From the IMG/VR virus record IMGVR_UViG_3300037067_006949, positions 32,001-96,000 of that record: DNA of 64,000 nt; one strand, 5' to 3'. How positions within the stretch are numbered: position 1 is the stretch's first letter; every line of letters begins with the position of its first letter. The position numbers and the translations under genes were made by a program. This document shows, piece after piece, positions 1 to 64,000 of the stretch. A model generated the notes under the pieces. The model was not told the DNA's origin. It did no database searches and saw only the letters and a program-made list of their open reading frames with translations. The DNA is from a virus (Duplodnaviria; Caudoviricetes).

Positions 1-174
1 CCAGTCAAAAAGAGATGCCATATGGAAAAAGATATGATTGGATATTATCAAACTATTGGCGAGATAAACGGAATTACTTATGCAAGAGATACGTACATGG
101 CACTAATGGAATTGAAATATCAAATTGTCATTTCCGGCATAAAATGAACCTTTTAAGTAAGGGAGAAAAAAATA

Positions 175-396
175 ATGAACTTTGAAAATATGGTAAAGAT
201 GTTTCAAGTTTCAGATTATATATTTGCCGTTTTTAGTGGTGGAACACACGATGGCCAAAGAATTAAGCTTGATTCTATTAAGGCGACGATTTGGTTCTCA
301 AAACCACTAGAAGTCTATTCCTTTAGCTATCTTTGCTACGATAATACTTGGGCGTTTAAATTGATCGAAAATGAAAAAGGAGGAGACCATGGATAA
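175..396 (+). CDS. hypothetical protein
   Basis: ORF with GGGAG RBS directly after site 138. Confidence 0.6.
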   Translation: MNFENMVKMFQVSDYIFAVFSGGTHDGQRIKLDSIKATIWFSKPLEVYSFSYLCYDNTWAFKLIENEKGGDHG

Positions 397-652
397 GATT
401 TTGAACGAAGTCAAAGAAATGCGCAAAGAATTTCTGGATAACTTATTGCTTGATCAACTTCATAGCAAATCTTATATTGATGAGAAATGCACGAAATGTG
501 CTTTTCATAGTGAGATTTTCCATAACAATCGTGTGATCCATCTTTGTAATGATGTATGGTCTGGAGACTGGCATGTTGGGAAGCACATTTTTTATTCTGA
601 AACAAAGGATATTTGTATAGAATGCGATGGGTTTAAGGACAAAAATGGATAA
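389..652 (+). CDS. hypothetical Cys-rich protein
   Basis: AGGAG RBS before ATG 389; CxxC motifs. Confidence 0.6.
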   Translation: MDKILNEVKEMRKEFLDNLLLDQLHSKSYIDEKCTKCAFHSEIFHNNRVIHLCNDVWSGDWHVGKHIFYSETKDICIECDGFKDKNG

Positions 653-1088
653 AATTGAACTAGCAAAGTCGTTTGCTTATATATATCATAGAGATCAAAA
701 ATATGGTGAAGAACCTTATTACAATCACTTATGGCGAGTTTTTGATGCTGTAAAGAAGGCTGGTTATGGAGAAGATTATCAAATTGTAGCTTTGCTTCAT
801 GATTCTGTTGAAGACACTAGTATGAGTTATGAGACAATTGAGAGAAATTTTGGCGTTGAAATAGCAGGTGATATTGCATCTATTACCCATATAGAGCGCG
901 AAAAATACTTTGATTATATTCGAGAATCCGTGATGCATAACGAGGTTGCCAAAGTAGTTAAGTTCTTTGACTTGATGGACAATCTTGAGCATGGTTTCTT
1001 GAATGAAAAATACGCCTCTTTAATTCCGAGATATAAAAAAGCGTTACAGATTATGACTTTGGGAGATGTGAAATGGGAAGACAAATAG
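645..1088 (+). CDS. HD-domain small alarmone ((p)ppGpp) hydrolase, RelA/SpoT HD/Mesh1-like
   Basis: Motifs HRDQKYG..PY..HL, ALLHDSVEDT and VKFFDLMDNL, typical of SpoT-type HD hydrolases. Confidence 0.8.
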   Translation: MDKIELAKSFAYIYHRDQKYGEEPYYNHLWRVFDAVKKAGYGEDYQIVALLHDSVEDTSMSYETIERNFGVEIAGDIASITHIEREKYFDYIRESVMHNEVAKVVKFFDLMDNLEHGFLNEKYASLIPRYKKALQIMTLGDVKWEDK

Positions 1089-1390
1089 CAAAACAACCTA
1101 ATGGTTTATATGCGGTATGGTCTAGTATTGCTGACGATTTTATTGTTGAGGACGCAACAGAAGAAGAGATTCGCAATTGGTGGATAAAAGATGCTATTGA
1201 GGATGCAACTGAAAGGGCTAATAGAAGTTTAAACGATTCGTTTATGAGAATTGAGAAAAATGGTACAGATAATTGGGGAGATGACTACAAATATCTGTCA
1301 GAAATTCGTGATGAAGTTCATGGAGAACATAACAATTGCGACGCTTGCGATTTAGATTATCCTATTTGTAATAATTGTTTAGGCGCTTAA
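1073..1390 (+). CDS. hypothetical protein
   Basis: ORF in co-oriented operon. Confidence 0.65.
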   Translation: MGRQIAKQPNGLYAVWSSIADDFIVEDATEEEIRNWWIKDAIEDATERANRSLNDSFMRIEKNGTDNWGDDYKYLSEIRDEVHGEHNNCDACDLDYPICNNCLGA

Positions 1391-1399
1391 GGAGATTTT

Positions 1400-2491
1400 A
1401 TGTCGTCATTGATTGTAAAGATTTGTAAAGTTGAAAACGTTACCAAACATCCGAATGCTGATAGGCTGTCAATAGCTACTGTGGGCGGTTGGAATTGTAT
1501 TGTTGGTCTTGATCAATACAAGACTGGAGATAAGGTTGTTTTTATTCCTCCCGATTGTGTTATTCCAAATAACCTAATTGAGAAATATAATCTTGAATAT
1601 TTAAAACACAATGGTCGTACCGGAACGGTAAAGCTTCGCGGTTACATTTCTCAAGGTTTGATTTTGGATGTTCCAGAAGGCAGTTGGAAAGTGGGAGATG
1701 ACGTTGCTAATGCCATGGGCATTACAAAATATGAACAGCCAGAGCCCAAATTCTCAATTGGCGGCGCAAGACAATCAACCAAGAGGAAACTAAATCCGTT
1801 GTTTGATAAATACACTGATATCGAGAACATTAACAACTTCAATGACGTGTTTAAAGATGGTGATCTGGTGGTTGTAACCGAAAAAATCCATGGATGCAAT
1901 GGCAGATGGTCTTTGTTACCAATTGCATATAGTAACAAATTACCGTTGATTGAAAAGATTAAGTTTGTATGGAATAAATATATCCTAAAAAAGAAATTTG
2001 AATTTGTATATGGTAGCCATAACGTTCAGTTGACTAGTGATTCAAGAACTAAAAACTTTTATGGCGATGATGTTTGGGGAAAAATTGCGAAGAAATATGA
2101 TCTGGCAAATAAAATTTCAGAAAACACTATCGTTTATGGCGAAGTTTATGGAGAGGGAATTCAAGATTTGACTTATGGTTTGAAGGGCATTGACTTTGCA
2201 ATATTTGATATCAAACGTGATGGGATATATTTGAATTGGGAAGAGGTTGTAAATTATTGTATTCAGCATGGTCTGCCTAATGTTCCTATGATTTCCTGTA
2301 ATGTGAAATTTGATAAAAACAAATTGAAAGATTGGACTGACGGAAAATCGTTTGTTTATAAGGAACAGTTTCGTGAGGGGTGTGTCATTAAACCGATGAT
2401 TGAAGAAAATGATCCTAGAATTGGCAGAAAGATTTTGAAGAGTGTGAGCACAGAATATCTTACTCGCAAGGGTGGAACAGAATTTCAATAA
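1400..2491 (+). CDS. RNA ligase, DRB0094/Rnl5-like, with N-terminal tRNA-binding OB fold
   Basis: N-terminal HPNADRL; ligase motif I TEKIHG; YGEVYG, FDIK, EGCVIK, KILK. Confidence 0.85.
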   Translation: MSSLIVKICKVENVTKHPNADRLSIATVGGWNCIVGLDQYKTGDKVVFIPPDCVIPNNLIEKYNLEYLKHNGRTGTVKLRGYISQGLILDVPEGSWKVGDDVANAMGITKYEQPEPKFSIGGARQSTKRKLNPLFDKYTDIENINNFNDVFKDGDLVVVTEKIHGCNGRWSLLPIAYSNKLPLIEKIKFVWNKYILKKKFEFVYGSHNVQLTSDSRTKNFYGDDVWGKIAKKYDLANKISENTIVYGEVYGEGIQDLTYGLKGIDFAIFDIKRDGIYLNWEEVVNYCIQHGLPNVPMISCNVKFDKNKLKDWTDGKSFVYKEQFREGCVIKPMIEENDPRIGRKILKSVSTEYLTRKGGTEFQ

Positions 2492-2521
2492 AATGGTTAT
2501 TTTATGAGAAAAGGAGTTTGA

Positions 2522-2794
2522 ATGGGTAGTTATTGCGAAGTTAGACAGATTTATAGCGGAACAGCATTTATCAATGTGCAAGAAAATATTGATGGAAGGG
2601 TTATGGTTTGGGGGAGCACATATACAAATAAAACTGTTTTAGTTTTTAATGGGATTAATTTTTCGCTGTATCAATTTGAGAATGAGGAATTTTTTAAAGA
2701 GTGGTTGGAAAATAACAGATACAATAGTAATGAAATATTTTTGTTACAGTATGATAACGAATTACGAAAAAATGTTATCGTAAAAATTGATTAA
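2522..2794 (+). CDS. hypothetical protein (single-gene unit between sites 2487 and 2790)
   Basis: AAGGAG RBS; stop lies in left arm of site 2790. Confidence 0.65.
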   Translation: MGSYCEVRQIYSGTAFINVQENIDGRVMVWGSTYTNKTVLVFNGINFSLYQFENEEFFKEWLENNRYNSNEIFLLQYDNELRKNVIVKID

Positions 2795-2823
2795 AATAGT
2801 TCTTTTAATCAGACGGAGAATTT

Positions 2824-2973
2824 ATGAAAAAATATTATATATTTAGATGGAAGATAAATAAAATTATTCATGTTATTAAAATGATAATTAGCCCCGAATA
2901 TAGAAAGCAACAAAGGTCGTATATTATTCATCTTGAAGAATCAAGAAAAGAAATTGAAGAATTATTAAAATAA
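2824..2973 (+). CDS. small hypothetical protein (49 aa)
   Basis: GGAG RBS; fills the interval between sites 2790 and 2981; below ORF-track cutoff. Confidence 0.5.
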   Translation: MKKYYIFRWKINKIIHVIKMIISPEYRKQQRSYIIHLEESRKEIEELLK

Positions 2974-3017
2974 CTTTATGCTTAAAACAATTATTCTATG
3001 TAAGTTTTTGGTGACAA

Positions 3018-3197
3018 ATGAGAATAAAAAACAATAAAATGATAAAAAGAAAGACGACAATAAGAATAGATCAAACTTGTTCTGTTTGTCTAGGCGCTAT
3101 TATAAGGGGTTCAGACGTTTGGGTAATAAGTAATTTGCGTGGCAAAAATAGAAAATATTATCACATTGAATGCGGAGACAACATAAATGAGTTTTGA
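3018..3197 (+). CDS. small zinc-finger protein (CxxC...HxxC), paralog of 4802..5005
   Basis: Manual translation MRIKNNKMIKRKTTIRIDQTCSVC...KNRKYYHIECG. Confidence 0.6.
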   Translation: MRIKNNKMIKRKTTIRIDQTCSVCLGAIIRGSDVWVISNLRGKNRKYYHIECGDNINEF

Positions 3198-4305
3198 ACA
3201 ATACAATAATACAATTATTCAAGGAAATGTTTTAGAAGTATTAAGGTCTTTACCATCAAATTTTATAAATATGATTATCACCAGTCCTCCATATTGGGGA
3301 TTGCGAGATTATGGTCTGCCAGATGCAATTTGGGGCGGAAATCCTGATTGCAATCATAATTGGATTGAAAATGTGAGGCATCCTGCTGGCGGAATGGGGA
3401 GTAAGGGTGCTAATGTTGGCGCTAATAGGAACGATTTTGCCAACATGAGAGATCATGACGTGATCAGTAACACTTGTGTAAAATGTGGCGCATGGAAAGG
3501 ACAATTGGGGCAAGAACCAGACTTTCACGATTACATAAAGCATTTGGTTGAAATTTTCAATGAAGCTGGTAGAACCATGGTAGATGATGGCTCCCTATGG
3601 GTAAATTTGGGTGATAGTTATGCTGGAAGTAATCAAGGTTCTGGCACAGAAAAAATAAGCGATAAACAAAAAAGTAATCGTGGCACAAATTATATGAATA
3701 CCTTAAATCACAAAAGTATTTTATCCAAAATTGATGTTCGTTCTAAATCTCTCGTTGGCATTCCAGATCGTTTCAAAGTTGCTATGATTGATTCTGGATG
3801 GATTTGCCGTAACGAAATTATATGGCACAAGCCAAATCAAATGCCATCGTCCGTCAAAGATCGTTTTACTGTTGATTTTGAGAAATTTTATTTTTTCACT
3901 AAGAATGAAAAATATTATTTCGAACAACAGCTAGAAGAGAGCGAATGGGCGAAGATAGATAAACGGGCCGAAACTGGAGCAACTCTTGGTCAAAAAGGTT
4001 CTCAGGGAGGGTATGCACAAAACGAATCTGGAAAATACAGAAAAGACAAGATGCGGAATATGCGTTGTGTGTGGAGCATAAACACCAAACCGCTTAAAGA
4101 GGCTCATTTTGCCGTTTATCCAGAGGGATTGATTGAAACTCCAATTAAAGCTTGTTGCCCTAAAAATGGCATTGTTTTAGACCCATTTTTCGGTTCTGGA
4201 ACATCTGGATTGTCATCTAAGAAATTGGGCAGAAATTATATCGGAATTGATCTCAATCCTGATTATATTGAAATTGCAAGAAATAGAATAGATAAAGTCA
4301 CATAA
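3187..4305 (+). CDS. DNA amino-methyltransferase (N4-C/N6-A, beta class)
   Basis: TSPPY catalytic motif near N-terminus; DPFFGSGT SAM-binding motif near C-terminus. Confidence 0.9.
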   Translation: MSFEQYNNTIIQGNVLEVLRSLPSNFINMIITSPPYWGLRDYGLPDAIWGGNPDCNHNWIENVRHPAGGMGSKGANVGANRNDFANMRDHDVISNTCVKCGAWKGQLGQEPDFHDYIKHLVEIFNEAGRTMVDDGSLWVNLGDSYAGSNQGSGTEKISDKQKSNRGTNYMNTLNHKSILSKIDVRSKSLVGIPDRFKVAMIDSGWICRNEIIWHKPNQMPSSVKDRFTVDFEKFYFFTKNEKYYFEQQLEESEWAKIDKRAETGATLGQKGSQGGYAQNESGKYRKDKMRNMRCVWSINTKPLKEAHFAVYPEGLIETPIKACCPKNGIVLDPFFGSGTSGLSSKKLGRNYIGIDLNPDYIEIARNRIDKVT

Positions 4306-4338
4306 AATTCGAGTTTTAAGCAGATTTAAGGAGAAAAT

Positions 4339-4734
4339 ATGAAAATAGAAAAGAATTTTGTTACATTTTTAAGCCCAGGGACATTTTTTAGCGAAGAAAC
4401 AGTTAAAGAAATTGATTCTTGGGACGTAAATAAGGCGGTAGAAATGTCTAAAAATATTGTAGAACGTTATGATGCAACGCCTTATGCGTTTTATTTTACG
4501 ACTCGTGCTAGAGATGATTATGATCTTGATAGTAAACAGATTGATGAAAGCGTTATATATTATCTGGGCGGTGAAATTCGTAGTTTGAAAGACGTTGAAT
4601 TAGAGCTTAATCCAGACAATAATATTCTTATTGAAAATATGAGAAACAATGGTTACAAAAGAGTAATTACCAATTCTGGAAAGTGGAAGAGTGTGCATCC
4701 ACTTAAGGACGGCGATATTGTTTTACAGTATTAA
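4339..4734 (+). CDS. hypothetical protein
   Basis: AAGGAG RBS; between sites 4301 and 4741. Confidence 0.7.
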   Translation: MKIEKNFVTFLSPGTFFSEETVKEIDSWDVNKAVEMSKNIVERYDATPYAFYFTTRARDDYDLDSKQIDESVIYYLGGEIRSLKDVELELNPDNNILIENMRNNGYKRVITNSGKWKSVHPLKDGDIVLQY

Positions 4735-4801
4735 AATTTACATAAAATCTTAGTTTTAAGCATAACACATAGAATTTCAATTTTAAGTAAAGGTGGTTTT
4801 C

Positions 4802-5005
4802 ATGACTATCAAAAATGATAAAATTATTATTAGAAAAATTACGACTAGGGAAAACCAGTTCTGTAATTGGTGTGGAATGGAGATTCCAGAATACACAAAA
4901 GTCATTCTTGCTAGTGATAACAAGGGGAATAACAGAAAATATTATCACATTGAGTGTATAGAAGAAGAGATCAAAACAATCGAGTTCTATCATAAAAATC
5001 CTTGA
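4802..5005 (+). CDS. small zinc-finger protein (CxxC...HxxC), paralog of 3018..3197
   Basis: CNWC...NRKYYHIEC. Confidence 0.6.
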   Translation: MTIKNDKIIIRKITTRENQFCNWCGMEIPEYTKVILASDNKGNNRKYYHIECIEEEIKTIEFYHKNP

Positions 5006-5030
5006 CAGAATGATGGATGTGTGGTAAGAT
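5002..5030 (+). promoter_or_regulatory. sigma70-type promoter with extended -10
   Basis: TTGACA-17 nt-TAAGAT with TG upstream of -10. Confidence 0.75.
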
Positions 5031-5368
5031 TATAGACATTGGAGGGAGATATTATGTTCAAGATTCCTGGAGATTTCAAACCTAGTTTGTTACTGAAAAT
5101 ACTTTGGTATGTGAGCGATATGTTGCTGGTGATTATTGTTACTCTTTTCACACTATTTATGTTTGAATTGATTTTTGGAGTATAATTATGAAATACACAT
5201 CTAAACAATGTAAATATTGCAAAAACGTTTCAAAACTTGATAAAAATGGTAACGTTTACTATGCTGGTGGCATAATGCATAATTCCTGTTGGTATTGTGG
5301 AACGTCTTTTGGAAGTCAACATTGTTTAAAGTTGCTTAAAAATTAGATTTTATGTAAAAGGAGGAAAT

Positions 5369-5674
5369 ATGGGTGAATTTAAAGGAACAAAAATAGGTGA
5401 ATGTGCCGGAAGTTTTGAAACTTTGGTTATGCGTCCTTCATTTCATCAAGATGACATCTTTGATCAGGTAATTTATGTTGCTGAATCTGAAGATACGGTA
5501 TCCGTGGCAAGTTTGCAATATTATGACAGGAAGAACAATACCGGAAGTCAATATTCACATTTTTGGTTCACTCCAGAAGAGATTGATATTTTGGTAAAAG
5601 CTCTTCTTGAAGCAAAGGAAAAGGTTGTCAACGCATTGTCAATACAAAGTGAAAATATTGTCAATACAAAATAA
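5369..5674 (+). CDS. hypothetical protein
   Basis: AGGAGG RBS after site 5335. Confidence 0.7.
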   Translation: MGEFKGTKIGECAGSFETLVMRPSFHQDDIFDQVIYVAESEDTVSVASLQYYDRKNNTGSQYSHFWFTPEEIDILVKALLEAKEKVVNALSIQSENIVNTK

Positions 5675-5803
5675 AAGATTGCGAGGACAATAATGATTGC
5701 AAGAATAAAATCTTGGATGTATGATCAGATGTGGAAATTGATTAAATTTATAACAGAATGTATTTCTGAAGAATTACAATAAAAGACTTGTTTTAAGGAG
5801 AAT

Positions 5804-6082
5804 ATGATGAATTTTATTGAAAAAATTAGGAATGCCATTGGGGATGACATGGAAGTTGTCAGATTTGCCTTTTGGAATAAGGAAATGGCAGTTTATTTGT
5901 GGGAAAAAGAAATTCCAATTTCTGTATTCCCATTTCAAGAATCAAGCTATGACAATATTGTTCTTGATGTGGAGGGATATGAATGGAAATTGACTACATT
6001 CCAAGTTGAAAAAATTGGTGAGGTTATGAATATCTTGAGAGAAAGCATAACCGAAATTAGAGAATTGACAAAAGATTTATAA
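5804..6082 (+). CDS. hypothetical protein
   Basis: RBS AAGGAG formed by right arm of site 5778. Confidence 0.7.
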   Translation: MMNFIEKIRNAIGDDMEVVRFAFWNKEMAVYLWEKEIPISVFPFQESSYDNIVLDVEGYEWKLTTFQVEKIGEVMNILRESITEIRELTKDL

Positions 6083-6118
6083 CAAAACTAAGAAAGAAAA
6101 TATGAGAGGAGAAAAACA

Positions 6119-6376
6119 ATGGTTAGGAATTTGAGCATTACATGGGAAGACAAAAACAAGTGGATTGATATTGATGGTCGTAAAGGATTCAATATCCTTT
6201 ATAGTAGCGTACCAACGGGTTATGGTATGCAATGCAATTATGATGAAGCTGACGATTCTAAGGAGTATAAAATGGTGCTAGATGTTCTCAAAAATATTAG
6301 GGATAATGTTTCCAAATTAATCGAACTCAACGAAACTCCATTTGAAAAAGACACCGAAGGTTTGACTTACGAATAA
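6119..6376 (+). CDS. hypothetical protein
   Basis: GAGGAG RBS. Confidence 0.65.
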   Translation: MVRNLSITWEDKNKWIDIDGRKGFNILYSSVPTGYGMQCNYDEADDSKEYKMVLDVLKNIRDNVSKLIELNETPFEKDTEGLTYE

Positions 6377-6407
6377 AAATTACTTAAAATTGATCTTTTA
6401 AGCATAA

Positions 6408-6761
6408 ATGTTACATTCGCGCTTATCCAGACGAAAATATAAGCGCAGAAGGAACAGAGGAATGAAAATTCAATATTGCTTTCTATCATGGCTCGATTCT
6501 ATTTTGAGTGGATGGATACCCGTCAAACGAAGGCTACCGCGACATAAACATAAATCAGTAACGCTTGGCATACTTTGCTTCTGCTTACTTGATGGCTATT
6601 ATCCAGCCGTGTGTTTATTTTCTTCGGCAGATAAAAAGTGGTTCAGGGAAAATAGTCATGAAGATATTACAGAAAATGTAACTCACTGGAAGTCCTCTGT
6701 TACCCCTCCAATATTTTTCACTGAATGGATAATAAACAAGAGGAGGAACAACAATGAGTAA
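6408..6761 (+). CDS. hypothetical protein (start uncertain)
   Basis: ORF after site 6383. Confidence 0.5.
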   Translation: MLHSRLSRRKYKRRRNRGMKIQYCFLSWLDSILSGWIPVKRRLPRHKHKSVTLGILCFCLLDGYYPAVCLFSSADKKWFRENSHEDITENVTHWKSSVTPPIFFTEWIINKRRNNNE

Positions 6762-6990
6762 ACCAGAATCTTATCATCTTAATAATGGATGTTGGAACTG
6801 TAGGTTTAAAAGCAGAACTTCAATTGTATATGACACATTTTGCATATTCGGAAATGAATATGCAAAATTCTACGATTTGGACGACATAGAAGATGATGAT
6901 GAATGGGAGAAAAAAAGAAGATTAAATTCTGAATATACCAAAAGGTGTACGGCTAAACCATATGGGCATTGTGATGAGTGGAAAATTTAA
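6754..6990 (+). CDS. hypothetical Cys-rich protein
   Basis: AGGAGG RBS. Confidence 0.6.
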   Translation: MSKPESYHLNNGCWNCRFKSRTSIVYDTFCIFGNEYAKFYDLDDIEDDDEWEKKRRLNSEYTKRCTAKPYGHCDEWKI

Positions 6991-7002
6991 GGAGAATGAA
7001 TA

Positions 7003-7362
7003 ATGAGTTTTATACAAAAATTAATTGATGATACTAATAAAGGTGATTGGGATTTTTATTGGAAGTATAACGAAGGATCGGACACTTTTACTTTGAATAA
7101 ACCCAAACATTATTTGACTGGATTGAATTTTACAACCGCCAATAAAAGCAAATCTGTTATTTTTCCTAATGGGTCAGAATTGTTTACTGAGCAATTGGGC
7201 AATCTTGAAACCGCCGTTAGATCGTCTTTATTGAGTACGATGAATCAAAGCATTGAAATGTATTTGGCAAATAAAGAGTTGACTCCAGATCAAGAAGCAA
7301 TTTTGGCTGAACAAGAAAGCAAAAAGAATGCGGTGGAACCCAAAGCAAAAGTAGAAAAATAA
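7003..7362 (+). CDS. hypothetical protein
   Basis: AAGGAG RBS. Confidence 0.7.
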   Translation: MSFIQKLIDDTNKGDWDFYWKYNEGSDTFTLNKPKHYLTGLNFTTANKSKSVIFPNGSELFTEQLGNLETAVRSSLLSTMNQSIEMYLANKELTPDQEAILAEQESKKNAVEPKAKVEK

Positions 7363-7363
7363 T

Positions 7364-7696
7364 ATGCTAAAAGTGTATACGTCTCAATATAAATATGATG
7401 GCGAAAATCGCCTTGACATTACGGTAAAGACTGGTTTGCAGATGTTTGCGCCCACATGGGATATGGTAAATGGAGTAAAAAGAGAAGAATCATATTCTCA
7501 TGAGAAATATACCAAAGAATATTATGAAAAAATGCGCACGTCTTATAAAACGCATAGGCTGGAGTGGGATTGGCTTTTGAAACAGGATAGAGTGGTTCTT
7601 GTGTGTTTTTGTAAAGCCGGAGATTTTTGCCATAGATTACTTTTGGCTGATATATTAGTAAAATTGGGCGCAAAATATATAGGAGAAATTCCTTAA
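7364..7696 (+). CDS. DUF488-like protein
   Basis: APT motif and C-terminal LVCFC...FCHRLLLA pattern typical of DUF488 families. Confidence 0.6.
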   Translation: MLKVYTSQYKYDGENRLDITVKTGLQMFAPTWDMVNGVKREESYSHEKYTKEYYEKMRTSYKTHRLEWDWLLKQDRVVLVCFCKAGDFCHRLLLADILVKLGAKYIGEIP

Positions 7697-7892
7697 AAGG
7701 AACTTTATGTATAAAGAAGTCATAGTTTATTTAAAAGATGGCACTAAAGACCTTATTGATCCGGTAAACAGCAAAGAAGATGTAAAATATTATGATGATG
7801 TAATCATTATTAGTAACGGATATAATGATTATGAATATGACAAAAGCAAAGTTGATAAAATTGAAATTATAGATATTGTTTAGGGAGAAACT

Positions 7893-8483
7893 ATGCAAGA
7901 CAGAGAAGTAAAACATCCAAGCGAAATGACTAGAGAAGAATTGCTAGATTTAGTATGGCAAATGAGTTCTTCGGCTTTAGATTTGGCACAGCATCTTGAA
8001 AGTACGGAATGGTTAAAGGTTCAGTACAGGAAAAAATGCTATGAACGCGCTATTCAAATGGCTTGGCAAATTTGTAATGCATGGGAGTACGAGCGTAAAG
8101 AGGGCAATATGCAAATCGCATATTTCGGCGGAAACGGATTGGAAGTTATTAACGGAGATGTTTCTCAATTAGTAGATGGAACGTTGCCGACTTCTGCGCC
8201 TGATGAAGATAAAGAATTAGATTACAATGATTTTGAACAGTTATATATGGCATTAGATGGTTGGATTCCTTCTGAACAAGAGATAAAAGAACTTGATAAT
8301 CATTTCAAATATTTCAGAGAATTAACAGAAGATAAAGTGGGAAAAGATCACGTTGATGTAAAGGTTAAAACTTTGAATAGAATGGCGTATAAATCTGAAT
8401 TTATACACGACTTGGCCAAGGCGAGTAGAAAATTGTTAGACATGATCGACAAAGACGCATGGATACCAAAAACATTGGATTAA
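7893..8483 (+). CDS. hypothetical protein
   Basis: GGGAG RBS, 196 aa ORF. Confidence 0.7.
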   Translation: MQDREVKHPSEMTREELLDLVWQMSSSALDLAQHLESTEWLKVQYRKKCYERAIQMAWQICNAWEYERKEGNMQIAYFGGNGLEVINGDVSQLVDGTLPTSAPDEDKELDYNDFEQLYMALDGWIPSEQEIKELDNHFKYFRELTEDKVGKDHVDVKVKTLNRMAYKSEFIHDLAKASRKLLDMIDKDAWIPKTLD

Positions 8484-8496
8484 GAGGAGATTTATT

Positions 8497-8727
8497 TTGA
8501 TTAACGTTTGGGTTTTTATTATAGCATGTGTTATTTTTATTGGTATTTTAATCAGAGAATTTTTACACGACAAAGATATGGAAGACAAATATAAAGCCTT
8601 GCAAGAGGCTAACGAAGGTTTGATAATGGTTTTAGGATATTATTCCATGCGCTTTGGACAAATTACAACTGAAGACCTTACAAATATGGTAGGGATTGAG
8701 GCAGAAAAGTTGAGGTTAAAAAAATGA
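8497..8727 (+). CDS. small membrane protein
   Basis: N-terminal hydrophobic helix; GAGGAG RBS. Confidence 0.6.
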   Translation: MINVWVFIIACVIFIGILIREFLHDKDMEDKYKALQEANEGLIMVLGYYSMRFGQITTEDLTNMVGIEAEKLRLKK

Positions 8728-9326
8728 ATGGTGTAGACAAAATAAATACGTTCAAAAAAGAATTAGAATTTGTTAAAAATCCGCAAATCAAGTTGTTTGC
8801 AGAAAAGGCAATTGAAAGTTTGCCAGACTACTTTTTTACGATTCCTGCATCAAGTACGGGTAAATATCATCCGTCTTATGCGCTTGGCGACGGAGGCCTT
8901 GTTAGGCACACAATTGCAGCCGTAAGGATCGCTATCGAATTATTCAGAACTGGATTATGGAAATTCACCGACGATCATAAAGATTTGATTTTGGTTGGAC
9001 TTATTCTTCACGATGGATTCAAGTCTGGTAGCCCTCAAGAAAAGTATAGCAAAACAGATCATCCCAAAATCGTTTCATATGAAATTTCTCACAACGAATC
9101 ATTGAAAGGTTTGATTCCGCAAGAACAGATGGATTATTTGTTGAGTAACATAGCAACGCACATGGGACGTTGGGTTTTTGACTATAAAACCAAAGAAAAA
9201 GTTTTGGAAGAACCGAAAACTCCATCACAAATATTTACTCATCTTGCAGATTATCTTGCCAGTCGTAAGCAATTAGAATTCAATTTTGACGTAGAAATTT
9301 CAAAAGAGGACGAGCCAAAGGCATAA
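8724..9326 (+). CDS. HD-domain phosphohydrolase (YhaM-like HD domain)
   Basis: PAS..GKYHP...GGLVRHT, LHDGFK, HMG, HLADYLAS. Confidence 0.8.
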   Translation: MNGVDKINTFKKELEFVKNPQIKLFAEKAIESLPDYFFTIPASSTGKYHPSYALGDGGLVRHTIAAVRIAIELFRTGLWKFTDDHKDLILVGLILHDGFKSGSPQEKYSKTDHPKIVSYEISHNESLKGLIPQEQMDYLLSNIATHMGRWVFDYKTKEKVLEEPKTPSQIFTHLADYLASRKQLEFNFDVEISKEDEPKA

Positions 9327-9327
9327 C

Positions 9328-9672
9328 GTGACTATTAAGTGGAAAATATTCTTATTTTTTAGCGACATATCTAGATGGATTTACCGTTTGATATGGAAAA
9401 TATGTCATATAAGGTTGTATAAAAATCCAGAGAAATATATACCAAAGGATATGCCATATTGTTATGAATACACTGGAGAAATGATTACCAGATCAGTACC
9501 GTGGGGATTAGATCAATGGGGAAGAAAAAGATTTATTGATGCTTCTTTTACAGAAACTAAGCCTTGCATTTTTCACAAAAATTTATGGAATTTAGATTTA
9601 TGTATGTTTAATGGAAGTGATTGTTGCATGGATTCTTGTAAAACTTGCGGAATAAATGACTATTTAGATTAA
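9328..9672 (+). CDS. hypothetical Cys-rich protein
   Basis: ORF in operon. Confidence 0.55.
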   Translation: MTIKWKIFLFFSDISRWIYRLIWKICHIRLYKNPEKYIPKDMPYCYEYTGEMITRSVPWGLDQWGRKRFIDASFTETKPCIFHKNLWNLDLCMFNGSDCCMDSCKTCGINDYLD

Positions 9673-9690
9673 TTTTCATAAGGAGATAAA

Positions 9691-9981
9691 ATGAGTGCTG
9701 ATACCGGAATTTATATTGCTAAATTTCCAGAAGGTTATAGAGTAACCGAAGTCGTTCAATGTATTGAAAATGTTTATTATTATAATCCTGGCACAAAAAG
9801 ACGTAAAAAAGAATTGGAAGCATATTTTGGCAATAGTGAAGTTTATCCGACGCGAGAACTTGCGTCTAGTAAGGCTTGGAAAATCTATGATGAGTACAAT
9901 CGTGAAGAAGAAGATTCTGGGATGGGATGCCCAATCGAATATGGCATTAGCTATATTGGTGAATATGAAAGTTTTGAATAA
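9691..9981 (+). CDS. hypothetical protein
   Basis: AAGGAG RBS; stop in left arm of site 9977. Confidence 0.7.
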   Translation: MSADTGIYIAKFPEGYRVTEVVQCIENVYYYNPGTKRRKKELEAYFGNSEVYPTRELASSKAWKIYDEYNREEEDSGMGCPIEYGISYIGEYESFE

Positions 9982-10011
9982 AACTGGCATTTTAAGCAAA
10001 TTTGGAGGATA

Positions 10012-11043
10012 ATGAATTATAACGAAATTATAAATACACATTATACAATTTTGGAATCTTTACCTGAAGAAGAAATTTATAATGTTGTTACAACTTTGAT
10101 TGAACATTATCGTGAATACGGATTTCCTTATTTTGAAATAGATAAAAATAAAATTAAAAAAGAATACAAATCGTTATCGAAATCTGATTCTTCAAAAATA
10201 GAATTGCCAAACAATGAATTGCAACAAGGAATGTTGGGATTGGCTACTTGTAACATGTTTCATCCAGAAATGTACTCTACGCATTGTAAAAGCGCCAAAT
10301 CTCCTATGGACGTATTTTTAGATGATAAGTTGTTTAGGGTTGCACTTATAAAAAGAATAAAATATAATGATCGTAATATCAATCCTTCATGTGTACGCAG
10401 AACCCTAACAGCTTTTGGTGCTCAAGCGGTTTCCAATTTCCGCCCATCTATTGCGAAATGGGTATATCAAAAATATTGTCTTTCAGGCGGTAAAGTTTTA
10501 GACCCATGCATGGGTTATGGAGGAAGATTGATGGGCGCATTTTGTTCTCATGTAAGCTCTTACACGGGGGTTGATCCTAACCAAGATGCGTTCAATGGTA
10601 ACAAAAATCTTTATCAAAGTTTGGTTGACTCTGCTGAAAATAACGTTTATCCAAAAATGAATTTTTATAATTTGCCATTTGAAGATTTTGAAGAAGTTGA
10701 AAAATATAATTTAGTTTTTACTTCGCCTCCATATTTTAATATTGAAAAATATTCTAATGAAGAAACTCAATCTTATTTACGTTACCCGTTATATTCAGAA
10801 TGGCGAGATAAATTTTTAAAGATTTTAATCAGTAAATCTTTTGAATACTTAGAGAATGGTGGCTATCTAGTTTTGAATGTTGGAAAGCCCGTTGATGAAG
10901 ACACAAAAGAAATCGGATCGAGCATTTTTGGAAGGCATCCAGAAGTTTATCACATGAGATTGAGTAAGCTTCTTGGTCAAGGAAATAAATCGGATGTAAG
11001 TCATAAAACGGAGCCAATATTTGTGTGGCAAAAACTTACATAA
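10012..11043 (+). CDS. DNA amino-methyltransferase (SAM motif before TSPPY)
   Basis: LDPCMGYGGR then FTSPPYF; bounded by sites 9977 and 11039. Confidence 0.85.
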   Translation: MNYNEIINTHYTILESLPEEEIYNVVTTLIEHYREYGFPYFEIDKNKIKKEYKSLSKSDSSKIELPNNELQQGMLGLATCNMFHPEMYSTHCKSAKSPMDVFLDDKLFRVALIKRIKYNDRNINPSCVRRTLTAFGAQAVSNFRPSIAKWVYQKYCLSGGKVLDPCMGYGGRLMGAFCSHVSSYTGVDPNQDAFNGNKNLYQSLVDSAENNVYPKMNFYNLPFEDFEEVEKYNLVFTSPPYFNIEKYSNEETQSYLRYPLYSEWRDKFLKILISKSFEYLENGGYLVLNVGKPVDEDTKEIGSSIFGRHPEVYHMRLSKLLGQGNKSDVSHKTEPIFVWQKLT

Positions 11044-11077
11044 AAATTACATTTTAAGTAAAAAATAAGGAGAAAAA

Positions 11078-11284
11078 ATGTTAAATATTACTTATGATTC
11101 AAATAGACCCATTGAAGAAGGGCAATATTATGTTGAACTTGCTTATTTTGTTGATGGCGGATATGGGGCGTCACATTTAAACAATTTGGGATATTGGTGC
11201 GATAAAGAACATTTAAAAGAGGCAATTGTAAAACCAGCACTAAAAGCTGTCAGCAATGACATTTTGGATAAAATTTTAGATTAA
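11078..11284 (+). CDS. hypothetical protein
   Basis: AAGGAG RBS; between sites 11039 and 11291. Confidence 0.65.
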   Translation: MLNITYDSNRPIEEGQYYVELAYFVDGGYGASHLNNLGYWCDKEHLKEAIVKPALKAVSNDILDKILD

Positions 11285-11333
11285 AAATCTAATAAAAGAA
11301 CGCTTTTATGTAAATTTTGAAGAGGAGGAATTA

Positions 11334-11966
11334 TTGAAGGGTGAAATTGTATTTTTGGAATATCAACAAGCAGTTGATTTTTTGTTACCCAGACATTATT
11401 CTGGTCGAACACCTTCAATTAGCCATGCGTTTGGTTGGCGCGTAAATAATGAATTAGTGGCAGTGTGTACTTTTGGGAAGCCCGCAAGCCCCCAATTGTG
11501 TTACGGTATTTGTGGTAAAGAATATCAGGATAAGGTATATGAATTAAATAGATTATGTAGGGTTGATGAATTAGAATTGCCATTGAGCAGTTTTGTGGCG
11601 GGGTGTTTGCGAAGATTGAGTGTTTATAATTACATTATTGTAAGTTATTCTGATACAGAAATGAATCACCATGGATATATTTATCAAGCATGTAATTTTT
11701 TATACACAGGAGCAACCAAAGAAAGAACAGATAAATATACCGAAGGCAACAAACATAGTAGACATTACAACAACGATGATCAAAATGGATTAAGAAAAAT
11801 TAGAAGTTCAAAACATAGATATGTATTTTTTGCCACAAGAAATAAAAAAATTAAGAAAGAATATATGGAACATTTAAATTATCCTATATTGCCATATCCT
11901 AAAGGTGATAATGATAATTATATTCTTGGAGAATATTTGGAGCCAAGGATCATAAAATCAACATGA
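11334..11966 (+). CDS. Mom-family (GNAT-fold) DNA adenine modification protein
   Basis: HYS, FGKPAS, ELNRL and VSYSD...HHGYIYQACNFLYTG, characteristic of phage Mu Mom homologs. Confidence 0.8.
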   Translation: MKGEIVFLEYQQAVDFLLPRHYSGRTPSISHAFGWRVNNELVAVCTFGKPASPQLCYGICGKEYQDKVYELNRLCRVDELELPLSSFVAGCLRRLSVYNYIIVSYSDTEMNHHGYIYQACNFLYTGATKERTDKYTEGNKHSRHYNNDDQNGLRKIRSSKHRYVFFATRNKKIKKEYMEHLNYPILPYPKGDNDNYILGEYLEPRIIKST

Positions 11967-11993
11967 AATATCAATTTTAAGTGAGGAAATGCT

Positions 11994-12191
11994 ATGGAAA
12001 AACCAGATTTTTATCTAGAAATACTAGAATTAACAAATGAATATGCTTATGCGATTATGGGCGGATTATCGTTTGGTTGGCATTGTGTCGCCAAAATGAA
12101 AGAAAATAAGGTTGAAGATGCGGAATGGGTTCAGGCACAACTATTGGGACTAATTAAAGATTGTGAAGGATTAAAAGTAAATTTTAAGTAA
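11994..12191 (+). CDS. hypothetical protein
   Basis: ORF after site 11962. Confidence 0.6.
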   Translation: MEKPDFYLEILELTNEYAYAIMGGLSFGWHCVAKMKENKVEDAEWVQAQLLGLIKDCEGLKVNFK

Positions 12192-12200
12192 GGAGATAAA

Positions 12201-12422
12201 ATGGGAATGTTTGATACGGTATGGATTAATTGCCCTAGATGTGGCGAACAATATGAAGCTCAATCTAAGGGTGGGGGATGCACGTTAAAGGATTATAACA
12301 TTTGGGATGCCCCACAAGATGTTTTATCTGGAGTAAATGATACGTATCCGTTTGTTTGTTCTAAGTGTCATTCATCTTTTAGGGTTATATTGCATCCCAC
12401 CATTGAATTGGTAAACGAATAA
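12201..12422 (+). CDS. zinc-ribbon protein
   Basis: MGMFD..CPRCG...CSKC. Confidence 0.65.
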   Translation: MGMFDTVWINCPRCGEQYEAQSKGGGCTLKDYNIWDAPQDVLSGVNDTYPFVCSKCHSSFRVILHPTIELVNE

Positions 12423-12434
12423 GAGGATATTATT

Positions 12435-12617
12435 ATGACAGACAGAGAGAAAATAAAAAAGGCTTTATCAAAAGCAGTTAAGGCTCTTTATTTTGATGAT
12501 AATAGTGATTATGGGGCTTTTCTTTGGGATATTGTTGGAATATTGGGTGGTGATGAAGCCTCTGATTTGTTAGGAGAAGATGATGAAAAGGCTTTTGAGA
12601 AATATTGTAAAGAATAA
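12435..12617 (+). CDS. hypothetical protein
   Basis: GAGG RBS. Confidence 0.6.
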   Translation: MTDREKIKKALSKAVKALYFDDNSDYGAFLWDIVGILGGDEASDLLGEDDEKAFEKYCKE

Positions 12618-12820
12618 ATCTGCTTAAAAGGTAAATTTTATTGATAAAAGGAGATATATCATGGGGATTATTTTTGATGATGATTCTGATGAAATTATGA
12701 GCTTTGAAGAATATTGTATGGAAGTATTGGATATCCCATACTATAACTTTCTCAACAAAGAAGAATGGGAAAGTTGCTATGAAAAGTACGAAAAATATTT
12801 AGAAAGAAATGTGGGAAAAG

Positions 12821-13786
12821 ATGCAGATTGAACGTGCGTATGATTTTGACGACATCCTAATTGTTCCAAGACACTCGAACGTAAACTCCAGAAGTGAAGT
12901 TGATATTTCTGTTGATGTATTAGGAAAATTCAAGCTGGAGTTTCCCGTTATTGCTAGTCCTATGCGCGGTATTGTAAACGCTGATTTTTGTATAAAATTA
13001 GCAGAACTTGGATCAATTGGAATATTGCACAGGTTTTATGATTCACAGTTTGAATGGCAAACTGAAGCTGAAAAGATATCTGAAGCAAAACTATTTGGTT
13101 TGTCTGTTGGATTGCATGATATTAATTATTTAGATTTTTTGAAATATAAACCAAACATACTTTTGATAGATGTTGCGAACGGATATACGCAATCTTTATT
13201 AGATTTCTGCAAACAGGTAAAAAGAAACATAGATAAAATAAGTCCAGATACTTTATTAATGTCTGGAAATATTGCTACAAAAATCGGAGCAGATAATCTT
13301 TATGATGCCGGAGTTGATTTAGTTCGTTGTGGTATAGGTGGAGGCGGATTATGTTCTACCAGGAACGTCACTGGCATAGGGATTCCTCAATTGACGGCAA
13401 TTGGTGATTGTTCGGAATCTAAGGCTTTTATAGTCGCTGATGGGGGCATTAGAAACAGTGGGGATGCGATAAAAGCTTTTGCTTTTGGTGGAGATGTTAT
13501 TATGATAGGTAGCTTATTTGGTCAGATATATGAAAGTCCTTCGCAAGATACCATATTTGGTATGTCTTCAAAAAAGCTCCAAGATATGCGATATACTCAA
13601 ACTAAATCTGTCGAGGGCATTGAAAGGGCGGTTGCAAAAACAATGTCGTTGCAACAATTCGTAGATGAATTTTCTTGGGGATTGAAATCTGCGTGTACAT
13701 ATCTTGATGCTAAAAATTTGAAAGAAGTAAAAACCAACGCAAATTTTGTTTTGGCCGGAAGTGGATCAATCAAAAAGTTAGATTGA
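12821..13786 (+). CDS. GMP reductase / IMP dehydrogenase family (no CBS domain)
   Basis: FDDILIVP, DVANG, GNIAT, GIGGGGLCSTR (catalytic Cys), ADGGIRNSGD. Confidence 0.85.
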   Translation: MQIERAYDFDDILIVPRHSNVNSRSEVDISVDVLGKFKLEFPVIASPMRGIVNADFCIKLAELGSIGILHRFYDSQFEWQTEAEKISEAKLFGLSVGLHDINYLDFLKYKPNILLIDVANGYTQSLLDFCKQVKRNIDKISPDTLLMSGNIATKIGADNLYDAGVDLVRCGIGGGGLCSTRNVTGIGIPQLTAIGDCSESKAFIVADGGIRNSGDAIKAFAFGGDVIMIGSLFGQIYESPSQDTIFGMSSKKLQDMRYTQTKSVEGIERAVAKTMSLQQFVDEFSWGLKSACTYLDAKNLKEVKTNANFVLAGSGSIKKLD

Positions 13787-13788
13787 TG

Positions 13789-13817
13789 TTGACAAAATTA
13801 GACTTATGTGGTAATAT
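13789..13817 (+). promoter_or_regulatory. sigma70-type promoter with extended -10
   Basis: TTGACA-17-TAATAT with TG upstream. Confidence 0.75.
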
Positions 13818-13832
13818 TAAAAAAGGGAAAAT

Positions 13833-14027
13833 ATGGAACATTTTCAATGTGAATGTGGTAACGATGATTGCGATTTAGAAATCTCTGATCAAGATTACGC
13901 TAGTGCATTTAAGTTTTATTTAAATGAGGATGAAAAACTAATTATATTGAATTCCAAATGCAAACATTGGAAAGAATATAAATTTATCTTGGGCGGAAGA
14001 AATTTCATTTTGGTTAAGAAAAATTAG
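13833..14027 (+). CDS. hypothetical protein
   Basis: First ORF after promoter. Confidence 0.55.
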   Translation: MEHFQCECGNDDCDLEISDQDYASAFKFYLNEDEKLIILNSKCKHWKEYKFILGGRNFILVKKN

Positions 14028-14187
14028 GAGGCAAAGGTGGATAATAACCCCATAGATCAACAGCGATATGCTACATATTATTGTAGGGATTGCCCATTCC
14101 TAAAGGTTCTTTACCAATTGGAAGAAGAACAATATCAATTTGGTTGTGATAATCAAGAAACTTGTAAATATATAGAAAAGGAATAGA

Positions 14188-14694
14188 ATGAGAAGCTATA
14201 TTGCCCCAATGGTATTTAGCCAGTCGGACTTTGTTGAACTGCTCAAGAGTGATCTTGGCGAGTTCATGAAAAACTTAGAATCTAACCGCATAGCCTTGAA
14301 AGAAATTTCAGGTTATTATTATGACAATTCTAAGTACAGATTTGCCAATATTTATGGTGAAGAATTTGAATTTCATATTAGTGAAGCAAGCACATGGAAC
14401 AATAAAACCAGAGGTTATGACAAATTAGGAATATTCTCAATAGTAATTTGGGACTATATCGGATTGAATGAAATATTTAAAGGCACAATTCCACAAGATG
14501 ATCGACAAGAGTTCATAAACGAAATGATGGAAGCTTCTACAAAATGGTCTCATGGCGAAAAAAGATGTAATGGTTGTGGGAAATGGATAAATTACAAAGA
14601 AAATATTTCGCATAGATATTTTGCAGGAGTTTATTGCCTAGATTGTTGGAATAGCAAATGGAAGGCAATTGAGGCAAAGGAAAACTATGACTAA
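14188..14694 (+). CDS. hypothetical protein with C-terminal zinc finger
   Basis: CNGC...CLDC. Confidence 0.65.
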   Translation: MRSYIAPMVFSQSDFVELLKSDLGEFMKNLESNRIALKEISGYYYDNSKYRFANIYGEEFEFHISEASTWNNKTRGYDKLGIFSIVIWDYIGLNEIFKGTIPQDDRQEFINEMMEASTKWSHGEKRCNGCGKWINYKENISHRYFAGVYCLDCWNSKWKAIEAKENYD

Positions 14695-14914
14695 CTGGAC
14701 AGAAAGATTATCAGTTTTAGATGAAATCAATTATTGCCCTGTGTGTGGAAAAAAGCTTATAAAAGAAAGATATCGCCATAGTTATTCTGTCAAGGATGGA
14801 TCGGAAGTTTATCGCACAGATGTAACATGTCCAAACAATAATTGGTTGCGCACACATTATCATGACATTTATGATGATGATGGCAATTCCTGCATATATT
14901 GGTCGATTGATTGA
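14687..14914 (+). CDS. zinc-ribbon protein
   Basis: YCPVCG; stop abuts site 14915. Confidence 0.6.
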   Translation: MTNWTERLSVLDEINYCPVCGKKLIKERYRHSYSVKDGSEVYRTDVTCPNNNWLRTHYHDIYDDDGNSCIYWSID

Positions 14915-14938
14915 CATAAAAGTAAAATTTTAAGCAAA

Positions 14939-16156
14939 ATGGAGAAAACATTGAAGGTAAATGAAATTTATTTGGGAGACAATTTAGAATTACTTAAGCA
15001 ATTGGAAGATAATAGCATTGATAGTTGCGTTTCTGATTTTCCTTATAATCTTGGTTTTATGGGTAAAAAGTGGGATACGATTGGGAATTATTACCAGTGG
15101 TGCAATGATAGGGCGATTGAACTATTTCGTGTATTGAAGCCTGGTGCATTTTGCCTTATTTTTTCTGGAACTCGTACTCAGCATAGAATGGTATGTGGTT
15201 TTGAAGATGCCGGATTTGAAATAAAAGATCAGATTGATTGGATTTATTCACAGGGGTTTCCAAAGAATTATAATATCAGTAAGGGTTTCGATAAGAAGGC
15301 TGGAGCTAAAAGAGAAATCATTGGAAGAAGCAATAGGGCTATTGGTAAAAATCCAGTTGCAACAAGTTTTGCGGGAACGTCTACCTTTTCAGAAACGGCA
15401 GATGGCAGAGAAAATAGTAAATGGATTACTGCTCCAGCAACAGACCTAGCTAAACAATGGGATGGTTGGGGAACAGCGCTCAAACCTACACATGAGCCAA
15501 TCATGATGGCGCAGAAACCCATAGAAAAGAATTATTGCTATAATGTACAAAAATGGGGTGTAGGTGGCTTGTACATTGATGGTAGCAGAATTGAACTGAA
15601 TGGTGAGGTTGTTCCCATCAATAAGTTGGAAAAGTGGTCTGGTTTTGGAGAAGAGAATAGACCAGATTATGAAGCAACAGTCAATACAAAGGGAAGATAC
15701 CCTGCCAATACTATATTCGATGAAGATGCGGGAGAAATGTTAAATGAACAAAGTGGGAAAAGGCATAGCAGTGGAATATATAATAATCAAAGCGATTCTC
15801 ACGCAAACATGTATGGAATGAATGCCAATCGTGCTAATATTCAATATTCTGATTCTGGTGGCGCATCTAGGTTTTTCTATTGTGCAAAAGCTTCGCAGAA
15901 GGATCGTACAGAAAATGGTCAAATTGAAAATAGTCATCCTACGGTGAAACCAACGTTGCTTATGACGCACCTAATTAAACTTGTAACACCTCCAAATGGT
16001 ATTAACATTGACATTTGTGAGGGAACTGGAACTTCAATGAAAGCTTGTTTATGGCTAAAAAAGGATGGTTACGAAGTCAATCATATTGGTTTTGAAAGCG
16101 ATCCAGATAGTTATGAAACGGCTTTGAAAAGAAAAGAATTAAATACCATAAAATAA
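14939..16156 (+). CDS. DNA amino-methyltransferase (beta class, variant motifs)
   Basis: SDFPY (DPPY variant), HPTVKP, DICEGTGT; bounded by sites 14915 and 16147. Confidence 0.85.
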   Translation: MEKTLKVNEIYLGDNLELLKQLEDNSIDSCVSDFPYNLGFMGKKWDTIGNYYQWCNDRAIELFRVLKPGAFCLIFSGTRTQHRMVCGFEDAGFEIKDQIDWIYSQGFPKNYNISKGFDKKAGAKREIIGRSNRAIGKNPVATSFAGTSTFSETADGRENSKWITAPATDLAKQWDGWGTALKPTHEPIMMAQKPIEKNYCYNVQKWGVGGLYIDGSRIELNGEVVPINKLEKWSGFGEENRPDYEATVNTKGRYPANTIFDEDAGEMLNEQSGKRHSSGIYNNQSDSHANMYGMNANRANIQYSDSGGASRFFYCAKASQKDRTENGQIENSHPTVKPTLLMTHLIKLVTPPNGINIDICEGTGTSMKACLWLKKDGYEVNHIGFESDPDSYETALKRKELNTIK

Positions 16157-16180
16157 CAGTTTTAAGTAGGTTTATAATAG

Positions 16181-16531
16181 GTGGCAACAGAAAAGGTAAA
16201 GGTTATGGTGATGGAAATCAATTATAAAATAGATTATGAAAAATGCCTAAAGAATAATTTTAGGAATGACGTAGCAAAGGCGGTAAGATTTTGTCTAAAT
16301 CAAGGAGAAGAGTTTAAATATTCTGTTGACGATTTTGGCGGTTTTATCTTATATCCCCATGCTTTGAATCCGTTCTTGAAAGTCATGGAAACTCTAAAAG
16401 AATCAAAGAACATTGTAATTTTACCAAGCTTTAACAATGATTCTAATGAAGAATTGAATGCTCCGGCGTATTTGATATTGAAGATTGGCGGAGATGGATT
16501 TGTAACAAATATTGTTACAACAAATATGTAA
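16181..16531 (+). CDS. hypothetical protein
   Basis: ORF after site 16147. Confidence 0.55.
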   Translation: MATEKVKVMVMEINYKIDYEKCLKNNFRNDVAKAVRFCLNQGEEFKYSVDDFGGFILYPHALNPFLKVMETLKESKNIVILPSFNNDSNEELNAPAYLILKIGGDGFVTNIVTTNM

Positions 16532-16574
16532 TTAAAAAATAGGTTGCCACCTATTCTAAATTTATAGGAGAATA

Positions 16575-16787
16575 ATGACAAAAACTGAATATTGGAAGGT
16601 TATGGCAAAGAACTCTCTTGATGATCCGTTTTGGGGAACGTCAGACAGAATCCAAAATGAACGACTTGCTTACGACTTGTATTTTGAATTTTTAGATAGA
16701 TTCAAATATTTAAAAATGATTCACTATATATCCGCAGAAGATGTTGTTATAGCAAATTATAATATGGAGGGAAATGAAGCGAATTAA
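16575..16787 (+). CDS. hypothetical protein
   Basis: AGGAG RBS. Confidence 0.6.
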   Translation: MTKTEYWKVMAKNSLDDPFWGTSDRIQNERLAYDLYFEFLDRFKYLKMIHYISAEDVVIANYNMEGNEAN

Positions 16788-16986
16788 ATCAATTTCAAAG
16801 TTTTCAAAAGAACTTACTGAATCTATTAATAAACTTGACGAAAATAAATTAGATGAATTGATCAAAGATAGTGCAGAAACCGCAAACTCAGATGATTGGT
16901 GGGTGGAAAAGCGGATTGCGGAGATAGTTTGGGAAATCGCCATGAATGAGAAGAACATTAGAGAGGATGCAATTGCGTATTCATGA
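16774..16986 (+). CDS. hypothetical protein
   Basis: GGAGG RBS. Confidence 0.6.
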   Translation: MKRIKSISKFSKELTESINKLDENKLDELIKDSAETANSDDWWVEKRIAEIVWEIAMNEKNIREDAIAYS

Positions 16987-17037
16987 ACGGTTTGATTACA
17001 TAAAAGAGAGATTCTATTAGGTTTTTAAGGAGAAACA

Positions 17038-17352
17038 ATGAAACATTTTGAAGAAGAAGGGCTGTATGCTGAAGTTAAGGATGACAAATTAATTATTTCA
17101 ATTCCATTAGATGTTCTTGAAGCATCTCAAAAATTTAGAGATAATGTAACTTATAATATTATTGATAAAGACGCTATGGGTGCTTATTTTGCAGATGAAA
17201 TTTGTTGGCATGCAGATAGTGTTGGCGATGAAGAAGTTGGAGCTAGTGTTCTTACAAACCTGATTGATGAAATATTTGATTATGCTTATGAATATGGTGA
17301 GACCTGGTTGGAGAATCCAGATTATGATGAGAATGGCGAAAGTTATGAGTGA
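17038..17352 (+). CDS. acidic hypothetical protein
   Basis: AAGGAG RBS after site 16999. Confidence 0.7.
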   Translation: MKHFEEEGLYAEVKDDKLIISIPLDVLEASQKFRDNVTYNIIDKDAMGAYFADEICWHADSVGDEEVGASVLTNLIDEIFDYAYEYGETWLENPDYDENGESYE

Positions 17353-17355
17353 ATA

Positions 17356-17631
17356 ATGAAAAATATTAATGAAGAATTTGGAAAAGAATTTTCAAAATTA
17401 ATGAAAGATGGTAATGATTCTTGGCACGACTTATGTAAACAGGTTAAATTTTTGAATGACCTTCCAGAATTGCTTGATCTAGAAGTCTGCAAACAATTAG
17501 AAAACGCACACTTAGATATATATAAATCCGCTATTGAAGTAGCGGAGGTTGCATTGCAATCTAGTCGTTTATATCGAGATTTATGTATTATAAACGAATC
17601 TTTTACCGAAGACTCTGAAGATTCTAAATGA
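17356..17631 (+). CDS. hypothetical protein
   Basis: ORF in operon. Confidence 0.6.
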   Translation: MKNINEEFGKEFSKLMKDGNDSWHDLCKQVKFLNDLPELLDLEVCKQLENAHLDIYKSAIEVAEVALQSSRLYRDLCIINESFTEDSEDSK

Positions 17632-17691
17632 CAACAGCATTTCCAACAGAGTCAAAATGTCCAGATTGTGGGCATTAGAAATTGAGGAAAA

Positions 17692-17946
17692 ATGAAAAAA
17701 TATGAAATAATAGCCATTGTCAATAGCGAATATAAAATTTGTTTTAATATAGAATGTGATAATATTGAATATTATGAAAATACGCTTATTACTGATGGAG
17801 CGAAAATAATATTTAATAACAAAGAAAAGTTGGATGGTAATGTTGCAGTAGAAATTGAAAAAATTTATGCCACAGGCGAAAAAGAAATTAATTATAATAT
17901 TACGGCAAAAGATTTTTTTGTAGTTTCGAAACATGGGAAGGCCTAA
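17692..17946 (+). CDS. hypothetical protein
   Basis: GAGG RBS; stop overlaps site 17945. Confidence 0.6.
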   Translation: MKKYEIIAIVNSEYKICFNIECDNIEYYENTLITDGAKIIFNNKEKLDGNVAVEIEKIYATGEKEINYNITAKDFFVVSKHGKA

Positions 17947-17983
17947 TAAAATCCGACTTTCATGTAAAAATTAAGGAGATAAA

Positions 17984-18169
17984 ATGGAAAAACCAATTAT
18001 GATAGAATCGCCAGATTTATTATCATTACGAAAAATATGTCAAGAATATATAGATAATATTGCCAACAATGAATATATTGATGATGATTTTGGACACTAT
18101 GTTCTTGAATGCGCCTTAGAAGCATTTTTTGGAAAAGATGTTTGGAAATTCGTAAATCATAAAGAATAA
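17984..18169 (+). CDS. hypothetical protein
   Basis: AAGGAG RBS. Confidence 0.6.
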   Translation: MEKPIMIESPDLLSLRKICQEYIDNIANNEYIDDDFGHYVLECALEAFFGKDVWKFVNHKE

Positions 18170-18200
18170 TAGTTTATTAAATTATAGAAAGCGAGATAAA

Positions 18201-18404
18201 ATGAATGAATCAGAGGCGTTGTTACGAAGCGCTTATCAAATCGCCAGTAGAAATGGTGAAGATACTAATTGGGAGGCGTTCAAGAATAGTCTAGAAAAAG
18301 AATTATTAGAAAGCAAGGGTGTAAAATATCCATGCGAGGACGAACAATTAGTATTAAGGGCAACATGCACCGCTAGGATTTATAAAATTTCTCCTAGTGA
18401 ATAA
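18201..18404 (+). CDS. hypothetical protein
   Basis: Stop abuts site 18405. Confidence 0.6.
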   Translation: MNESEALLRSAYQIASRNGEDTNWEAFKNSLEKELLESKGVKYPCEDEQLVLRATCTARIYKISPSE

Positions 18405-18675
18405 CATAAAATGAAGTTTTTAAGCATAGAATCATTCTTTCAAACAGGATTATACGAGATGTCTATGACAATAAGAGAGAATATTAATATTGGATCAACC
18501 TTTATGAAAAGTGGCAAGAAATACGTTGTCACTGGAATATGGTATGAAATGGGGGGGGATGTTCCATGGCGGTAGAATATGTAAAAGCCAATGATGACTA
18601 CGGATGTGCGTTTCCATTTAAGTTCGCAAGAGTTGTTTATAATGAAGATATTGAAAAATTAGAAATTATAAAATA

Positions 18676-18704
18676 TTGACAAAATATTGATTGTATGGTA
18701 ATAT
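18676..18704 (+). promoter_or_regulatory. sigma70-type promoter for tRNA-His
   Basis: TTGACA-17-TAATAT with TG upstream. Confidence 0.75.
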
Positions 18705-18714
18705 CAATATATAT

Positions 18715-18789
18715 GGTGAATGTGGCGAAATTGGCAAACGCGCCGCTCTGTGGATGCGGATATTGAGAGTTCAAGTCTCTTCATTCACC
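18715..18789 (+). tRNA. tRNA-His (GTG), encoded G-1, no encoded CCA
   Basis: Acceptor GTGAATG/CATTCAC plus G-1:C73; anticodon loop CTGTGGA; T arm GAGAG-TTCAAGT-CTCTT. Confidence 0.88.
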
Positions 18790-18790
18790 C

Positions 18791-18819
18791 TTGACAAAAT
18801 GAATTATGTATGGTATGAT
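18791..18819 (+). promoter_or_regulatory. sigma70-type promoter for the recombinase
   Basis: TTGACA-17-TATGAT with TG upstream. Confidence 0.78.
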
Positions 18820-18856
18820 TATAGTATAAATAAGAAGGTAATCAAAGGAGAATAAT

Positions 18857-19753
18857 ATGTTCAAAGAAATGCAAGAATATTTTGACACATTAGAAATTGA
18901 TAAATCACGCCATACAGTAAGAAGTTATCGTACGTCATTGAATGTTTTTGTTCGTTATTTTGACATTCAATCTGCTAATGATATTAATAAAATTACAGAG
19001 TCAAATATTCAAAGCTATTTGAATATGCTTGCTTCAAAATCAACTGCTAAAAATTCCAATACCGCAAAAGCAAGTGCTAATGCAAACTTTCGTGTAGTTA
19101 AAGCATTTTTGAATTGGATGAAAACCAAGGGCTATATAGAGTCTTCTCCGGTTGGAACGGTTCATAGATATAAAGAAGCCAAGCACATTGGCACGATTTT
19201 CAGCAAAGATGAACGCGATAGAATCATTATGTCAACAAAGAAACGCCCAAGCTTGCAAATGATGATGACACTGATGTTTTATACAGGACTTAGAGCAGAA
19301 GAATCAATAAATGTCAAGGTAAACGACATTCAAAATGGAGTATTGAAAGTTCATGGCAAGGGTAATAAGGAACGCGAATTGGCTCTTACGCCATTTGTTA
19401 TCGGCGTGATCAACAATTATTTGAAGAATAGAATGCGCGATTCAGAATATCTTATCACGTCAATGCGTGGTGGGCACCAAATAACCACTACTTCGGTTTT
19501 GGAAAGAGTCAAAGTGGCTTGTAAAATGGCTGAAATTGACGAAGATAAAATCAACAACATCGGTGCGCATTCAGTTAGACGTAGCTTTGCTTGTTTTCTT
19601 TTGATGGATGGGTGGTCAACATTTGCAATCCAGAAGGCTTTGGGGCACGAATCCCCAATGACTACTGATCGTTATGTAGAACCAGCAAAATCGCTAACCG
19701 CAACTAAAGCGCTTTTAGGTCAATCCGCACCATCATGGTATAAGGAGAATTAA
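18857..19753 (+). CDS. tyrosine recombinase (XerC/D-like, 298 aa)
   Basis: Full catalytic set: GLR(AEE), GKGNK, HSVRR, LGH, TDRY; N-terminal core-binding domain (TVRSY); too short for a lambda-type arm-binding domain. Confidence 0.92.
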   Translation: MFKEMQEYFDTLEIDKSRHTVRSYRTSLNVFVRYFDIQSANDINKITESNIQSYLNMLASKSTAKNSNTAKASANANFRVVKAFLNWMKTKGYIESSPVGTVHRYKEAKHIGTIFSKDERDRIIMSTKKRPSLQMMMTLMFYTGLRAEESINVKVNDIQNGVLKVHGKGNKERELALTPFVIGVINNYLKNRMRDSEYLITSMRGGHQITTTSVLERVKVACKMAEIDEDKINNIGAHSVRRSFACFLLMDGWSTFAIQKALGHESPMTTDRYVEPAKSLTATKALLGQSAPSWYKEN

Positions 19754-19754
19754 T

Positions 19755-20246
19755 ATGCGCATCAAATACATTGCACATGAAATTGTTACAGAAGTTCGGA
19801 ATTTGCCATACAACATCAAAAATGTCTTTGGATGGTCAAGGGTATTATGGAACAATTTTGATTGGGATCATAATTATATGCTTGTAATTTTAGAATATAA
19901 GTTAAAGAAAATGAAAAAATATTTCGAAACTGCTAATTGGCTTGAAAAGGCGGAAAACGATAAAACGGCAAACGAAATTTCGGTTAGTTTAGATGCTTGT
20001 TCTAAACTTCTTGATGAAGAGTACAAGAATGAAATCTACGGAAAATTCTATGAAAAATATCCTATTTCTACTTTTGAAGAGTGGATTGACGAGCAGGGAA
20101 GAACTGTCCATGGAATGAAATCTATGGTTGGAGAAGAGAGAAGGGAGTTTACAAAAGCATACAAATTAGCTGATAAAACAGATAAAGAGTTGAGGCATCA
20201 ATTATTTGATAATATGAGAGATAATTTTGAGGGCTGGTGGGATTGA
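19755..20246 (+). CDS. hypothetical protein
   Basis: AAGGAG RBS; C-terminal WWD. Confidence 0.7.
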   Translation: MRIKYIAHEIVTEVRNLPYNIKNVFGWSRVLWNNFDWDHNYMLVILEYKLKKMKKYFETANWLEKAENDKTANEISVSLDACSKLLDEEYKNEIYGKFYEKYPISTFEEWIDEQGRTVHGMKSMVGEERREFTKAYKLADKTDKELRHQLFDNMRDNFEGWWD

Positions 20247-20247
20247 A

Positions 20248-20607
20248 ATGAGAAAATATACAATTATTGATCCCGATCCTATGTTGCAAAACAACCTAAT
20301 GGCGTTTGGATTCGAATGTGACAAAGGTTGGCATCCAATGATCGTGGAACTAATGGATAAAATTCAGGACATTGTAGACGCTAATCCAGAATATTCCGAT
20401 TTACGAGTAGTTCAGGTTAAAGAAAAATTCGCCGGACTTCGTGTATATATGAATTATGATCCAAAGGAGATTGATGATTTAATTGATGAATACGAAAAAA
20501 GATCATACATCACATGTGAAGTTTGTGGTATGGAAGGAAAAGAAAGAGAAGACCGTCATTGGCACAAGACATTATGCGACAAGCATTATGAAGAGTGGAT
20601 AAAATAA
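20248..20607 (+). CDS. phage hypothetical protein
   Basis: GW, QVKEKFAGLRVY, CEVCG and TLCDKH pattern of a common phage family. Confidence 0.7.
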   Translation: MRKYTIIDPDPMLQNNLMAFGFECDKGWHPMIVELMDKIQDIVDANPEYSDLRVVQVKEKFAGLRVYMNYDPKEIDDLIDEYEKRSYITCEVCGMEGKEREDRHWHKTLCDKHYEEWIK

Positions 20608-20642
20608 TTTAAATAAAATAGAGATTTTAAGGGAAAACAGTC

Positions 20643-20834
20643 ATGATAAATTTGACGAGTAAATGGTTTATTGTGAAAAAAGAATATACTTATAGTGTTC
20701 CGCCTCTTTGCTATCAAACGAAAAAGGAAGCTCTAAATAATTTTGCAAATCTTAATAGCGAAGATTATGCAATTGTCAATTTAACCGATTTGAATGTATT
20801 GATCGAAAAAAATAATTATCGGTTATTTTACTAA
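20643..20834 (+). CDS. hypothetical protein
   Basis: Between sites 20612 and 20839. Confidence 0.55.
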   Translation: MINLTSKWFIVKKEYTYSVPPLCYQTKKEALNNFANLNSEDYAIVNLTDLNVLIEKNNYRLFY

Positions 20835-20867
20835 TCAGAATAAAATAACAATTTTAAGTGAGGAAAA

Positions 20868-21179
20868 ATGAGTAAACAGAATTTGGAAGACTTACTTCTT
20901 TATGCGGATTTTGCAGACAAAAATACTAATGGTGTTTTTGGTATATCTTCAAAATGGCTTCGAGAAATCGTTGAAGAGATTAGGGGATTGCGAAAAGAAT
21001 CTGAACTTGATTATAGTGATATGCGTTCATTCCAAGCGAAATATATTGAATCTGATCAGCAAAAAAGAAGTCTTGAAAGTGCTCTGACCAAAATTGCATT
21101 TCTAAAAAATGAATGGGACGATCCACAAGATTTTATCAATGATTTACAAAATATTGCAAAAGAATCTTTGATAAAATGA
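20868..21179 (+). CDS. hypothetical protein
   Basis: Between sites 20839 and 21170. Confidence 0.65.
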   Translation: MSKQNLEDLLLYADFADKNTNGVFGISSKWLREIVEEIRGLRKESELDYSDMRSFQAKYIESDQQKRSLESALTKIAFLKNEWDDPQDFINDLQNIAKESLIK

Positions 21180-21203
21180 GAATTTTAAGCAAGAGGAGAA
21201 TAT

Positions 21204-21416
21204 ATGTATTGTTTAATACAAGATGATGATGGGCATTGGTATGTTATTCCGGCAGAAAAAAGGCTAGAAACATATGATTATTTTGTAAGAGTGTATAAAT
21301 ATTGGGAAAATATGCCAGAAGACGAAGAAGAACCAATTGAACCAGAATGGTTAGATAGAATTAACACTGGCGTTTCTTACGTATGCTTCCCATCATATCA
21401 AATTGGAATCGGATAA
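21204..21416 (+). CDS. hypothetical protein
   Basis: GAGGAG RBS; between sites 21170 and 21422. Confidence 0.65.
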   Translation: MYCLIQDDDGHWYVIPAEKRLETYDYFVRVYKYWENMPEDEEEPIEPEWLDRINTGVSYVCFPSYQIGIG

Positions 21417-21461
21417 TTTCACATAGAATTTATGTTTTAAGCAGATTTTAAGGAGGTACAT

Positions 21462-22440
21462 ATAAAAATATTATTAGTTGATGTTGATAGCAAGATTCCA
21501 AATTTGGCATTAATGAAAATATCGACATATCATAAAAGCTTTAATAACCAAGTTGATATTGTAAAATTGGGATTTGACGGTTATCCAACGCATAAAAAAG
21601 AAAAAATAGTTGACGGAACTGGATACGATAGAATTTATGCCTCTTGTATTTTTACAGTCAATAAAGATTGGTTCAAGGTTATAAATTGCAACAATGTAAA
21701 GATAGGCGGAACTGGCATTGATTTGTCATATAACTTACCAGATTACGTTGATAAGTTAGAAGAAGACTATTCCATATATCCAGAAAACAATGATTCATAT
21801 GGTTTTATTACAAGGGGATGCATTAGAAATTGTTACTTTTGTTTTGTTCCAAAAAAAGAAGGGAAACTTTATAAATATAGAGATTGGAAAGAAATTGTAA
21901 GGCATAAAAATACCTATTTTCTCGACAACAATTTTCTTGCTTATAATGGGCATAAAAAAAATTCTCCAAGAACTGATTGACAACAAAATCCATTTTCAAT
22001 TTAATCAAGGGCTGGACATTCGTTTAATTGATGATGAGAATGCAGAGTTATTTTCAAAAACAAAATATATTGGAGAATTCATTTTCGCATTTGACGATAT
22101 AAAATATGAAAAAATGGTAGACAAAGGATTATCTATATTCAAAAAATATAATCCTAGAGATTGGAATACAAAATTTTTTGTTTATAGTCACCCTGATATG
22201 CCAATTCATGATATTATTTATAGAATTGAATGGCTAAGAAACCACAAATCTTTGCCATATATTATGCGAGATAAAGCTTGTTGGGAAGACAAAAACAATG
22301 AATTCTATATAGATTTGGCGGCATATTGCAATCAACCAAACATCTTTAAGAAAATGAATTGGCAAGAATTTTTGAATAAAAGACATACAAAACAAGATCG
22401 TATCAATTATAGCCTAAATTTATGGAAGGAAAACGTTTGA
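21462..22440 (+). pseudogene. radical SAM protein, frameshifted at A8 tract, ATA at expected start
   Basis: IKILLVDVDSKIPNLALMK after AGGAGG; TRGCIRNCYFC (CxxxCxxC); ORFs 21504..21980 and 21937..22440 join if the A8 at 21954-21961 were A7. Confidence 0.75.
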
Positions 22441-22808
22441 TGAAAATATTTTTGATTTGTCCGGTAAGAAATGCAACAGAAAACCAAAAGAAAAGAATGA
22501 TAGAATATATTGAAGAACTTGAATCCGAAGGCAACAAAGTCCACTATCCGGCAAGAGACACAAAGCAGGAAGATTCAACTGGCGGTTGGAACATCTGTAC
22601 TACAAACAAAAACGCAATCTTGGAATCAGATGAAGTTCATATCTTTTGGGACGATAAGAGCACAGGTAGCCTATTTGATCTAGGAGTTGCATTTGGTGCA
22701 CACAAGAGGCTTGTGGTGGTCAATCCAGAGGCAATAGATACATCTAACACAAAATCTTTCCATAACGTCATTAATTATTGGAATAATTTGAACTCGCTTA
22801 AAAACTAG
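22440..22808 (+). CDS. nucleoside 2-deoxyribosyltransferase-like protein
   Basis: KIFLICP, HYPARD, AILESDEV, STGSLFDLGVAFG. Confidence 0.65.
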   Translation: MKIFLICPVRNATENQKKRMIEYIEELESEGNKVHYPARDTKQEDSTGGWNICTTNKNAILESDEVHIFWDDKSTGSLFDLGVAFGAHKRLVVVNPEAIDTSNTKSFHNVINYWNNLNSLKN

Positions 22809-23025
22809 ATTTTAAGTAAAATGGAGATAGATATTGCAGCAAACAACTGGTCGTTTATATAAAATGCCGTTGCCAAAATTGAACTCAGATATGATAAATG
22901 AATTAATCAACATTTCCCAAAAATTGTGCCATACGGATATATCTTTGGGCGACATTGAAGGGGCGGATGAAGACGGTTATTATAAAGATTTATTTTTGTG
23001 CTTTTACATTTAAAGGAGAAATGAA

Positions 23026-23340
23026 ATGATTTCTGAAAAAGTAAATCAGATTGATGTAAAATGCGCCTGTGGCTGTAGTACATTAGAGATTACGCAGTGG
23101 TATGAGAAAGACAAGGCGCAAGAAGTGTGGATTTCTAATAAAATGCGATCTATAAATGCATATTATCATCCTGGTTTTTATCGGTTTTTAGAACGAATTA
23201 AACTTATTTGGGCGATTATTCGCGGAAAAGAATATTATTTCTATGAATTGGATTTGAACAAGAAACAACAAATCGTTGATTTCAAAAATGCAGTAGCCAA
23301 ATTAGACGAAAATATTGAAGAATATAATAGAGGATTTTAA
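23026..23340 (+). CDS. hypothetical protein
   Basis: AAGGAG RBS; CACGC. Confidence 0.6.
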   Translation: MISEKVNQIDVKCACGCSTLEITQWYEKDKAQEVWISNKMRSINAYYHPGFYRFLERIKLIWAIIRGKEYYFYELDLNKKQQIVDFKNAVAKLDENIEEYNRGF

Positions 23341-23345
23341 TTAAT

Positions 23346-23549
23346 ATGAAGCATAGCAGTCGTGGTTTTAGCAAGAAGAAGTTGTTCCCAAATGCAGTTC
23401 GTATTACGAACGTGGAGGGGAAAAGGGTGTGGTCTTTTGACGGAAAGGAATACGTTTCCTTGCGATCAATTCTCAATATGGTAATTGAAGAAGTTGACAA
23501 GACTAAAAAGAAACAAAAGGATGGTAATAAAACATTACAAAAACCTTGA
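23346..23549 (+). CDS. hypothetical basic protein
   Basis: GAGG RBS. Confidence 0.5.
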   Translation: MKHSSRGFSKKKLFPNAVRITNVEGKRVWSFDGKEYVSLRSILNMVIEEVDKTKKKQKDGNKTLQKP

Positions 23550-23574
23550 CAAAAAAGCAATTATGTGGTAAAGT
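23546..23574 (+). promoter_or_regulatory. sigma70-type promoter upstream of candidate ncRNA
   Basis: TTGACA-17-TAAAGT with TG upstream. Confidence 0.72.
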
Positions 23575-23580
23575 TAAGAA

Positions 23581-23701
23581 GTCTTGACACGGTGAACAAT
23601 CATGGGAAGAGGGTGGTGGGGTCGTGGTAGGGAACGCCGGACGACTAACTACTAGCAATTCAGCACAAGACATGTCGGAAATAAATGTGCGAATACCGAC
23701 A
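23581..23701 (+). ncRNA. candidate structured ncRNA (unassigned)
   Basis: GC-rich, no plausible ORF; GTCTTG/CAAGAC closing stem, GTCGT/ACGAC inner stem, TGTCGG/CCGACA 3' hairpin. Confidence 0.55.
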
Positions 23702-23739
23702 ATTGACATAAAAAGTATATTTTAAGCAGAAAGGATTAT

Positions 23740-24195
23740 ATGAGGTACGATTTCAATTCAAAGGCTATTGATGATCATATTCAGAATCAGTTTGATAACA
23801 TTATGCATGAGGCGATAATGAAAAATGTTGGCACATATTGGTTTGCTGATTATTGGGCGAACAGTAAACTCAAAAGCTATAAACCTAAGCAAATTATTTT
23901 CCAGCCCGATCTAAAAACGACGGTTGTAATTTGGGAAGACGATTCTAAGACTGTTGTTAAATGTTCGGCAGAAGAGCAGTTTGTCCCAGAGATTGGATTT
24001 GCTATGGCACTGGTTAAAAAGATTTTTCCAAATCGTAGCGAATTCTTGCGTATGATTGATGGCGCATATGTACAACCAGTAAGGAATAAAAAGACATCTA
24101 ACAAAAGCGTTCATGTTGTTGCAGATGATAGTGCCTCCGCCAAAGAACTTGGAGATGCAATTTTAGATTGCATTCGTAAAGTTAGTTATTTGTAA
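23740..24195 (+). CDS. phage hypothetical protein
   Basis: TTVVIWEDDSKTVVKC...GFAMALVKK motif common in phages. Confidence 0.7.
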   Translation: MRYDFNSKAIDDHIQNQFDNIMHEAIMKNVGTYWFADYWANSKLKSYKPKQIIFQPDLKTTVVIWEDDSKTVVKCSAEEQFVPEIGFAMALVKKIFPNRSEFLRMIDGAYVQPVRNKKTSNKSVHVVADDSASAKELGDAILDCIRKVSYL

Positions 24196-24198
24196 CCC

Positions 24199-24227
24199 TT
24201 GACATATTGGTTATTGTGTGGTAATAT
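24199..24227 (+). promoter_or_regulatory. sigma70-type promoter upstream of ncRNA/tRNA
   Basis: TTGACA-17-TAATAT with TG upstream. Confidence 0.75.
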
Positions 24228-24244
24228 TATATTTAATAGTACGC

Positions 24245-24351
24245 ACCGCGCGATAGGGAAAGCCTAGCGGACTAGGGTTGAGGTTGGACAGATCATCCAT
24301 AATTCCTTTTAGTTGATATACAACTAGCGTCATTATAAAGTGGTGCGCGGT
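24245..24351 (+). ncRNA. candidate multi-branched ncRNA (unassigned)
   Basis: ACCGCGC/GCGCGGT closing stem enclosing CCTAG/CTAGG, TGGA/TCCA and TAGTTG/CAACTA hairpins. Confidence 0.55.
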
Positions 24352-24360
24352 ATATCCATA

Positions 24361-24382
24361 GGGGAGAATTAATTTTCTCCCC
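24361..24382 (+). other. GC-rich hairpin (processing or terminator-like)
   Basis: GGGGAGAA-ttaatt-TTCTCCCC, no U-tract. Confidence 0.5.
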
Positions 24383-24398
24383 AAGCATCCATCTAAAT

Positions 24399-24472
24399 GG
24401 ACTTATAGCTCAATGGTTAGAGCGTCCGTCTTATACGCGGCAGGTTTGGTTGTTCGAGTCAACCTAAGTCCA
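24399..24472 (+). tRNA. tRNA-Ile (TAT anticodon), no encoded CCA
   Basis: Acceptor GGACTTA/TAAGTCC, A73; D arm GCTC/GAGC; anticodon loop CTTATAC; T arm GGTTG-TTCGAGT-CAACC. Confidence 0.85.
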
Positions 24473-24494
24473 CAATAACAATAAGGATAATGAT

Positions 24495-25124
24495 TTGACA
24501 AATATCGTGGCGTTCTCCGATCTGCATGGTCAATATAGCAAAAAATTAACAAGATGGTTCAATGAACATCCGGCAGATATTTTATTGTTTGCCGGAGATT
24601 TACAACTAAATGGCTATGATGATGGGTCATTCTTTTTGCAATGGCTGAATAGTTTACCTTACAAACATAGGGTTATGATTTTTGGGAACCACGATGGCAA
24701 CTATGATTATACAATGGAAGAAGCTAAAAAATACACATCTATTCATATTCTAAATAATGAAAGTATCATTGTTGATGGAATAAAAATTTGGGGATCACCA
24801 TATTCAGTTCAATTTGGAGAATGGTGGTTTATGAAACCGGATAATGAATTATATGATATATATAAAAATATTCCCGATGATACTGATATAGTAATGACGC
24901 ATACTCCTGCATTTGGCGTATTAGATAAAACTATTGATGGAATAAATGCCGGAAGTATACAATTACGTTTTCGGATTGACGAATTGAACAATCTTAAATA
25001 TCATGTGGCGGCGCATATTCACGAAGGTTACGGAATGGAAAAGGGAACTGCCACGTTTATTAATTGTAGCATTCTTGATGAAAAATATAGATTAGTAAAT
25101 GATCCTGTGATGTTTGAAATTTGA
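24495..25124 (+). CDS. calcineurin-like metallophosphoesterase
   Basis: SDLHG, AGD, GNHD, HTP, HIHE motifs. Confidence 0.88.
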   Translation: MTNIVAFSDLHGQYSKKLTRWFNEHPADILLFAGDLQLNGYDDGSFFLQWLNSLPYKHRVMIFGNHDGNYDYTMEEAKKYTSIHILNNESIIVDGIKIWGSPYSVQFGEWWFMKPDNELYDIYKNIPDDTDIVMTHTPAFGVLDKTIDGINAGSIQLRFRIDELNNLKYHVAAHIHEGYGMEKGTATFINCSILDEKYRLVNDPVMFEI

Positions 25125-25150
25125 CATGAAATTGTATTTTTATGTAAGTT

Positions 25151-25232
25151 TATTGGGCGGCGTGGCGCGACACGTAGTGGCGGAGTTCCGATCAAACCAC
25201 CGTGCTTCTCAGGTTGGAATCCTGACCCAATC
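25151..25232 (+). ncRNA. non-canonical tRNA-like RNA
   Basis: ATTGGG/CCCAAT acceptor-like stem stacked on T arm TCAGG-TTGGAAT-CCTGA; no standard 7-nt anticodon loop. Confidence 0.5.
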
Positions 25233-25237
25233 AAATT

Positions 25238-25307
25238 GCTCCGATAGTTTAAGGGAAGAACCTACTTTTACTAGTAGAGATGGGCGTTCGGTTGCGCTCT
25301 CGGAGCA
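25238..25307 (+). tRNA. degenerate tRNA (Val-TAC-like)
   Basis: Acceptor GCTCCGA/TCGGAGC; CTACT/AGTAG stem with 6-nt loop TTTACT; 8-nt T loop. Confidence 0.55.
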
Positions 25308-25350
25308 AATTGAATAAAATCATACTTTTAAGTAAAAATCAAGGACATAA

Positions 25351-25506
25351 ATGAATACGGTTGTATATGAATGTGGTTGCAGTATTTCATACAGTATGTA
25401 CGGAGATAAAGAGGTGCTTGAGGCTCATATGTGCGATCAGCATTCAAGAAAATATCCGAATATATTAGAAATAATTGCCAAGGTGATTAGAGAAATTCAT
25501 GCTTAA
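25351..25506 (+). CDS. small hypothetical protein (51 aa)
   Basis: AAGGA RBS after site 25313; stop in degenerate site 25502. Confidence 0.5.
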   Translation: MNTVVYECGCSISYSMYGDKEVLEAHMCDQHSRKYPNILEIIAKVIREIHA

Positions 25507-25545
25507 ATTTATTATTTTAAACAAAAAAAATAAAAAAGGAGAAAT

Positions 25546-25791
25546 ATGTTAACAGTAAAAGTAAATATGGATAGTTTTTATTTTATGGAGGAAACTCCCT
25601 TTGTCCAGGTATTTGACAAATATGGAATGAATCCGTATATATCATATCAGTCTTCGCGTTCAAAGTATTTCAGAGAAGTAAAAGATGGCGAAATAACCAT
25701 TATGAATTCCAACGGGATTAAAATTGACGAAATTGATTTAAGAAAAGATAGCGATGGCATTCCCAAAGAAACGCCAGCTAAGGATGCATAA
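25546..25791 (+). CDS. hypothetical protein
   Basis: AAGGAG RBS. Confidence 0.6.
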   Translation: MLTVKVNMDSFYFMEETPFVQVFDKYGMNPYISYQSSRSKYFREVKDGEITIMNSNGIKIDEIDLRKDSDGIPKETPAKDA

Positions 25792-25996
25792 AAAAATGAA
25801 ATTAGTTGACATATCAGAATACAAAGATGACGGAATAATTTGGGATAATATCGCTGGTTATCCTATCCCATATATTTTTGTAAAACCCCAAGATATAGCT
25901 GACCCAATTGATGAGCGATTGATTACGATTTCTAAATTGCGAATTGAAATAGAAAATTTAAAAGACGAACTAAGGCGAAGAAGGAGAAAATGGTGA
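25754..25996 (+). CDS. hypothetical protein
   Basis: ORF in operon; start uncertain. Confidence 0.55.
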   Translation: MAFPKKRQLRMHKKMKLVDISEYKDDGIIWDNIAGYPIPYIFVKPQDIADPIDERLITISKLRIEIENLKDELRRRRRKW

Positions 25997-26394
25997 ACGC
26001 ATCAGAATTAGCAGAAAAAATGTTACTATGGGAAAGGAACAGAAGGTCGCTTGATGAACTGGAAAAAGAAATTCAAGAAGAAGTTTTAAAACTTCAAAAA
26101 ACACAAGTTGTTGGCGGATGTAGAGTAACATTCTCTGGCGGAAGAAATACCTATGATTATGAGACCGCCGGAAAAACAGCGCCTAAAGAAATTATTGAAA
26201 AGCATTCTACTGTTGTTGAAACAACTGATTGGAAGAGCGTTGTAGAACTAGCGAAGGTCGATCCCGATATTATTGAAGAATGCACAGTCAAAACAACCAA
26301 TGTTGATTACAAAGAGGTTTGCAAGGAATCTAAAATTGCTCCGATTATCTTATCAACAACCCCTCCGTCCGCATCAGTTAAATTGGAAAAATAG
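25990..26394 (+). CDS. hypothetical protein
   Basis: AAGGAG RBS; stop abuts site 26395. Confidence 0.7.
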   Translation: MVNASELAEKMLLWERNRRSLDELEKEIQEEVLKLQKTQVVGGCRVTFSGGRNTYDYETAGKTAPKEIIEKHSTVVETTDWKSVVELAKVDPDIIEECTVKTTNVDYKEVCKESKIAPIILSTTPPSASVKLEK

Positions 26395-26426
26395 TATAGA
26401 ATGCACATTTTAAGTTAAGGATTAAC

Positions 26427-27002
26427 ATGATTATTAAAGTATTAGAAGAACATGGATATCCAAGCGCAGCCCTAGGATTTTCTTTATCATACAATAGCGG
26501 ACTTGAAAGAGCAATGGAACTTTTGCCTAAATTTGCCTTTGGTAAATCTGGAGAAACAAAATTCCTTGAATCAATATATGTTTGGCTGGATGTAACTGCG
26601 CCGATTTTCATGTGGTCTGAAATGGATACATATCGTATCTCCACGAAACAGTCGGAAAGCACTATGCACACATTGACGAAACGTGTGTTGACACATGAAG
26701 ACTTTGAATGTCCAATATCAGATAACCTCTTGGAAGAGTTAAATCACGCAATCCATATGTACAAAACATGTCCAGCCAGCGAAACATTTGCAGAAGAAAA
26801 AAGAAAAATATTTCTTTTGATAAAAAATAATCTTCCATCTGGATTTCTTCAGAGAAGAATTTGGGTTATAAATTATCGAACTCTTCAAAATATTTATAAT
26901 CAGCGTCATGATCATAAACTTCCACAATGGCGTTATTTTTGCGAACAAATACTTGTTCAGGTAGAACATCCAGAATTTATACAGGAAAATTATGTGGCTT
27001 AG
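26427..27002 (+). CDS. ThyX-fold-like protein (divergent)
   Basis: KFLESI.VWLDV.AP...E.DTYR....QSESTMH and LP.G....R....NYRTL..IY.QR..HKL.QW; lacks canonical RHR motif. Confidence 0.5.
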   Translation: MIIKVLEEHGYPSAALGFSLSYNSGLERAMELLPKFAFGKSGETKFLESIYVWLDVTAPIFMWSEMDTYRISTKQSESTMHTLTKRVLTHEDFECPISDNLLEELNHAIHMYKTCPASETFAEEKRKIFLLIKNNLPSGFLQRRIWVINYRTLQNIYNQRHDHKLPQWRYFCEQILVQVEHPEFIQENYVA

Positions 27003-27231
27003 TTGGATCGCATCTGGACTCACACTGTTAGGAAACATTATTCTTATAGGCAATAAAAGTTGGAAATCATTCGTGATCTTTGCAATCGGTAATGCTATGT
27101 TTTCATATTACTGGTTTATAAGGGAAGAATGGGCAACTTTTGTTTTAGTGTTGGTGTTTCTTGCCCAAAATGTTTGGGGTTTGATCAAATGGAGAAATGA
27201 GTCTAAAAGGAGAGGAGCAATCAAAATATAG
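26992..27231 (+). CDS. small 3-TM membrane protein (PnuC-like half transporter?)
   Basis: Three hydrophobic helices; NVWGLIKW C-terminus. Confidence 0.5.
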   Translation: MWLSWIASGLTLLGNIILIGNKSWKSFVIFAIGNAMFSYYWFIREEWATFVLVLVFLAQNVWGLIKWRNESKRRGAIKI

Positions 27232-27305
27232 AAATTATATAGGTTATTATTGTTGAAATTTGTAGTTGAATATTATATTTTGAAATTATAAAGGAGAAAC
27301 AAAGT

Positions 27306-28247
27306 ATGGCTGAATTTTTAAAAGCAACAAAGGGCAAGAAACCTGTTCGATTAGTTCTAGGAGGCCCGTCTGGTTCAGGAAAAACATATACCGCATTAAC
27401 GTTTGCAAAATACTTACAATCCATTACTGGTAAACCTACCGCGGCAATTGACACAGAACATTATCGTATGAGCTTGTATGCTGACAAATTTGATTTCGAT
27501 GTAAACAATTGGGAGCCACCTTTTGATCCGCGAGAATTGATTAAAACTATTCATGACGTAGAAAAGGCGGGATATGGTCAATTAATTGTAGACAGCAGTA
27601 CACACTTCTATAATTCTACTGGTGGCTTATTGGAGATTGTTCAGGATGCCGCGAAACAAAAATATGGTGGCAATCAATACGCAGGATGGGCTGTAGGGAC
27701 TCCAATTCAGGACGCTTTGATTGACGCAATTATTCGATCCCCTATTCATATGATCTTTTGTACTCGCGCAAAACAGGCATATGTTGAATCGGAAAAAAAT
27801 GGAAGAAAAACATATGAAAAGGCAGGAATGGAGCTTCAGCAAAGAGACGGTTGGGAATTTGATTTTGATTTCAGTTTGATTATGGATATGGACAATAATG
27901 CGAACGTTGCAAAAGGCATGGGGTATGTTCCAACCGGAGCGTACATCAAGAAACCAGACGAAAAAGCTATTGAGAAAATTATGAAATCAATCAGCGAAAA
28001 CACAACTGAAGAAGTGGCTATTCCTCCAGTGAAGTTTGTTGCGCCAAAACCAGAAGAGGTTTTGAAAGCAACTAAGACGAGCGTTGTTGAAAAATGTGTT
28101 TCTTTGGGCGGAAGCAAAAATGAAGCATTAATGGAAATTGTAAAATCATTTGAGCCATCTGGAAACCCAAACAAAATCAAGGACATCAATGTTCTTAATG
28201 AATTATTGGTTAAGTTATCAGAACTGGAAAAGAAAGGAATTGAATAA
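27306..28247 (+). CDS. Sak4-like AAA ATPase / single-strand annealing protein
   Basis: Walker A GPSGSGKT, IDTE, IVDSSTH; adjacent to SSB. Confidence 0.8.
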   Translation: MAEFLKATKGKKPVRLVLGGPSGSGKTYTALTFAKYLQSITGKPTAAIDTEHYRMSLYADKFDFDVNNWEPPFDPRELIKTIHDVEKAGYGQLIVDSSTHFYNSTGGLLEIVQDAAKQKYGGNQYAGWAVGTPIQDALIDAIIRSPIHMIFCTRAKQAYVESEKNGRKTYEKAGMELQQRDGWEFDFDFSLIMDMDNNANVAKGMGYVPTGAYIKKPDEKAIEKIMKSISENTTEEVAIPPVKFVAPKPEEVLKATKTSVVEKCVSLGGSKNEALMEIVKSFEPSGNPNKIKDINVLNELLVKLSELEKKGIE

Positions 28248-28633
28248 TGTCATTAAATATTAGTGATACACAAAGGGTTTCAGTTTGGACTATCGAAGAT
28301 CGTGAAAAGTTCGCTCTTGTTCAAATGTCTAGCTCTCGTAAAGATAAACAATCTGGAGAATACAAGAACACAAGTTGGGCATATGTTCGTTTTGTCGGAA
28401 CGGCGTATAGCAAAATTGCAACCGATGGTCTTGTACATGGGGATCGCATTGTTCTGAAGGGCGCAACCATTTCACAAGAACCATACTTGGTCGATGGGGT
28501 AAAAACATATCCGAAATATCCGCAAATCGTCGTTTTTAATTGGGAACATTATGTGCCCGATGGAACACAAGCGCCAAGCGGTATTGATGCGCCTCCACAA
28601 ATTGAGGAAGAAGACGAAGGGCTTCCGTTTTAA
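28247..28633 (+). CDS. ssb: single-stranded DNA-binding protein
   Basis: OB-fold-like body; acidic tail EEEDEGLPF. Confidence 0.75.
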   Translation: MSLNISDTQRVSVWTIEDREKFALVQMSSSRKDKQSGEYKNTSWAYVRFVGTAYSKIATDGLVHGDRIVLKGATISQEPYLVDGVKTYPKYPQIVVFNWEHYVPDGTQAPSGIDAPPQIEEEDEGLPF

Positions 28634-28660
28634 CATAAAATAATGCTTTTAAGTGAAACA

Positions 28661-28686
28661 ATAGGGGAAGAGAAATCTTCCCCTAT
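28661..28686 (+). terminator. hairpin after ssb (terminator-like)
   Basis: ATAGGGGAAGA-gaaa-TCTTCCCCTAT; followed by A-run, so U-tract is on the minus strand only. Confidence 0.5.
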
Positions 28687-28714
28687 AAAAAATATTATGA
28701 AGAAGGGAACATGA

Positions 28715-30646
28715 ATGCTTATTGAAAAAGAGCTTATTCTTGCCTCAAAAGAAAAACTTGGCGAAGATGCAGCAAGGATTATTGCAAAGGATTTAAACCT
28801 ACAACAATGGGATGACGAAAATTTAAAAGCGTTATGTTGTTTTCATCAAGAAGATAGTCCAAGTATGATCTGGTCACACAAAGATAATGCCTTTAAGTGC
28901 TTCGGTTGTGGAAGGCGACTCGGCATTATAGATCATTACATGCAATTCTACGGATTGACATATGTTGGCGCTGTAAAGAAATTGTTTGAAGTCACAGGAC
29001 AAAAATATTCGTTCGGTGAACATGGGGTAAAAACACAAAGGGATTACGTCTATCCCGTTTATGAAAAGTCAGAAGATAGAAGTGCCGTTGAAAAGTATTG
29101 CAAAACCAGAAAGATATCAAAAGAAACACTTGACTATGCAGACGTTCAGCAAGATAAAAATGGCAACGTAGTTTTCAACTTTTATGACGTAAATGATGTA
29201 TTAACTCTTGTAAAATACAGACCTTCTAGACCAGTAACAAAAAAAGAAAATAAAAGCTGGTGTCAAGTCGGAGCAGACACCTCTCCGATTCTTTTTAACA
29301 TGAACAGAATTGACTTTACCAATGGCGCACTTTTAATTTGTGAGGGAGAGTTTGACGCCCTATCAGCAATCGAATCTGGATATAAGAATGTTGTAAGCGT
29401 TCCTCTTGGCGCAAACAATTATGGGTGGATCGAAACAAATTGGGAATGGCTCGAACTGTTCGACAGGATCATTGTATGGTCTGATTCGGATGAAGCCGGA
29501 CTTAAAATGCGTAAAGAAGCTTGCTCCAGATTGGGGGTTTGGAGAACTCTTTATGTTGATCCCCCCACAAAAATAACGCTGGATGATGGAGTCGAAAAGA
29601 AAGTCAAGGACATCAATGAGGTCTTATTTTATTGCGGAAAACAAAAGGTTCTTGATCTGATAAATGAAGCCAAAGAGTTGCCAATTGAAGGCGTAAAGGA
29701 TTTGGCTTCTGTTGAAGATTTTGATATAGAAAAAGCGCCAGGCTTATATTCTGGACTCAAACCTATTGACGATGTTGTCTATAAATTTCTATTTGGAAAT
29801 ACTATTGTGGTTACTGGCAAAAGAGGTGCGGGAAAATCAACCTTATTGAACCAGTGTTTTATATGTGAACCATTGCAACAAAATTATGACGTATTTATTT
29901 TCAGTGGTGAAATGGGTGCTCCAGTTTTAAAAAGTTGGGTAGAGCTTACCATGGCTGGATGCGAAAAAGTTAAGATGAAAGGTGAGTTTATTCATATTAT
30001 AGACCCAATCGCCAAAAGTCAAATAAAAGAATGGTACACAGGAAGAACGTGGATTTATGATCATCCAAGCAATAAAATAGAAGATGTACTAGAAAAGGCA
30101 ATAAGCGTAACCAGAAAATATGGCGCAAAAGTGTGGTTGTTAGACAACCTATCAACAATTGATCTCGGAGCCAACGACAACAATATGTTGGAAAAACAAA
30201 GAGGGCTTATCGTAGAAGTCAACAGACTTGCCAAGTTATATGACGTTCTTGTGGTGCTGGTTGTACACCCAAGAAAGCTACCTGCTGGTCAGGAGATAGA
30301 AGGAGACGACGTTGCTGGCAGCGGTTCTCTTGGAAACTTGGCGCAATATATGATGTCCGTAAAAAGATTTTCTGACAAAGAAAAGGCTGGAGAAAGAGAT
30401 GGCAGGGGAAACTTAAAAAAAGGTAAAGAGCCATTTCAAGAGGATGTTGAGGTAAATATTCTTAAGAATAGATTTACTGGAAGAATAAAGGCAGTTAAAT
30501 TATTCTTCAACTATAAATCATATAGGTTCTTTTCGAATGGCGCAGAATTGTTTAAGAGATATAAATGGAATAAAGATACGTCCCCTATGCCAAAAATAGA
30601 AGATGAGGACGAAAGGTTTGCAATGCCGGAAGCTTTTAATGAATAG
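28715..30646 (+). CDS. primase-helicase (zinc finger + TOPRIM + SF4 helicase)
   Basis: CCFH...FKCFGC; ICEGEFDALS; DSDEAG; KDINE; Walker A GKRGAGKST; VVHPRK; KNR. Confidence 0.9.
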   Translation: MLIEKELILASKEKLGEDAARIIAKDLNLQQWDDENLKALCCFHQEDSPSMIWSHKDNAFKCFGCGRRLGIIDHYMQFYGLTYVGAVKKLFEVTGQKYSFGEHGVKTQRDYVYPVYEKSEDRSAVEKYCKTRKISKETLDYADVQQDKNGNVVFNFYDVNDVLTLVKYRPSRPVTKKENKSWCQVGADTSPILFNMNRIDFTNGALLICEGEFDALSAIESGYKNVVSVPLGANNYGWIETNWEWLELFDRIIVWSDSDEAGLKMRKEACSRLGVWRTLYVDPPTKITLDDGVEKKVKDINEVLFYCGKQKVLDLINEAKELPIEGVKDLASVEDFDIEKAPGLYSGLKPIDDVVYKFLFGNTIVVTGKRGAGKSTLLNQCFICEPLQQNYDVFIFSGEMGAPVLKSWVELTMAGCEKVKMKGEFIHIIDPIAKSQIKEWYTGRTWIYDHPSNKIEDVLEKAISVTRKYGAKVWLLDNLSTIDLGANDNNMLEKQRGLIVEVNRLAKLYDVLVVLVVHPRKLPAGQEIEGDDVAGSGSLGNLAQYMMSVKRFSDKEKAGERDGRGNLKKGKEPFQEDVEVNILKNRFTGRIKAVKLFFNYKSYRFFSNGAELFKRYKWNKDTSPMPKIEDEDERFAMPEAFNE

Positions 30647-30654
30647 GAGTAAAT

Positions 30655-31437
30655 ATGGACGAATTTTATAAGATGGTTACTGACAACATGGTGTACTCTT
30701 TTTCGTCCGTAAGCAGCTTCAAAACATGTCCTCTCATGTTCAAGTTTACGTACATTGATTCTGAAGATCGTAGTAAAAATTGGTATGCGGATTTTGGATT
30801 GTTGATGCATGAAGTCCTTGAAAGATATTTCAAAGGAGAATTGGACATTATGGAATTGTCTACCTTCTATGAAGAGAACTATTCTAAATTTGTCACTTCT
30901 CCTCCTCCGCCCTATCCGGCAGGAATTGCTGTAAGATATTATGAGGACGGTCTGGAATTTTTAAACAACTTTGATTTCAATAAAGACAACTATGATATCA
31001 TAAGCATAGAAGATAAGATAGAAACAACATTTAATGACATAAAACTTGTAGTCAAGCCAGACTTGGTTATGCGAGAAAAATCTACGGGAAATGTGATACT
31101 GTTTGATTACAAAACATCTAATCCGTTCAAAGATAATAGACCCGACAAAAAGAAAATAAAAGACTACGTTAATCAAACATACTTATATTCTTATTTTATA
31201 AATCATACCAAGGATATAAAGATAAGCAAAATAAAACTATGGTTTGTAAGGATCAATAAGTGGTATGAATTCGATTACAATGAAGAAGAAGCCGGAAACG
31301 TTGTAAACTGGTTCTATGATGGAATCTTAAATATAAGATTTGAAGAAAACTTTGATCATTGTGATGTAGAAAAAAACAAGTTCTTTTGTAGTCAATTATG
31401 TTCGTGTAAAAACTATTGTGATTATTGGATAAAATAA
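30655..31437 (+). CDS. Cas4/RecB-like PD-(D/E)XK exonuclease
   Basis: SFSS...CP, PDL...DYKT, QTYLY, C-terminal Cys cluster. Confidence 0.8.
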   Translation: MDEFYKMVTDNMVYSFSSVSSFKTCPLMFKFTYIDSEDRSKNWYADFGLLMHEVLERYFKGELDIMELSTFYEENYSKFVTSPPPPYPAGIAVRYYEDGLEFLNNFDFNKDNYDIISIEDKIETTFNDIKLVVKPDLVMREKSTGNVILFDYKTSNPFKDNRPDKKKIKDYVNQTYLYSYFINHTKDIKISKIKLWFVRINKWYEFDYNEEEAGNVVNWFYDGILNIRFEENFDHCDVEKNKFFCSQLCSCKNYCDYWIK

Positions 31438-32102
31438 TGTATTACTTTAATGATTTGACTGGTCAACGCTTTGGAAAATTATTGGTCATAGAAAGATGTG
31501 AGAATAAGCAATATAAAAATGAAAGAAGCGCCACTCAATGGACTTGCATTTGTGACTGCAATATTGAAAAATTTATTAAAATTACATCCAATGAATTCAG
31601 AAGAGGAAGGACAGATTGTGGATGCGAAAAGAAAATGCAAAGGAAGTGCTATTATGTTCATGGAATGTATAAATCTAGATTGTATAGAATTTTTTATTTG
31701 ATGCTTCAAAGATGTAACAATAAAAAAACAAAATCTTATAAAGATTATGGAGAAAGAGGAATTAAGGTATGCGATGAATGGTCTAAAAAAGATGGCTTTA
31801 TGGAGTTTTATAATTGGTCTATAGGTAATGGATATTCAGAAAATTTAACGATTGACAGAGTTGACAATGACATGGGATATTCTCCAAATAATTGTAGATG
31901 GATTACGAAAGGAGAACAACAGCTAAACAAAAGAAACTCAATCACTATTGAATATAAAGGTATGAAAAAAACCATAAAAGAATGGGCAAAAATATACGAC
32001 CTAAATGTAAATGCTCTATATAGAAGATACGTATACATTGGATTAATGGGAAGCGATTTATTTTTACCATCTAGAAATAAAACTAATAAATCGTGCCCTT
32101 GA
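31437..32102 (+). CDS. HNH homing endonuclease
   Basis: DLTGQRFGKL, YGERGIKVCDEW, TIDRVDND.GYSPNNCRW. Confidence 0.85.
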   Translation: MYYFNDLTGQRFGKLLVIERCENKQYKNERSATQWTCICDCNIEKFIKITSNEFRRGRTDCGCEKKMQRKCYYVHGMYKSRLYRIFYLMLQRCNNKKTKSYKDYGERGIKVCDEWSKKDGFMEFYNWSIGNGYSENLTIDRVDNDMGYSPNNCRWITKGEQQLNKRNSITIEYKGMKKTIKEWAKIYDLNVNALYRRYVYIGLMGSDLFLPSRNKTNKSCP

Positions 32103-32127
32103 CAAAGTAAACAAATTGTGGTAAAAT
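32099..32127 (+). promoter_or_regulatory. sigma70-type promoter for dnaE
   Basis: TTGACA-17-TAAAAT with TG upstream. Confidence 0.78.
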
Positions 32128-32175
32128 TGTGCTATCCAAAGTTAGATAGCACAATTTAATATTAGGAGAAATTAG

Positions 32176-35100
32176 ATGAATAATTATACAATATATCACC
32201 TGCATTCAGACTTTTCATTATTAGACTCGGCTACAAAATATGACGATTATATTTACAAGGCTAAAGAATCTGGAATGCTTTCTATTGGATTCTCTGAACA
32301 TTCTTCGGTTTTTAATTGGATCAAAAAGAAACAAAAATGTGACGAAAATGAAATCAAATATATCCATGGTCAAGAATTTTATATAACCCTTAGCCTAGAA
32401 GAAAGGGTAAGGGATAATTGGCATTGTATCCTTATTGCAAAAAATTTAGATGGCATTAAGGAACTCAACAGGTTATCCAGCATCGGGTATAATCGAGACG
32501 GTCATTACTATTATGATCCTAGAATATCGCTACAAGAACTCATAACAACGAGTAATAACATCATAGTTACCTCTGCCTGTTTGGGAGGAATCTTAAACTC
32601 TGGCAACGAAAATGTCGAAAAGGTATTTTTGGATTTCATGATCGACAATAAGGATAGATGCTTCTTAGAGGTTCAACATCACAATAATGAAGAACAATTC
32701 GCCTATAATAAAAAGCTGTTAGATTTAAGCAATCATTATGGTCTGAGACTTATTGCCGGAACTGATACACACAGCCTTGATAAAAAGCATGAAAAGCTTC
32801 GCACAATTCTACAAAAATCCAAGAACATAAATTTCCCCAACGAAGAAAGTTGGGATTTGGTATTCAAAACATATGACGAGCTTGTAGAATCTTACGCCGT
32901 TCAAAATTCATTACCAAAAAATGTTTATATGGAAGCCATCGAAAATACTAATGTAATGGCAGATATGGTAGAACATTTTGATCTAAGTCTTGAATATAAG
33001 TATCCAAAAATATATGAGAATTCAGATGAGATATTTAAAGAAAAAGTTTATGAAGGATTGAAGAACAAGGGTCTTGGCGATAATAAAGATTACATAAAGA
33101 GAATTGAATACGAAACAAAAGCAATTGCAAAAAATGGTGCAATTGATTATTTGCTACTTCAAGAAAAAATTACGTCGTGGTGTAGAAATAACGATATTAT
33201 GCCAGGATATTCTAGAGGTTCTGTTTCTGGATGTTTATGCGCATATCTTCTCGGAATCACGGATATTGATTCTCTCAAGTTTAACATGAACTTTGAAAGA
33301 TTTATGAATGCAGAAAGAGTCAGTCTTAGCGATATTGATATTGACTATCCGCCCGACAAAAGAGAACAAGTAAAAGAATATATTTTCAACAATCTAGGAT
33401 TAAATTGCTGTGATATTGTTGCATTTAATACGGTTGCAGAAAAAGGTTCAATTAGAGATGTTGGAAGAGCATTAGAAATTCCCCTTTCAGAGATCAATGA
33501 AATTTCAAAGAATGTAGGATCGTGGGGCGGAGAAGAAGATAAGAGAAAATATCCAGAACTTTTTGAGCTTTCCGGTCAATTAGAGGGAGTGATTACTTCA
33601 TCTGGAGTTCATCCGTGTGGCGTGGTAACATCAACGCTTGATCTTGAAGAAGAGCTTGGTACATTTACAACGTCTACCGACATTAGAAGAATATCACAAG
33701 TTGATATGAAAGGTATCGACAGCGTGAATTTTGTCAAGCTCGACATTCTCGGACTAGACAACATTCAGATTATAAATGACACATGTAGGCTTGCTGGAAT
33801 TGAAAGATTAAATCCAGACAATGTTAACTTTGAAGATGAAAAGGTATGGGATGACATTATGGGCAACAGCATTGGCGTTTTCCAATGGGAATCTGATTTC
33901 GCCCACCAGACTTATAAGAAACTGTTCAGTAAAGAAACGTTAAAAAAGATAGAAGAGAAGACAGGCAAGATTGATCGTTTGGCTCTTCTATCCATGGCAA
34001 ATGGCGCAATCCGTCCTGCTGGAGAGTCCTACAGAGATGCCATGTGCGAAGGAGAGTTCAAAGATAATGGGCACGAAGCATTGAACGAAATGCTTAAATC
34101 AACCATGGGTTACTTAGTATATCAGGAAGACATCTTAAGATTTCTTCATGAATTCTGCGGTTATTCCATGGGAAAGGCGGACGTTGTTCGCCGTGGTTTC
34201 GCCAAAAAAGTAGGAACAGAAAAGTTTATTCCACATATTAAGTCCGGCTTTATTAAGACGATGAAGGAAAAATACGGTACACCAGAGGAAGAATCTGAAG
34301 AAATCGTTGAATCATTCCTTACGGTTATTGAAGACGCAAGCCTATATTTGTTCAGCCTAAACCACTCTTATCCGTATAGCATGATTGGATATGTATGCGC
34401 ATACTTGAGATATTATTATAAGCTAGAATTTGTTACAACTATGTTGAATATCAATAAAGACAACATAGAGAAGAGCGCAACGATAATTGATTATGCGAAA
34501 GAGAACAAAATATTAATCAAGTCTCCTAAGTTCAGATTTTCTAGGTCTTCTTACTTTTTTGATAGAGAAACCAATTCAATATACAAGGATTTGTCGTCCA
34601 TAAAATATCTGAATAGCGAATGCGGAGAACAGCTTTATGAAGCAGGGAAATTAAAATTCGAAAGCTTTGTTGACCTTCTTGTGTATATAGAAGAGAATTT
34701 GAAGGTAAATTCAAGGCAATTGGAAACGTTAATCAAAATAAAATTCTTTGACGAATTCGGTGGGAATAAAAAACTTCTAGATGTTTACAAGGAATTCTCA
34801 TCTGGAAAAAATAAATATACGAATAAGTTAAAGGAAGAGACCAAAGCTAAAAGACTAGAGCACATCAAAGAGTTTGAAAAAGAAACGCCAAATGAATTCA
34901 TGAATGTTCTGGATCAAATATACTTTGAACAAGACTCCCTTGGTTACATACAAGCAACTTATGATGGCATAGATAAAAGATTGATTTTCGTAGGGTCTCT
35001 GGACACAAAATATGCCCCAAGAATAGAGGCATACTGTTTGGCTAATGGCAAAATATCATCTTTGAAACTGTACAGGAAAACATATGATTCCAATCCATTT

Positions 35101-35268
35101 GGCGGAGGCGAAATACTTTTTTGCAAATCTTTTGAGAAAAAGAGACCAATAAAATTTGTAGATGGGAAATATGTAGAAGATGCAAATGGAGAATTCCAAT
35201 GGTGGCTTACCAACTATGACATAATTTCTCCAGAAAAATTTAACAAGATATTGAAGGGAGAGAAATGA
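32176..35268 (+). CDS. dnaE: DNA polymerase III alpha subunit (family C)
   Basis: PHP domain HLHSDFSLLDS; SRGS, FERF, DIDID, KLDILGL, FQWES, YQED. Confidence 0.93.
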   Translation: MNNYTIYHLHSDFSLLDSATKYDDYIYKAKESGMLSIGFSEHSSVFNWIKKKQKCDENEIKYIHGQEFYITLSLEERVRDNWHCILIAKNLDGIKELNRLSSIGYNRDGHYYYDPRISLQELITTSNNIIVTSACLGGILNSGNENVEKVFLDFMIDNKDRCFLEVQHHNNEEQFAYNKKLLDLSNHYGLRLIAGTDTHSLDKKHEKLRTILQKSKNINFPNEESWDLVFKTYDELVESYAVQNSLPKNVYMEAIENTNVMADMVEHFDLSLEYKYPKIYENSDEIFKEKVYEGLKNKGLGDNKDYIKRIEYETKAIAKNGAIDYLLLQEKITSWCRNNDIMPGYSRGSVSGCLCAYLLGITDIDSLKFNMNFERFMNAERVSLSDIDIDYPPDKREQVKEYIFNNLGLNCCDIVAFNTVAEKGSIRDVGRALEIPLSEINEISKNVGSWGGEEDKRKYPELFELSGQLEGVITSSGVHPCGVVTSTLDLEEELGTFTTSTDIRRISQVDMKGIDSVNFVKLDILGLDNIQIINDTCRLAGIERLNPDNVNFEDEKVWDDIMGNSIGVFQWESDFAHQTYKKLFSKETLKKIEEKTGKIDRLALLSMANGAIRPAGESYRDAMCEGEFKDNGHEALNEMLKSTMGYLVYQEDILRFLHEFCGYSMGKADVVRRGFAKKVGTEKFIPHIKSGFIKTMKEKYGTPEEESEEIVESFLTVIEDASLYLFSLNHSYPYSMIGYVCAYLRYYYKLEFVTTMLNINKDNIEKSATIIDYAKENKILIKSPKFRFSRSSYFFDRETNSIYKDLSSIKYLNSECGEQLYEAGKLKFESFVDLLVYIEENLKVNSRQLETLIKIKFFDEFGGNKKLLDVYKEFSSGKNKYTNKLKEETKAKRLEHIKEFEKETPNEFMNVLDQIYFEQDSLGYIQATYDGIDKRLIFVGSLDTKYAPRIEAYCLANGKISSLKLYRKTYDSNPFGGGEILFCKSFEKKRPIKFVDGKYVEDANGEFQWWLTNYDIISPEKFNKILKGEK

Positions 35269-35813
35269 AGGTTATTGACACAGAATTGCCAGAGGTAAAA
35301 ATCCTTGAGCCAGAACCATTTATTGATCACAGAGGATTTTTTATGAAAATTTTCAACGAAAAGTTTTTTGAAGAATATATCGCTCCGCTCAAATTTGTTG
35401 AAGAAGATCATTCTGGTTCATATCACAATGTTCTTCGTGGATTGCATTATCAGATAAACAATCCACAAGGAAAATTGATAACCATTACAAGCGGAGAAAT
35501 ATTTGATGTTGCAGTAGACCTCCGAAAATCGTCTCCAAATTTTAAAAAATGGGTAAGTGTAGTTCTGTCTGATAAAAACAAAAGAGAAATTTGGATTCCA
35601 CCTGGTTTTGCTCATGGATTTTATACATTAACACCATGGGCAGAGATTGTATATAGAACAACGGAATTTTATACGCCACAAAACGATAGAACGTTGTTGT
35701 GGAATGATCCAGAGGTAAACGTAAAGTGGCCCTTAATAAAAGACATTTTACCAGTATTATCCACAAAAGATGGCAATGGGAAGTTACTCAAAGACGCAGA
35801 TTGTTTTGATTAG
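35265..35813 (+). CDS. rfbC: NDP-4-keto-6-deoxyhexose epimerase (RmlC family)
   Basis: DHRGFF, VLRGLHYQ, DVAVDLR, IPPGFAHGF, WNDP. Confidence 0.9.
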   Translation: MKVIDTELPEVKILEPEPFIDHRGFFMKIFNEKFFEEYIAPLKFVEEDHSGSYHNVLRGLHYQINNPQGKLITITSGEIFDVAVDLRKSSPNFKKWVSVVLSDKNKREIWIPPGFAHGFYTLTPWAEIVYRTTEFYTPQNDRTLLWNDPEVNVKWPLIKDILPVLSTKDGNGKLLKDADCFD

Positions 35814-35825
35814 GAGACATAACAT

Positions 35826-36539
35826 ATGACAAAAGTAATTCTATTGGCTGGAGGGAAAGGTTCTAGATTGAATGATCCAGCCCCGAAGCCATTAGTAAAA
35901 ATTGGCGGAATACCACTGATCCAACACGTAATGAACACCTATAATTACTTTGGATATAATGAATTTATTTTACTTACGGGTTATAGACATGAAGAATTTG
36001 AAAAATATTTCTACAATATCAATTTGCAATATTCCGTAAAACTTTTAGACACAGGCGAAAACACTGACACCGGAGAAAGAATTAGAAAGGCAAGAAGGTT
36101 TGTTGATGGCGAAATTTTTTGTTTGAGCTATGGAGATGGGTTAAGTGATGTTCATTTATCAGAAGTAGAACATGCATTTCGTTTGAATCGTATTAACGCA
36201 GATTTATTGATTACAACAGTTCATCCTCCAGAAAGATATGGTCTTATATCCCTTGAGAATAAGAATGATAGAGTTTCTAGGGTAATAGAATTTGACGAAA
36301 AACCAAAAAGAACAGATTGGATAAATGGCGGATTTATGGTTTGTGGTAGCAATATATTTAATTATATTGAAGAGGGCGACGTTTTTGAACAACATAGTAT
36401 ACCTAGAATTGTCAAGGCACAAAGACTTTTTGCATATAAACATGACGGAAGTTGGGGAAGCGTGGACACACAAAAAGATTTGAACACCCTTACAAGTTTA
36501 TGGAATGAAGGTAAAGCATTTTGGAGGTCGAATGAGTAG
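35826..36539 (+). CDS. rfbF: glucose-1-phosphate cytidylyltransferase-like
   Basis: LAGGKGSRL, PKPLV, DTG...TGERI, YGDG, WINGGF. Confidence 0.8.
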   Translation: MTKVILLAGGKGSRLNDPAPKPLVKIGGIPLIQHVMNTYNYFGYNEFILLTGYRHEEFEKYFYNINLQYSVKLLDTGENTDTGERIRKARRFVDGEIFCLSYGDGLSDVHLSEVEHAFRLNRINADLLITTVHPPERYGLISLENKNDRVSRVIEFDEKPKRTDWINGGFMVCGSNIFNYIEEGDVFEQHSIPRIVKAQRLFAYKHDGSWGSVDTQKDLNTLTSLWNEGKAFWRSNE

Positions 36540-37461
36540 AGTTCTGGTTACAGGTGCATTCGGATTCGTTGGTCAATGGTTGGTAAAAGAATTACTAAAA
36601 CAAGGAAACGAAGTAACTGTTGTGGCTCACGAAAACACGATGCCATTTCATGGTTGGGTTTCAAGAGATGTCAATGTGGAAAAAGGAGACATTAGGAGCT
36701 ATAGCTTCTTGAAGAGAACCTTCGACCAGAGCAAGCCCGATCTTGTTTTTCATTTGGCAGCACAAGCACTCGTAGAAGAAGCCCTAAAATCTCCATACGT
36801 TACAATGAAAACAAATGTAGGAGGAACAACTAATCTTTTGGAATGTGCAAGAAATTATGGAAAATCAGATAGAATTGTAGTAGCCTCCAGCGATAAGGCA
36901 TATGGAAATGAAAAATCTCCATATGATGAAAATACATCGTTGAACGGAAGATTCCCGTATGATTGCTCAAAATCTTGCACCGATTTGATATCTCAATCTT
37001 ACAGAGATACCTATGGTATGCCAATTTCAATCATGCGTTGTGGGAATATCTTTGGTGGAGGGGATTTCAATTGGAGCAGAGTTTTTCCAGAATCAATAAA
37101 ATCGTGTTATGATCATAGGGCAATGATTATCCGTAGTGATGGAAAATCTATGTTAAGAGACTACATCTATATAGAAGATGTTATTTCTGCATATCTATTT
37201 ATATCTGGTCTTGATCATAATGAGGTTGCCAATGTTTCATACGGCAAAGCAAGAAGTGTGCTAGACATTTTACATACTGTTCAAGAAGAAACTGGTGTTT
37301 ATTATGATCCACAAATAAAGAATACCGCAAAATGCGAAATCAACGTTCAATGTCTCAACGGAGACCACATCAAATCTTTGGGATGGAGTCCACAATATAA
37401 TTTCGATGGAGGAGTAAAAGAAACCGTAGAGTGGTATTACGGTTACTTCGAGTCAATATGA
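36532..37461 (+). CDS. rfbG: CDP-glucose 4,6-dehydratase-like SDR
   Basis: VTGAFGFVG, HLAAQALV, SSDKAY, YDCSK, GNIFGGGD. Confidence 0.8.
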   Translation: MSRVLVTGAFGFVGQWLVKELLKQGNEVTVVAHENTMPFHGWVSRDVNVEKGDIRSYSFLKRTFDQSKPDLVFHLAAQALVEEALKSPYVTMKTNVGGTTNLLECARNYGKSDRIVVASSDKAYGNEKSPYDENTSLNGRFPYDCSKSCTDLISQSYRDTYGMPISIMRCGNIFGGGDFNWSRVFPESIKSCYDHRAMIIRSDGKSMLRDYIYIEDVISAYLFISGLDHNEVANVSYGKARSVLDILHTVQEETGVYYDPQIKNTAKCEINVQCLNGDHIKSLGWSPQYNFDGGVKETVEWYYGYFESI

Positions 37462-38729
37462 TAAAAAATACTTTACCAGATTTAATACCAGGTCGAGATT
37501 ATTTGCCAGCGTCTAAAAAGTTAATTACTAGAGAAGATATGTTGACCGTGATGGATTCCGTTATGGATATGAATTTTACAGAAGGAAGGTACAATTCATA
37601 TTTTCAAGAATTATTGGCGAAAGTTTGCAACAGGAAATATGCGGTTACTTGCAATTCAGGTTCTTCTGCAAACTGGTTAGCAATTACGTCACTAAGAAAA
37701 GTTTATAGTTATATAAAAGACGGAGATGAGATTATAACTGTTGCGTGTGCATTTCCCACAACAGTAAATCCTATTTTGCAGAATAATTTAGTTCCCGTTT
37801 TTGTAGATATGGATTATGAATCCCTTAATATTGACGTTGATTTGATTGAAAGCGCAATAACCAATAAAACAAGGGCAATAATGATTGCGCATACGCTTGG
37901 CAATCCAGTTGATATTCGCGTAATTGAGTCTATTTGCGCGAAATACAATTTACATCTTATATTTGATTGCTGTGATTCCTTGGGTGGATTTTATGATGGT
38001 AAACCCATCGGAAGCTTCGGAGAAATGGCAACATTCAGTTTTTATCCTGCCCACCAAATAACGGCAGGGGAGGCTGGAGCGGTAGTCACAAATGATCCTA
38101 AGCTGAACTTAATGCTCAATAGCCTAAAGTCATGGGGAAAAAATTGCTTTTGCCAAACCGGAGAAGATAATGCATGTGGTCATAGATTTGATAAACAATA
38201 TGGCGATCTTCCATTAGGATACGATCACAAATATGTTTATTCAGAAATTGGCATGAACCTAAAGATAACCGACATGCAAGCTGCTCTTGGATTTAGTCAA
38301 TTAAAAAAACTTGAAGATTTCAAAGTTGCCAGACAAAGTAATTATAATGTTCTCGCAGAAAAAATGAAAGAATTAGATTTATTTTTTGTTCAAACTAAAA
38401 CACTTGAGAAGTCAGACCCGTCATGGTTTGGCTATCCTTTGATTTTCAGATCAGACAATAATGCGACAAATAAGTTAATAAATTATCTAGAGAAATATTG
38501 TAGAATCGGTACAAGAAGATTGTTTGCTGGAAATCTATTGAGGCATCCGGCTTATAAAAAACTTCCACAAGACGCTTATCGAGTTGTTGGCGAACTTAAA
38601 AATACAGATAGAATTATGAACAACGTATTTTGGGTCGGAGTTCATCCAAGCTTGAACAAAGACTGTATGGATTATATATTTACCTCTATTTACAATTTCT
38701 ATATCTTAGGATACAATGGGCGAGAATAA
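37458..38729 (+). CDS. rfbH: CDP-4-keto-6-deoxyglucose 3-dehydratase (RfbH/DdhC)
   Basis: NSGSSAN, FPTTVNP, FYPAHQIT (His in place of PLP Lys), Cys cluster CFC...C, YDHKY. Confidence 0.88.
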   Translation: MIKNTLPDLIPGRDYLPASKKLITREDMLTVMDSVMDMNFTEGRYNSYFQELLAKVCNRKYAVTCNSGSSANWLAITSLRKVYSYIKDGDEIITVACAFPTTVNPILQNNLVPVFVDMDYESLNIDVDLIESAITNKTRAIMIAHTLGNPVDIRVIESICAKYNLHLIFDCCDSLGGFYDGKPIGSFGEMATFSFYPAHQITAGEAGAVVTNDPKLNLMLNSLKSWGKNCFCQTGEDNACGHRFDKQYGDLPLGYDHKYVYSEIGMNLKITDMQAALGFSQLKKLEDFKVARQSNYNVLAEKMKELDLFFVQTKTLEKSDPSWFGYPLIFRSDNNATNKLINYLEKYCRIGTRRLFAGNLLRHPAYKKLPQDAYRVVGELKNTDRIMNNVFWVGVHPSLNKDCMDYIFTSIYNFYILGYNGRE

Positions 38730-39414
38730 CGTACTGGTATTGGGCGATGGTCTTTTAGGCTCTGAACTAATCAGACAAACGGGTTGGAATTATTTGAGCA
38801 GAAGAAAGGACGGGATAAATTTTAACAATCTGGAAACATACTTCAAGTTTACGTATGGATATGATACAATTATAAATTGCATAGCCTATACGGAAGTAAA
38901 TTCGAATGAGAAAAAAGAACACATTCTTACCAATTTCAAATCTGTAGTAACCCTAGCGAATTATTGTAATCAAGTAGACAAAAAATTAGTTCATATAAGT
39001 ACAGATTACGTCTATTCAAATTCAAAACCTGATGCGTCTGAAGAAGATATTCCATCAAATTGTACTAACTGGTATACATATAGCAAAATCCTAAGTGATG
39101 GTTATATAGAGGCATTCTCGCAAAAATACCTACTGATCAGAACGTCTTTCAAGCCACGCCCATACCCACATCCAAAAGCAACAATTCAAGTTGGTAACTT
39201 CGGGTATGTGGATGAAATAGCATCTCTTATCATAAAGCTTGTGAGAGGAAACGCCAATGGAGTATTCAATGTAGGTCTTGAAAAATCGACTATGTTTGAC
39301 TTTGCATCCAGAACAAGAGAAGTAACGATGCATGAAAAAAATCCTGTAGAATCTATGCCAGTAGATATTAGCATGAACATTACAAAGATGAAGGAGTTTT
39401 TAGATGAAGATTAG
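38716..39414 (+). CDS. RmlD-like NDP-sugar 4-reductase
   Basis: GDGLLG, INCIAYT, HISTDYVY, YTYSK. Confidence 0.8.
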   Translation: MGENNVLVLGDGLLGSELIRQTGWNYLSRRKDGINFNNLETYFKFTYGYDTIINCIAYTEVNSNEKKEHILTNFKSVVTLANYCNQVDKKLVHISTDYVYSNSKPDASEEDIPSNCTNWYTYSKILSDGYIEAFSQKYLLIRTSFKPRPYPHPKATIQVGNFGYVDEIASLIIKLVRGNANGVFNVGLEKSTMFDFASRTREVTMHEKNPVESMPVDISMNITKMKEFLDED

Positions 39415-40099
39415 TATCGCAATCCCTTGTTATGAAATGCATGGAGTTGGGGCGGAATGTTTGGAATTTTCCTTTTCTAAAATAAAAGATCAGACATTCA
39501 AAGATTATCAGGTTGTGGTATCAGACAGTTCAAATGACGATAAAATACAAATTTTATGTGGAAAATGGAAAGATGAATTTGATTTAAAGTATGTCAAAAG
39601 TACAGAATGTGCCGGAAGCCCCACGTCCAACTTCAACAAGGTCATAAAGAATTGTGATGGAGAATGGATAAAGCTATTATGTCTTGATGACTTTTTTCTT
39701 TATAAAAGTTCATTGCAACGCATTGCAGATGCAATAGACGAAAATTATAGTTGGATTGTAACCGGATATGATCATACTTATGACAGGGTAAACTTTGAAA
39801 GATTTCATTTTCCTCAAATAAATCCTCAGATTTATATCACGAATACGATTGGAAGTCCTAGTTGCGCAGTCATAAAGAACATAGAAGGACTGCCTGAATT
39901 TGATAACAATCTCATCTATGCTTTCGATTGCGAATTCTATTATAATATGATAAAAAAATATGGTAATCCAAAACTTTTATTTGATCCAACCGTAGCAACA
40001 TTACTTAGTAAAGACAGCTTAACTTCAACAGATGCAACACAAGAATTGATAAACAAAGAAAATGAGTATATTCTCAGGAAGCATGGATTTGCCACATGA
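39404..40099 (+). CDS. glycosyltransferase family 2
   Basis: ISIAIPCY, VVVSD, LCLDD. Confidence 0.8.
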   Translation: MKISIAIPCYEMHGVGAECLEFSFSKIKDQTFKDYQVVVSDSSNDDKIQILCGKWKDEFDLKYVKSTECAGSPTSNFNKVIKNCDGEWIKLLCLDDFFLYKSSLQRIADAIDENYSWIVTGYDHTYDRVNFERFHFPQINPQIYITNTIGSPSCAVIKNIEGLPEFDNNLIYAFDCEFYYNMIKKYGNPKLLFDPTVATLLSKDSLTSTDATQELINKENEYILRKHGFAT

Positions 40100-40752
40100 A
40101 AAAACAATTGCCAGACGTTACACTCATTGCCTATACATCAAGTGACTTAGAATCGACCATTTTATCTCTATCTTATTGCGCAAGGGACTTTGATTTTGGG
40201 GCAATAAAAATTATATCCCACGAAGAGCCAGCCCATACATACAAGGGGATCACTTATGAAAAGGGGGATAAAATAAATGGCATAAACGATTTCAACAGAT
40301 ATATGTTTTTAGAACTTGGAAAGCATGTAGAAACTAGTCATTGCTTATACATACAACACCATGCATTTATCATAAACCCCGAATTGTGGAATGACAATTG
40401 GTTGCAATATGATTATATCGGCGCTCCGTGGGAAGTCATTCCGAATATATATATTGCAAACAATGGAGAAACGGTAAGAGTTGGCAATGGTGGATTTTCT
40501 CTTCGTAGCAAAAAATTGTTAGACCTACCAAAGAAAATGGGATGGGATTTACGTCAAGAGCAAGGTTGGTACAATGAAGATGGCAATATATGTTGCTATT
40601 ATAGAAAAGAAATGCTTGAAAATGGAATAAAATACGCACCCATTGAAATAGCATCCGTATTTTCGTTTGAAAATTTTGTTCCAGAAAACATTGGGCTAGA
40701 TTATTTTGGATTTCATAGGAACTTTCCTCCATCACAAAGGGCACATGAATAA
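40096..40752 (+). CDS. DUF5672-like putative glycosyltransferase
   Basis: YDYIGAPW, VGNGGFSLRS, NED, FGFH. Confidence 0.75.
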   Translation: MKKQLPDVTLIAYTSSDLESTILSLSYCARDFDFGAIKIISHEEPAHTYKGITYEKGDKINGINDFNRYMFLELGKHVETSHCLYIQHHAFIINPELWNDNWLQYDYIGAPWEVIPNIYIANNGETVRVGNGGFSLRSKKLLDLPKKMGWDLRQEQGWYNEDGNICCYYRKEMLENGIKYAPIEIASVFSFENFVPENIGLDYFGFHRNFPPSQRAHE

Positions 40753-41548
40753 AACTTTTGGATGGGCGACACCACCCAATGATGTCATGCAACAATATAT
40801 CAACAAATGTAAATTGTTTTGTATTGATGACAACGAATTCAATAAATTTCGCAGAGACAAAGATTATACAAAAATATTAGAGGGAGGAGAATTTGAAACA
40901 GGAAGAATTAGCCTAGAATATATAAAAATAAATCATAGCGACAAACTAAAATTGATCTCAGAAAAATTGATAGAATTTAAAGAAAACGATGTTTACGGCT
41001 CTCCCATTATACATAACTTTGAAATTTTTGGAAATATTTGCCCAAGTACAATAAAATATGTAAACAACGCCTTAGACATTGATGCATTGATAGGCGATAA
41101 TAATGTAAGGAACATATTAGAAGTCGGAGGCGGATATGGTGGTCTATGTAAGGTTTTGAGTTCCCTGATTGACTTTGAGAAATATATTATGATTGACCTT
41201 CCAGACGCAGTAAGTTTATGCAAAAAATATTTAGATCATTTTGATAATATAAAAAATAAAATTGAATATATATCTTGTGACGATCTGGATAAAATAGGTA
41301 ATATTATAGATGTAGACTTATTTATTAGTGACTCATCATTGGCTGAATGCGATATAGAAACACAAAATTTTTACGTTGATAACTTATTAAAGAAATCAAA
41401 ATTAGCCTATTTGGTGTACAATACTATGCATTGCGGATTTACAAACCAATATTGCAATATAATAGATTCAATAAACAAAGATTTTAAAATATCAGAATAT
41501 AGAATCAATGGAAACATAATGCTATCAATGGAAAAAATATATGAATAA
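40745..41548 (+). CDS. putative sugar O-methyltransferase
   Basis: ND.YG.P, ILEVGGGYGGL, IDLP, SLAEC. Confidence 0.7.
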   Translation: MNKTFGWATPPNDVMQQYINKCKLFCIDDNEFNKFRRDKDYTKILEGGEFETGRISLEYIKINHSDKLKLISEKLIEFKENDVYGSPIIHNFEIFGNICPSTIKYVNNALDIDALIGDNNVRNILEVGGGYGGLCKVLSSLIDFEKYIMIDLPDAVSLCKKYLDHFDNIKNKIEYISCDDLDKIGNIIDVDLFISDSSLAECDIETQNFYVDNLLKKSKLAYLVYNTMHCGFTNQYCNIIDSINKDFKISEYRINGNIMLSMEKIYE

Positions 41549-42203
41549 ATTGAAAACGTTTTTTGTGGTATCAGAATATTGGAATAACATATCATGGATA
41601 TATGATTACACAGACAACTATATAATTTATGATAAGAGTAATAGTATACAAAATGACGATAAGGTTATAAAACTTGAAGACGTTGGATACAACATATATG
41701 ATTACTGTCACTTTATCGTAAATAACTATGATAGTCTTCCCGATTTAACGGCTTTTCTTGAGGGCAATCCATTCGATCATTGCAAGAAAGAGGAGTTTGA
41801 TAAACTGATTCGAAGTAATTCTTTCGCCCCAATAGAATATTATGGAAAATATCCTGCCAATGTTTTTGAGCAAAGAGACGAAAACGGCGGATTTATGGAG
41901 ATAAATAATAGTTGGTATATTCAGGCTCACATAAAATCTTTCGGATCAAGAGTAAACAGGTTCTTTTCCGATTACAATGATTTCCTTGATGAAATGTTTG
42001 ATAATCCAGAGCATCCAAGATGGATAAGATTTGCGCCTGGCGGTCAATATGTAGTTCCCAAAAATAACATTCTTTATTATAGCAAAGATTTTTATAGCAA
42101 GATAATGAAGTTCGTTGACTATTGTGATTTGCCATCAGAAGCCCATATAATTGAAAGAGCATTATATTATATATTCACAAACAAATGGAGGGAAAGAAAA
42201 TGA
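41541..42203 (+). CDS. DUF3431-like protein
   Basis: IIYDK, HFIVNNYDSLPD...FLEGNPFDH, FAPGGQYVV, IER. Confidence 0.7.
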   Translation: MNKLKTFFVVSEYWNNISWIYDYTDNYIIYDKSNSIQNDDKVIKLEDVGYNIYDYCHFIVNNYDSLPDLTAFLEGNPFDHCKKEEFDKLIRSNSFAPIEYYGKYPANVFEQRDENGGFMEINNSWYIQAHIKSFGSRVNRFFSDYNDFLDEMFDNPEHPRWIRFAPGGQYVVPKNNILYYSKDFYSKIMKFVDYCDLPSEAHIIERALYYIFTNKWRERK

Positions 42204-43045
42204 TATCTATTGACCTTACGGGCAATATGGGAGATCACTTAATTCGTTATACAATTTGCCGTAGCGTTGCTGAAAAAAATGGTTACAAATTTGGCATAAA
42301 TCCTATCTCCAGCCACGATTATTATGGTGGTAAACCGCAAATGACATTCTTCAAAGGAATTGATTACGGAGAACCAAATAATACTCCATATGGTCAGTTG
42401 CCTCCAGAAACAGATAATGTATGGACAGAAAAAAGAGAACTATATCCAGATCACACTTATCATCCATTTCAACCAGACATATTCGACGTCAGCCCAAATA
42501 CAAAACTAGTAATTTTTTGTGGTCAAGATGCGCATTATCTTGAAAAAGAAAGGGTAAAAAAGTGGCTTGAAGTTAAAGATGATGTAGCTCTTGAGTCGCA
42601 ACAAATACTAAATGACAACAATGTCGAATTAGATGATAATCTGTGCATCATTAGTTGTAGAGGCGGAGAATATAAGGGAATCCCAGGTTTGTTTCTGACA
42701 AAAAATTATTGGGATAATGCCATAAATTTTATGTTGAAAAGAAATCCAAAAATGAAATTTATGGCTCTTACTGAAGACCCCGAATTCTACAAAACATATT
42801 TTGATTTTCCGGTGAATCATTTCAGTACGAGTTGTGACTATTATGCTATTCACAATTGCAAGAACATAATCATAGCGAACAGTGGATTTAACATATTTCC
42901 ATTGTGGACAAGCAACCAGAATCCTTATATAATTGCCCCCAAATATTGGTCAATTCACAATTATGGTAATACATGGGCAAACAGCGACATGGAATCTTGG
43001 GGATTTAACTTTATGGATAGAGAGGGCAATGTAAATGAAGCGTAA
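42200..43045 (+). CDS. GT11-like (alpha-1,2-fucosyltransferase-like) glycosyltransferase
   Basis: GNMGD (G.GN-like), CRGGEY (HxRxGDY-like), IIANSGF, IIAPKYW. Confidence 0.7.
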   Translation: MISIDLTGNMGDHLIRYTICRSVAEKNGYKFGINPISSHDYYGGKPQMTFFKGIDYGEPNNTPYGQLPPETDNVWTEKRELYPDHTYHPFQPDIFDVSPNTKLVIFCGQDAHYLEKERVKKWLEVKDDVALESQQILNDNNVELDDNLCIISCRGGEYKGIPGLFLTKNYWDNAINFMLKRNPKMKFMALTEDPEFYKTYFDFPVNHFSTSCDYYAIHNCKNIIIANSGFNIFPLWTSNQNPYIIAPKYWSIHNYGNTWANSDMESWGFNFMDREGNVNEA

Positions 43046-43916
43046 GATTTATTGTTGTTTCTGCTTCTTCAATGAACTAGAATTATTGAAATTAAAGTTG
43101 GAAGAACTATGGGATACAGTTGATTATTTTGTAATTTCTGAATCAGACGTTACGCATAGTGGAATCTCAAAACCACCACACTTTTTTGAAAACAAAGATA
43201 AGTTTGATAAATTCAAAGATAAAATTATTTATCAAGCAGTCAGAGACACACCAAATGATTTTATCAATCTAAAAACCGATCCTAAAAAAGACGACGCAAC
43301 CAATCTTGTAATACAAAGGGTCATTGATGGAGACTGGTGGGATCACTCAGTTCAAAGTTACGGAAGAGATACCTTCCAAAAGGAAAGCCTGATCAGACCT
43401 CTAATATCATCAAATTGCCAAGACGATGATTTGGTTATATTGGGCGATTTGGACGAGATACCGAAAGCCAGTGTTATCAAACAAATTGCAGAAGATTACG
43501 ACGATGATGAAGTATTTCATCTTCAACATAAGTTTTGCTGGTATTACCTAAACATTGAAAAAACCAATGAAGTGTGGTATGGAAGCATTGTAACATCTTT
43601 CAAGAGGTTCAAAGAGCAAAGCTTTTGCGAAATGCGAACACGCAAGGCTGGAAATTTTGTAGATAACGCTGGTTGGCATTTTACCTATATGAATGGGGCG
43701 GATGCAATAAAAACAAAAATAGAAAGCTTCGGAGAGCAATCTCTAAACCTTCCACAAGTAAAAGATGGAATTACTGAGAACGTCGAAAACTGCCTGATAA
43801 ATGGGCACGACCTATATAATAGACCAGCAAGATTCAAGGTTGTTCCAATTGAATACGATACCATGCCAAAGTATTTGGTCGATCATCAAGACGAATTTAG
43901 ACATATGATTTGGTGA
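43035..43916 (+). CDS. GT17-like glycosyltransferase
   Basis: FFNELELL, VDYFVISES..THSG, GDLDEIP, GWHFTY. Confidence 0.8.
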   Translation: MKRKIYCCFCFFNELELLKLKLEELWDTVDYFVISESDVTHSGISKPPHFFENKDKFDKFKDKIIYQAVRDTPNDFINLKTDPKKDDATNLVIQRVIDGDWWDHSVQSYGRDTFQKESLIRPLISSNCQDDDLVILGDLDEIPKASVIKQIAEDYDDDEVFHLQHKFCWYYLNIEKTNEVWYGSIVTSFKRFKEQSFCEMRTRKAGNFVDNAGWHFTYMNGADAIKTKIESFGEQSLNLPQVKDGITENVENCLINGHDLYNRPARFKVVPIEYDTMPKYLVDHQDEFRHMIW

Positions 43917-43919
43917 GAT

Positions 43920-44564
43920 ATGAAATTAGACAACATTTTTGAGATGAGTTATTGTATAAACCTTGACAAAAGGAAAGATCGTTGGGAAGCATGTGATAAA
44001 GAATTCTATAAGTTGAACTTCTATCCAGAAAGATTCAGCGCAATAGAAAATACCAACCCAGTTCTAGGATGTTATCTGTCTCATTTAGAAATATTAAAAA
44101 GAGCCAGAGACGCAAACAAAAGCGTATTGATATTCGAAGACGACGTTGAGATAATCAATTTTGAAGAAAAGCTAATTGAAAAGGCTCTGGACGAATTATA
44201 TTATATGGATTGGTGGATGCTTTACCTAGGCGCAAATTTGATGCGACCATGTTATGAAGTGACAGATCACTTGGCACAACTTACTCATGCACAAAGCACA
44301 CACGCATATGGAGTTAATAAAAAGTATTTGCCACAAATTATAAATTTCATCGAAAACAACCACACATTCATCGACGTTATTTATGCCGAAGGGATCGTGC
44401 CTCAAACTCCATGTTTCATTACAATTCCTATGATGGCAATACAAAGAACTGATTTCTCAGATATAGAAAATCGAGAAATGAATTATGATCTTCCAATCCA
44501 GAGATACAAACGGCAACTAGTCAGAAAAAAGAAGGAATTTAAATATGATAACAATTCTGTTTAG
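43920..44564 (+). CDS. GT25-like glycosyltransferase
   Basis: INLDKRKDR, GCYLSH, IFEDD. Confidence 0.8.
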   Translation: MKLDNIFEMSYCINLDKRKDRWEACDKEFYKLNFYPERFSAIENTNPVLGCYLSHLEILKRARDANKSVLIFEDDVEIINFEEKLIEKALDELYYMDWWMLYLGANLMRPCYEVTDHLAQLTHAQSTHAYGVNKKYLPQIINFIENNHTFIDVIYAEGIVPQTPCFITIPMMAIQRTDFSDIENREMNYDLPIQRYKRQLVRKKKEFKYDNNSV

Positions 44565-45360
44565 CAAAGATCGCGCTATGCAATGCGATTTGGCTATAAA
44601 CTCATTGAAAGAAAATTGCATTGGAGAACATAAGGTTCACGTCCTCTATGCTTGTTCTAATAAAAGACATGAAGAATCTTATAAAACTTTGATGAACGAG
44701 CATCCGCAAATATTCTTTCATAAAGAAAATAACTTCAAGTTGGATTTGTTAGAATTGGTAAAAGATCAAGATTATGTAATGTTTTTAGTCGATGACAATA
44801 TATTTACCAATAACTTTAATGTATACCACATCTTACGTTTGCTAAACGCTCATCCAGAGTCAATCGGATTCAGCCTAAGACTAGGGGTAAATACCACATA
44901 TTGCTACTCGTTAGATCAGGAACAAGAAATCCCTCCGTGTGTGAAGTTGGCTGACAATATTTTGATGTTCGGATGGGGCGAAGCAAAAGCTGATTTCAAT
45001 TATCCCTTGGAGTTGTCAAGCAGCATCTACAAAGTCAAAAATATATTACCAATATTAAATAATACAGATTATAGTAATCCTAATGGCTTGGAATGGAATA
45101 TGGCGTGTAGTTCTCCAATGTTCAAATCTACTAAACCCATGCTTATGTGCTACGAACAAAGTGTAGCCTTTTGCAACCCAATTAACAAAACACAAAGAGT
45201 CAACAACAATAGAAGCGGAACCAATATTCAATATTCAATAGATTCACTCTTGACAAATTTTGAAAAGCGTGGTAAGATTATATATTCCCCATTCAAAGGT
45301 TTTATTTCTAATGCTTGTCATCAAGAAGTTGATATTATCATAAATTATAAGGAGAGATAA
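44545..45360 (+). CDS. putative GT-A glycosyltransferase
   Basis: FSKDRAMQ, FLVDD, FSLRLG. Confidence 0.6.
   Translation: MITILFSKDRAMQCDLAINSLKENCIGEHKVHVLYACSNKRHEESYKTLMNEHPQIFFHKENNFKLDLLELVKDQDYVMFLVDDNIFTNNFNVYHILRLLNAHPESIGFSLRLGVNTTYCYSLDQEQEIPPCVKLADNILMFGWGEAKADFNYPLELSSSIYKVKNILPILNNTDYSNPNGLEWNMACSSPMFKSTKPMLMCYEQSVAFCNPINKTQRVNNNRSGTNIQYSIDSLLTNFEKRGKIIYSPFKGFISNACHQEVDIIINYKER
45250..45278 (+). promoter_or_regulatory. internal sigma70-type promoter
   Basis: TTGACA-17-TAAGAT with TG upstream. Confidence 0.6.
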
Positions 45361-45704
45361 TGGAAGACGATAATAAAGCTAGTTTTATTGTGGTGGTTCA
45401 AAACGATGAATTGACTATTGATACCGTAATGAAAGATATTCTTGAAGATTTCATGCCTGATGACGAATTGATTGTTGTACTAAATAATAGCACAGATTCA
45501 AGCGAGTCAAAAATTGATAAATATTTGCCAAAACTTCCTAATACTTATACAAAAATTATTCATGCAGATTCAAGAGAAGATAGGGCGTTCGATATTAAAG
45601 AGGCTTTGGATGTTGGCAAAGAAAATTCAAGTAATGATTTGAATTTCATTATTTATGGAACGGAATATAACCCCGTAGAGTGGACAAAGGATGACAATAA
45701 TTGA
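45360..45704 (+). CDS. short GT2-like N-terminal domain protein
   Basis: SFIVVVQN, ELIVVLNNSTD. Confidence 0.55.
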   Translation: MEDDNKASFIVVVQNDELTIDTVMKDILEDFMPDDELIVVLNNSTDSSESKIDKYLPKLPNTYTKIIHADSREDRAFDIKEALDVGKENSSNDLNFIIYGTEYNPVEWTKDDNN

Positions 45705-46467
45705 ACAATTAACGGATAAAGATTTAAAAAGATTTTGGTCTAAAGTTGATAAAAGAGGAGAAAACGATTGTTGGGAATGGAGGGGGTGCAAAACAGCAAA
45801 AGGAGCTGGAATATTTTGTGCATCAATTAATAATATCAATAAAAGCATTACTGCTCATCATGTTTCCTATTATATTGTAAGTGGAATAGATGCATTTGAT
45901 AAGCCAATGGAAAAATATTGCAACACAATAGGATGTTGCAACCCGAATCATTATGGGATAAAAATTAAAAAAACCATAAAAGATTTTAAAATAGATGAAA
46001 AATTTATGCAAAGGTTTTGGAAAAAAGTAAGAGTCGGCAACCACAATGGTTGCTGGGAGTGGATGGCATCAAAGGACTATAAGGGCTACGGACAATTTAG
46101 TGTAAATGGGAAAAGTATTCGATCTCATAGAATTTCATATATGATAAAAAATGGAATTGGTAGCATTCCATCTGGAATGTCTGTTTGTCATAGTTGTGAT
46201 AATAGATTATGTTGTAATCCAAAGCATTTGTTTCTAGGAACATATGAAGATAATAACCATGACAGACATAAAAAGGGAAGAGACGGTTCTGCAAAAGGGG
46301 AAGCTCATGGTGCTGCAAAGTTAAATAATGAAAAAGTTTTGGAAATAAGGTATTTATTACAATTGTCTTCTTTATCAAGAACAGAAATTGCAAAATTATA
46401 TAGTGTAAGTAAATCTACGATAAATAGAATATCAACTGGAGAAGGATGGAAAAATATAACCATATGA
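45691..46467 (+). CDS. HNH endonuclease with duplicated RFW.KV...CWEW module
   Basis: VCHSCDNRLCCNPKHL; C-terminal HTH. Confidence 0.85.
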   Translation: MTIIEQLTDKDLKRFWSKVDKRGENDCWEWRGCKTAKGAGIFCASINNINKSITAHHVSYYIVSGIDAFDKPMEKYCNTIGCCNPNHYGIKIKKTIKDFKIDEKFMQRFWKKVRVGNHNGCWEWMASKDYKGYGQFSVNGKSIRSHRISYMIKNGIGSIPSGMSVCHSCDNRLCCNPKHLFLGTYEDNNHDRHKKGRDGSAKGEAHGAAKLNNEKVLEIRYLLQLSSLSRTEIAKLYSVSKSTINRISTGEGWKNITI

Positions 46468-47300
46468 GTAGAAATAATAATAAAAGATATGCAAAAAATT
46501 CTAATCCTCTTATTTCCGTCCTAATTCCTTGTTACGGAAGAAAAGAATGGATTCCCCTTACAATTGAATCTTTGCTAAACCAGACTTATGCTAATTGGGA
46601 GGGAATATTCGTACAAGACGGAGGCGAAGATATTGATGATGTTCTCGCCAAATATCCAGATAAAAGATTCAAATTGATCAAACACGAAAAAAACAAAGGG
46701 CTTCCGGCGGCAAGAAATACCGCATTAAGAAACTGCAATGGTGAATATATTTCCCTTCTCGATAGTGACGACATTTATATGCCATTAGCATTAGAATTTA
46801 GATTGTCTATGCTAAAAAAATATAATGTTGAATGCGTTTATACCAGAGCGTTACAAAACATATTTGAAACTAAATTTAATGAATCTGGTCAAAAATATTA
46901 TCAACTAGTTCATCAACAATTATACTGGAACCAAGAATTTGATAGAGATAGGTTGTTGGCCGTTAATTTATGCCCTTGCAATTGTACTCTTATCTCTCGC
47001 AAAGCATGGGAAGATTCTGAATATTGGTTCGATGAAGAATTAAAGACGGGAGAAGATTTTGATTTTTGGATAGCAATATCTAGAAAATATGATTTTAAAA
47101 GTTTAAGATTACTAGATTGTGAAGATTCATATCGCACCGAATCTGGTGGTCAAATGACAAGTAATAGAAATTTTTCAGCAGACTTGCCAAGAATTTTTAA
47201 ACGATGGAGGAATACGGCAACTAATTTGCCTCTCGTCATTGAAATGCAAAATAGTATCTTGAAACAGTCGGGAATCAATCCAGAAGATTACGACCTATGA
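46464..47300 (+). CDS. glycosyltransferase family 2
   Basis: ISVLIPCY, NKGLPAARN, LLDSDD, EDFDFW. Confidence 0.88.
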   Translation: MSRNNNKRYAKNSNPLISVLIPCYGRKEWIPLTIESLLNQTYANWEGIFVQDGGEDIDDVLAKYPDKRFKLIKHEKNKGLPAARNTALRNCNGEYISLLDSDDIYMPLALEFRLSMLKKYNVECVYTRALQNIFETKFNESGQKYYQLVHQQLYWNQEFDRDRLLAVNLCPCNCTLISRKAWEDSEYWFDEELKTGEDFDFWIAISRKYDFKSLRLLDCEDSYRTESGGQMTSNRNFSADLPRIFKRWRNTATNLPLVIEMQNSILKQSGINPEDYDL

Positions 47301-47391
47301 CGCCCCTTATATGGTTTTATGGAGGAGTATTGTCTTTAATAATTAGCGCAATCATTGCATCAAAACATCAAAGAAAGTGAGGTAGGATTTA

Positions 47392-48492
47392 TTGAAAGTT
47401 TTATACGTATATGCGGATCAACCCCATGAGCTTAATTGTTCGGTTTTCAACTGTTTCAACCCAACAGATGCAATAAATAAAACGGGAGTTCACACAGCAA
47501 GTTATATACACGTAGATCAGTTCGTTAAAAATGAACCAGAAACACAAAAACTTTGTTCTGAAGCCGACATTATTATTATAGAAAGAAATTTTTTCCAAGA
47601 TGTTTCAACTATGGAGGTTTTTTGGTGGGTTAGAGGAAAAATTTTAGCTGGTATTTGGGATGACGGATATAGCGTAATGCATCAAAGAAATCCGGCATAT
47701 CCATTTTGGAATAATGGCGAAATAAAATATGTTTTAAAAGACGATCCAAAGGTAGAGCACGTTGGTTATATGTCTCCAAAGCCATTGACCCAAATGAAAT
47801 ATTCTCTCCATTTTTTAAAGGGTGCTCAAGTGGTTTCGGACGCTCTAGTAGAAGACTGGTCGCCTTTTGTAGATTGTTACAAGATCAACAATCACATTGT
47901 TATTGACCGTTATACCAACGTAACAGAGCCATTATATCCTCATGATGGAATTTGGATAGGCTGGACGGGTTCTTTGTCACATAGAGATTCATTTGAATCG
48001 TCCGGTTTGCTTCGTGCTTATCGTAAAATTTGCAAGAATTTTCCCAATGTAAAAGTTTTGATTACTGGCGACAAAAGAATATATGATGAATTGGATGTTC
48101 CTAACACAAGAAAAATGTTTAGCGGATATGTACCAGCAGAGCAATATCCATCATTGATTAAAAGTCTCGATATTTGTACAATTCCATTAGCCGGAGAATA
48201 TGATAAGAGGCGTAGCCAAATCAAACCATTAGAATGCCTAGCACTCAAAGTTCCATTTGTAGCAACCAACTTTCCGAACTACAATCATCTTGCTCCATAT
48301 GGAGTATTCACAGAAAATGGTTGGGAAAATTGGGAAAACGCTATTGCAGAATCGTTAGAAAAACTTCCAGACCTTCGAGAAAAAGCAGTTGAAGTTGGGT
48401 ATCCATTCGCACTAACGCAAGATATTGATCTACACGTGCAAGAAAGAATTGACCTGTATCAGATGTTGATAGACAAACCGTATAGATATTAG
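47392..48492 (+). CDS. GT-B (GT4-like) glycosyltransferase
   Basis: IGWTGS..H, LDI...PL, KPLE...L.VP.VAT. Confidence 0.75.
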   Translation: MKVLYVYADQPHELNCSVFNCFNPTDAINKTGVHTASYIHVDQFVKNEPETQKLCSEADIIIIERNFFQDVSTMEVFWWVRGKILAGIWDDGYSVMHQRNPAYPFWNNGEIKYVLKDDPKVEHVGYMSPKPLTQMKYSLHFLKGAQVVSDALVEDWSPFVDCYKINNHIVIDRYTNVTEPLYPHDGIWIGWTGSLSHRDSFESSGLLRAYRKICKNFPNVKVLITGDKRIYDELDVPNTRKMFSGYVPAEQYPSLIKSLDICTIPLAGEYDKRRSQIKPLECLALKVPFVATNFPNYNHLAPYGVFTENGWENWENAIAESLEKLPDLREKAVEVGYPFALTQDIDLHVQERIDLYQMLIDKPYRY

Positions 48493-48499
48493 GAAAAAT

Positions 48500-49027
48500 A
48501 TGAAAAATATTATTATAGCCGTAGATTGCGATGACGTGTGCATTAACTTGATAGACCGTTGGCTGTACGAATACAATAGTGACTTTGAAGACAACCTAAC
48601 GAGAAATGACATAACCGATTGGGATGTACAAAAATTTGTCAAACCCGAATGTGGCACAAAAATATACAGATATATCGAAGATAAAACGATGTATGATTAT
48701 TGCCAACCAGTTGCGGATTCATTAGAAGGCGTAAATCTTTTACGAACCATGGGTAGAGTTATTTTTGTTACTCACCCCACAATTGGAACTGCCGGAAGAA
48801 AATATGTCTGGCTGAAAGAAAACGGATATATTGATTCAATGGAAGATTATGTAGAAGCAAAAGATAAAAGTCTAATCAATTTTGACTTCCTGATTGACGA
48901 CAATTATCACAACATTTGCCGTTACAAAAATAGTTTCTTATTCAACCAACCATGGAATGAAAAATATTTCTATGCGCAACGCATAAAAAACTGGAGAGAA
49001 TACATCGACGCAAGGAAGTCCAAATGA
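48500..49027 (+). CDS. 5'(3')-deoxyribonucleotidase (HAD, NT5C-like)
   Basis: AVDCDDV, K..WL, LIDD, PWN. Confidence 0.8.
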   Translation: MKNIIIAVDCDDVCINLIDRWLYEYNSDFEDNLTRNDITDWDVQKFVKPECGTKIYRYIEDKTMYDYCQPVADSLEGVNLLRTMGRVIFVTHPTIGTAGRKYVWLKENGYIDSMEDYVEAKDKSLINFDFLIDDNYHNICRYKNSFLFNQPWNEKYFYAQRIKNWREYIDARKSK

Positions 49028-49560
49028 AGATAGTTACCATTTCGGGTGAAGCAAGGCATGGCAAGGATTCTACCGCAAATATTCTGAAATCCATGTTAGA
49101 ATCTTTAGATAGAAAAGTATTGATTATTCATATGGCAGACTATTTAAAATATATATGCCAAAAATATTATGAATGGGATGGAAAAAAAGATGAGTCGGGA
49201 AGAAAATTGCTTCAATATGTTGGAACTGATAAAATAAGAAAAAAGATTCCTGATTTTTGGGTGGACACAGTTATAAGACTTCTAGAAGCTTTTGGAAATG
49301 ATTTTGATTATGTCCTAATACCAGACACAAGATTTAAAAACGAGATAAACAAGCTTAGAGATTTTGGATTTGCAACATTAGCGGTCAAAGTAGTAAGGTT
49401 AAATTTTGAAAACGATCTTACTCTAGAGCAACGCAATCATCCAAGCGAAAGAGCATTAGACGATTTTAAGTTTGATTACACCATTGAGTCTGAATCTGGA
49501 ATGGCAAATCTAGCGGTTGAAGTAAATAAATTTTTCAGCAAATACATAAACGTGTGGTAA
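49024..49560 (+). CDS. deoxynucleoside monophosphate kinase
   Basis: SGEARHGKDS, RKLLQYVGT, DTRF.NE, HPSE. Confidence 0.8.
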   Translation: MKIVTISGEARHGKDSTANILKSMLESLDRKVLIIHMADYLKYICQKYYEWDGKKDESGRKLLQYVGTDKIRKKIPDFWVDTVIRLLEAFGNDFDYVLIPDTRFKNEINKLRDFGFATLAVKVVRLNFENDLTLEQRNHPSERALDDFKFDYTIESESGMANLAVEVNKFFSKYINVW

Positions 49561-49574
49561 AGAAAGGAAAAATA

Positions 49575-51548
49575 ATGGTAAAAGGTTTAACTGACTTTAA
49601 GCTAAGTGAAAATTTTATAGAAAAATATAAAACCAAACAACCGCCATTTGGTTACAATGGTTTAGGCGAACTAGTATATATGCGCACTTATTCGAGAATT
49701 AAGGATGATGGCAAAAACGAACTATGGTGGGAAACTATTCGTCGCGTAGTAGAAGGTATTTATAATATTCAAAAAGAACATATTGATCATGGAAATCTGG
49801 GCTGGAATGCTATGAAAGCTCAAAAAAGCGCTCAAGAGATGTATGATCTCATTTTTAACATCAAGTTTCTTCCTAGCGGAAGGGCTTTATGGGCATTAGG
49901 AAGTAAGGTAATTACAGAAAAAAGACTGGCAGAAGCATTATATAACTGTTCGTTCATTTCAACTGAAAGCATAAAAGATGATCCGTCCTTATCCTTTAGG
50001 TATGCAATGGACATGTTAATGTGCGGTGTTGGAGTTGGATTTGATGTAAGAGGCGCGGGGACAATTACAATCAAAAAACGATCTGAAAAAATGGAAGAAT
50101 ATCTTATTCCAGATAGCAGAGAAGGATGGGTAGAATCTGTTGGAAAAGTAATTCTATCATTTTTTGGTCATCCTACCCCAATTTTAGATTATTCTCTTAT
50201 AAGACCAGAAGGTTCTCCAATTAAAACTTTTGGTGGAATTTCTGCCGGAGAAAAACCATTAAAAGAATTGCATAATTCTATTATTAATATTTTATCTTTA
50301 TGCGAAAATAAAGAAATAACACAAAGAAACATTGCCGATATCTTCAATTTAATAGGCAAGGCTGTTGTAGCCGGAAATGTTCGTAGAAGCGCAGAAGTTG
50401 CTCTTGGGTTTGAGAATGATGAATTTTTAAATCTGAAAAATTATACCATAAATCCAGAAAGAGAATCTTTTGGTTGGTCGTCTAATAATTCTGTTATGGC
50501 GGAAATTGGTTCTGATTATAGTAAAATTGCAGAAAGAATTAGAGATAACGCGGAACCAGGAATCGTCTGGATTGAAAATTTACGTCAATTTGGTCGTATG
50601 CGAGAATTAGAAGCAGATAATAAAGATTTTAGAATTATGGGAGGAAATCCATGTTTAGAAATTGGATTGGAATCATCTGAATTATGCAATCTAACTGAGG
50701 TGTTTCCAAATAGGAACAATACCAAAGAAGAATTTTTAAGAACATTAAAATATGCATATTTATTTGCAAAATCCGTCACACTAATTGAAACGTCTTGGGT
50801 CGAGACAAATCGAGTTATGATGCGCAATCGCAGATTGGGGGTTTCTGTTACTGGAATATCACAATTTATCGCAGACCATGGAATAAGCGAACTAAAAGAT
50901 TGGCTAAAAACAGGATATGACACACTCAAAAATTACGACAATATTTACAGTGAATGGTTTGCCATTCCTAGGTCTATAAAATTAAGTACTGTAAAACCAT
51001 CTGGAACTCTTAGTCTTCTTGGTGGTGCAACTCCAGGAGTACATTACCCAGAAAGCAAATATTATATTCGTAGAGTAAGACTTGCAAACAATTCATCTTT
51101 ATTATCAGTTTTAGAGAAATCGGGATATAAAACAGAACCAGCGTTTGGACAAGAAGATTCAACTATTGTTGTAGAGTTCCCAATTTTTGTAGGAGAAAAA
51201 GTTCGAACGCAAGAAGATGTTTCTATGTGGGAACAATTAGCACAGGCTGCATTTATGCAAAAATATTGGTCTGATAATGCAGTTTCTATTACAGTTACTT
51301 TTGATCCAGAAACAGAAGGAAAAGACTTAGAACGAGCGTTAGATTTTTACCAATATCAGTTAAAGGGCGTAAGTTTTTTGCCAAGAATAAAAGAGGGAGC
51401 ATATAAACAAATGCCTTATGAAAAAATTGATAAAGAAACCTATGAAAATATGATAAGTAAATTAACGCCATTAGATTTTGGCTCTATGACCAACTCATCC
51501 GAAGCAGAAATAGAAAAATATTGCACCAATGATACGTGTTCATTATGA
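49575..51548 (+). CDS. nrdJ: class II (B12-dependent) ribonucleotide reductase, monomeric RTPR type
   Basis: RTYSR, PSGRALW, NC, GNVRRSA, NPCLE, CNLTE, TVKPSGT, C-terminal CTNDTC. Confidence 0.9.
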   Translation: MVKGLTDFKLSENFIEKYKTKQPPFGYNGLGELVYMRTYSRIKDDGKNELWWETIRRVVEGIYNIQKEHIDHGNLGWNAMKAQKSAQEMYDLIFNIKFLPSGRALWALGSKVITEKRLAEALYNCSFISTESIKDDPSLSFRYAMDMLMCGVGVGFDVRGAGTITIKKRSEKMEEYLIPDSREGWVESVGKVILSFFGHPTPILDYSLIRPEGSPIKTFGGISAGEKPLKELHNSIINILSLCENKEITQRNIADIFNLIGKAVVAGNVRRSAEVALGFENDEFLNLKNYTINPERESFGWSSNNSVMAEIGSDYSKIAERIRDNAEPGIVWIENLRQFGRMRELEADNKDFRIMGGNPCLEIGLESSELCNLTEVFPNRNNTKEEFLRTLKYAYLFAKSVTLIETSWVETNRVMMRNRRLGVSVTGISQFIADHGISELKDWLKTGYDTLKNYDNIYSEWFAIPRSIKLSTVKPSGTLSLLGGATPGVHYPESKYYIRRVRLANNSSLLSVLEKSGYKTEPAFGQEDSTIVVEFPIFVGEKVRTQEDVSMWEQLAQAAFMQKYWSDNAVSITVTFDPETEGKDLERALDFYQYQLKGVSFLPRIKEGAYKQMPYEKIDKETYENMISKLTPLDFGSMTNSSEAEIEKYCTNDTCSL

Positions 51549-52381
51549 AAAATAATAAAATTTCAGACAATGAATTAATTGATTTTTATATAAATAAAAA
51601 CTATTCTATTTTAAAAATATCTAAAATAACAAAAATTTATACAGAATGGATTTCTAAAAGGTTAAAAATACTTGATATAAAAATAAGAAACGGAAATGAT
51701 ACAAGTTATTATGAAAATAGAAAAAAAATATTTTACCCATGCGTTATATGTGGAAACCCAAAAACTATAGAATATCACAAATCTGGAAATTTTTATTGTT
51801 CAAGACACATTTCACAACTGGATGAATATGGAAAAATATTACCTAGAACAAAATTTGATAAAAATGAAATACATATTCTTGGAAAATATGTTTCAATGGA
51901 TTTATATAATTCTAAAAATAATAAAGTTGGAGAAAGTTTATTTGATCTAGAGGACTTAGAAGTTTTAATAAAATATAAATGGCAAAAAGATAAACAAGGC
52001 TATGTTGTTACATTAATAAAAGATGACGAAACGGGAGATAAGCACAGATTGACAATGCATAGATTTTTATTAAATCCACAAAAATATGAGATTATTGATC
52101 ATATAAATTGTGACAAATCAGACAACAGAAAAGAAAATCTTAGAATTGTTGACAAAAGTAAAAATGAAATGAATAAACCTTTGAGGAATGATAATTCTTG
52201 TGGTTATAGAGGAGTTTATTGGAATAAAAACAAAAATTTATGGATTGCAGAAATGAACTTGAATGGTAAAAAGATTTTAAATAAAGGATTCAAAAATAAA
52301 GAGGATGCGATTTTATGCAGAGAAGAATCTGAGGTAAAATATTTTGGAGAATATAGATACAATGATGCAAATAAAAATTAA
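51545..52381 (+). CDS. HNH-AP2 homing endonuclease
   Basis: MHR, DHIN..K.DNRKENLR, GYRGV.W...W.A (AP2). Confidence 0.85.
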   Translation: MKNNKISDNELIDFYINKNYSILKISKITKIYTEWISKRLKILDIKIRNGNDTSYYENRKKIFYPCVICGNPKTIEYHKSGNFYCSRHISQLDEYGKILPRTKFDKNEIHILGKYVSMDLYNSKNNKVGESLFDLEDLEVLIKYKWQKDKQGYVVTLIKDDETGDKHRLTMHRFLLNPQKYEIIDHINCDKSDNRKENLRIVDKSKNEMNKPLRNDNSCGYRGVYWNKNKNLWIAEMNLNGKKILNKGFKNKEDAILCREESEVKYFGEYRYNDANKN

Positions 52382-52793
52382 ATATTTATCAGATAAAATT
52401 GAAAAAATTAAAAAATCTGACATTGGAGACTGGATTGACCTTCGTGCTTCTGAAAATATAGAAATGAAATCAGGAGAATATAAATTGATCCCATTGGGAT
52501 TGGCAATGAAATTGCCAGATGGTTATGAGGGGTATATTGTTCCTAGAAGTTCAACCTTAAAGAATTTTGGTATTATTCAAGGAAATCATTTTGGCATAGT
52601 TGATAATTCTTATTGCGGAAATGATGACGAATGGAAAATGTCAGCATACGCCGTTAGAGATACTAAAATAAACATAAATGATCGCATTTGCCAATTTAGA
52701 ATACAAAAGAAGCAACCAGAAATAGAATTCTTAGAAGTAGACGACTTAGATAATAAATCTCGCGGAGGCTTTGGTTCTACTGGTATATCCTAA
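52362..52793 (+). CDS. dut: dUTPase (trimeric)
   Basis: DL, PRSS, GIVDNSYCG, DRICQ, RGGFGSTG. Confidence 0.92.
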   Translation: MMQIKIKYLSDKIEKIKKSDIGDWIDLRASENIEMKSGEYKLIPLGLAMKLPDGYEGYIVPRSSTLKNFGIIQGNHFGIVDNSYCGNDDEWKMSAYAVRDTKININDRICQFRIQKKQPEIEFLEVDDLDNKSRGGFGSTGIS

Positions 52794-52803
52794 AAATGGT
52801 AAA

Positions 52804-52835
52804 AAAAAGACTATACCGTTGGGTATAGTCTTTTT
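52804..52835. terminator. bidirectional intrinsic terminator between convergent arms
   Basis: AAAAAGACTATACC-gttg-GGTATAGTCTTTTT. Confidence 0.85.
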
Positions 52836-52844
52836 ATTTTCGTT

Positions 52845-54122
52845 CTATTTTATATCCAACTCTGGATGGGCATCACGGATAGCACGTAACGAAGCTTTCT
52901 CCGCATCAGAAAAAATAGGTTTTTGTTCTGGAGGTGCAAGCTTCAACATATAATTCGTAGAATTTACCACCCACCTCTGAATATTTGGATCAATTCTCCA
53001 CATCTTATTGACCAAATCTACAGCATAAACACTTACTATATTTTCAACCGATAAATCCATTTTAATATCAATGCCAAGTTCATTTCTAGTGTCAACTGGT
53101 TTAATGCAAACAGCTCTAAACATCTCTGGAAGTGCAGGAACTACAGGAGGAGGCGGTGGGGGCGGAACAATCTTTTCCATATAACTAGGCGAACTTACGA
53201 CCCATCTCTGGATATCAAGCGGAGCAATCCTCCACATTCCATCCGATCTTTCCTCATATACGTTTACATAGTCTCCAACCCTTAAATCCATTTTAATGTC
53301 AACGCCAATTTCGTTTCTGGTATCGACTGGCTGAATACATTTTGCCAAGAATAGAGCATCAGGGTCTTTTTCTGGAACAACATTTGTAACTTCTCCACCG
53401 CTATACAAATCCCACTCATCAACAGTCCCCAAGAACACATTTAGATCAAGTCCTTTTGTTTCAAATCCAAGAATCAATCCTTCGGGAATACCGTCATTAT
53501 TTATATCGCCATCACTAGCATATTGCCAAATAATAACCTTTCCCCTCCATCCAGCAGCTTTTACAGCGTCTACAATGTTCTGGTAAGTAATTAATTTGTT
53601 ATACCATGCAATCCATAAAGTCCTGTCTTTTGCCCAATCATCAAATGAACTGAGTAAACTTGGAGAAGTATATATTTCAGTATATTTACCAGAAAGAACA
53701 TCATACGTTTCACAATATGATTTCATAATTGTATTAAAGCTTGCCCTATGTGAAGAAATCAAACCTCCATAAGTGCTGGCTTCGCAATCTAGGGCGATAG
53801 GCATTGAGCTTGGATCAGATTTCAACAAATTCCAGCATGTTTCTGCTTGAATTTCTCCCCATTCGGCATCAGTCGTTGTCGTATATCGGTTAGAATAATA
53901 ATCCCCATACCAATACGTCTTGCGTTTGAATTTTCCTTTTGATTCATTCCAGAACCATTTGAATGCCCGATCTTCGACCAGACCATATCCAACACGTACT
54001 ATAAAACCTTGTATGCCTATCGCTTGCAGCATATCTAATTCTGGTTTATATGCCGTATCTGGATTGTCTTGGTATTGCGAAACATCCACCAATCGTACCG
54101 GATAATCTCTAAACGTTGTCAT
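52845..54122 (-). CDS. endolysin, GH25 muramidase with two C-terminal repeat domains
   Basis: DVSQYQ, LDCE, IYTS, LWIAWY, IWQY, DLN; repeats split by poly-Pro linker. Confidence 0.85.
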   Translation of the reverse strand: MTTFRDYPVRLVDVSQYQDNPDTAYKPELDMLQAIGIQGFIVRVGYGLVEDRAFKWFWNESKGKFKRKTYWYGDYYSNRYTTTTDAEWGEIQAETCWNLLKSDPSSMPIALDCEASTYGGLISSHRASFNTIMKSYCETYDVLSGKYTEIYTSPSLLSSFDDWAKDRTLWIAWYNKLITYQNIVDAVKAAGWRGKVIIWQYASDGDINNDGIPEGLILGFETKGLDLNVFLGTVDEWDLYSGGEVTNVVPEKDPDALFLAKCIQPVDTRNEIGVDIKMDLRVGDYVNVYEERSDGMWRIAPLDIQRWVVSSPSYMEKIVPPPPPPPVVPALPEMFRAVCIKPVDTRNELGIDIKMDLSVENIVSVYAVDLVNKMWRIDPNIQRWVVNSTNYMLKLAPPEQKPIFSDAEKASLRAIRDAHPELDIK

Positions 54123-54636
54123 TGCCTCTCCTATTATTTTTTTGTTTTGATATCTTATCGCAATCCACCATACCCATATTTACAGATGACATCGGCGTTA
54201 GATTTTCTCTTCGCATTTGTTCAATAAGGGTCTTATTATATTGTTCCGAATTGTTCAATTTGCATTCGAGAATTGAAATCGTTCTGCTCTGTTCCTCTAT
54301 TTTTATGTCTTGCAAATCCAATCTCTCACTTTGAGTTGTGATTGTATTTGCTTGTTTACGAATTATTTCTTCCTGGACATCTACTTTATCTTCTAATGCG
54401 TTCAACCTTTTATTTACCTCTATGGTTTCTAACGCGGTTTCAGTAGCGAGGCCTTTATATAACTTGGCAATATCCGCCTCTTTACTTTCATTGCTCAAGT
54501 CTGCACCTTTCAATTCTTTAGGAAACATTTTTTTGGAGCGAATAATCGCATATACAGATGCAACAAGCGATACTAAACCTACTCCAAAAATGCCAACTAC
54601 CCAATATATTAAACCTTGAATTTGCGTAATGTCCAT
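54109..54636 (-). CDS. membrane-anchored coiled-coil lysis protein (holin/spanin-like)
   Basis: N-terminal TM helix plus coiled coil; next to endolysin. Confidence 0.5.
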   Translation of the reverse strand: MDITQIQGLIYWVVGIFGVGLVSLVASVYAIIRSKKMFPKELKGADLSNESKEADIAKLYKGLATETALETIEVNKRLNALEDKVDVQEEIIRKQANTITTQSERLDLQDIKIEEQSRTISILECKLNNSEQYNKTLIEQMRRENLTPMSSVNMGMVDCDKISKQKNNRRGNDNV

Positions 54637-54977
54637 TTTTCATTGCCTCCATCTTTTAACGAAGTTAATCTTGCTCTGGCGCTAGAGGCAAAAGCCCCGC
54701 CCATTAGGATCATTAATGGTCTCATAATAAGCAATCCATAAGGGCTTACATCGACAGGATTGCCAATAATATGTTCTACGATTAAGAAAATGTACGATAT
54801 TGTAGCTAATCCACAAACAATTGCAGAAAAGGCTTTTATCCAAGAGTACATTTGTCTTTTAGATAATAACAAAAATTCAATATTCCAATATGTGGCAAAA
54901 CTAAAAATAATAGCCCCACATATCATCATTATGAATCCAAATATAGTAAGAAAGTCATTCAAAGCGTCAAAACTCAT
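54609..54977 (-). CDS. putative holin (3 TM)
   Basis: Three hydrophobic segments; basic C-terminus; lysis context. Confidence 0.5.
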   Translation of the reverse strand: MSFDALNDFLTIFGFIMMICGAIIFSFATYWNIEFLLLSKRQMYSWIKAFSAIVCGLATISYIFLIVEHIIGNPVDVSPYGLLIMRPLMILMGGAFASSARARLTSLKDGGNEKWTLRKFKV

Positions 54978-55107
54978 ATAATATCCTCCTACCGATAATA
55001 AATATATGTTTTAGAAAATTTTTTCACGGTTCCTCCATTTTACAAAATTGCATAATACATATAGGTGGTACAATTTTTTATACCACCATATATACTGTTA
55101 AAATCTG

Positions 55108-55127
55108 CTTAAAAGTATAATTTTATG
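55108..55127 (-). repeat. isolated copy of the 20-bp palindromic site
   Basis: Minus strand reads CATAAAA-TTATAC-TTTTAAG-CAGATTT, 4 nt after the tail-fibre stop. Confidence 0.85.
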
Positions 55128-55131
55128 TAAA

Positions 55132-56319
55132 TTATATTTTCCACCAATTTGAGTTGTCAGAAATCACTCTTACACTTTGCAATCCAGTCAAATCAACTTG
55201 AGAAGCGCTATCTATCAAACCAGCAGCAGTTATGACGCTTACGGTCATACTTCCACTATTTTTAACGATATATGGCAGCCCAAGTTTTCCTACCGGAGTT
55301 GGCAACGTGATTAAAGAACTTCCCGTTACTAGGCAAACATAATCGGTGTTCAATAATGAATAATCACTTGTTTTTGAAACAATAGGAACTGGAGCCGCAA
55401 CATACGATGCACTTCCAGAAGTTACATGCCCATATACATCTACGTTCACCTTGACATATGAACCAGCAGTAACACCAGATGCATTATGTTTTATTTGTGA
55501 TCCAGTTGTGGTAGACATTATTCCAGAACCAGCGATTCCAGCAAGAATAGTCGTGTTCGTATAGCTTCCGGTTGTTGAATCATAGGAATATAATGCTTTT
55601 CCAACTACACCAGTTGCGGTTATCGGCATAGCAACTATGCTTCCAGATATTGCATGTCCATAAACGTCAAATAATATTTTGTTATATGAGCCAGTTGTTA
55701 TACCAGATACATTATGCTTTACACTAGAACCCGTTGTATCTGACATGACTCCAGAACCAGAAATCTCAAATAATACGCTGCTTCCAGATATGCCACTATC
55801 TTGAAGTGTTCCGCTACCACTAATTGATATCCAATTTCCAGATATTCCAGAAATGCTTATCTGATCTGCGGTAGTAGTTCCCATCAAGACATAATATGTT
55901 CCATTATAAACAAATAGAGCATATCTTCCAGATTTCAAATCCCCCGATTCCATATCTACCAAATTTCCAAGAAAATCTATTTTCTTTAAAGTTATTATGC
56001 CAAGACTATTTATGTTCAAAGTAACTGCACCCGTATTGACCGCATTTAACTTTAAAGTTATCATAGAATTTGTTAAATATGAACTTATTCCAGATACGGT
56101 AGCTTCATAATAATTTTCAGTAATTACACTAGCATTTACATTGACAAGCAAATTGCTTTGTATGCTAAGTATTGATCCGCTAACTGTTCCGGCAAAATTA
56201 TCAATGAGAACCATGTTTGAAGAATTTCCTGCCACTGCTAATCTGAAAGTTTGAAAAGTTGTAGCAGAACCAGACGCGGTATCATAAGTAGTTAGACCTA
56301 AATTTGTTGTTGTGGTCAC
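55132..56319 (-). CDS. tail fibre-like protein, (S/T)GS-rich
   Basis: Two SG(V/I)T.GSY.K...DVYGH fibre repeats. Confidence 0.7.
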   Translation of the reverse strand: MTTTTNLGLTTYDTASGSATTFQTFRLAVAGNSSNMVLIDNFAGTVSGSILSIQSNLLVNVNASVITENYYEATVSGISSYLTNSMITLKLNAVNTGAVTLNINSLGIITLKKIDFLGNLVDMESGDLKSGRYALFVYNGTYYVLMGTTTADQISISGISGNWISISGSGTLQDSGISGSSVLFEISGSGVMSDTTGSSVKHNVSGITTGSYNKILFDVYGHAISGSIVAMPITATGVVGKALYSYDSTTGSYTNTTILAGIAGSGIMSTTTGSQIKHNASGVTAGSYVKVNVDVYGHVTSGSASYVAAPVPIVSKTSDYSLLNTDYVCLVTGSSLITLPTPVGKLGLPYIVKNSGSMTVSVITAAGLIDSASQVDLTGLQSVRVISDNSNWWKI

Positions 56320-56341
56320 ACTAATTTTCTCCTTTCAGAAT

Positions 56342-56899
56342 TTATACAGTAACGGTATCCATTTCGGATAGTAATATGCCGTCTAAATCGCTTAATAAAC
56401 TTCCGTCAAAATAGCTTACCATATAATATTGTTCGCAAGTAATTGTAGGAACTAAAGATATGCTTGGAAGTGTAACGTTCGAATTTCCCAATGTCAAATT
56501 TTGATTCATCGTTGCCATCATTGCATTAGGAAGGGCAACATCAACCGCGCCCATTCCTTGCAACATTTTAATTACAATATTCATCACGGGTGCTTTTATT
56601 GAAACCGGAATAGCCAGTGATTGTATCAATTTTATCAAAGATGACGTAAACCCTAAAGATACCTTTTTTATATCTATATTTGATACTAAATTGAATCTTA
56701 ATACGGCTTGACTAAACCCAATCTCAAATTTATTGTGAATATTGATAAACCATGATATAGCGGGTTCAATTTCGCCAGAAATCACGCCAAAACTATGAGA
56801 ATTTCTAATATAAGAATTAAAGGAATGGGAATTGTTGATAAACGAAGTAAACATTCTACTATTTCGAATATAAGAATTGAACGAATGTTTAGCTGGCAT
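56342..56899 (-). CDS. virion-associated hypothetical protein
   Basis: GGAGG RBS; tail operon; N-terminal HSFNSYIRNS repeats. Confidence 0.6.
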   Translation of the reverse strand: MPAKHSFNSYIRNSRMFTSFINNSHSFNSYIRNSHSFGVISGEIEPAISWFINIHNKFEIGFSQAVLRFNLVSNIDIKKVSLGFTSSLIKLIQSLAIPVSIKAPVMNIVIKMLQGMGAVDVALPNAMMATMNQNLTLGNSNVTLPSISLVPTITCEQYYMVSYFDGSLLSDLDGILLSEMDTVTV

Positions 56900-56911
56900 A
56901 ATTACCTCCCA

Positions 56912-57325
56912 TTAATTTGTCATTGAAAACGATATTGCGCTTGCAGAAAATGAAACAGTTGTGGCATCCTGTACGATTTTTGGAGATAACAATGTTTGAT
57001 AGAACCAAACATTTCCAGTAGCAGATGCGGAAGTATCCGCCAAAAATACATCGGAAATGGTTCCCCAAGATGCTGTGCTTACCGGAAACGTAATATCAAC
57101 ATTATTATAAAGAGAACCACTAGAAGAATAGGTAAAGTTAGATTTGTTATTTGCCAATCCAACTCTAGCATATCCTTTACCTCCCGTTGGTTCTGTTGCA
57201 TTAGAACCGCTACTAGAAATAGTTGTTGTACTTAAACCAATATAATAATTGGCTGGAGGCGAAAATGACACACCTCCAAACATATTATTAAGTACTGATC
57301 CAGATGCATAATAAGTTATGGACAT
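56912..57325 (-). CDS. tail-associated structural protein
   Basis: YIGL.T, E..G..YAR, ITFP....WGTI pattern of phage tail proteins. Confidence 0.65.
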   Translation of the reverse strand: MSITYYASGSVLNNMFGGVSFSPPANYYIGLSTTTISSSGSNATEPTGGKGYARVGLANNKSNFTYSSSGSLYNNVDITFPVSTASWGTISDVFLADTSASATGNVWFYQTLLSPKIVQDATTVSFSASAISFSMTN

Positions 57326-57337
57326 CGGTTTGCCTCC

Positions 57338-57682
57338 TTATGAAATTTGAGAAAATATTTGAATAATCCCTTGTGATGGCCTGGCAACACTAGAGCCAGT
57401 TGTTATCACGGGTTGATGTATGAACTTTCCAGATAGAGTTGCCGTATCAGTAGGCGCAAGTATCACTTGCATTCTGTTATTTGGAACGCCAGGAACAGTT
57501 GCGTTTTTTGTTAATATGGCACTTCCACTTCCATATCTCGCCATCTCCCAAGTACAAGTACTGCCACCCAAGTCCATCGCCGTACTTCCGCTAGTATATA
57601 TATCAAACGTAAATTCTTGTTCTGTTCCGGCAATAAATGAGACTTGTTCCAAGTCACAAGCCGTAACCAAAGAAAAGGACAT
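57338..57682 (-). CDS. BppU-like baseplate/tail adaptor
   Basis: DL.G.T, V.L.P.DTA.L.G.F pattern. Confidence 0.55.
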   Translation of the reverse strand: MSFSLVTACDLEQVSFIAGTEQEFTFDIYTSGSTAMDLGGSTCTWEMARYGSGSAILTKNATVPGVPNNRMQVILAPTDTATLSGKFIHQPVITTGSSVARPSQGIIQIFSQIS

Positions 57683-57684
57683 TG

Positions 57685-57873
57685 TTACCCTCCTTCCTTG
57701 ACAGGCGTTTCTTGAGCCTGTTTTTGTTCGTTTAATTGTTGAATGACCTGTTGCAACGTATATATTGAGTTATAAAGCAACTGAAGATTTGGCATCCCCT
57801 TCACTTCTAATTGATTCAACGTATTGTAGGTGTCAACAAGTTTTTTAAATGTTTCAAAATCTAAATTGTACAT
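57685..57873 (-). CDS. hypothetical protein
   Basis: GGAG RBS; tail operon. Confidence 0.6.
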   Translation of the reverse strand: MYNLDFETFKKLVDTYNTLNQLEVKGMPNLQLLYNSIYTLQQVIQQLNEQKQAQETPVKEGG

Positions 57874-57884
57874 AATTCTCCATT

Positions 57885-59939
57885 TTAATTTTCTTCACCA
57901 GAAATTTTTTTAAGATCGGCAATAGGAACGCCACTTACTTTCTTGATATTTTCGAAAAGAACTCCACCAATAGATTTTATTCTACCAGCAACACCAGAAA
58001 TTATCCCCATATATACATATCCATTTTTTTGTCCTGCAATTGCTATGTTTCCAGTATTATTTATGCCAATAGATTGCCATGTGCCAGAAGTTTCTAAACT
58101 CCAAGATGCTCCAGAATTAAAGGAAGAATATATGCCATCCGCATATTCTATTGATAGCGCAATTGCTCCAGCGCCAGAGCACGAAACGCCTTCCCAATCA
58201 TTATATTCTGTTCCAACACTCCAAGACGAACAAGAATCGTGAGAATAGTATACATATCCCCCTTCTTTTGAGGCATATACCTTTGTTCCGGTTGTATCGC
58301 AACCAACTCCAGTCCAACTATAATTATCTTCTAAATCTCCACCAGGAGCAGTCTGCGTCCATGAAATGCCATAGTTAATGGAAAAATACAACCCTCCCCA
58401 CCCTCCTCCTATCATAAAACGTCCATCTGCACTACATGCTAAATTATCAGTAAATCCCAATCCTTCGCTTGCCAAAGACCAACTTATGCCATAATCAGAC
58501 GATAAGTACAAATTATCGTAACTATATTCCCCTACTATTATATATCTTCCGTCTGAACTCATAGCCGATCCGTACCAATCACCATCATAAGGAGAACCAG
58601 TGGGAAATATTTCATTCCAAGTAGAACCCGAAGTATGCGATAAATATATTCTTCCACCATTTTCTCCCGCCAACATGTAACTTCCATCGCTACTGACACA
58701 TACCGTAGACCATCCTTGAATGCTTGGGTTTGTGCTTGGTGAAATTTCCGCCCACGGGCTTCCGCTAATGGGATTATTTACATAAACGTATCCGTTATTA
58801 TAATCTCCGGCTAATTTAATTGTTCCAGAAGAATCAATTGCAACTTCATACTTTGATTTTTTTTGAAATCCAATATATGGATAAATATTGCCCCAAGTTT
58901 CTCCTTGATCTAAAGATTTGAATATTGGATTACTTCCTCCAACCACCGCATAGACAATAGATGATGAGCTTCCGCTAAAAAATGGCGGATATGTTAAATT
59001 TCCTATCGTAAATGTTTTGGAACTCCATGAGTCGCCTGAATTTAAAGATTTATAAGTTCCCTTCGTCCCACATGCAACAAATGCACAACTTGCATCCATA
59101 CTCATACTTCCAAAACCAAGAACGTTACCTCCTGGGCTTGCTATTATGATTATTTTGCTCCAGTTGGCTCCGCCATCATGCGTTGTAAAACATCCAAAAG
59201 CGTAAGAAGGGGCTCCAGATAAACTTCCAAAAACAACCATGTTGGAAAAGGTATCATCATTCGCCATCGTATATGCCAAATAAAAATTAGTATATGGTTC
59301 ATCCAATACAAGATTCCATGTATAACCATAATCAATTGAAACTTGTATTTGCTGGTAAGTAACTCCAGACACATAAACGTTCCTTGTAAGTACGGACATC
59401 TTGCTTCCATCCGAGCTTATAGATGTTACCATTATTATGCACGTGCTATAACTTGCGTGCTGAACATAGGCATTCCAAGTTAATCCATAATCCCTAGATA
59501 CAAATACACATCTCTCATTTCCTCCGCCACTTGCTGCGTCTGCCCTAACTATAATATACCTTCCATCAGAGCTACAATGAATTTGATTATAAGATTCATA
59601 AAGACCTAAGTTATGTCCTGCTGGTTGCACAGCAGTATATTCTTTGGTGTCTCTATCATAAATCATAACCCAATTTAGATAGACTCCATTACCAGAACAC
59701 AGATATATGTTTCCACTATTAGATGGGGCTGCTACTTGTGGAGTGCCATATTCGGGAGGTGTCGTAAGCTGTTCCCAAGTTAATCCGGCATCGTAACTTG
59801 CATAAATAAGGCTTTCAGCAGAAGAAGCCACACAAATTGTCAGACCGTCTTGGCTTATCGAAACTACTCCCCAACCATCACCATAATTTGAATCAATATC
59901 ATATTTCGCCAAATCTTGCTTTGTCCATGTAATTGCCAT
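57885..59939 (-). CDS. Asp-box/BNR beta-propeller protein, likely receptor-binding
   Basis: Many S.D.G.TW motifs and SSDG repeats. Confidence 0.75.
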   Translation of the reverse strand: MAITWTKQDLAKYDIDSNYGDGWGVVSISQDGLTICVASSAESLIYASYDAGLTWEQLTTPPEYGTPQVAAPSNSGNIYLCSGNGVYLNWVMIYDRDTKEYTAVQPAGHNLGLYESYNQIHCSSDGRYIIVRADAASGGGNERCVFVSRDYGLTWNAYVQHASYSTCIIMVTSISSDGSKMSVLTRNVYVSGVTYQQIQVSIDYGYTWNLVLDEPYTNFYLAYTMANDDTFSNMVVFGSLSGAPSYAFGCFTTHDGGANWSKIIIIASPGGNVLGFGSMSMDASCAFVACGTKGTYKSLNSGDSWSSKTFTIGNLTYPPFFSGSSSSIVYAVVGGSNPIFKSLDQGETWGNIYPYIGFQKKSKYEVAIDSSGTIKLAGDYNNGYVYVNNPISGSPWAEISPSTNPSIQGWSTVCVSSDGSYMLAGENGGRIYLSHTSGSTWNEIFPTGSPYDGDWYGSAMSSDGRYIIVGEYSYDNLYLSSDYGISWSLASEGLGFTDNLACSADGRFMIGGGWGGLYFSINYGISWTQTAPGGDLEDNYSWTGVGCDTTGTKVYASKEGGYVYYSHDSCSSWSVGTEYNDWEGVSCSGAGAIALSIEYADGIYSSFNSGASWSLETSGTWQSIGINNTGNIAIAGQKNGYVYMGIISGVAGRIKSIGGVLFENIKKVSGVPIADLKKISGEEN

Positions 59940-62900
59940 TATAGCATCTCCACCTGTACCAAACTAGGATTAAAGAAAATTTTATTGCTTGCAATTGCAA
60001 CTCCTAAAATTTGAGCCACAACATTAGTTCCAGTTGGAACACTTTGTGTCATGCTTCCTCCAGTTCCTAGATATATAAGTCCGCCAACCGCCCAAGACCA
60101 CGAACTACTTGTGGCAATTCCGTATAATAAGAAGTGATTATTTCCCGCATACATGACAAGGCAATTAGAGGATGCTATTGCCGTATTGCTGGCAGGATAA
60201 ACCACTCCAGACGAAGCCACTCTTCCAACCGCTCCGAAGGAAAACGCTCCCGATGAGGAAAAATTATATTCAACTCCGCTTACATCCCCAGCAGCCGGAT
60301 TAGATAAAATCCACGCATTTCCAAGCATTCCGGCAGAAGAGCCTGACACAGTAGTACCCGTTAAAATGCCATTGGTAAATTTCAACGCTCCAGAACCAAT
60401 TGGGAATGTTCCACTCGCACCCTTTTCTCCAGCAGAATAAACATAACCATTAAGATTGATCTTTGTAGAACCATAGGTTGCCGTATTGCCAATGGTTACT
60501 TGATTTTGGTGATAAAGAAGAGCAGAATTTCTACTAATGGTAAGGGTACCAGACATTCCAGCTACAGATAGGCTAAATGCGCTATCTACACCAATCGTTG
60601 AAACTCCAGTTGCACTTTCGTACATTCTCGAATGCGCCCAATAAATATTGCTTCCAACTAGATTGATCCCCCTGATTGTTCCAGCATTTATAGTGTCTGC
60701 ATTGATATTTTTTAAGTGGCTTCCATCAAGCAAGCCGAGAAGATTGTCCGCATAGAAGTTTCCACTAAAAACAGCAGTATCGCCATCTATCCACAATCTC
60801 CCCAATTGAACTTTTCCATCGCTTCTGATGTAATTGCCATGGTCGTCAAATAATCCATTTGGATTTATATGCCATCCACCAATGTCTCCAGAAGAAGCGT
60901 TGATCTGACCAGAAAATGTTCCAGATGCACCAGATATGTTTCCGGCAAAAATCAAATTACCGTTCGTATCAATGTAAAGCTGATTGGCAAAACTTCCAGA
61001 AGAAGCTCTTTTTTGGATGACTATACCCACATTTGGGTCTAAAATTATCTTGCTATTCCCGTCGCTCTTCGTCAAAGTAAAGCTTGCATCATACAGCGTT
61101 GCACCAGCACCATCAACAATAAAAGTATTGTTTTGGTTGCTGATAAGAAGTTGATTGCTGGCAATCAAGTTACCAACGATTACTTCTGCAACCAGTCCAT
61201 AATATGATCCGCTACTCGTACTGATCTGACCAAGAGCCAGTCTAGATGTTTCAAATCCATCATCAGAAAACGCCAGAACACCATTGTTCATCCATAGTTG
61301 GTTAGGGCTGAATGAATTTGTTCCGGTGGACTGTCTTACTCGAATGCCGTTCTGGTTGATCAAAATATTTTGTCCAGAGCCACTAACAATATTGTTAGTA
61401 GCGGCGTCCAATGCAGAAGTGATAAAAGATGAAACAACATCTTTGTAGTTATTTCCCCAACTCGACCATTGCTCAGAATTGAAGCTGGTAGAAATAGCTG
61501 ATTGAGCCATCTGATCAAACAAATCAGAAAGTATATAACTGCTATTATCTAACCGCAATCTGTTTCCAAATATCAATGAAAAATCCGTTGGATCGTCATA
61601 GTTTAGGTCAAATCCTAACAAAACCGGATAGGATAACGTGCCATCTCCTAGTTCAAGCGTAACCACAGCCCCAAGAACAAGTTGATCAATAAACGGCTTG
61701 AAAACTTCGGTAAATATAAAGTTAGCAGATTCAACCGTAAATTCATATCTCGGTTGTGATATTTTTGCAAGAACATCTACAGCTTGATCATAAAGAGATT
61801 GCGCCTGAGCCTGTATTTCTACTACGCTCATGATGTCTGTTTGGATAAAGTTTTCATTATTGTAAGTTGATCCTATAACAAACGGAGACAACTCAATTAA
61901 TTGAACTTGCGTAAAATTCGTAGTAAATGATAAATCCGTATTTATCGCGGTCAATTGCGCGGTTACTGAAACAATTGTTGCTTCTAATGCTGTAATTTCA
62001 ACATTTTTTGCATCAATCAATCCTTGCTGTGCCTCCAATTGAATATTTATATCTGAGAAACTCAATCCCTGTTGGATACGTACCGACTTCACACCCTCCA
62101 AAGAATCAAAAGTCGTTTGCAGTTCAACGAGTTCAGCTTCTTTCGTAATCAAATATGCATTATCATTTTGTAAATCTGTAAGTAAAGAAGCGTAAGAAGC
62201 TTGGCTTGCAACCACCTTATTTTCCCAAATTGTAATTGCATCTACAAGACCTTGAGACATCCAATTGGTGGATTTAAAATGTGAAAAATTATATATTGTA
62301 TTCGTGCCCAAAGGATTGACTTGATTTATGCTTAAATTTCCGCCACCATATACCGTCAAAGCGGTGATAAGCTCGTCCGTTTTTTCCTTGATCTTGATGT
62401 TCTCAATAAGGTTATCGTAGCTCAAATAGATATCGGTGTTTGTCGTAGCGCCTTCTGTCGTATAAGCCGATATTGTTTTATTTATAGTGTCAAAATCGAA
62501 AACACATTGGTAGGTCGTTTCAACTGTCTGCATCAAGAAATTGTAGATAGTAGAGTCGCTCTCATCAAAAGTTCTATATAACATCAATAAGGGCGCATCT
62601 ATATGACCAACAGACCACCCAGGCAAATATGTTAATATCGTTCCTATTAGCGTTGTCGAAGGGTTGAATAAATCATAAAACTTATAAGTACCTTTAAATC
62701 CAGTTATCTTCTTTGTTACCAATTCTACTTCTAATGATTCCGCAGTAATTGTCTTTGTTTCGGCAATTCCGTTACCTTCTCTTTCAGGTTCGGTTATCAT
62801 GAAGTATCCCAAACCTTCCAAATAAATTAGGCGTCGATATTCTAGGTAGTCATAATATTCTACTTTTTCACCATCTATATATGCGTCTGCAACGAAAGAA

Positions 62901-63040
62901 ATTGATCCCAAACTGTTATATCTTGGCATAAACTTTCTATCACGTATACGCCCAAGCGAATACAGTTGTGTCTTGTCTGGATTACAAAGAATAAAGCTAG
63001 GAGGTTCATATAACCCAAAACTATCAAAATCTTGATTCAT
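59939..63040 (-). CDS. Tal-like tail spike/baseplate hub protein
   Basis: Follows Dit; prophage-endopeptidase-like N-terminus, coiled coil, beta-rich C-terminus. Confidence 0.7.
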   Translation of the reverse strand: MNQDFDSFGLYEPPSFILCNPDKTQLYSLGRIRDRKFMPRYNSLGSISFVADAYIDGEKVEYYDYLEYRRLIYLEGLGYFMITEPEREGNGIAETKTITAESLEVELVTKKITGFKGTYKFYDLFNPSTTLIGTILTYLPGWSVGHIDAPLLMLYRTFDESDSTIYNFLMQTVETTYQCVFDFDTINKTISAYTTEGATTNTDIYLSYDNLIENIKIKEKTDELITALTVYGGGNLSINQVNPLGTNTIYNFSHFKSTNWMSQGLVDAITIWENKVVASQASYASLLTDLQNDNAYLITKEAELVELQTTFDSLEGVKSVRIQQGLSFSDINIQLEAQQGLIDAKNVEITALEATIVSVTAQLTAINTDLSFTTNFTQVQLIELSPFVIGSTYNNENFIQTDIMSVVEIQAQAQSLYDQAVDVLAKISQPRYEFTVESANFIFTEVFKPFIDQLVLGAVVTLELGDGTLSYPVLLGFDLNYDDPTDFSLIFGNRLRLDNSSYILSDLFDQMAQSAISTSFNSEQWSSWGNNYKDVVSSFITSALDAATNNIVSGSGQNILINQNGIRVRQSTGTNSFSPNQLWMNNGVLAFSDDGFETSRLALGQISTSSGSYYGLVAEVIVGNLIASNQLLISNQNNTFIVDGAGATLYDASFTLTKSDGNSKIILDPNVGIVIQKRASSGSFANQLYIDTNGNLIFAGNISGASGTFSGQINASSGDIGGWHINPNGLFDDHGNYIRSDGKVQLGRLWIDGDTAVFSGNFYADNLLGLLDGSHLKNINADTINAGTIRGINLVGSNIYWAHSRMYESATGVSTIGVDSAFSLSVAGMSGTLTISRNSALLYHQNQVTIGNTATYGSTKINLNGYVYSAGEKGASGTFPIGSGALKFTNGILTGTTVSGSSAGMLGNAWILSNPAAGDVSGVEYNFSSSGAFSFGAVGRVASSGVVYPASNTAIASSNCLVMYAGNNHFLLYGIATSSSWSWAVGGLIYLGTGGSMTQSVPTGTNVVAQILGVAIASNKIFFNPSLVQVEML

Positions 63041-63051
63041 AAAACCTCCTT

Positions 63052-63861
63052 TTATCCGCCTATTTTTCTAGCAAATTGATATGTCATCTTAAATGAATAT
63101 AATCCACCAGCCAAAGTTAGCGAATTCAAACCAGGCAAAAGCCTGAACCATTTTTTATTAAATGCTCCCAATCGGTTTCCTCCATCAGAAACAATTGATT
63201 GAGTATAGTTGTTTACAGTTACCGTCTCACCAGAAGTAAGAGGCGTGGTTGCAGAGCCAGAAAATATGAAGGCTCGTTCACCATCTGTATGATTTGTCAA
63301 TGAAATGCTGTTGCCTATATTATTTGTCTTAAATTCTATTGTAGGATACAGATAATCAGAATCGTCCGAGTTGTTATCAAAAGTAAAGTTTAAATTTTGA
63401 ATTACGCCATCTGAAAATGTGTAAGACAACGATTTTTCTTCTGTAAATCCATAAGGAGCGTCACATTGAGCATGTAACGTCACCCCTCTTTGTATGTTGC
63501 CCACATATTTGTTTTCAGCAGAAATGAACATAACATTGAAATATACATCTCCAATATCATCTTGGCATATTCTTAATGGCAAATATGTATTTCTTCCCAA
63601 TAACCATTTTGATATAAACGATCTATCAACACCAGTAATGGAGTCGATACCTCCTATAGTTAAATCAAAAGTCAAGGGGGTATTCATGCTTTTGCCATAA
63701 AAATATGGTTTTTGCTTTCGATACAACCATGTTTGGTAAACAGTCGATTCACTTCCAGCAGGAGAATCTTCTGCTCCTCCAGTTTGTTCAAAGTTTAATA
63801 TTCTAAGGTTATAAGATTCACTTGTAACATTATCGAATATAAAATAATCTCCATAAAACAT
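63052..63861 (-). CDS. distal tail protein (Dit)
   Basis: F.FD...S..Y.L, CDAPYG, N.SD...YP.I, L.PG.N.L. Confidence 0.7.
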   Translation of the reverse strand: MFYGDYFIFDNVTSESYNLRILNFEQTGGAEDSPAGSESTVYQTWLYRKQKPYFYGKSMNTPLTFDLTIGGIDSITGVDRSFISKWLLGRNTYLPLRICQDDIGDVYFNVMFISAENKYVGNIQRGVTLHAQCDAPYGFTEEKSLSYTFSDGVIQNLNFTFDNNSDDSDYLYPTIEFKTNNIGNSISLTNHTDGERAFIFSGSATTPLTSGETVTVNNYTQSIVSDGGNRLGAFNKKWFRLLPGLNSLTLAGGLYSFKMTYQFARKIGG

Positions 63862-63892
63862 GTATTTACCTCCTTTCAGATTGCATTACAAC

Positions 63893-63924
63893 ATCGTGGC
63901 GAGAAAAGTTTCTCTCGCCACGAT
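63893..63924. other. strong hairpin upstream of dit
   Basis: ATCGTGGCGAGA/TCTCGCCACGAT 12-bp stem. Confidence 0.6.
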
Positions 63925-63935
63925 ATCCAAAGTTA

Positions 63936-64000
63936 TTATAAACTATACGAATTCGCATTCTTCTGATTTCCCCTCAACTTCATCGCCTTGTAAACCGTTG
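63936..64000 (-). CDS. 3' end of upstream gene (position suggests tape measure), partial
   Basis: Open frame ...KAMKLRGNQKNANSYSL*; lies upstream of dit. Confidence 0.35.
   Translation of the reverse strand, partial: TVYKAMKLRGNQKNANSYSL

Follow-up and report, generated by a model that had tools for sequence, protein, structure and literature searches.

Most gaps among the small early genes of a 125-kb phage and its relatives, SPβ included, are filled by a 20-bp AT-rich palindrome, and the question raised by this locus is what these palindromes do. We analysed a window of 64,000 nucleotides from the phage (the whole stretch, to which positions refer unless marked as genome) together with the complete genome and related phages. 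An earlier reading of the window from sequence only had counted about 30 such dyads and proposed that a Xer-like tyrosine recombinase uses them to move accessory genes as integron-like cassettes.

A dyad with a fixed 6-bp spacer marks the early region

A weight-matrix scan, with a matrix derived from the dyad sites themselves and a cut-off of 14 bits, finds 58 sites across the whole 125,426-bp genome, all in one orientation. The interval 138-28653 holds 32 of these, so the earlier count of about 30 holds (Table 1). The array begins earlier than had been described: a further 17 sites occupy the 17.6 kb preceding the window (genome 14434-30703). Another 9 sites lie outside both dense stretches, including the one at window 55108. 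Between 28.7 and 55.1 kb, which had been called site-free, the sole match is weak and within a gene (39539). Dyads number 1.06 per kb in the early region; the replication and sugar operon has 0.04 per kb and the rest of the genome 0.15.

The exact pattern CWTAAAA-N6-TTTTAWG occurs 13 times in the window compared with 0.01 expected from dinucleotide shuffles, and 38 times compared with 7.1 when up to two mismatches are allowed. Among all 5-mer inverted repeats with spacers of 3-10 bp, TAAAA-N6-TTTTA stands far apart, with 46 occurrences where 1.6 are expected (z = 27.5), and it forms the invariant core of the dyad. The outer bases are weaker and lineage-specific, reading TTRC-W in this phage; each arm has 7-10 informative bases, giving sites of 20-26 bp. 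The spacer is strictly 6 bp, and in relatives the count of TAAAA/TTTTA pairs collapses at 4, 5, 7 and 8 bp. Spacer sequence is free, with all 58 central spacers distinct even when reverse complements are included. Within the genome no spacer recurs; sharing is confined to the corresponding site of a close relative. This combination of strict length and free sequence fits a dimer bound to one face of the helix. The observation is confirmed, and is larger than first noted; a description of the dyad was not found in the searchable literature.

Table 1. Dyads and associated features of the window.
Feature	Position	Strand	Remarks
Dyad, 23.3 bits	138..157	+	17 nt ahead of following start codon
Dyad, 21.8 bits	2487..2506	+	weight matrix
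Dyad, 21.1 bits	2790..2809	+	weight matrix
Dyad, 22.8 bits	2981..3000	+	weight matrix
Dyad, 24.8 bits	4301..4320	+	pattern and weight matrix
Tandem dyads, 4741-4760 and 4768-4787	4741..4787	+	7 nt apart; empty slot
Dyad, 25.5 bits	5335..5354	+	pattern and weight matrix
Dyad, 18.6 bits	5778..5797	+	right arm merges into ribosome-binding site
Dyad, 24.9 bits	6383..6402	+	pattern and weight matrix
Dyad	9977..9996	+	left border of 1-kb segment missing in a relative; joint 10000>11030
Methylase-like gene	10012-11043		within that 1-kb segment (joint 10000>11030)
Dyad	11039..11058	+	right border of 10000>11030 segment
Dyad	11291..11310	+	left border of segment skipped in run X2; joint 11309>12616
Dyad, 20.9 bits	11962..11981	+	weight matrix
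Dyad	12623..12642	+	right border of segment skipped in run X2
Dyad	14915..14934	+	left scaffold of methyltransferase slot (gene 14939-16156)
Dyad	16147..16166	+	right scaffold of methyltransferase slot
Dyad, 17.8 bits	16999..17018	+	weight matrix
Dyad	17945..17964	+	30-nt identity island in L252
Dyad	18405..18424	+	island in L252; spacer tgaagt in both
Two sigma-A-type promoters (starts 18676, 18791)	18676..18830	+	around tRNA-His (18716-18790)
Xer-like tyrosine recombinase, 298 aa	18857..19753	+	6/6 catalytic residues
Dyad, 24.6 bits	20612..20631	+	weight matrix
Dyad, 22.5 bits	20839..20858	+	weight matrix
Dyad, 20.8 bits	21170..21189	+	weight matrix
Dyad, 23.2 bits	21422..21441	+	weight matrix
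Dyad, 25.3 bits	22797..22816	+	weight matrix
Dyad, 22.3 bits	23707..23726	+	weight matrix
Dyad, 17.6 bits	25125..25144	+	~90 nt 5' of tRNA-like gene; no ribosome-binding site
Dyad, 25.2 bits	25313..25332	+	4 nt 3' of tRNA-like gene
Weak dyad, 14.5 bits	25502..25521	+	weight matrix
Dyad, 16.7 bits	26395..26414	+	weight matrix
AAA_24 (Sak4-type) protein	27306..28247	+	candidate short-homology recombination enzyme
Dyad	28634..28653	+	final dyad of early array, ahead of primase-helicase gene
Dyad, 26.4 bits	55108..55127	-	directly 3' of sigma-A-like promoter, minus-strand block

Dyads lie at gene boundaries and most likely act as DNA

Against gene boundaries called by a simple ORF caller, 53 of the 58 sites are not gene-internal, though 84% of positions are (binomial P = 4e-37). 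The sequence-only reading had suggested a whole-genome matrix scan with a test of intergenic enrichment against shuffled sequence. Its placement of the dyads at gene boundaries stands, with these 53 placed after the stop codon of the preceding gene and ahead of the following ribosome-binding site. Stop codon, dyad, ribosome-binding site is the commonest order: medians are 0 nt between upstream stop codon and dyad, with the TAA of the left arm frequently serving as that stop, and 18 nt between dyad end and following start codon. Other orders occur. The dyad lies between a terminator and a sigma-A promoter at genome 104158, at SPβ aimR and yorE, and in Kirov L241; it follows a promoter at window 55108 and precedes a terminator at genome 2756; and dyads stand on both sides of a tRNA-like gene. 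Since several dyads are thereby outside the downstream transcript, the dyad most likely acts as DNA, not as a promoter or mRNA signal.

A function in the mRNA, as an endoribonuclease processing site or translational-regulator target before the ribosome-binding site, is a quite improbable alternative. It draws on the position of the dyad, 0-10 nt 5' of the ribosome-binding site in every phage examined, and on an asymmetry of the sense strand, which here favours CATAAAA..TTTTAAG (A at both variable positions in 34 of 58 sites); SPβ and Clostridioides phages, too, often have TTTTAA right arms. This bias may reflect either an A-rich sense strand or a directional function. A palindrome, however, is meaningless in single-stranded RNA unless paired, and pairing is not selected, the variable arm positions being able to pair in just 19 of the 58 sites. 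Further, several dyads precede a terminator or a tRNA-like gene or stand between terminator and promoter, where the downstream mRNA does not include them or no ribosome-binding site follows.

Eight sites were folded; energies ranged from -0.3 to -4.7 kcal/mol, and for five sites the fold is no better than that of shuffled sequences. A stable hairpin was rejected on these weak energies and the few pairable arms. A terminator was rejected too, there being no stable hairpin and the few real terminators being separate elements.

Canonical promoters (TTGACAAA..TGTGGTAnnAT) are separate from the dyads, in agreement with the earlier observation that the two do not overlap. This separation, and the presence of a -35 at the right distance in only 2-3 sites, led us to reject a sigma-A promoter. 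We consider it very unlikely that the dyad is instead a phage-specific promoter, recognised by either a YonO-like RNA polymerase or the host enzyme together with a phage factor. It does precede many genes, its left arm and first spacer base often read as a -10-like TAAAAT, and the genome encodes a YonO homolog. Yet the T completing the -10 is present in only ~60% of sites, the -35 is lacking apart from the 2-3 sites above, a separate sigma-A promoter follows wherever a dyad follows a terminator, and one dyad directly precedes a terminator. A search for a sigma factor domain found none. Motif and polymerase also occur apart: the motif is present without YonO in Kirov, E3 and FADO, and YonO without the motif in TR-TP1 and MT835481. 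In SPβ, YonO initiates late-operon transcription from one start site 5' of yonK (PMC5467207), and the SPβ yonK-yonN gap lacks the core motif.

A broad group of large DnaE-encoding phages shares the core

The core is strongly over-represented in SPβ (32 core matches, ~2 expected), FADO, Kirov, vB_BcoS-136 and Geobacillus E3, with a weaker excess in Clostridioides phages. Counted per strand, with palindromic sites appearing on both, ATAAAA-N6-TTTTAW has 22/22 matches in Kirov, 14/16 in vB_BcoS-136, 19/25 in E3, 4/10 in phiCD211 and 10/3 in pCD1602_4; control counts with the reversed pattern are 0-2 per strand. For TAAAA-N6-TTTTA, FADO has 33 matches (control 1) and LIBA2945 has 18 (control 6). 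Three other DnaE phages tested lack the core. Core density is 0.37 per kb in relatives versus 0.04 in 451 kb of unrelated low-GC contigs. The dyad is an old punctuation mark shared by a broad group of large DnaE-encoding Firmicutes phages, SPβ among them.

Gene content of relatives changes at dyads

Comparison of gene-content breakpoints in relatives had been proposed as a check, and metagenomic relatives do differ in gene content beside dyads. Across four metagenomes, 16 of the 49 listed joint ends fall within 12 nt of a dyad, a class that makes up 4.8% of bases. A joint end is present at 13 of 21 dyad-bearing gene junctions versus 8 of 26 dyad-free ones. Dyads and breakpoints coincide.

Individual relatives show the form of these changes. 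In L252, dyads 14915 and 16147 flank a methylase gene that is not homologous to the one here, with a spacer one base off at the first and identical (taacag) at the second, and dyads 17945 and 18405 survive as islands amid unrelated genes. In such swaps between relatives the dyads are fixed in place and the intervening gene changes. At a single site in the L155 group, three different right flanks follow the same left flank, the switch falling at the arm borders. One gene is found behind another dyad in a relative (back-joint 18422>17981, run X5). Many breakpoints in relatives lie at dyad-free gene boundaries or within the first codons of a gene.

The Xer-like recombinase is not needed for the dyads

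The recombinase gene at 18857-19753 is driven by the promoter at 18791 and, as the sequence-only reading held, is intact, with a full catalytic set. Across 17 sequences of the Xer-like family, with identities as low as 32%, residues R146, K168, H238, R241, H264 and Y273 do not vary. Among relatives of solved structure, XerA (1.5e-18) and XerD match best, and the alignment to IntI4 covers just 76 residues (7.6e-6). BLAST detects no similarity to MrpR (YopR).

We regard as extremely unlikely the integron-like array in which this enzyme moves promoterless cassettes, any site with any. The intact recombinase in mid-array, the breakpoints at dyads and the back-joint that places the same gene behind a different dyad speak for it. 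Against it, 58 of 58 spacers are distinct, by which strand exchange between different sites would be blocked; the dyads remain as a scaffold while the gene is replaced, and do not travel with it; and attC-like folding is absent. Nor do motif and recombinase clade co-occur, a further check that had been proposed. SPβ, Kirov, vB_BcoS-136 and E3 have ~16-32 copies each without a homolog of the enzyme, an outcome that the sequence-only reading had named as refuting its model. L155 (50% identity) and L164 (38%) carry the recombinase, but their gene junctions have few sites or none. Outer-arm flavour does not follow recombinase kinship either, L140 (45%) being closer to this phage than L141 (63%). 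The dyads do not require the Xer-like recombinase of the window. What stands of the original reading is the punctuated accessory region, the arm-spacer-arm layout resembling Xer-type core sites and the coincident breakpoints; the Xer link and the any-to-any mechanism are not supported.

With an arm-6-arm layout and two intact tyrosine recombinases, a cutting role may be possible. The second enzyme, YomM-like, is encoded at genome 3133-4158, outside the window, and has orthologs in all motif-rich phages tested (G001 51%, SPβ 28%, Kirov 29%, vB_BcoS-136 27%, E3 30%, FADO 27%). The dyads could then be tyrosine recombinase core sites, each with its own 6-bp overlap, served by the YomM-like enzyme, whether alongside the Xer-like one or in its place. 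An overlap private to each site would limit exchange to the same site in two genome copies or co-infecting relatives. This would be a natural recombinase-mediated cassette exchange in which genes are swapped and within-genome deletions avoided.

We think this unlikely, though it gathers several lines of support. The layout is like that of single-recombinase Xer sites, with AAAA/TTTT arm ends (difH, difSL; PMC5357621). Dyads with identical spacers stand at syntenic places with differing genes between them, and the three right flanks of the L155 group switch at arm borders. The Xer-like catalytic residues are kept in the 17 sequences and those of YomM are mostly retained. YomM is missing from two of three motif-poor phages, and is present in Kirov, FADO and E3, which we take to be lytic relatives, and in SPβ, which integrates by a serine recombinase. 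Against these points, the pattern would equally result from short-homology recombination at the same conserved stretches of 25-30 bp, for which the phage has a candidate enzyme in its Sak4-type protein; SPβ YorG, too, carries a Sak4-like annotation. Many breakpoints are away from dyads, and the tandem empty sites 4741/4768 are unlike remnants of site-by-site deletion. MT835481 has a YomM-like gene (36% identity) without the motif, and Lys replaces the second catalytic Arg in SPβ and E3 YomM. Spacer sharing between lineages is at chance (6 observed, 3.6 expected, P = 0.16).

The dyad as a protein-binding site and scaffold

The alternative raised in the sequence-only reading, that the dyads are a dimeric regulator's operators or serve a protein that organises the genome, is now the leading explanation. 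We tentatively favour, at somewhat under an even chance, a dyad that is a DNA-level binding site for a putative dimeric phage protein and also a scaffold between swappable gene modules. The half-sites would be TAAAA and TTTTA, 5 bp each and one helical turn apart over the free 6-bp spacer, and the putative protein most likely binds without cutting. Once bound, it may silence the early region, where dyads are dense, block transcription there or organise the DNA. Because they are short, conserved and at gene boundaries, the dyads would double as a fixed scaffold, with the genes between them exchanged among related phages. As the presumably lytic relatives Kirov, FADO and E3 carry dyads, simple prophage repression cannot be the common role.

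Other observations also run against this binding-site reading, among them the sense-strand bias and the arm-6-arm layout with two intact tyrosine recombinases described above. The position of the dyad relative to promoters is variable, which is unusual in a classical operator. The core is constant across phages whose core proteins are 23-30% identical, and such constancy is more typical of basal-machinery signals than of operator-repressor pairs.

Comparison with known systems

Integron attC sites are 57-141 bp long, are recombined as folded single strands with a common crossover point, and move with their gene. The early region resembles an integron in its mostly promoterless small genes, repeated sites and nearby tyrosine recombinase, whereas its dyads are 20-26 bp, unfolded, unique in spacer and stationary when the gene changes. 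Long folding repeats, a shared crossover sequence and genes moving with their own site were not found.

In pdif modules, XerC/XerD sites alternate in orientation. Like Xer/dif sites, the dyads have inverted arms around a centre, of 6-8 bp in dif and strictly 6 bp here. They differ from dif, which occurs once per replicon with arms of ~10-11 bp and often beside the recombinase gene, and from pdif, in being 58 in number, in one orientation, with no two in the genome sharing a central region, and in occurring in phages without the window recombinase. The closest Xer counterparts are difH/XerH and difSL/XerS, whose inverted arms place AAAA and TTTT around the centre (PMC5357621); the likeness extends to a ~6 bp centre and a genome with Xer-like recombinases of full catalytic set.

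A precedent for a bound dyad is SPβ MrpR (YopR), a recombinase-fold repressor that acts without recombining on a multi-copy dyad, SPBRE; its ChAP-seq peaks are the ten SPBRE only (PMC10516654). SPBRE is likewise a multi-copy intergenic dyad of an SPβ-type phage, often right before the ribosome-binding site. Its sequence, derived from seven MrpR-bound promoters, is different (about AATACAAAnAATATGTAT), and SPβ has both elements. The window recombinase retains its catalytic residues, whereas the MrpR-type binder lost catalysis, and the present dyad has far more copies and extends to the presumably lytic Kirov, FADO and E3.

The PeSL elements of T4-type phages combine a strong promoter with a terminator stem-loop (PMC2839356), and the dyad has neither a strong sigma-70-type promoter nor such a stem-loop. 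Both are short intergenic elements repeated among small non-essential genes and found at insertion, deletion and replacement joints, and in both, gene shuffling would be a by-product of a repeated boundary sequence.

A palindromic site recurs between the early genes

A weight-matrix scan of the phage genome (a record of 125,426 bp with an estimated completeness of 91%, of which the window is bases 32001-96000) finds 58 copies of a 20-bp AT-rich palindrome. Window 138-28653 contains 32 of them, the 17.6 kb preceding the window a further 17, and other parts of the genome 9. The sequence-only reading had noticed about 30 dif-like sites in the first of these intervals, and that observation is borne out. 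The exact pattern has 13 matches against 0.01 expected, or 38 against 7.1 when two mismatches are allowed, and among all inverted repeats of the genome TAAAA-N6-TTTTA is the sole gross outlier (46 vs 1.6, z = 27.5). On the sense strand, the extended consensus is TTRC-W-TAAAA(t)-N4-(a)TTTT-W-G-YAA, with TAAAA-N6-TTTTA as the invariant portion. Sites lie outside genes in 53 of 58 cases (P = 4e-37). A typical site starts on or within the stop codon of the gene before it, and a median of 18 nt, which includes the ribosome-binding site, separates its end from the following start codon. The early region has 1.06 sites per kb; the replication, sugar and nucleotide operon has 0.04, and the rest of the genome 0.15.

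The layout of the phage is summarized in the table. Few proteins are detectably common to this phage and SPβ; by BLASTP they include the DnaE polymerase, an HNH endonuclease, a YorS-like deoxyribonucleotidase, dUTPase and two tail proteins. The closest DnaE genes belong to large phages of Clostridioides and Bacillus. Together, these protein similarities place the phage in the SPβ-like group, as a distant member. Public sequencing runs containing the window sequence come from groundwater and landfill metagenomes.

Positions of features in the phage genome and window
Feature	Position	Strand	Basis or comment
Block of minus-strand genes	genome 0-11 kb	-	own ORF calls
Small early genes, then primase-helicase, DnaE-type polymerase, sugar locus, ribonucleotide reductase	genome ~12-85 kb	+	own ORF calls
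Lysin, tail and other structural genes	genome 85-125 kb	-	own ORF calls
YomM-like recombinase	genome 3133-4158 (L010:1429-2454)	-	ortholog of SPβ YomM
HU-like gene	genome 5055-5315	-	HMM search; just downstream of the YonO-type gene, a pairing as in yonO-yonN of SPβ
YonO-type single-chain RNA polymerase	genome 6170-8923	-	BLASTP; 27% identity to SPβ YonO
Accessory genes of the array	window 1400-2491, 12809-13786, 24495-25124, 26427-27002		RNA ligase with OB-fold domain, GMP reductase/IMPDH-like, metallophosphatase, weak ThyX-like match
Methyltransferase/Mom slots	window 3187-4305, 10012-11043, 11334-11966, 14939-16156		three DNA methyltransferase genes and one Mom-family gene, in separate slots
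Strong promoters	window 5002, 13789, 18676, 18791, 23546, 24199, 32099, 45250		more in genome
tRNA-His	window 18716-18790		between two sigma-A-type promoters, immediately ahead of the recombinase gene
Xer-like recombinase	window 18857-19753		298 aa
tRNA-Ile (anticodon TAT)	window 24399-24473
Odd tRNA-like gene	window 25237-25308		2-base anticodon call; a site on each side
Sak4-type protein	window 27306-28247
GC-containing hairpin aggggaagagaaatcttcccct	window 28654-28714		after the last early site, before the primase-helicase start codon
Joints with ends abutting sites	window 10000>11030, 11309>12616, 14939>16138, 16169>16585, 17970>18405, 20636>22423, 22823>23024

The site is shared across the phage group

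Searches with the primase-helicase and the recombinase identify relatives that have the same core in the same position, with a spacing of strictly 6 and with outer arm bases that vary (for example GATAAAA..TTTTATY or nATAAAA..TTTTATn). Recombinase-family loci contain 0.37 cores per kb, compared with 0.04 in 451 kb of unrelated low-GC contigs. SPβ has 32 core matches where about 2 are expected, and by our own reading of the annotation tables approximately 28 of the 32 are intergenic or coincide with a stop codon. Two of the SPβ copies (2627 and 116413 of the SPβ record) fall within features annotated merely as 'stem_loop'.

Counts of ATAAAA-N6-TTTTAW on the forward and reverse strands, in which palindromic sites are listed on both, are 22/22 for Kirov, 14/16 for vB_BcoS-136, 19/25 for Geobacillus E3, 4/10 for phiCD211 and 10/3 for pCD1602_4; the reversed-pattern control gives 0-2 per strand. 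The shorter TAAAA-N6-TTTTA occurs 33 times in FADO (control 1) and 18 times in LIBA2945 (control 6). Relatives having the motif carry between 12 and 58 core copies, and in Kirov and E3 most examined sites lie 2-6 nt upstream of the adjacent gene's ribosome-binding site. The dyad is a hallmark of the whole phage group. Three other DnaE phages (LC76P1, TR-TP1 and MT835481) have neither this dyad nor a substitute for it. Across viral contigs, nearly all of the matches listed for the exact 14-base pattern are single chance matches, and phage records queried by megablast with this region give no match.

The sites probably act at the level of DNA

Several roles in gene expression were considered and rejected. 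The commonest form of the site, CATAAAA..TTTTAAG, carries an A-A mismatch, the variable arm position is pairable in 19 of the 58 sites (near the chance value), and of eight sites folded, five do no better than shuffled sequences. Pairing is therefore not selected and the folds are weak, which argues against both a hairpin and a terminator. Approximately 18 clear promoters in the phage match TTGACAAA..TGTGGTAnnAT; they are separate from the sites, so the sites are not sigma-A promoters. The consensus common to the strong promoters, TTGACAAA-N9-10-TGTGGTAnnAT, is unusually long and includes an extended -10 element.

The surroundings of the sites also vary. Most follow the order stop codon, site, ribosome-binding site. 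A terminator, site, sigma-A promoter order is seen at genome 104158, at aimR and yorE of SPβ, and in Kirov; the site at window 55108 is located just past a promoter, and that at genome 2756 ahead of a terminator. Several of these variable-context sites fall outside the downstream transcript. The element is thus not tied to a single step of gene expression. The exclusion of hairpin, promoter and terminator, taken with this variable context, argues for action at the level of DNA and against an mRNA signal or a promoter.

The YonO polymerase offers a further promoter reading. In SPβ, YonO transcribes the late operon from one start site, which lies upstream of yonK (PMC5467207). The yonK-yonN gap, where this start site lies, contains no site, and the presence of YonO does not follow the motif; this reading was also rejected. 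The YonO homolog of MT835481, an unverified gut phage scaffold, crosses five stop codons (3 TGA, 1 TAG and 1 TAA; positions 420-4172) and may be broken, split or intron-interrupted.

Genes are exchanged between retained sites

We compared contigs from four other metagenomes with window 9001-29000 to locate mosaic joints. Of the 49 listed joint ends, 16 fall within 12 nt of a site, a zone that covers only 4.8% of bases. Thirteen of the 21 gene junctions with a site bear a joint end, compared with 8 of the 26 without one; the site-less junctions are often overlapping, co-inherited gene pairs. The sites therefore coincide with mosaic joints, and the suggestion that gene-content breakpoints would fall at them is upheld.

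The relative L252, whose recombinase is 88% identical, was compared base by base. Sites 14915 (spacer one base off) and 16147 (identical spacer) are kept around a non-homologous methylase gene, and sites 17945 and 18405 persist as islands of approximately 30 and 18 identical bases amid unrelated genes. The L252 slots corresponding to the methyltransferase/Mom slots hold different methylases, which places anti-restriction genes among the swapped items. In a second set of relatives, the L155 group, three different right flanks follow the same left flank at one site, and the sequences part at the borders of the arms. The sites are thus the scaffold and the genes between them the movable part. One L155-group member also has an in-frame insertion of approximately 580 bp within a gene (L155:56 vs L153:187-768), which may be an intein or homing element.

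Breakpoints at sites prove neither that the sites cause the exchange nor that it is site-specific recombination, because other breakpoints fall at the starts of genes that have no site, or within the first codons of a gene, as in the L155 lineage and between the loci L139 and L157.

Candidate protein partners

The Xer-like recombinase has an N-terminal SAM-like domain and a Phage_integrase domain, with XerA, XerD and XerH as its closest solved relatives. None of its six catalytic residues varies among 17 family members, the most distant at 32% identity, which suggests that the enzyme is probably active. The gene has its own sigma-A promoter and directly follows the promoter-driven tRNA-His. 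A search of viral contigs found no close relatives. The sequence-only reading had assigned the sites to this enzyme and named relatives that keep the motif and lack the recombinase as evidence against its own proposal. Such relatives exist: SPβ, Kirov, vB_BcoS-136 and E3 have the motif and no Xer-like homolog. The reverse holds for the relatives' loci L155 and L164, where the recombinase is present and the gene junctions have few or no sites. Nor does the variant of the outer arm bases track recombinase relatedness. The sites are independent of the Xer-like recombinase.

The YomM-like recombinase is the best candidate partner that we can name, and a tentative one. It is present in all motif-rich phages and absent from two of the three motif-poor ones; the third, MT835481, has it without the motif. 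Orthologs are conserved in the motif-rich relative G001, Kirov, vB_BcoS-136, E3, FADO and MT835481. Catalytic residues are kept in our phage, G001 and Kirov; in SPβ and E3 the second catalytic Arg is replaced by Lys. The HU-like protein was set aside as binder, since it occurs in motif-rich and motif-poor phages alike and its distribution is uninformative.

Binding or same-site exchange

All 58 spacers differ, so a tyrosine recombinase would be unable to complete exchange between different sites. This excludes the integron-like, any-to-any cassette system that had been proposed for the array. Fifty-eight different spacers from 4,096 hexamers is close to chance expectation; their uniqueness is not a signal in itself and is relevant solely as loss of the homology that a tyrosine recombinase needs.

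Two DNA-level readings remain, namely binding without cutting and same-site exchange between two genomes. For the latter, the sites would be Xer-type core sites, each gene gap having a 6-bp overlap of its own, exchanged only between matching sites of co-infecting relatives by the conserved YomM-like recombinase, with or without the Xer-like one. Private spacers would allow this and the site layout is like that of difH/difSL, but different lineages have no more spacers in common than chance predicts: in a column-shuffle test, 6 apparently recur in distant relatives without flanking homology where 3.6 are expected (P = 0.16). We thus find no sign that the lineages draw on one set of addresses. 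We consider same-site exchange unlikely. If true, it would amount to natural recombinase-mediated cassette exchange with no deletion within one genome, in which accessory genes, among them anti-restriction genes, are shuffled between fixed slots.

We favour binding without cutting. A putative dimeric protein would bind the sites and thereby silence, block or organise the early region. The sites would serve as joints by being conserved 25-30-bp boundary sequences, with the Sak4-type protein as a possible agent of the exchange.

SPβ is a long-studied model phage, and its 32-copy dyad goes unmentioned in the searchable SPβ papers. The sites offer a concrete target for experiments on the control or organisation of long early regions in large Firmicutes phages, on the roles of the conserved YomM-type recombinase and the HU-like protein, and on the reason for the clean joints at which these phages swap genes, DNA methylases and other anti-defence genes among them. 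Sites cut by a recombinase would constitute a gene-cassette system of a new kind. Sites that are bound and not cut would instead be a new multi-site operator or architectural system common to temperate SPβ and presumed lytic relatives (we take Kirov, FADO and E3 to be lytic).

Three known systems provide comparisons. The difH/difSL sites of single-recombinase Xer systems resemble ours in layout (PMC5357621). The predicted dimeric binder has its analogy in MrpR of SPβ and the SPBRE dyad to which this repressor binds (PMC10516654). The PeSLs of T4-type phages, which are repeated intergenic cassettes, act as joints through conserved boundary sequence, as we propose for the sites described here (PMC2839356).

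Follow-up and report, generated by a model that had tools for sequence, protein, structure and literature searches.

Chromosomal dif sites, the substrates of XerC/XerD (CodV/RipX in Bacillus), carry a 6-bp asymmetric centre flanked by inverted arms whose inner ends read ...ATAA; there is a single site per chromosome, with long specific arms, and it serves dimer resolution. The pdif modules of Acinetobacter plasmids depend likewise on XerC/XerD, contain many sites per replicon with inverted arms and a variable 6-bp spacer, and bound accessory modules; in these sites the XerC arm differs from the XerD arm, orientation alternates from site to site around the modules, and the enzymes are those of the host. 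Integron cassettes are promoterless small genes in one orientation, with an imperfect palindrome at or near the stop codon and a tyrosine recombinase encoded nearby; this palindrome, attC, is about 57–141 bp long and is read by IntI through its structure, as a folded single strand, with insertion at attI beside the Pc promoter. In phages, passages of PMC2839356 and PMC4122927 describe the PeSLs of T4-type phages as short intergenic repeats among small non-essential genes, acting as points of insertion, deletion and replacement. Each PeSL combines a sigma-70-like promoter with a terminator stem-loop, and shuffling proceeds by homologous recombination. Additionally, passages of PMC10516654 and bioRxiv 10.1101/2025.11.27.690993 report that MrpR/SroF, from SPbeta and phi3T, has a tyrosine-recombinase fold and reads an AT-rich repeated intergenic element with ATAAAA tracts. 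This SPBRE is a box of direct repeats, and the protein binds about 10 such sites as a monomer.

The element examined here is a palindrome of 20 bases with a variable 6-base centre, found between many small genes of a large SPbeta-like phage. The window, that is, the whole stretch of DNA analysed, comprises 64,000 nt and is a portion of the 125-kb (125,426-bp) record of this phage; no description of the palindrome was found in the literature searched. Two inverted (A/T)TAAAA arms, each reaching ~11 bp if its weaker flank is counted, enclose a 6-bp centre, which agrees with the inverted arms and fixed 6–8 bp centre of tyrosine-recombinase core sites. The palindromes share with pdif sites the features listed above, but their arms are near-symmetric and AT-rich, they bound single genes in a phage and their candidate enzyme is phage-encoded; instead of alternating around modules, they keep one orientation per transcription block (34 forward vs. 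4 reverse). They differ from chromosomal dif in having tens of sites per genome and TAAAA cores. As with attC, there are one-way small genes with a palindrome at the stop codon and a tyrosine recombinase gene nearby, but a length of 20–28 bp and a conserved arm sequence set them apart from attC sites. As with PeSLs, short conserved intergenic repeats coincide with exchange points between related phages; identity with PeSLs was discarded because the palindromes have neither a sigma-70-like promoter nor a stable stem-loop, and have a variable centre that appears to be under selection for uniqueness. The SPBRE occurs in the same phage family and is also AT-rich, repeated and intergenic, with ATAAAA tracts, whereas the palindrome has another sequence and 30–37 copies in SPbeta-like phages; in SPBc2, the palindrome and the published 26-bp SroF box are separate elements, with 3 of 14 boxes within 45 nt of a palindrome, two of them abutting it.

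The window contains the core TAAAA-N6-TTTTA in 24 exact copies where 1.21 would be expected, and 0 of 100 shuffles reached 24; the whole record contains 46 copies, against nine for a reversed control. Spacing is strictly six, since the record contains only 0–4 copies at each of N2–N5 and N7–N11. We accepted 57 sites in the genome, comprising the 46 exact copies and 11 with one mismatch, the latter chosen by their flanks; half-sites decay independently, in either arm. With the next T included, the left arm gives TAAAAT, a −10-like hexamer.

All 31 sites listed in an earlier note on this DNA were found at their positions, with the spacers and arm variants given there, and its division into forward, reversed and mixed arm classes was borne out. 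The arms CATAAAA and TTTTAAG enclose the spacers tgaacc (138–157, with a start codon at 175, 17 nt on), ttcgag (4301–4320), tcttag (4741–4760), attaca (11039–11058), gtaaaa (14915–14934), taacag (16147–16166; in run X3 the following gene is swapped from 16169), tgaagt (18405–18424), agtata (23707–23726), taatgc (28634–28653, the last site of the dense block, followed by the primase-helicase gene) and, read on the minus strand, in the minus-strand late block, ttatac (55108–55127); all other sites in the window are on the plus strand. AATAAAA is paired with TTTTAAG around gacttg (5778–5797, where the ribosome-binding site is continuous with the right arm), ctggca (9977–9996), tagaga (20612–20631), taacaa (20839–20858) and tcatac (25313–25332). 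The same right arm follows CATAGAA at tttcaa (4768–4787, in tandem with and 7 nt from the site at 4741) and at tttatg (21422–21441, with flanks like those of site 4301 and another spacer, family D4), CATGAAA at tatcaa (11962–11981), GATAAAA at tgagaa (21170–21189) and TATAGAA at tgcaca (26395–26414). Right arm TTTTATG is found with AATAAAA at tggtta (2487–2506) and gaacgc (11291–11310, left end of the run X2 joint 11309->12616), and with CATGAAA at ttgtat (25125–25144); the remaining combinations are AATAAAA tccgac TTTCATG (17945–17964), CATAAAA gagaga TTCTATT (16999–17018) and ATTAAAA tagttc TTTTAAT (2790–2809). Arm order is reversed in CTTAAAA caatta TTCTATG (2981–3000, with one core mismatch), CTTAAAA attaga TTTTATG (5335–5354) and CTTAAAA ggtaaa TTTTATT (12623–12642, right end of the X2 joint), and two B-type arms, CTTAAAA and TTTTAAG, surround ttgatc (6383–6402) and actaga (22797–22816). 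As the earlier note had observed, the left-arm variants CATAGAA and CATGAAA are mirrored on the right, by TTCTATG at 2994 and TTTCATG at 17958.

The palindromes are located after a stop codon and ahead of the next ribosome-binding site, with start codons following at a median of 18 nt; in G001, a related phage, the Shine-Dalgarno sequence adjoins the right arm. The left arm itself can supply the stop codon of the upstream gene, either as TAA (the RNA-ligase gene at 2487, the methylase gene at 4301, and the genes preceding sites 2790, 11039 and 25313) or as TGA (the Mom-like gene at 11962). Relative to transcription, 34 of the 57 genome sites have arm A on the left and B on the right, four the reverse order and 19 are symmetric (binomial p = 6e-7).

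The palindrome is conserved across SPbeta-like phages, SPbeta itself included: we counted 34 in SPBc2, 30 in phi3T, 37 in BUCT082, 31 in c-st and 29–59 in metagenomic kin, with 0–7 for reversed-pattern controls. The related phages G003 and G004, as well as MT835481, are poor in the motif, with only 4–7 sites. The motif is phage-specific: of two host-like bins, one contained 118 copies vs. 129 for the control and the other 97 vs. 68, with the excess concentrated on the phage contig.

That the 31 spacers of the window all differ is true, although as an argument it carries little, because 3,561 of 5,000 position-preserving shuffles also lacked an identical pair. Near-identical pairs were not depleted in the window alone (7 vs. 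5.1 expected), and in the whole source genome they were only marginally low (10 vs. 16.8; 108 of 2,000 shuffles as low); the case for repulsion between like spacers therefore rests on the phage family. Pooling five genomes (this phage, SPBc2, G001, G002 and G005), within-genome pairs alike in at least five of six positions numbered 26 vs. 57.0 expected (0 of 1,000 shuffles as low), and identical pairs 0 vs. 4.1 (13 of 1,000). The depletion survived null models preserving the strong/weak pattern (26 vs. 54.3) or the G+C count (26 vs. 53.5), with 0 of 1,000 shuffles as low in each, and none was seen in three control 6-mers from the flanks in the five genomes. Conversely, like pairs between genomes were as frequent as expected (188 vs. 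198.7; identical, 15 vs. 13.5). In G007:C29, like spacers in either orientation were also depleted (9 vs. 33.6; 0 of 1,000), and c-st, BUCT082 and phi3T, scored in either orientation, showed the same direction without significance. Additionally, palindromic centres were absent from the five genomes (0 vs. 5.15 expected; 5 of 1,000 shuffles), with normal flank controls, and from four further genomes, so that the sites have the asymmetric central region of tyrosine-recombinase sites; likeness to the reverse complement of another spacer was lowered too (29 vs. 40.7). A single mismatch appears to protect at one end of the spacer and not at the other, in small numbers. Since like spacers repel each other, spacer likeness matters, contrary to the tolerance of Tn916-type recombinases; this counts against the homology-tolerant enzyme that the earlier note had proposed.

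The sites also coincide with mosaic junctions. In a comparison of SPbeta (SPBc2), phi3T and BUCT082, 16 SPBc2 gene boundaries with the motif were junctions and eight were conserved, against 43 and 104, respectively, of those without it (odds ratio 4.8, p = 0.0008), and in orthologous site pairs conserved on one side only, the identical spacer was kept in 30 of 37; both counts come from three related genomes, with pairs that are not independent. Part of the junction excess reflects selection, because only exchange at gene boundaries keeps genes intact. Sites 87599 and 88400 of SPBc2, set beside 80190 of phi3T, look as if a cassette had been gained or lost between two sites, with a hybrid site left behind. 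Metagenome joints close to sites are few and short-sided.

Together, these results lead us to propose, with a probability of roughly 0.45, that the palindromes are spacer-gated core sites of tyrosine-recombinase type placed at cassette boundaries, working like the dif modules of Acinetobacter, with a YomM-like protein as candidate enzyme. Every site would be bound by a dimer of the phage recombinase, and strand exchange would be completed only if the 6-bp centres of the two sites match. The ~57 sites of this genome would thus be unable to delete or invert it against each other, because their centres are all different and asymmetric, and a site could still exchange with its counterpart in a co-infecting relative or a sister copy; whole genes would then be swapped exactly between the stop codon and the following ribosome-binding site. 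Avoidance of like centres within a genome is the expected look of such controlled gene-swapping sites. The idea that unique spacers act as addresses thus finds backing at the level of the phage family, in the repulsion, the lack of palindromic centres, the junction enrichment and the retention of spacers, and none in the window by itself. We infer that exchange would be carried out by a recombinase instead of general homologous recombination, and its enzyme and chemistry are put forward in the same conditional sense.

The phage encodes two tyrosine recombinases with their catalytic residues in place. One is the Xer-like product of a plus-strand gene in the window (18857–19753; 298 aa; R, K, HxxR, H and Y present), which matches XerA/XerD better than IntI4 and for which the five kin genomes tested gave weak homologues or none; its gene adjoins tRNA-His, and the protein therefore more likely serves as phage integrase than acts on the palindromes. 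The other is the YomM-like recombinase, encoded outside the window (genome positions 3133–4158), a conserved protein and the putative enzyme for the sites. Among the seven motif-rich genomes tested, its gene was found in every one but c-st, and it was missing from the two motif-free YonO phages. However, the correspondence is imperfect, with YomM present in G003, G004 and MT835481 together with 4–7 sites, and undetected in c-st, with 31 sites. Box II of YomM reads HxxK, not HxxR, in SPBc2 and BUCT082.

A less probable explanation, although a possible one, is that the palindrome is an operator through which a conserved dimeric phage protein controls expression, for example as a roadblock on early genes, with exchange and spacer diversity as by-products. 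Such an operator would account for the dyad symmetry and the half-sites decaying independently, for the position just ahead of ribosome-binding sites and the orientation with transcription, and for the confinement of the motif to phage. Its protein might itself have a tyrosine-recombinase fold, like MrpR/SroF, and an integrase-fold repressor reading ATAAAA tracts is already known in SPbeta-like phages, according to passages of PMC10516654 and bioRxiv 10.1101/2025.11.27.690993; similarly, the portions consulted of PMC2839356 present the PeSLs of T4-like phages as regulatory repeats that serve as shuffling points. The plain operator considered in the earlier note is compatible with the dyad symmetry, but it predicts neither the repulsion and asymmetry of the spacers, including the absence of palindromic centres, nor the end-dependent effect of a single mismatch (in small numbers), and Pfam/PHROG scans, including 106 small ORFs against Pfam, revealed no helix-turn-helix or other regulator. 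The repulsion could also stem from selection against ectopic homologous recombination, since repeated elements of 20–28 bp invite it and copies too alike would be purged, and the phage encodes a Sak4-like annealing protein; however, SPBc2 tolerates SPBRE-type direct repeats with cores of 14–16 identical bases, which makes a purge of short repeats in general less plausible. Additionally, the related phage G003 runs its genes without such an element, and it is rare for an operator sequence to remain unchanged between phages with polymerases of 24% identity.

It is improbable that the palindrome is instead an expression signal in the nucleic acid itself, be it a phage-specific promoter starting near the right arm, an RNA hairpin or a processing signal before the ribosome-binding site. 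The fixed place ahead of start codons, the −10-like hexamer, the contact of the right arm with the Shine-Dalgarno sequence in G001 and the order terminator, motif, gene at genome position 104160 would fit this view, but there is no −35 element and sigma-70-type promoters are not in excess (109 vs. 97.4). The phage has a separate promoter family, TTGACA-N17-TG-extended −10 (family D2; 5001, 13788, 18790, 24198 and 45249). In SPBc2, the site before yosX is in the leader, downstream of a consensus TATAAT, and in BUCT082 the motif is missing upstream of yonK, where a YonO promoter would be expected by analogy with SPbeta, which has a transcription start site upstream of yonK (PMC5467207). As RNA, the palindrome would not be expected to form a stable hairpin, with predicted energies of −0.3 to −2.6 kcal/mol and z near 0 in five of six cases; compensatory changes are absent, A.C-type variants occurring beside G.U-type ones, and no Rfam family matches it. 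Spacer repulsion is unpredicted by the promoter, hairpin and processing models alike.

Finally, it is very unlikely that the recombinases acting on the palindromes are the XerC/XerD-type enzymes of the host, as in the case of pdif, rather than a phage protein. In favour are the 11-6-11-like layout, the persistence of the motif in phages that infect different Firmicutes, for which a conserved host enzyme could account, and its presence in c-st, lacking the YomM-like gene; against are arms that we take to be unlike those of Firmicutes dif, no enrichment in the host-like bins outside the phage contig and the near absence of the motif from G003 and G004.

Four plus-strand sequences can be added to the earlier list. 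GATAAAA tacaaa TTTTATG (39539–39558) has an exact core but lies within a glycosyltransferase gene, and is doubtful and perhaps due to chance, and three degenerate candidates, GATAAAA ttgaaa TTATAGA (7854–7873), GATTAAA agtaaa TTTTAAG (12169–12188, family D1) and CTTAAAT ttatta TTTTAAA (25502–25521), are each followed by a ribosome-binding site.

All 31 sites that the earlier note listed in the window exist as it described them. They belong to a 20-base repeat at gene boundaries with a palindromic core, TAAAA-N6-TTTTA. The window has 24 copies of this core where 1.21 would be expected, and the whole genome has 46 against 9 for the reversed pattern used as a control; the gap in the core is of 6 bases only. 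Read in the direction of transcription, the consensus is aa.T..CATAAAA(t)nnnn(a)TTTTAAG yAaA. For the whole genome we accepted 57 sites, of which 46 are exact and 11 have one mismatch and were chosen by their flanks. The whole spacer, i.e., the variable 6 bases at the centre, lies outside called ORFs at 41 of the 57, despite a genome that is 89.5% coding; 18 sites contain the stop codon of the upstream ORF, which 11 times is supplied by the TAA or TGA of the left arm, at 24 others this codon is within 30 nt upstream, and the median distance from site to next start codon is 18 nt. The two types of half-site, (C/A/G)ATAAAA and CTTAAAA, are ordered along transcription, with the first upstream and the second downstream at 34 sites, the reverse at 4 and symmetric arrangements at 19 (p = 6e-7); likewise, sites in the minus-strand late block are flipped to match transcription. 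Sites crowd in a block of small unknown genes, 30 of the 31 in the window lying before 28.7 kb. The SPbeta genome (SPBc2) has the same layout, the left-arm TAA being the stop codon of yorT, mtbP, yorZ, yosC, yosF, yosR, yoqG, yoqS and yoqY. Window positions 4291-4327 and 21412-21448 have flanks 84% alike over 37 nt and spacers differing at 3 of 6 positions; the two look like copies of one site that have diverged most in the spacer.

The core is abundant in other phages (reversed control in brackets), with 37 sites in BUCT082 (0), 34 in SPBc2 (2), 31 in c-st (7) and 30 in phi3T (2), as well as in metagenomic kin located via the polymerase, with 57 in G001 (3), 32 in G002 (5), 29 in G005 (6), 7 in G003 (0) and 4 in G004 (0); another relative, contig G007:C29, contains 59. 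An excess is absent from PMBT24 (0 sites, control 6), TR-TP1 (4 and 5) and MT835481 (4 and 1), which are other phages bearing YonO. Two host-like bins gave 118 matches against 129 for the control and 97 against 68, the excess clustering on phage contig C29; since counts elsewhere in these bins are like those of the control, the pattern is a phage feature and not a host-wide signal. An exact-motif scan of viral contigs returned mostly single chance matches among the matches listed. The literature searched, which left aside the SPbeta genome paper of 1999 and supplements, yielded no prior description of the palindrome.

That all 31 spacers differ, a point stressed in the earlier note, carries no weight for the window alone: 3561 of 5000 shuffles also lacked an identical pair, and near-identical pairs (5 of 6 positions) numbered 7 against 5.1 expected. 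We pooled the exact sites, oriented with transcription, from our genome, SPBc2, G001, G002 and G005. Within genomes, 26 pairs agreed at 5 or 6 positions where 57.0 were expected (sd 7.8; none of 1000 shuffles as low), and identical pairs were 0 against 4.1, a depletion unchanged under nulls that keep the strong/weak pattern or the G+C count of each spacer. Control 6-mers from the upstream flank were at expectation (67 against 55.4 and 49 against 46.1), and those from the ribosome-binding-site region were enriched in like pairs. Pairs between genomes were normal (188 against 198.7; identical, 15 against 13.5). By genome, near-pairs were 10 against 16.8 expected in our own (108 of 2000 shuffles as low), 0 against 5.5 in SPBc2 (5 of 2000), 9 against 22.5 in G001 (1 of 2000), 4 against 6.0 in G002 (558 of 2000) and 3 against 6.1 in G005 (253 of 2000), and the statistical case for repulsion from this genome alone is weak. 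Counted in either orientation, they were 9 against 33.6 in G007:C29 (0 of 1000), 4 against 7.1 in c-st, 10 against 12.7 in BUCT082 and 6 against 9.4 in phi3T, the results for the last two being dependent on SPBc2.

The five pooled genomes also have no palindromic centre against 5.15 expected (5 of 1000 shuffles; flank controls, 4-7 against 4.6-5.6), 6-bp palindromes genome-wide being at 0.76-0.82 of expectation, and there are none in G007:C29, c-st, BUCT082 or phi3T. Likeness of a spacer to the reverse complement of another was reduced as well (29 against 40.7). Among the 26 surviving near-pairs the mismatch is at position 1 in 1 against 7.8 expected and at position 6 in 5 against 5.6, a bias that is only a hint because the numbers are small. 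The within-genome repulsion of spacers and the family-wide palindrome at gene boundaries need an explanation even if the recombinase reading proposed below fails.

Comparison of the related genomes of SPBc2, phi3T and BUCT082 identified 92 orthologous pairs of sites in which one or both 40-nt flanks are homologous, and since the core could carry one mismatch, some of them are chance matches inside genes; both flanks are common in 55, the left only in 17 and the right only in 20. An identical spacer is kept in 14 of the 17 left-only and 16 of the 20 right-only pairs, and in one-sided pairs divergence begins in the arm of the unlike side. SPBc2 sites 87599 and 88400 flank an insert where phi3T has a single site, 80190, whose left side is that of 87599 and whose spacer and right side are those of 88400. 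With intergenic position controlled, SPBc2 boundaries with the motif comprised 16 junctions, 8 conserved and 12 absent, versus 43, 104 and 79 for those without it (odds ratio 4.8, p = 0.0008). The same test between phi3T and BUCT082 pointed in the same direction and was not significant (4 and 3 versus 23 and 57, p = 0.20). A spacer that looked inverted between SPBc2 99498 and phi3T 89340 is probably a coincidence because the flanks are unrelated.

Variants of this phage were sought by comparing contigs of four DNA runs with positions 3001-23000 of the window. In run X2, position 11309 is joined to 12616 through 7 intervening letters, so that the four genes between two sites (11310-12615) are lost. 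A replacement variant begins 3 nt past site 16147, and another variant lacks 18691-21971. The metagenome joints are mostly short-sided (about 21-28 letters) and distant from sites; counted by hand, about 52 joint endpoints include 5 that fall no more than 10 nt from a site, where about 2.4 would be expected, a weak signal. Two sites 7 nt apart at 4741-4787 of the window form a tandem pair resembling an empty cassette position, and the loss of 11310-12615 in X2 creates a close pair similar to it.

The strict geometry, the asymmetric and mutually unlike centres, the junction enrichment and the presence of recombinases are best fitted by a reading, judged from sequence comparison, in which the palindromes would be core sites of a tyrosine recombinase and exchange would require identical 6-bp centres; we give this a probability of roughly 0.45. 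Such a requirement is the behaviour described for the pdif sites of dif modules in Acinetobacter (PMC13141974). Two candidate enzymes are encoded. One, the Xer-like protein of 298 aa encoded in the window, has every catalytic residue; its gene directly follows that of tRNA-His, is missing in one variant (the deleted stretch 18691-21971 holds both) and is poorly conserved in kin, and it looks like a phage integrase. The other, a YomM-like protein of 341 aa (genome 3133-4158), is conserved across our genome, SPBc2, phi3T, BUCT082, G001-G005 and MT835481, and was not detected in c-st, PMBT24 and TR-TP1; its presence tracks site number imperfectly. In SPbeta-like phages YomM is a late-operon gene; the residues R, K, HxxR, W/H and Y are kept in the clade of this phage, with HxxK in place of HxxR in SPBc2 and BUCT082. 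Phyletic profiling for a cognate factor returned YomM, polymerases and structural genes only, and was not decisive.

A fuller proposal, which we hold tentatively, is that SPbeta-like phages, SPbeta and phi3T included, may carry a spacer-addressed recombination grid. A YomM-type tyrosine recombinase made from the late operon would join sites only if their 6-bp centres match, co-infecting relatives would thus trade single genes precisely at gene boundaries, and each genome would be spared self-deletion because all its centres differ.

The main rival, which we regard as unlikely although it ranks ahead of the other alternatives, holds that the palindrome is bound by a regulatory protein and that, in PeSL fashion, ectopic homologous recombination is avoided by keeping its copies unlike (PMC2839356). 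G003, a close relative, has no substitute palindrome in its intergenic gaps as searched, and the palindrome is therefore dispensable for gene expression there; Pfam and PHROG scans of the ORFs found no sigma factor or helix-turn-helix regulator. The palindrome also differs in sequence from SPBRE, which is bound by the integrase-fold repressor MrpR/SroF (PMC10516654) and whose 26-bp box is printed in bioRxiv 10.1101/2025.11.27.690993; in SPBc2, 2 of 14 SPBRE-like boxes abut a palindrome and a third is 45 nt away. The AT-rich relatives G002 and G005 have at many genes a second element, approximately TAATAAATTAATAGAA, some 10 nt past the palindrome and before the ribosome-binding site (e.g., G002 108741, 111949 and 113721), a position like that of SPBRE in SPbeta.

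Promoter or RNA readings are improbable. The palindrome has no conserved -35 as a sigma-70 promoter would, and sigma-70-type promoters are not in excess (109 against 97.4). The phage has a distinct promoter family of its own, cTTGACA-N17-TGgTAAGATtATA with a TG-extended -10, in five copies 71-82% alike over 34 nt (window 5001-5034, 13788-13821, 18790-18823, 24198-24231 and 45249-45282), which look like its own strong sigma-A promoters. A role as YonO promoter was rejected as well: the motif is absent upstream of yonK in BUCT082, and ΔyonO silences late genes only (PMC5467207). The RNA hairpins tested have marginal predicted energies (-0.3 to -2.6 kcal/mol), and five of the six z values are close to 0; arm variants occur on either arm, without compensation, counts of G.U-type versus A.C-type variants show no clear lean, and one stem_loop feature (116406-116431) overlaps a site in the 50 kb of SPBc2 inspected. 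Old GenBank promoter annotations of the SPR, rho11s and H2 methylase genes are predictions and were uninformative on the palindrome. That the sites serve the host Xer system is very improbable.

How large phages shuffle small genes without breakage is an old question, answered so far by homologous recombination at regulatory repeats (PeSLs) and by relaxed annealing proteins. If true, the recombinase reading would add site-specific, address-gated exchange as a third mechanism of shuffling in phages, carry the logic of the Acinetobacter dif modules from plasmids to viruses, and provide a function for YomM, a conserved recombinase. The element occurs 30-37 times in SPbeta, phi3T and BUCT082, and the idea is therefore testable in Bacillus subtilis.

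The virus record, of which the window covers bases 32001-96000, is linear, of 125,426 bp and 91% estimated completeness, and from its gene content is a large siphovirus of the SPbeta kind. The window encodes a PolIII-alpha polymerase, a primase-helicase, several DNA methylases, a Mom-like protein and a sugar-nucleotide/glycosyltransferase block; beyond it are an HU-like protein, the second tyrosine recombinase and a YonO-like two-barrel RNA polymerase of 917 aa (6170-8923 of the whole record, minus strand; Pfam RdRP, CDFDGD motif). By this polymerase the closest named phage is Bacillus phage BUCT082 (35% identity), followed by Clostridium phage c-st, Enterocloster and Thomasclavelia phages and SPbeta/phi3T; scans with the Xer-like protein or the polymerase as single proteins found no close kin. 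The neighbours of the RNA polymerase are the HU-like protein and a 263-aa protein common to BUCT082 only, and gene order around it is the same in BUCT082. A 1.7-kb gap in BUCT082 from the HU-like gene to yonK (7240-8960) is G+C-rich and structured-looking; the corresponding place in SPbeta is where Forrest et al. reported the YonO start site and a non-coding RNA absent from the annotation.

The heavy load of DNA-modification genes (window 11334-11966, 3187-4305, 10012-11043, 14939-16156, 22422-22808 and 35265-48492), namely the Mom-like protein, three N6/N4 methylases, a nucleoside 2-deoxyribosyltransferase-like protein, a dTDP-sugar pathway and about 8 glycosyltransferases, suggests hypermodified DNA. 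The overlapping ORFs at 21504-21980 and 21937-22440 match the N-terminal and C-terminal halves of radical-SAM family phrog_9298, perhaps as one gene that is split or frameshifted. An Rfam scan matched tRNAs only. The window has tRNA-His (gtg; 18716-18790), immediately before the Xer-like gene, and tRNA-Ile (tat; 24399-24473); a third, tRNA-like gene (25237-25308) is odd in that its anticodon is called with two bases. Lastly, G003 has tandem, iteron-like TTGTCCACGTTTTTTGTGGACAAG arrays with a 41-nt period near both ends of its record (118153-118376 and 126558-126658), which may be an origin or packaging region.

Follow-up and report, generated by a model that had tools for sequence, protein, structure and literature searches.

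A 16-base palindrome, TAAAA-N6-TTTTA, is the recurring site of an SPbeta-like phage, in which about 50 copies lie between small genes, and sequence comparison has shown that the sites coincide with homology breakpoints and indel edges in related phages. We give an even chance to the reading that these sites are protein-bound joints between gene modules, serving as crossover points, possibly for one of the two intact tyrosine recombinases of the phage. The sites are neither an integron nor the SPBRE element, and they are probably not promoters. The stretch analysed here, called the window, comprises 64,000 nucleotides of the 125-kb phage genome. No description of TAAAA-N6-TTTTA sites was found in the literature searched.

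Sequence, geometry and abundance of the site

The palindrome is real and its count lies far above chance. When a core was defined as TRRAA-N6-TTYYA with at most one transition, the genome contained 59 cores, compared with 6.9 ± 2.7 expected under a first-order Markov model. The extended consensus in this phage is aCATAAAA-N6-TTTTAAGya; the conserved arms span about 8 bp, and those of BUCT082 and SPbeta reach up to about 11 bp. Each site consists of a 16-bp core, or 22-28 bp including flanks; its A/T stem measures 5 bp and its centre strictly 6 bp. Within the window, 24 strict cores carry N6, while each of the other spacings from N3 to N10 gives 0-3, and only N6 is enriched; this fixed spacing fits a dimer that recognizes duplex DNA. 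The arms vary without covariation, with TGAAA facing TTTTA and TAAAA facing TTTCA or TTCTA (both arms vary in L134), which speaks against a hairpin. Relative to transcription, 34 of 54 sites are co-oriented, 4 are reversed, and 16 are fully symmetric. The 34:4 bias is not required by recombination and hints at a link with expression. No two centres are duplicates, where 2.5 such pairs are expected, and this uniqueness is not significant (P = 0.08); remnants or footprints of centres, sought in this phage, were not found (35 matches vs. 49 expected).

Position of the sites at gene boundaries

The layout of a unit is right arm, RBS, ORF, stop, and left arm. The median distance from a site is 2 nt to the upstream stop and 20 nt to the next start, and a Shine-Dalgarno-like motif follows within 22 nt in 38 of 54 cases, compared with 9.5 expected. 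The median gap at junctions is 39 nt where a site is present and 10 nt where there is none, and junctions that bear a site are maximally compact. Among sites located in long spacers, 8 lie beside a stop, 5 beside a start, and 2-3 beside neither.

A sequence-only reading of this DNA had listed 15 overlaps or contacts between stop codons and sites, and on re-checking, all of these coordinates proved exact. In the following, the strand of each core is given in brackets, with a dot where none is assigned. At seven sites, the T-R-R triplet of the left arm is itself the stop. These are the core at 2489-2504 (., symmetric type), which follows the RNA-ligase gene and whose TAA ends ORF 1400-2491; 2792-2807 (., TAA of ORF 2522-2794); 4303-4318 (+), after a DNA methylase gene (TAA of ORF 3187-4305); 5780-5795 (+), after an ORF of 29 aa; 9979-9994 (+, TAA of ORF 9691-9981); 11041-11056 (+), where TAA ends a 343-aa methylase-like gene; and 11964-11979 (+), a TGAAA variant whose TGA ends the Mom-like gene (ORF 11334-11966). 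The right arm of the site at 5780 does form the RBS at 5791, as had been noticed; TTTTAAGGAG is that arm merged with the Shine-Dalgarno sequence. At five further sites, the stop ends two bases ahead of TAAAA, flush with the 7-nt arm: 14917-14932 (+), where TGA ending at 14914 meets the arm CATAAAA; 18407-18422 (+, stop end 18404); 25127-25142 (., TGAAA variant, stop end 25124); 26397-26412 (+, TAGAA variant, stop end 26394); and 28636-28651 (+, stop end 28633), the last site of the array, located ahead of a hairpin and the primase-helicase gene, with 63 nt to the start at 28715. In the remaining three, the stop is the first triplet of the centre: TGA 145-147 in TAAAA-TGAACC-TTTTA at 140-155 (+, upstream gap -8), TAA 16154-16156 at 16149-16164 (+), after a methylase gene, and TGA 21177-21179 at 21172-21187 (+).

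Two other centres also hold a stop, namely the reversed core at 5337-5352 (-; TAG 5344-5346) and that at 22799-22814 (.; TAG, upstream gap -10). Short distances past an ORF are found at 2983-2998 (-, reversed relative to the genes; 9 nt past the stop of ORF 2824-2973), 6385-6400 (., 8 nt past ORF 6119-6376), 11293-11308 (., 8 nt past ORF 11078-11284), and 12625-12640 (-, reversed; 7 nt past ORF 12435-12617), while at 17947-17962 (., right arm TTTCA) the stop of ORF 17692-17946 abuts T0. The core scan added 17001-17016 (., right arm TTCTA), 20614-20629 (+), 20841-20856 (+), and 21424-21439 (+, TAGAA variant). The core at 23709-23724 (+) sits beside a start codon and has no close upstream ORF (gaps of 159 nt upstream and 15 nt downstream), and the core at 55110-55125 (-) lies among the minus-strand late genes, 6 nt past the stop of the minus ORF 55132-56319. 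Two abutting sites, which we call an empty slot, occur at 4743-4758 (+, 8 nt past ORF 4339-4734) and 4770-4785 (+, TAGAA variant), with a gap of 11 nt between the cores; an equal gap separates two cores in L132. A tRNA-like gene identified with ARAGORN (25237-25308, +) is bounded by sites just as the ORFs are: it begins 94 nt after the site at 25127, and the next core (25315-25330, +), which begins 6 nt past the gene end, abuts its 3' end.

Stop codons as a by-product of the arm sequence

It had been proposed that the fusion of stops to sites reveals minimal modules of RBS, ORF, and site. Positions 3-5 of the left arm are indeed always TAA, TAG, or TGA, but this is what a TAAAA arm open to single A-to-G transitions must yield, and only 1 of 6 G-variant arms serves as a stop. 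The frames of upstream ORFs relative to the site are distributed 19:15:11, without preference (chi-square P = 0.34), and the overlap does not exceed what compaction and a built-in stop would give. As no frame is favoured and sites enclose the tRNA-like gene just as they do the ORFs, the overlap with stop codons is a by-product of the T-R-R arm in a tightly packed genome. The modular layout itself is real and relatives show the sites to be module joints, but the stop overlap is no evidence for it. An ortholog of the 343-aa methylase-like protein in L134 (59% amino acid identity) likewise has the TAA of a site arm as its stop, and its neighbours differ.

The same site in related phages

The TAAAA-N6-TTTTA core is common to SPbeta-like phages, including relatives in IMG/VR and phage c-st. 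Observed against expected counts are 37 vs. 2.6 in BUCT082, 16 vs. 0.8 in SPbeta (50 kb), 10 vs. 0.8 in phi3T, 20 vs. 4 in G001, and 31 vs. 7 in c-st; the motif is absent from PMBT24 and TR-TP1, two phages that encode YonO. Between SPbeta, BUCT082, and phi3T, centres are shared colinearly while one or both flanks are unrelated, and identity begins at T0 or stops a few bases past the core. Where a flank is conserved, the site of the partner phage has the same centre in 22 cases, a different one in 2, and is decayed or absent in 5. Relatives also differ by gene blocks that are present or absent exactly from site to site. For instance, yoqH-yoqI is missing from phi3T precisely between two SPbeta sites, and SPbeta yoqG is flanked by a decayed and an intact TTGAAG site. 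In the pair L131/L132, the centres TACATA, TGCATC, and TCTTCG are kept in order (18/18 bases) with different genes between them, and one slot is empty. In the comparison of SPbeta with BUCT082, 3 of 17 BLAST HSP ends are no more than 12 nt from a site, vs. 0.35 expected, and about 13 of the 17 homology breakpoints lie away from sites. A search of sequence collections for a close relative of the phage studied here found none, so for this genome itself we infer exchange by homology, and its sites would be module joints by extension from the relatives.

Tyrosine recombinases and a possible mechanism

Xer/dif-type core sites have inverted arms around a 6-bp centre. The pdif sites of Acinetobacter plasmids, which use the host XerC/D, are about 28 bp long, have arms ending in AA/TT, and flank small gene modules, around which they alternate in orientation. 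The sites described here share the AA/TT arm ends, the approximate length and the position beside small modules; they resemble the Xer/dif type in their two inverted arms and a centre within the 6-8-bp range, and, as in both systems, an Xer-type tyrosine recombinase is encoded nearby, with its link to the site only a candidate one. Unlike pdif sites, they are mostly co-oriented, number about 50 per genome, and are carried by a phage.

The phage carries two PF00589 genes, at 18857-19753 of the window and at L009:3133-4158, and both proteins keep R, K, HxxR, H/W, and Y, the complete catalytic set; these two intact tyrosine recombinases are candidate binders of the site. The former (+, 298 aa) is Xer-like, has its own sigmaA-type promoters, matches Pfam Phage_integrase (4.7e-27) plus SAM_1, and sits in the middle of the array rather than at its head. 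Its nearest solved structure is XerA (5hxy, E 1.5e-18), and the alignment of the two includes R, K, HxxR, H, and Y. Relatives of this protein are present also in site-free phages (TR-TP1, E 1e-20) and each of the 7 phages examined encodes some tyrosine recombinase, so co-occurrence singles out none of them.

Under the module-joint reading, sites would be preferred crossover points between related genomes, each left arm moving together with the module upstream of it and each right arm with the RBS and ORF that follow. The agent would most likely be a phage-encoded tyrosine recombinase, binding as a dimer on the two arms and cutting at the edges of the 6-bp centre. Stops would be offered by the T-R-R of the arm and often, in other frames, by the flanks or the first centre triplet, and modules may have been trimmed until the ORF met the first of them. 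A dedicated enzyme may not be needed, as short-homology recombination, which any conserved intergenic sequence could support, might also produce breakpoints at sites, by analogy with the PeSLs of T4-type phages. PeSLs are composites of a sigma70 promoter and a terminator stem-loop that recombine through the homology of near-identical copies (Arbiol et al. 2010, PMC2839356; Comeau et al. 2014, PMC4122927). Like PeSLs, the sites are short conserved intergenic elements around small non-essential ORFs in hyperplastic regions, and insertions, deletions, and replacements have their edges at the element, here only in relatives (L131/L132 and SPbeta/BUCT082/phi3T). Unlike PeSLs, they are palindromes with a 16-bp core, strict N6, and a centre of its own in each copy. 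A search of the sites for PeSL anatomy revealed neither a -35/-10 pair at 16-18-bp spacing nor a G+C-rich stem, and terminator-like matches occur only at chance level.

Alternative explanations

The most serious competitor, which we regard as a clear minority possibility, is an operator of the stoperator kind, at which a phage DNA-binding protein, possibly one with a recombinase fold (MrpR, YopP), would block or modulate read-through transcription, recombination being an incidental exchange at short homology. Like the stoperators of Cluster A mycobacteriophages such as L5 (PMC9283540), the sites occur in dozens of copies in short intergenic spaces, over stops and starts, with an orientation that tracks transcription (34:4). 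Stoperators are, however, asymmetric 13-mers to which an HTH repressor binds as a monomer (PMC9283540), whereas the present site is palindromic, fully so in 16 of 54 copies, and coincides with mosaic joints. Its 6-bp centres are moreover conserved between phages across unrelated flanks, which a neutral operator spacer would not predict. Within the same phage family, the MrpR protein of SPbeta has a recombinase fold and is a proven repressor acting on a repeated palindrome, SPBRE (PMC10516654); the aimR and yorE promoters, which MrpR controls, have sites just ahead of them in SPbeta, and yopP has been reported as a core gene that is probably transcriptionally active in lysogeny. Against this, SPBRE has another sequence, AAATACAAAnAATATGTATA, and occurs at promoters in about 10 copies, fewer than the TAAAA-N6-TTTTA sites, which are distinct from it. 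These sites did not match the 15-bp SPBRE motif AAATACAAAnAATATGTAT, which we derived from the regions upstream of MrpR-bound genes, and are unrelated to it. An MrpR-like protein was sought in the phage and none was found, nor was a repressor identified there.

A promoter is unlikely. In this case, host polymerase aided by a phage factor would read the left arm TAAAAT as a -10-like element, or the 22-bp site would be a T7-like promoter of a YonO-like single-subunit RNAP, and stops would overlap it through packing against upstream genes. The motif is highly conserved, co-oriented with genes, and 11-26 nt ahead of start codons; one site precedes the first plus-strand gene of the array (g14436) and the minus late array has one close to its start. 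Sites are nearly absent from the left arm of the genome, where the YonO-like RNAP is encoded; the phage yielded no sigma factor domain, and intrinsic terminators are not in excess. Yet SPbeta YonO drives late genes from a single start upstream of yonK (PMC5467207), where there is no site, the SPbeta sites fall in the YonO-independent early region, and PMBT24 and TR-TP1 have YonO without the motif. A -35 element is lacking, about 40% of sites deviate at the sixth base of TAAAAT, and canonical sigmaA promoters whose -10 is TG-extended occur in the array as separate elements. The 4 reversed and 16 symmetric sites also do not fit a promoter, which would leave the conservation of centres unexplained. 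Still less probable is an element acting in RNA, in which each message would carry a weak A/U hairpin at its 3' end as a signal for processing, stability, or translational coupling. Most sites lie on the sense strand between stop and RBS, and arm variants in the phage are mostly A-to-G in the 5' arm (9 vs. 2), which keeps G-U pairs; but the stem has five A-U pairs only, pair-breaking T-to-C changes in the right arm are as frequent in L134 as left-arm variants, the arms never covary, and reversed copies persist. Furthermore, some SPbeta sites come after terminators and upstream of promoters, hence outside the transcripts of the next gene.

The analogy with integron cassettes drawn in the sequence-only reading fared worst. 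A true integron-like system, with promoterless cassettes, folded single-stranded attC-like sites, and an IntI-like integrase, is largely refuted by site anatomy, and we see hardly any chance that it applies. The present sites share with attC arrays the minimal RBS-ORF-site layout, with stops often within the site, and one indel between SPbeta and phi3T fuses a left arm and a centre that come from two different sites, as in one-strand exchange. However, attC sites are imperfect palindromes that measure 57-141 bp, contain R''/L''/L'/R' boxes, and fold in single-stranded form, and sites of 16-28 bp with a strict 6-bp centre are too short for such folding. In integrons, IntI lies beside attI/Pc; here this platform is absent and the recombinase gene lies inside the array. 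The best solved match of the recombinase is XerA, with IntI4 reaching only E 7.6e-6 over 76 residues, and duplicates with the same centre are absent.

Binding of the sites by protein and their cutting by a tyrosine recombinase would be features of the module-joint reading, which draws on comparison of genomes. In the related phages, the sites are places of gene swapping, insertion, and loss.

The Site and Its Genomic Setting

The phage record (125,426 bp, G+C content of 34.6%, completeness of 91%; the window corresponds to its bases 32001-96000) encodes a PolIII-alpha polymerase, a primase-helicase, a ribonucleotide reductase, two tyrosine recombinases, and a YonO-like single-subunit RNA polymerase of 917 aa, which shares 35% identity with that of phage BUCT082 and 27% with YonO of the SPbeta group. 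The polymerase gene (genome 6170-8923) and a gene for an HU-family protein (genome 5022-5333) are adjacent on the minus strand, like yonO and yonN in SPbeta. As several SPbeta-type functions are encoded, the phage is a distant member of the SPbeta-like group. Its genes run leftward at 0.3-13.5 kb and again at 84.8-125 kb (lysis, tail, and head genes), and rightward at 14.4-84.8 kb. About 125-140 small genes occupy the initial 46 kb of the rightward stretch; the gene call used for junction counts in this rightward array comprises 124 adjacent gene pairs. No close relative was found among deposited phages. The IMG/VR search by primase-helicase returned relatives at 63-72% amino acid identity only, the search by recombinase and scans for exact addresses (centres) returned nothing closer, and metagenome contigs yielded one uninformative 1.7-kb fragment.

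The array is punctuated by a 16-base palindrome, TAAAA-N6-TTTTA. Counted as TRRAA-N6-TTYYA with at most one transition, 59 cores occur in the genome, against 6.9 +/- 2.7 expected. The six-base centre is the only enriched spacing in the window (24 cores vs 0-3 at the other spacings in the range N3-N10), and the genome's left arm, which holds the YonO-like and HU genes, is nearly devoid of sites. Aligned copies from this phage give the consensus aa.t..CATAAAAt....aTTTTAAGya; sites of a further class are fully symmetric, with TTTTATG at their end. When oriented by the asymmetry of their flanks, 34 sites lie along the direction of the genes, 16 are symmetric, and 4 lie against it (window 2983, 5337, and 12625; genome 22700).

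Several other elements were observed in this region. The sole N5 copy at a gene junction, TAAAA-GTAAA-TTTTAAG (window 12172-12186), lies at the end of the ORF at 11994-12191, and two tandem sites with 11 nt between their cores occupy a gene-free stretch at window 4743-4785. Paralogous small zinc-ribbon-like ORFs with the common motif RKYYHIEC (window 3018-3197 and 4793-5005) each stand directly 3' of a site, the one at 2983 before the first ORF being reversed. Upstream of the array's first site, a 0.9-kb gene-free divergent control region contains two identical 54-bp direct repeat copies, at genome 13893-13946 and 13971-14024. A 73-nt inverted repeat is found at genome 15174-15244, and an 11-bp G+C-rich hairpin (window 28661-28686) separates the array's final site from the start of the primase-helicase gene.

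Gene Ends and Stop Codons

The sequence-only reading described ORF ends as fused to the sites, and all the stop and site positions on which it relied are correct: the stop falls on the left-arm T-R-R triplet in seven ORFs, flush against a 7-nt arm in five, and on the first centre triplet in three, and the right arm at 5791 merges into a Shine-Dalgarno sequence. That the left arm always contains a stop codon is a consequence of its sequence, TAAAA, in which single A-to-G transitions are tolerated; in the plus-strand array, one of six G-variant arms is actually used as a stop (11964). An overlap beyond chance was not borne out, as the frames in which upstream ORFs reach the site are distributed 19:15:11 (chi-square P=0.34). 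In every frame, the ORF is closed by whichever stop it meets first in the site region, namely the arm triplet at offset 0 (12 cases), the TGA or TAA of the (T)TGACA/TAACA flank at offset -5 (7 cases), or the first centre triplet at offset +5 (4 cases). The median junction gap with a site, 39 nt, is roughly the sum of the 10-nt median without one and the length of the site. Stop overlap is thus very probably a matter of ordinary genome economy.

A site also begins 6 nt past the end of the tRNA-like gene at 25237-25308, which lacks a stop codon. What adjoins the sites is therefore the end of a functional unit rather than a stop codon per se. ARAGORN calls this gene a tRNA without an assigned identity and with an unusual anticodon of two bases; the sites at 25127 and 25315 flank it. 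In roomy spacers, eight sites lie beside the upstream stop and five beside the start of the next gene, and only two or three adjoin neither; a tendency to lie nearer the stop than the start was not significant in spacers with slack >= 25 nt (12 vs 17), and with large slack the site adjoins either gene end.

Sites Across the Phage Family

The strict core is also enriched in other phages, with 37 copies in BUCT082 (2.6 expected or in controls), 16 in 50 kb of SPbeta (0.8), 10 in 50 kb of phi3T (0.8), and 20 in G001 (4), the IMG/VR relative that holds sequence L134. Clostridium phage c-st (AP008983.1) carries 31, against 7 for a reversed control pattern, so the site class is not confined to phages of Bacillus. 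In the IMG/VR relatives recovered via the primase-helicase (63-72% identity), sites are again located at ORF ends; in L134, stops lie within the arm seven times and flush against it five times. In this phage (11041) as in L134, the arm TAA serves as the stop of a 343-aa methylase-like gene, which in either phage is enclosed by a pair of sites but has different neighbours. No description of this site class was found in the SPbeta literature searched. Two relatives of this phage also share a conserved non-coding block of about 90 nt (L131:1399-1488 and L132:1-89) with a tRNA-like T-arm, GGTTCAAGTCC; ARAGORN makes no tRNA call there, and a site follows within about 10 nt in both.

Probable Mosaic Joints in Related Phages

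SPbeta, BUCT082, and phi3T have common centres in colinear order. In ungapped alignments, identity begins exactly at the first base of the left arm at SPbeta 33688 and 45563, and stops a few bases past the core at 7148 and 36074; at 19424, 37599, 38400, and 45129, an identity island of 17-24 bp is bordered by unrelated flanks on both sides. The centre AGACTG is found in all three phages, each time with a different pair of flanks. Among cases in which two phages have a conserved 68-nt flank, 22 show an identical centre in the partner's site; in 2 the centre differs, and in 5 the site has decayed or is missing. Of 17 BLAST HSP ends, 3 are no more than 12 nt away from a site (0.35 expected), so the sites are enriched at breakpoints, but are not the sole breakpoints.

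Between L131 and L132, whose shared coding DNA is 71-81% identical, three successive sites keep 18 of 18 centre bases, and the genes between them are unrelated. One slot contains a 154-aa ORF in L131 and is empty in L132, where two cores (centres TGCATC and TCTTCG) stand 11 nt apart, the same arrangement as in the window tandem 4743/4770. Single instances of two further kinds were observed: yoqH-yoqI is missing from phi3T, the edges of the gap being precisely the left arm of one SPbeta site and the centre of the following one, and yoqG in SPbeta is flanked by two copies of a TTGAAG site, one decayed and one intact. Across the family, the sites quite probably function as joints between modules at which crossovers occur; for the present phage, homology makes the same role somewhat more likely than not. 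No centre footprints of old insertions beyond chance were found in this genome itself.

Candidate Functions and Agents

Several regulatory readings were considered and either rejected or judged unlikely. The sites are not sigmaA promoters: they lack a -35 element or -35/-10 geometry, and the sixth base of TAAAAT is variable; separate TTGACA-17-TGnTAnnAT promoters are located at window 5002, 13789, 18676, 18791, 23546, and 24199. The strong promoter at 18676 (TTGACA-17-TAATAT with TG) directly precedes tRNA-His (18716-18790), and that at 18791 directly precedes the Xer-like recombinase gene. Nor are the sites terminators: a G+C-rich stem is lacking, and terminator-like matches are at chance level. 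The SPBRE operator of MrpR, as derived here from upstream regions of MrpR-bound genes, is an unrelated palindrome. In SPbeta, YonO transcribes late genes from a single start site upstream of yonK (PMC5467207); no site is found upstream of yonK, and SPbeta sites lie in the YonO-independent early region, making a YonO-like polymerase promoter unlikely. PMBT24 and TR-TP1, which also encode YonO, do not carry the motif. The promoter motif for other single-chain-RNAP phages, TTCGCGAA, is absent from this phage, and a search for a phage sigma factor in it found none. The HU-like protein travels with YonO and not with the sites, which speaks against it as the binder. A hairpin, in RNA or as a cruciform, is likewise unlikely, given that the arms never covary and that L134 has pairing-breaking variants in both arms.

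Xer/dif-type core sites consist of inverted arms ending in AA/TT around a 6-bp centre, about 28 bp in all. The palindrome has the same geometry, including the strict 6-bp centre, and measures about 28 bp if abutting tandems define its full length. Both recombinases of this phage are catalytically complete by sequence. The Xer-like one (window 18857-19753; XerA match, 1.5e-18) is weakly similar to YopP, and G001 carries its ortholog within the early array; yopP is reported to be a core gene of SPbeta-like phages, with an unknown role (PMC10516654). The family of the second (genome 3133-4158) is represented in every site-bearing phage examined, c-st included. The distribution of recombinases among the phages compared points to no particular enzyme. 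The geometry and the two recombinases together favour recombinase-bound joints, and a tyrosine recombinase is a tentative candidate for the agent. A serious rival is short-homology recombination at a regulatory site, comparable to the PeSL cassette joints of T4-type phages or the stoperators of mycobacteriophages, and the 34:4 co-orientation with transcription is suggestive of it.

A further reading takes the roughly 50 sites as lox/dif-like, with arms in common and a 6-bp centre peculiar to each. A phage tyrosine recombinase could then exchange gene modules, or add new ones, when SPbeta-like phages co-infect a cell and their centres ("addresses") match, and the phage would be spared the deletion of its own genes. 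Selection for unique centres was not significant (0 duplicate pairs vs 2.5 expected, P=0.08); centre uniqueness is a trend only, and we infer the link between recombinase and site. Two independent arm-level crossovers could produce conserved-centre islands without address matching. That the array is a natural system of recombinase-mediated cassette exchange is best regarded as rather unlikely.

Significance

Phage genomes are mosaics, and the molecular cause of their clean gene-boundary joints is seldom known. Here, a short, strict palindrome appears to mark such joints throughout a family of phages to which the model phage SPbeta belongs, so that the question is directly testable in Bacillus subtilis by existing genetics. 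If the joints are run by a recombinase, they would represent a new viral route for trading accessory genes, including those of defence and counter-defence, and would provide a ready-made set of orthogonal recombination sites.
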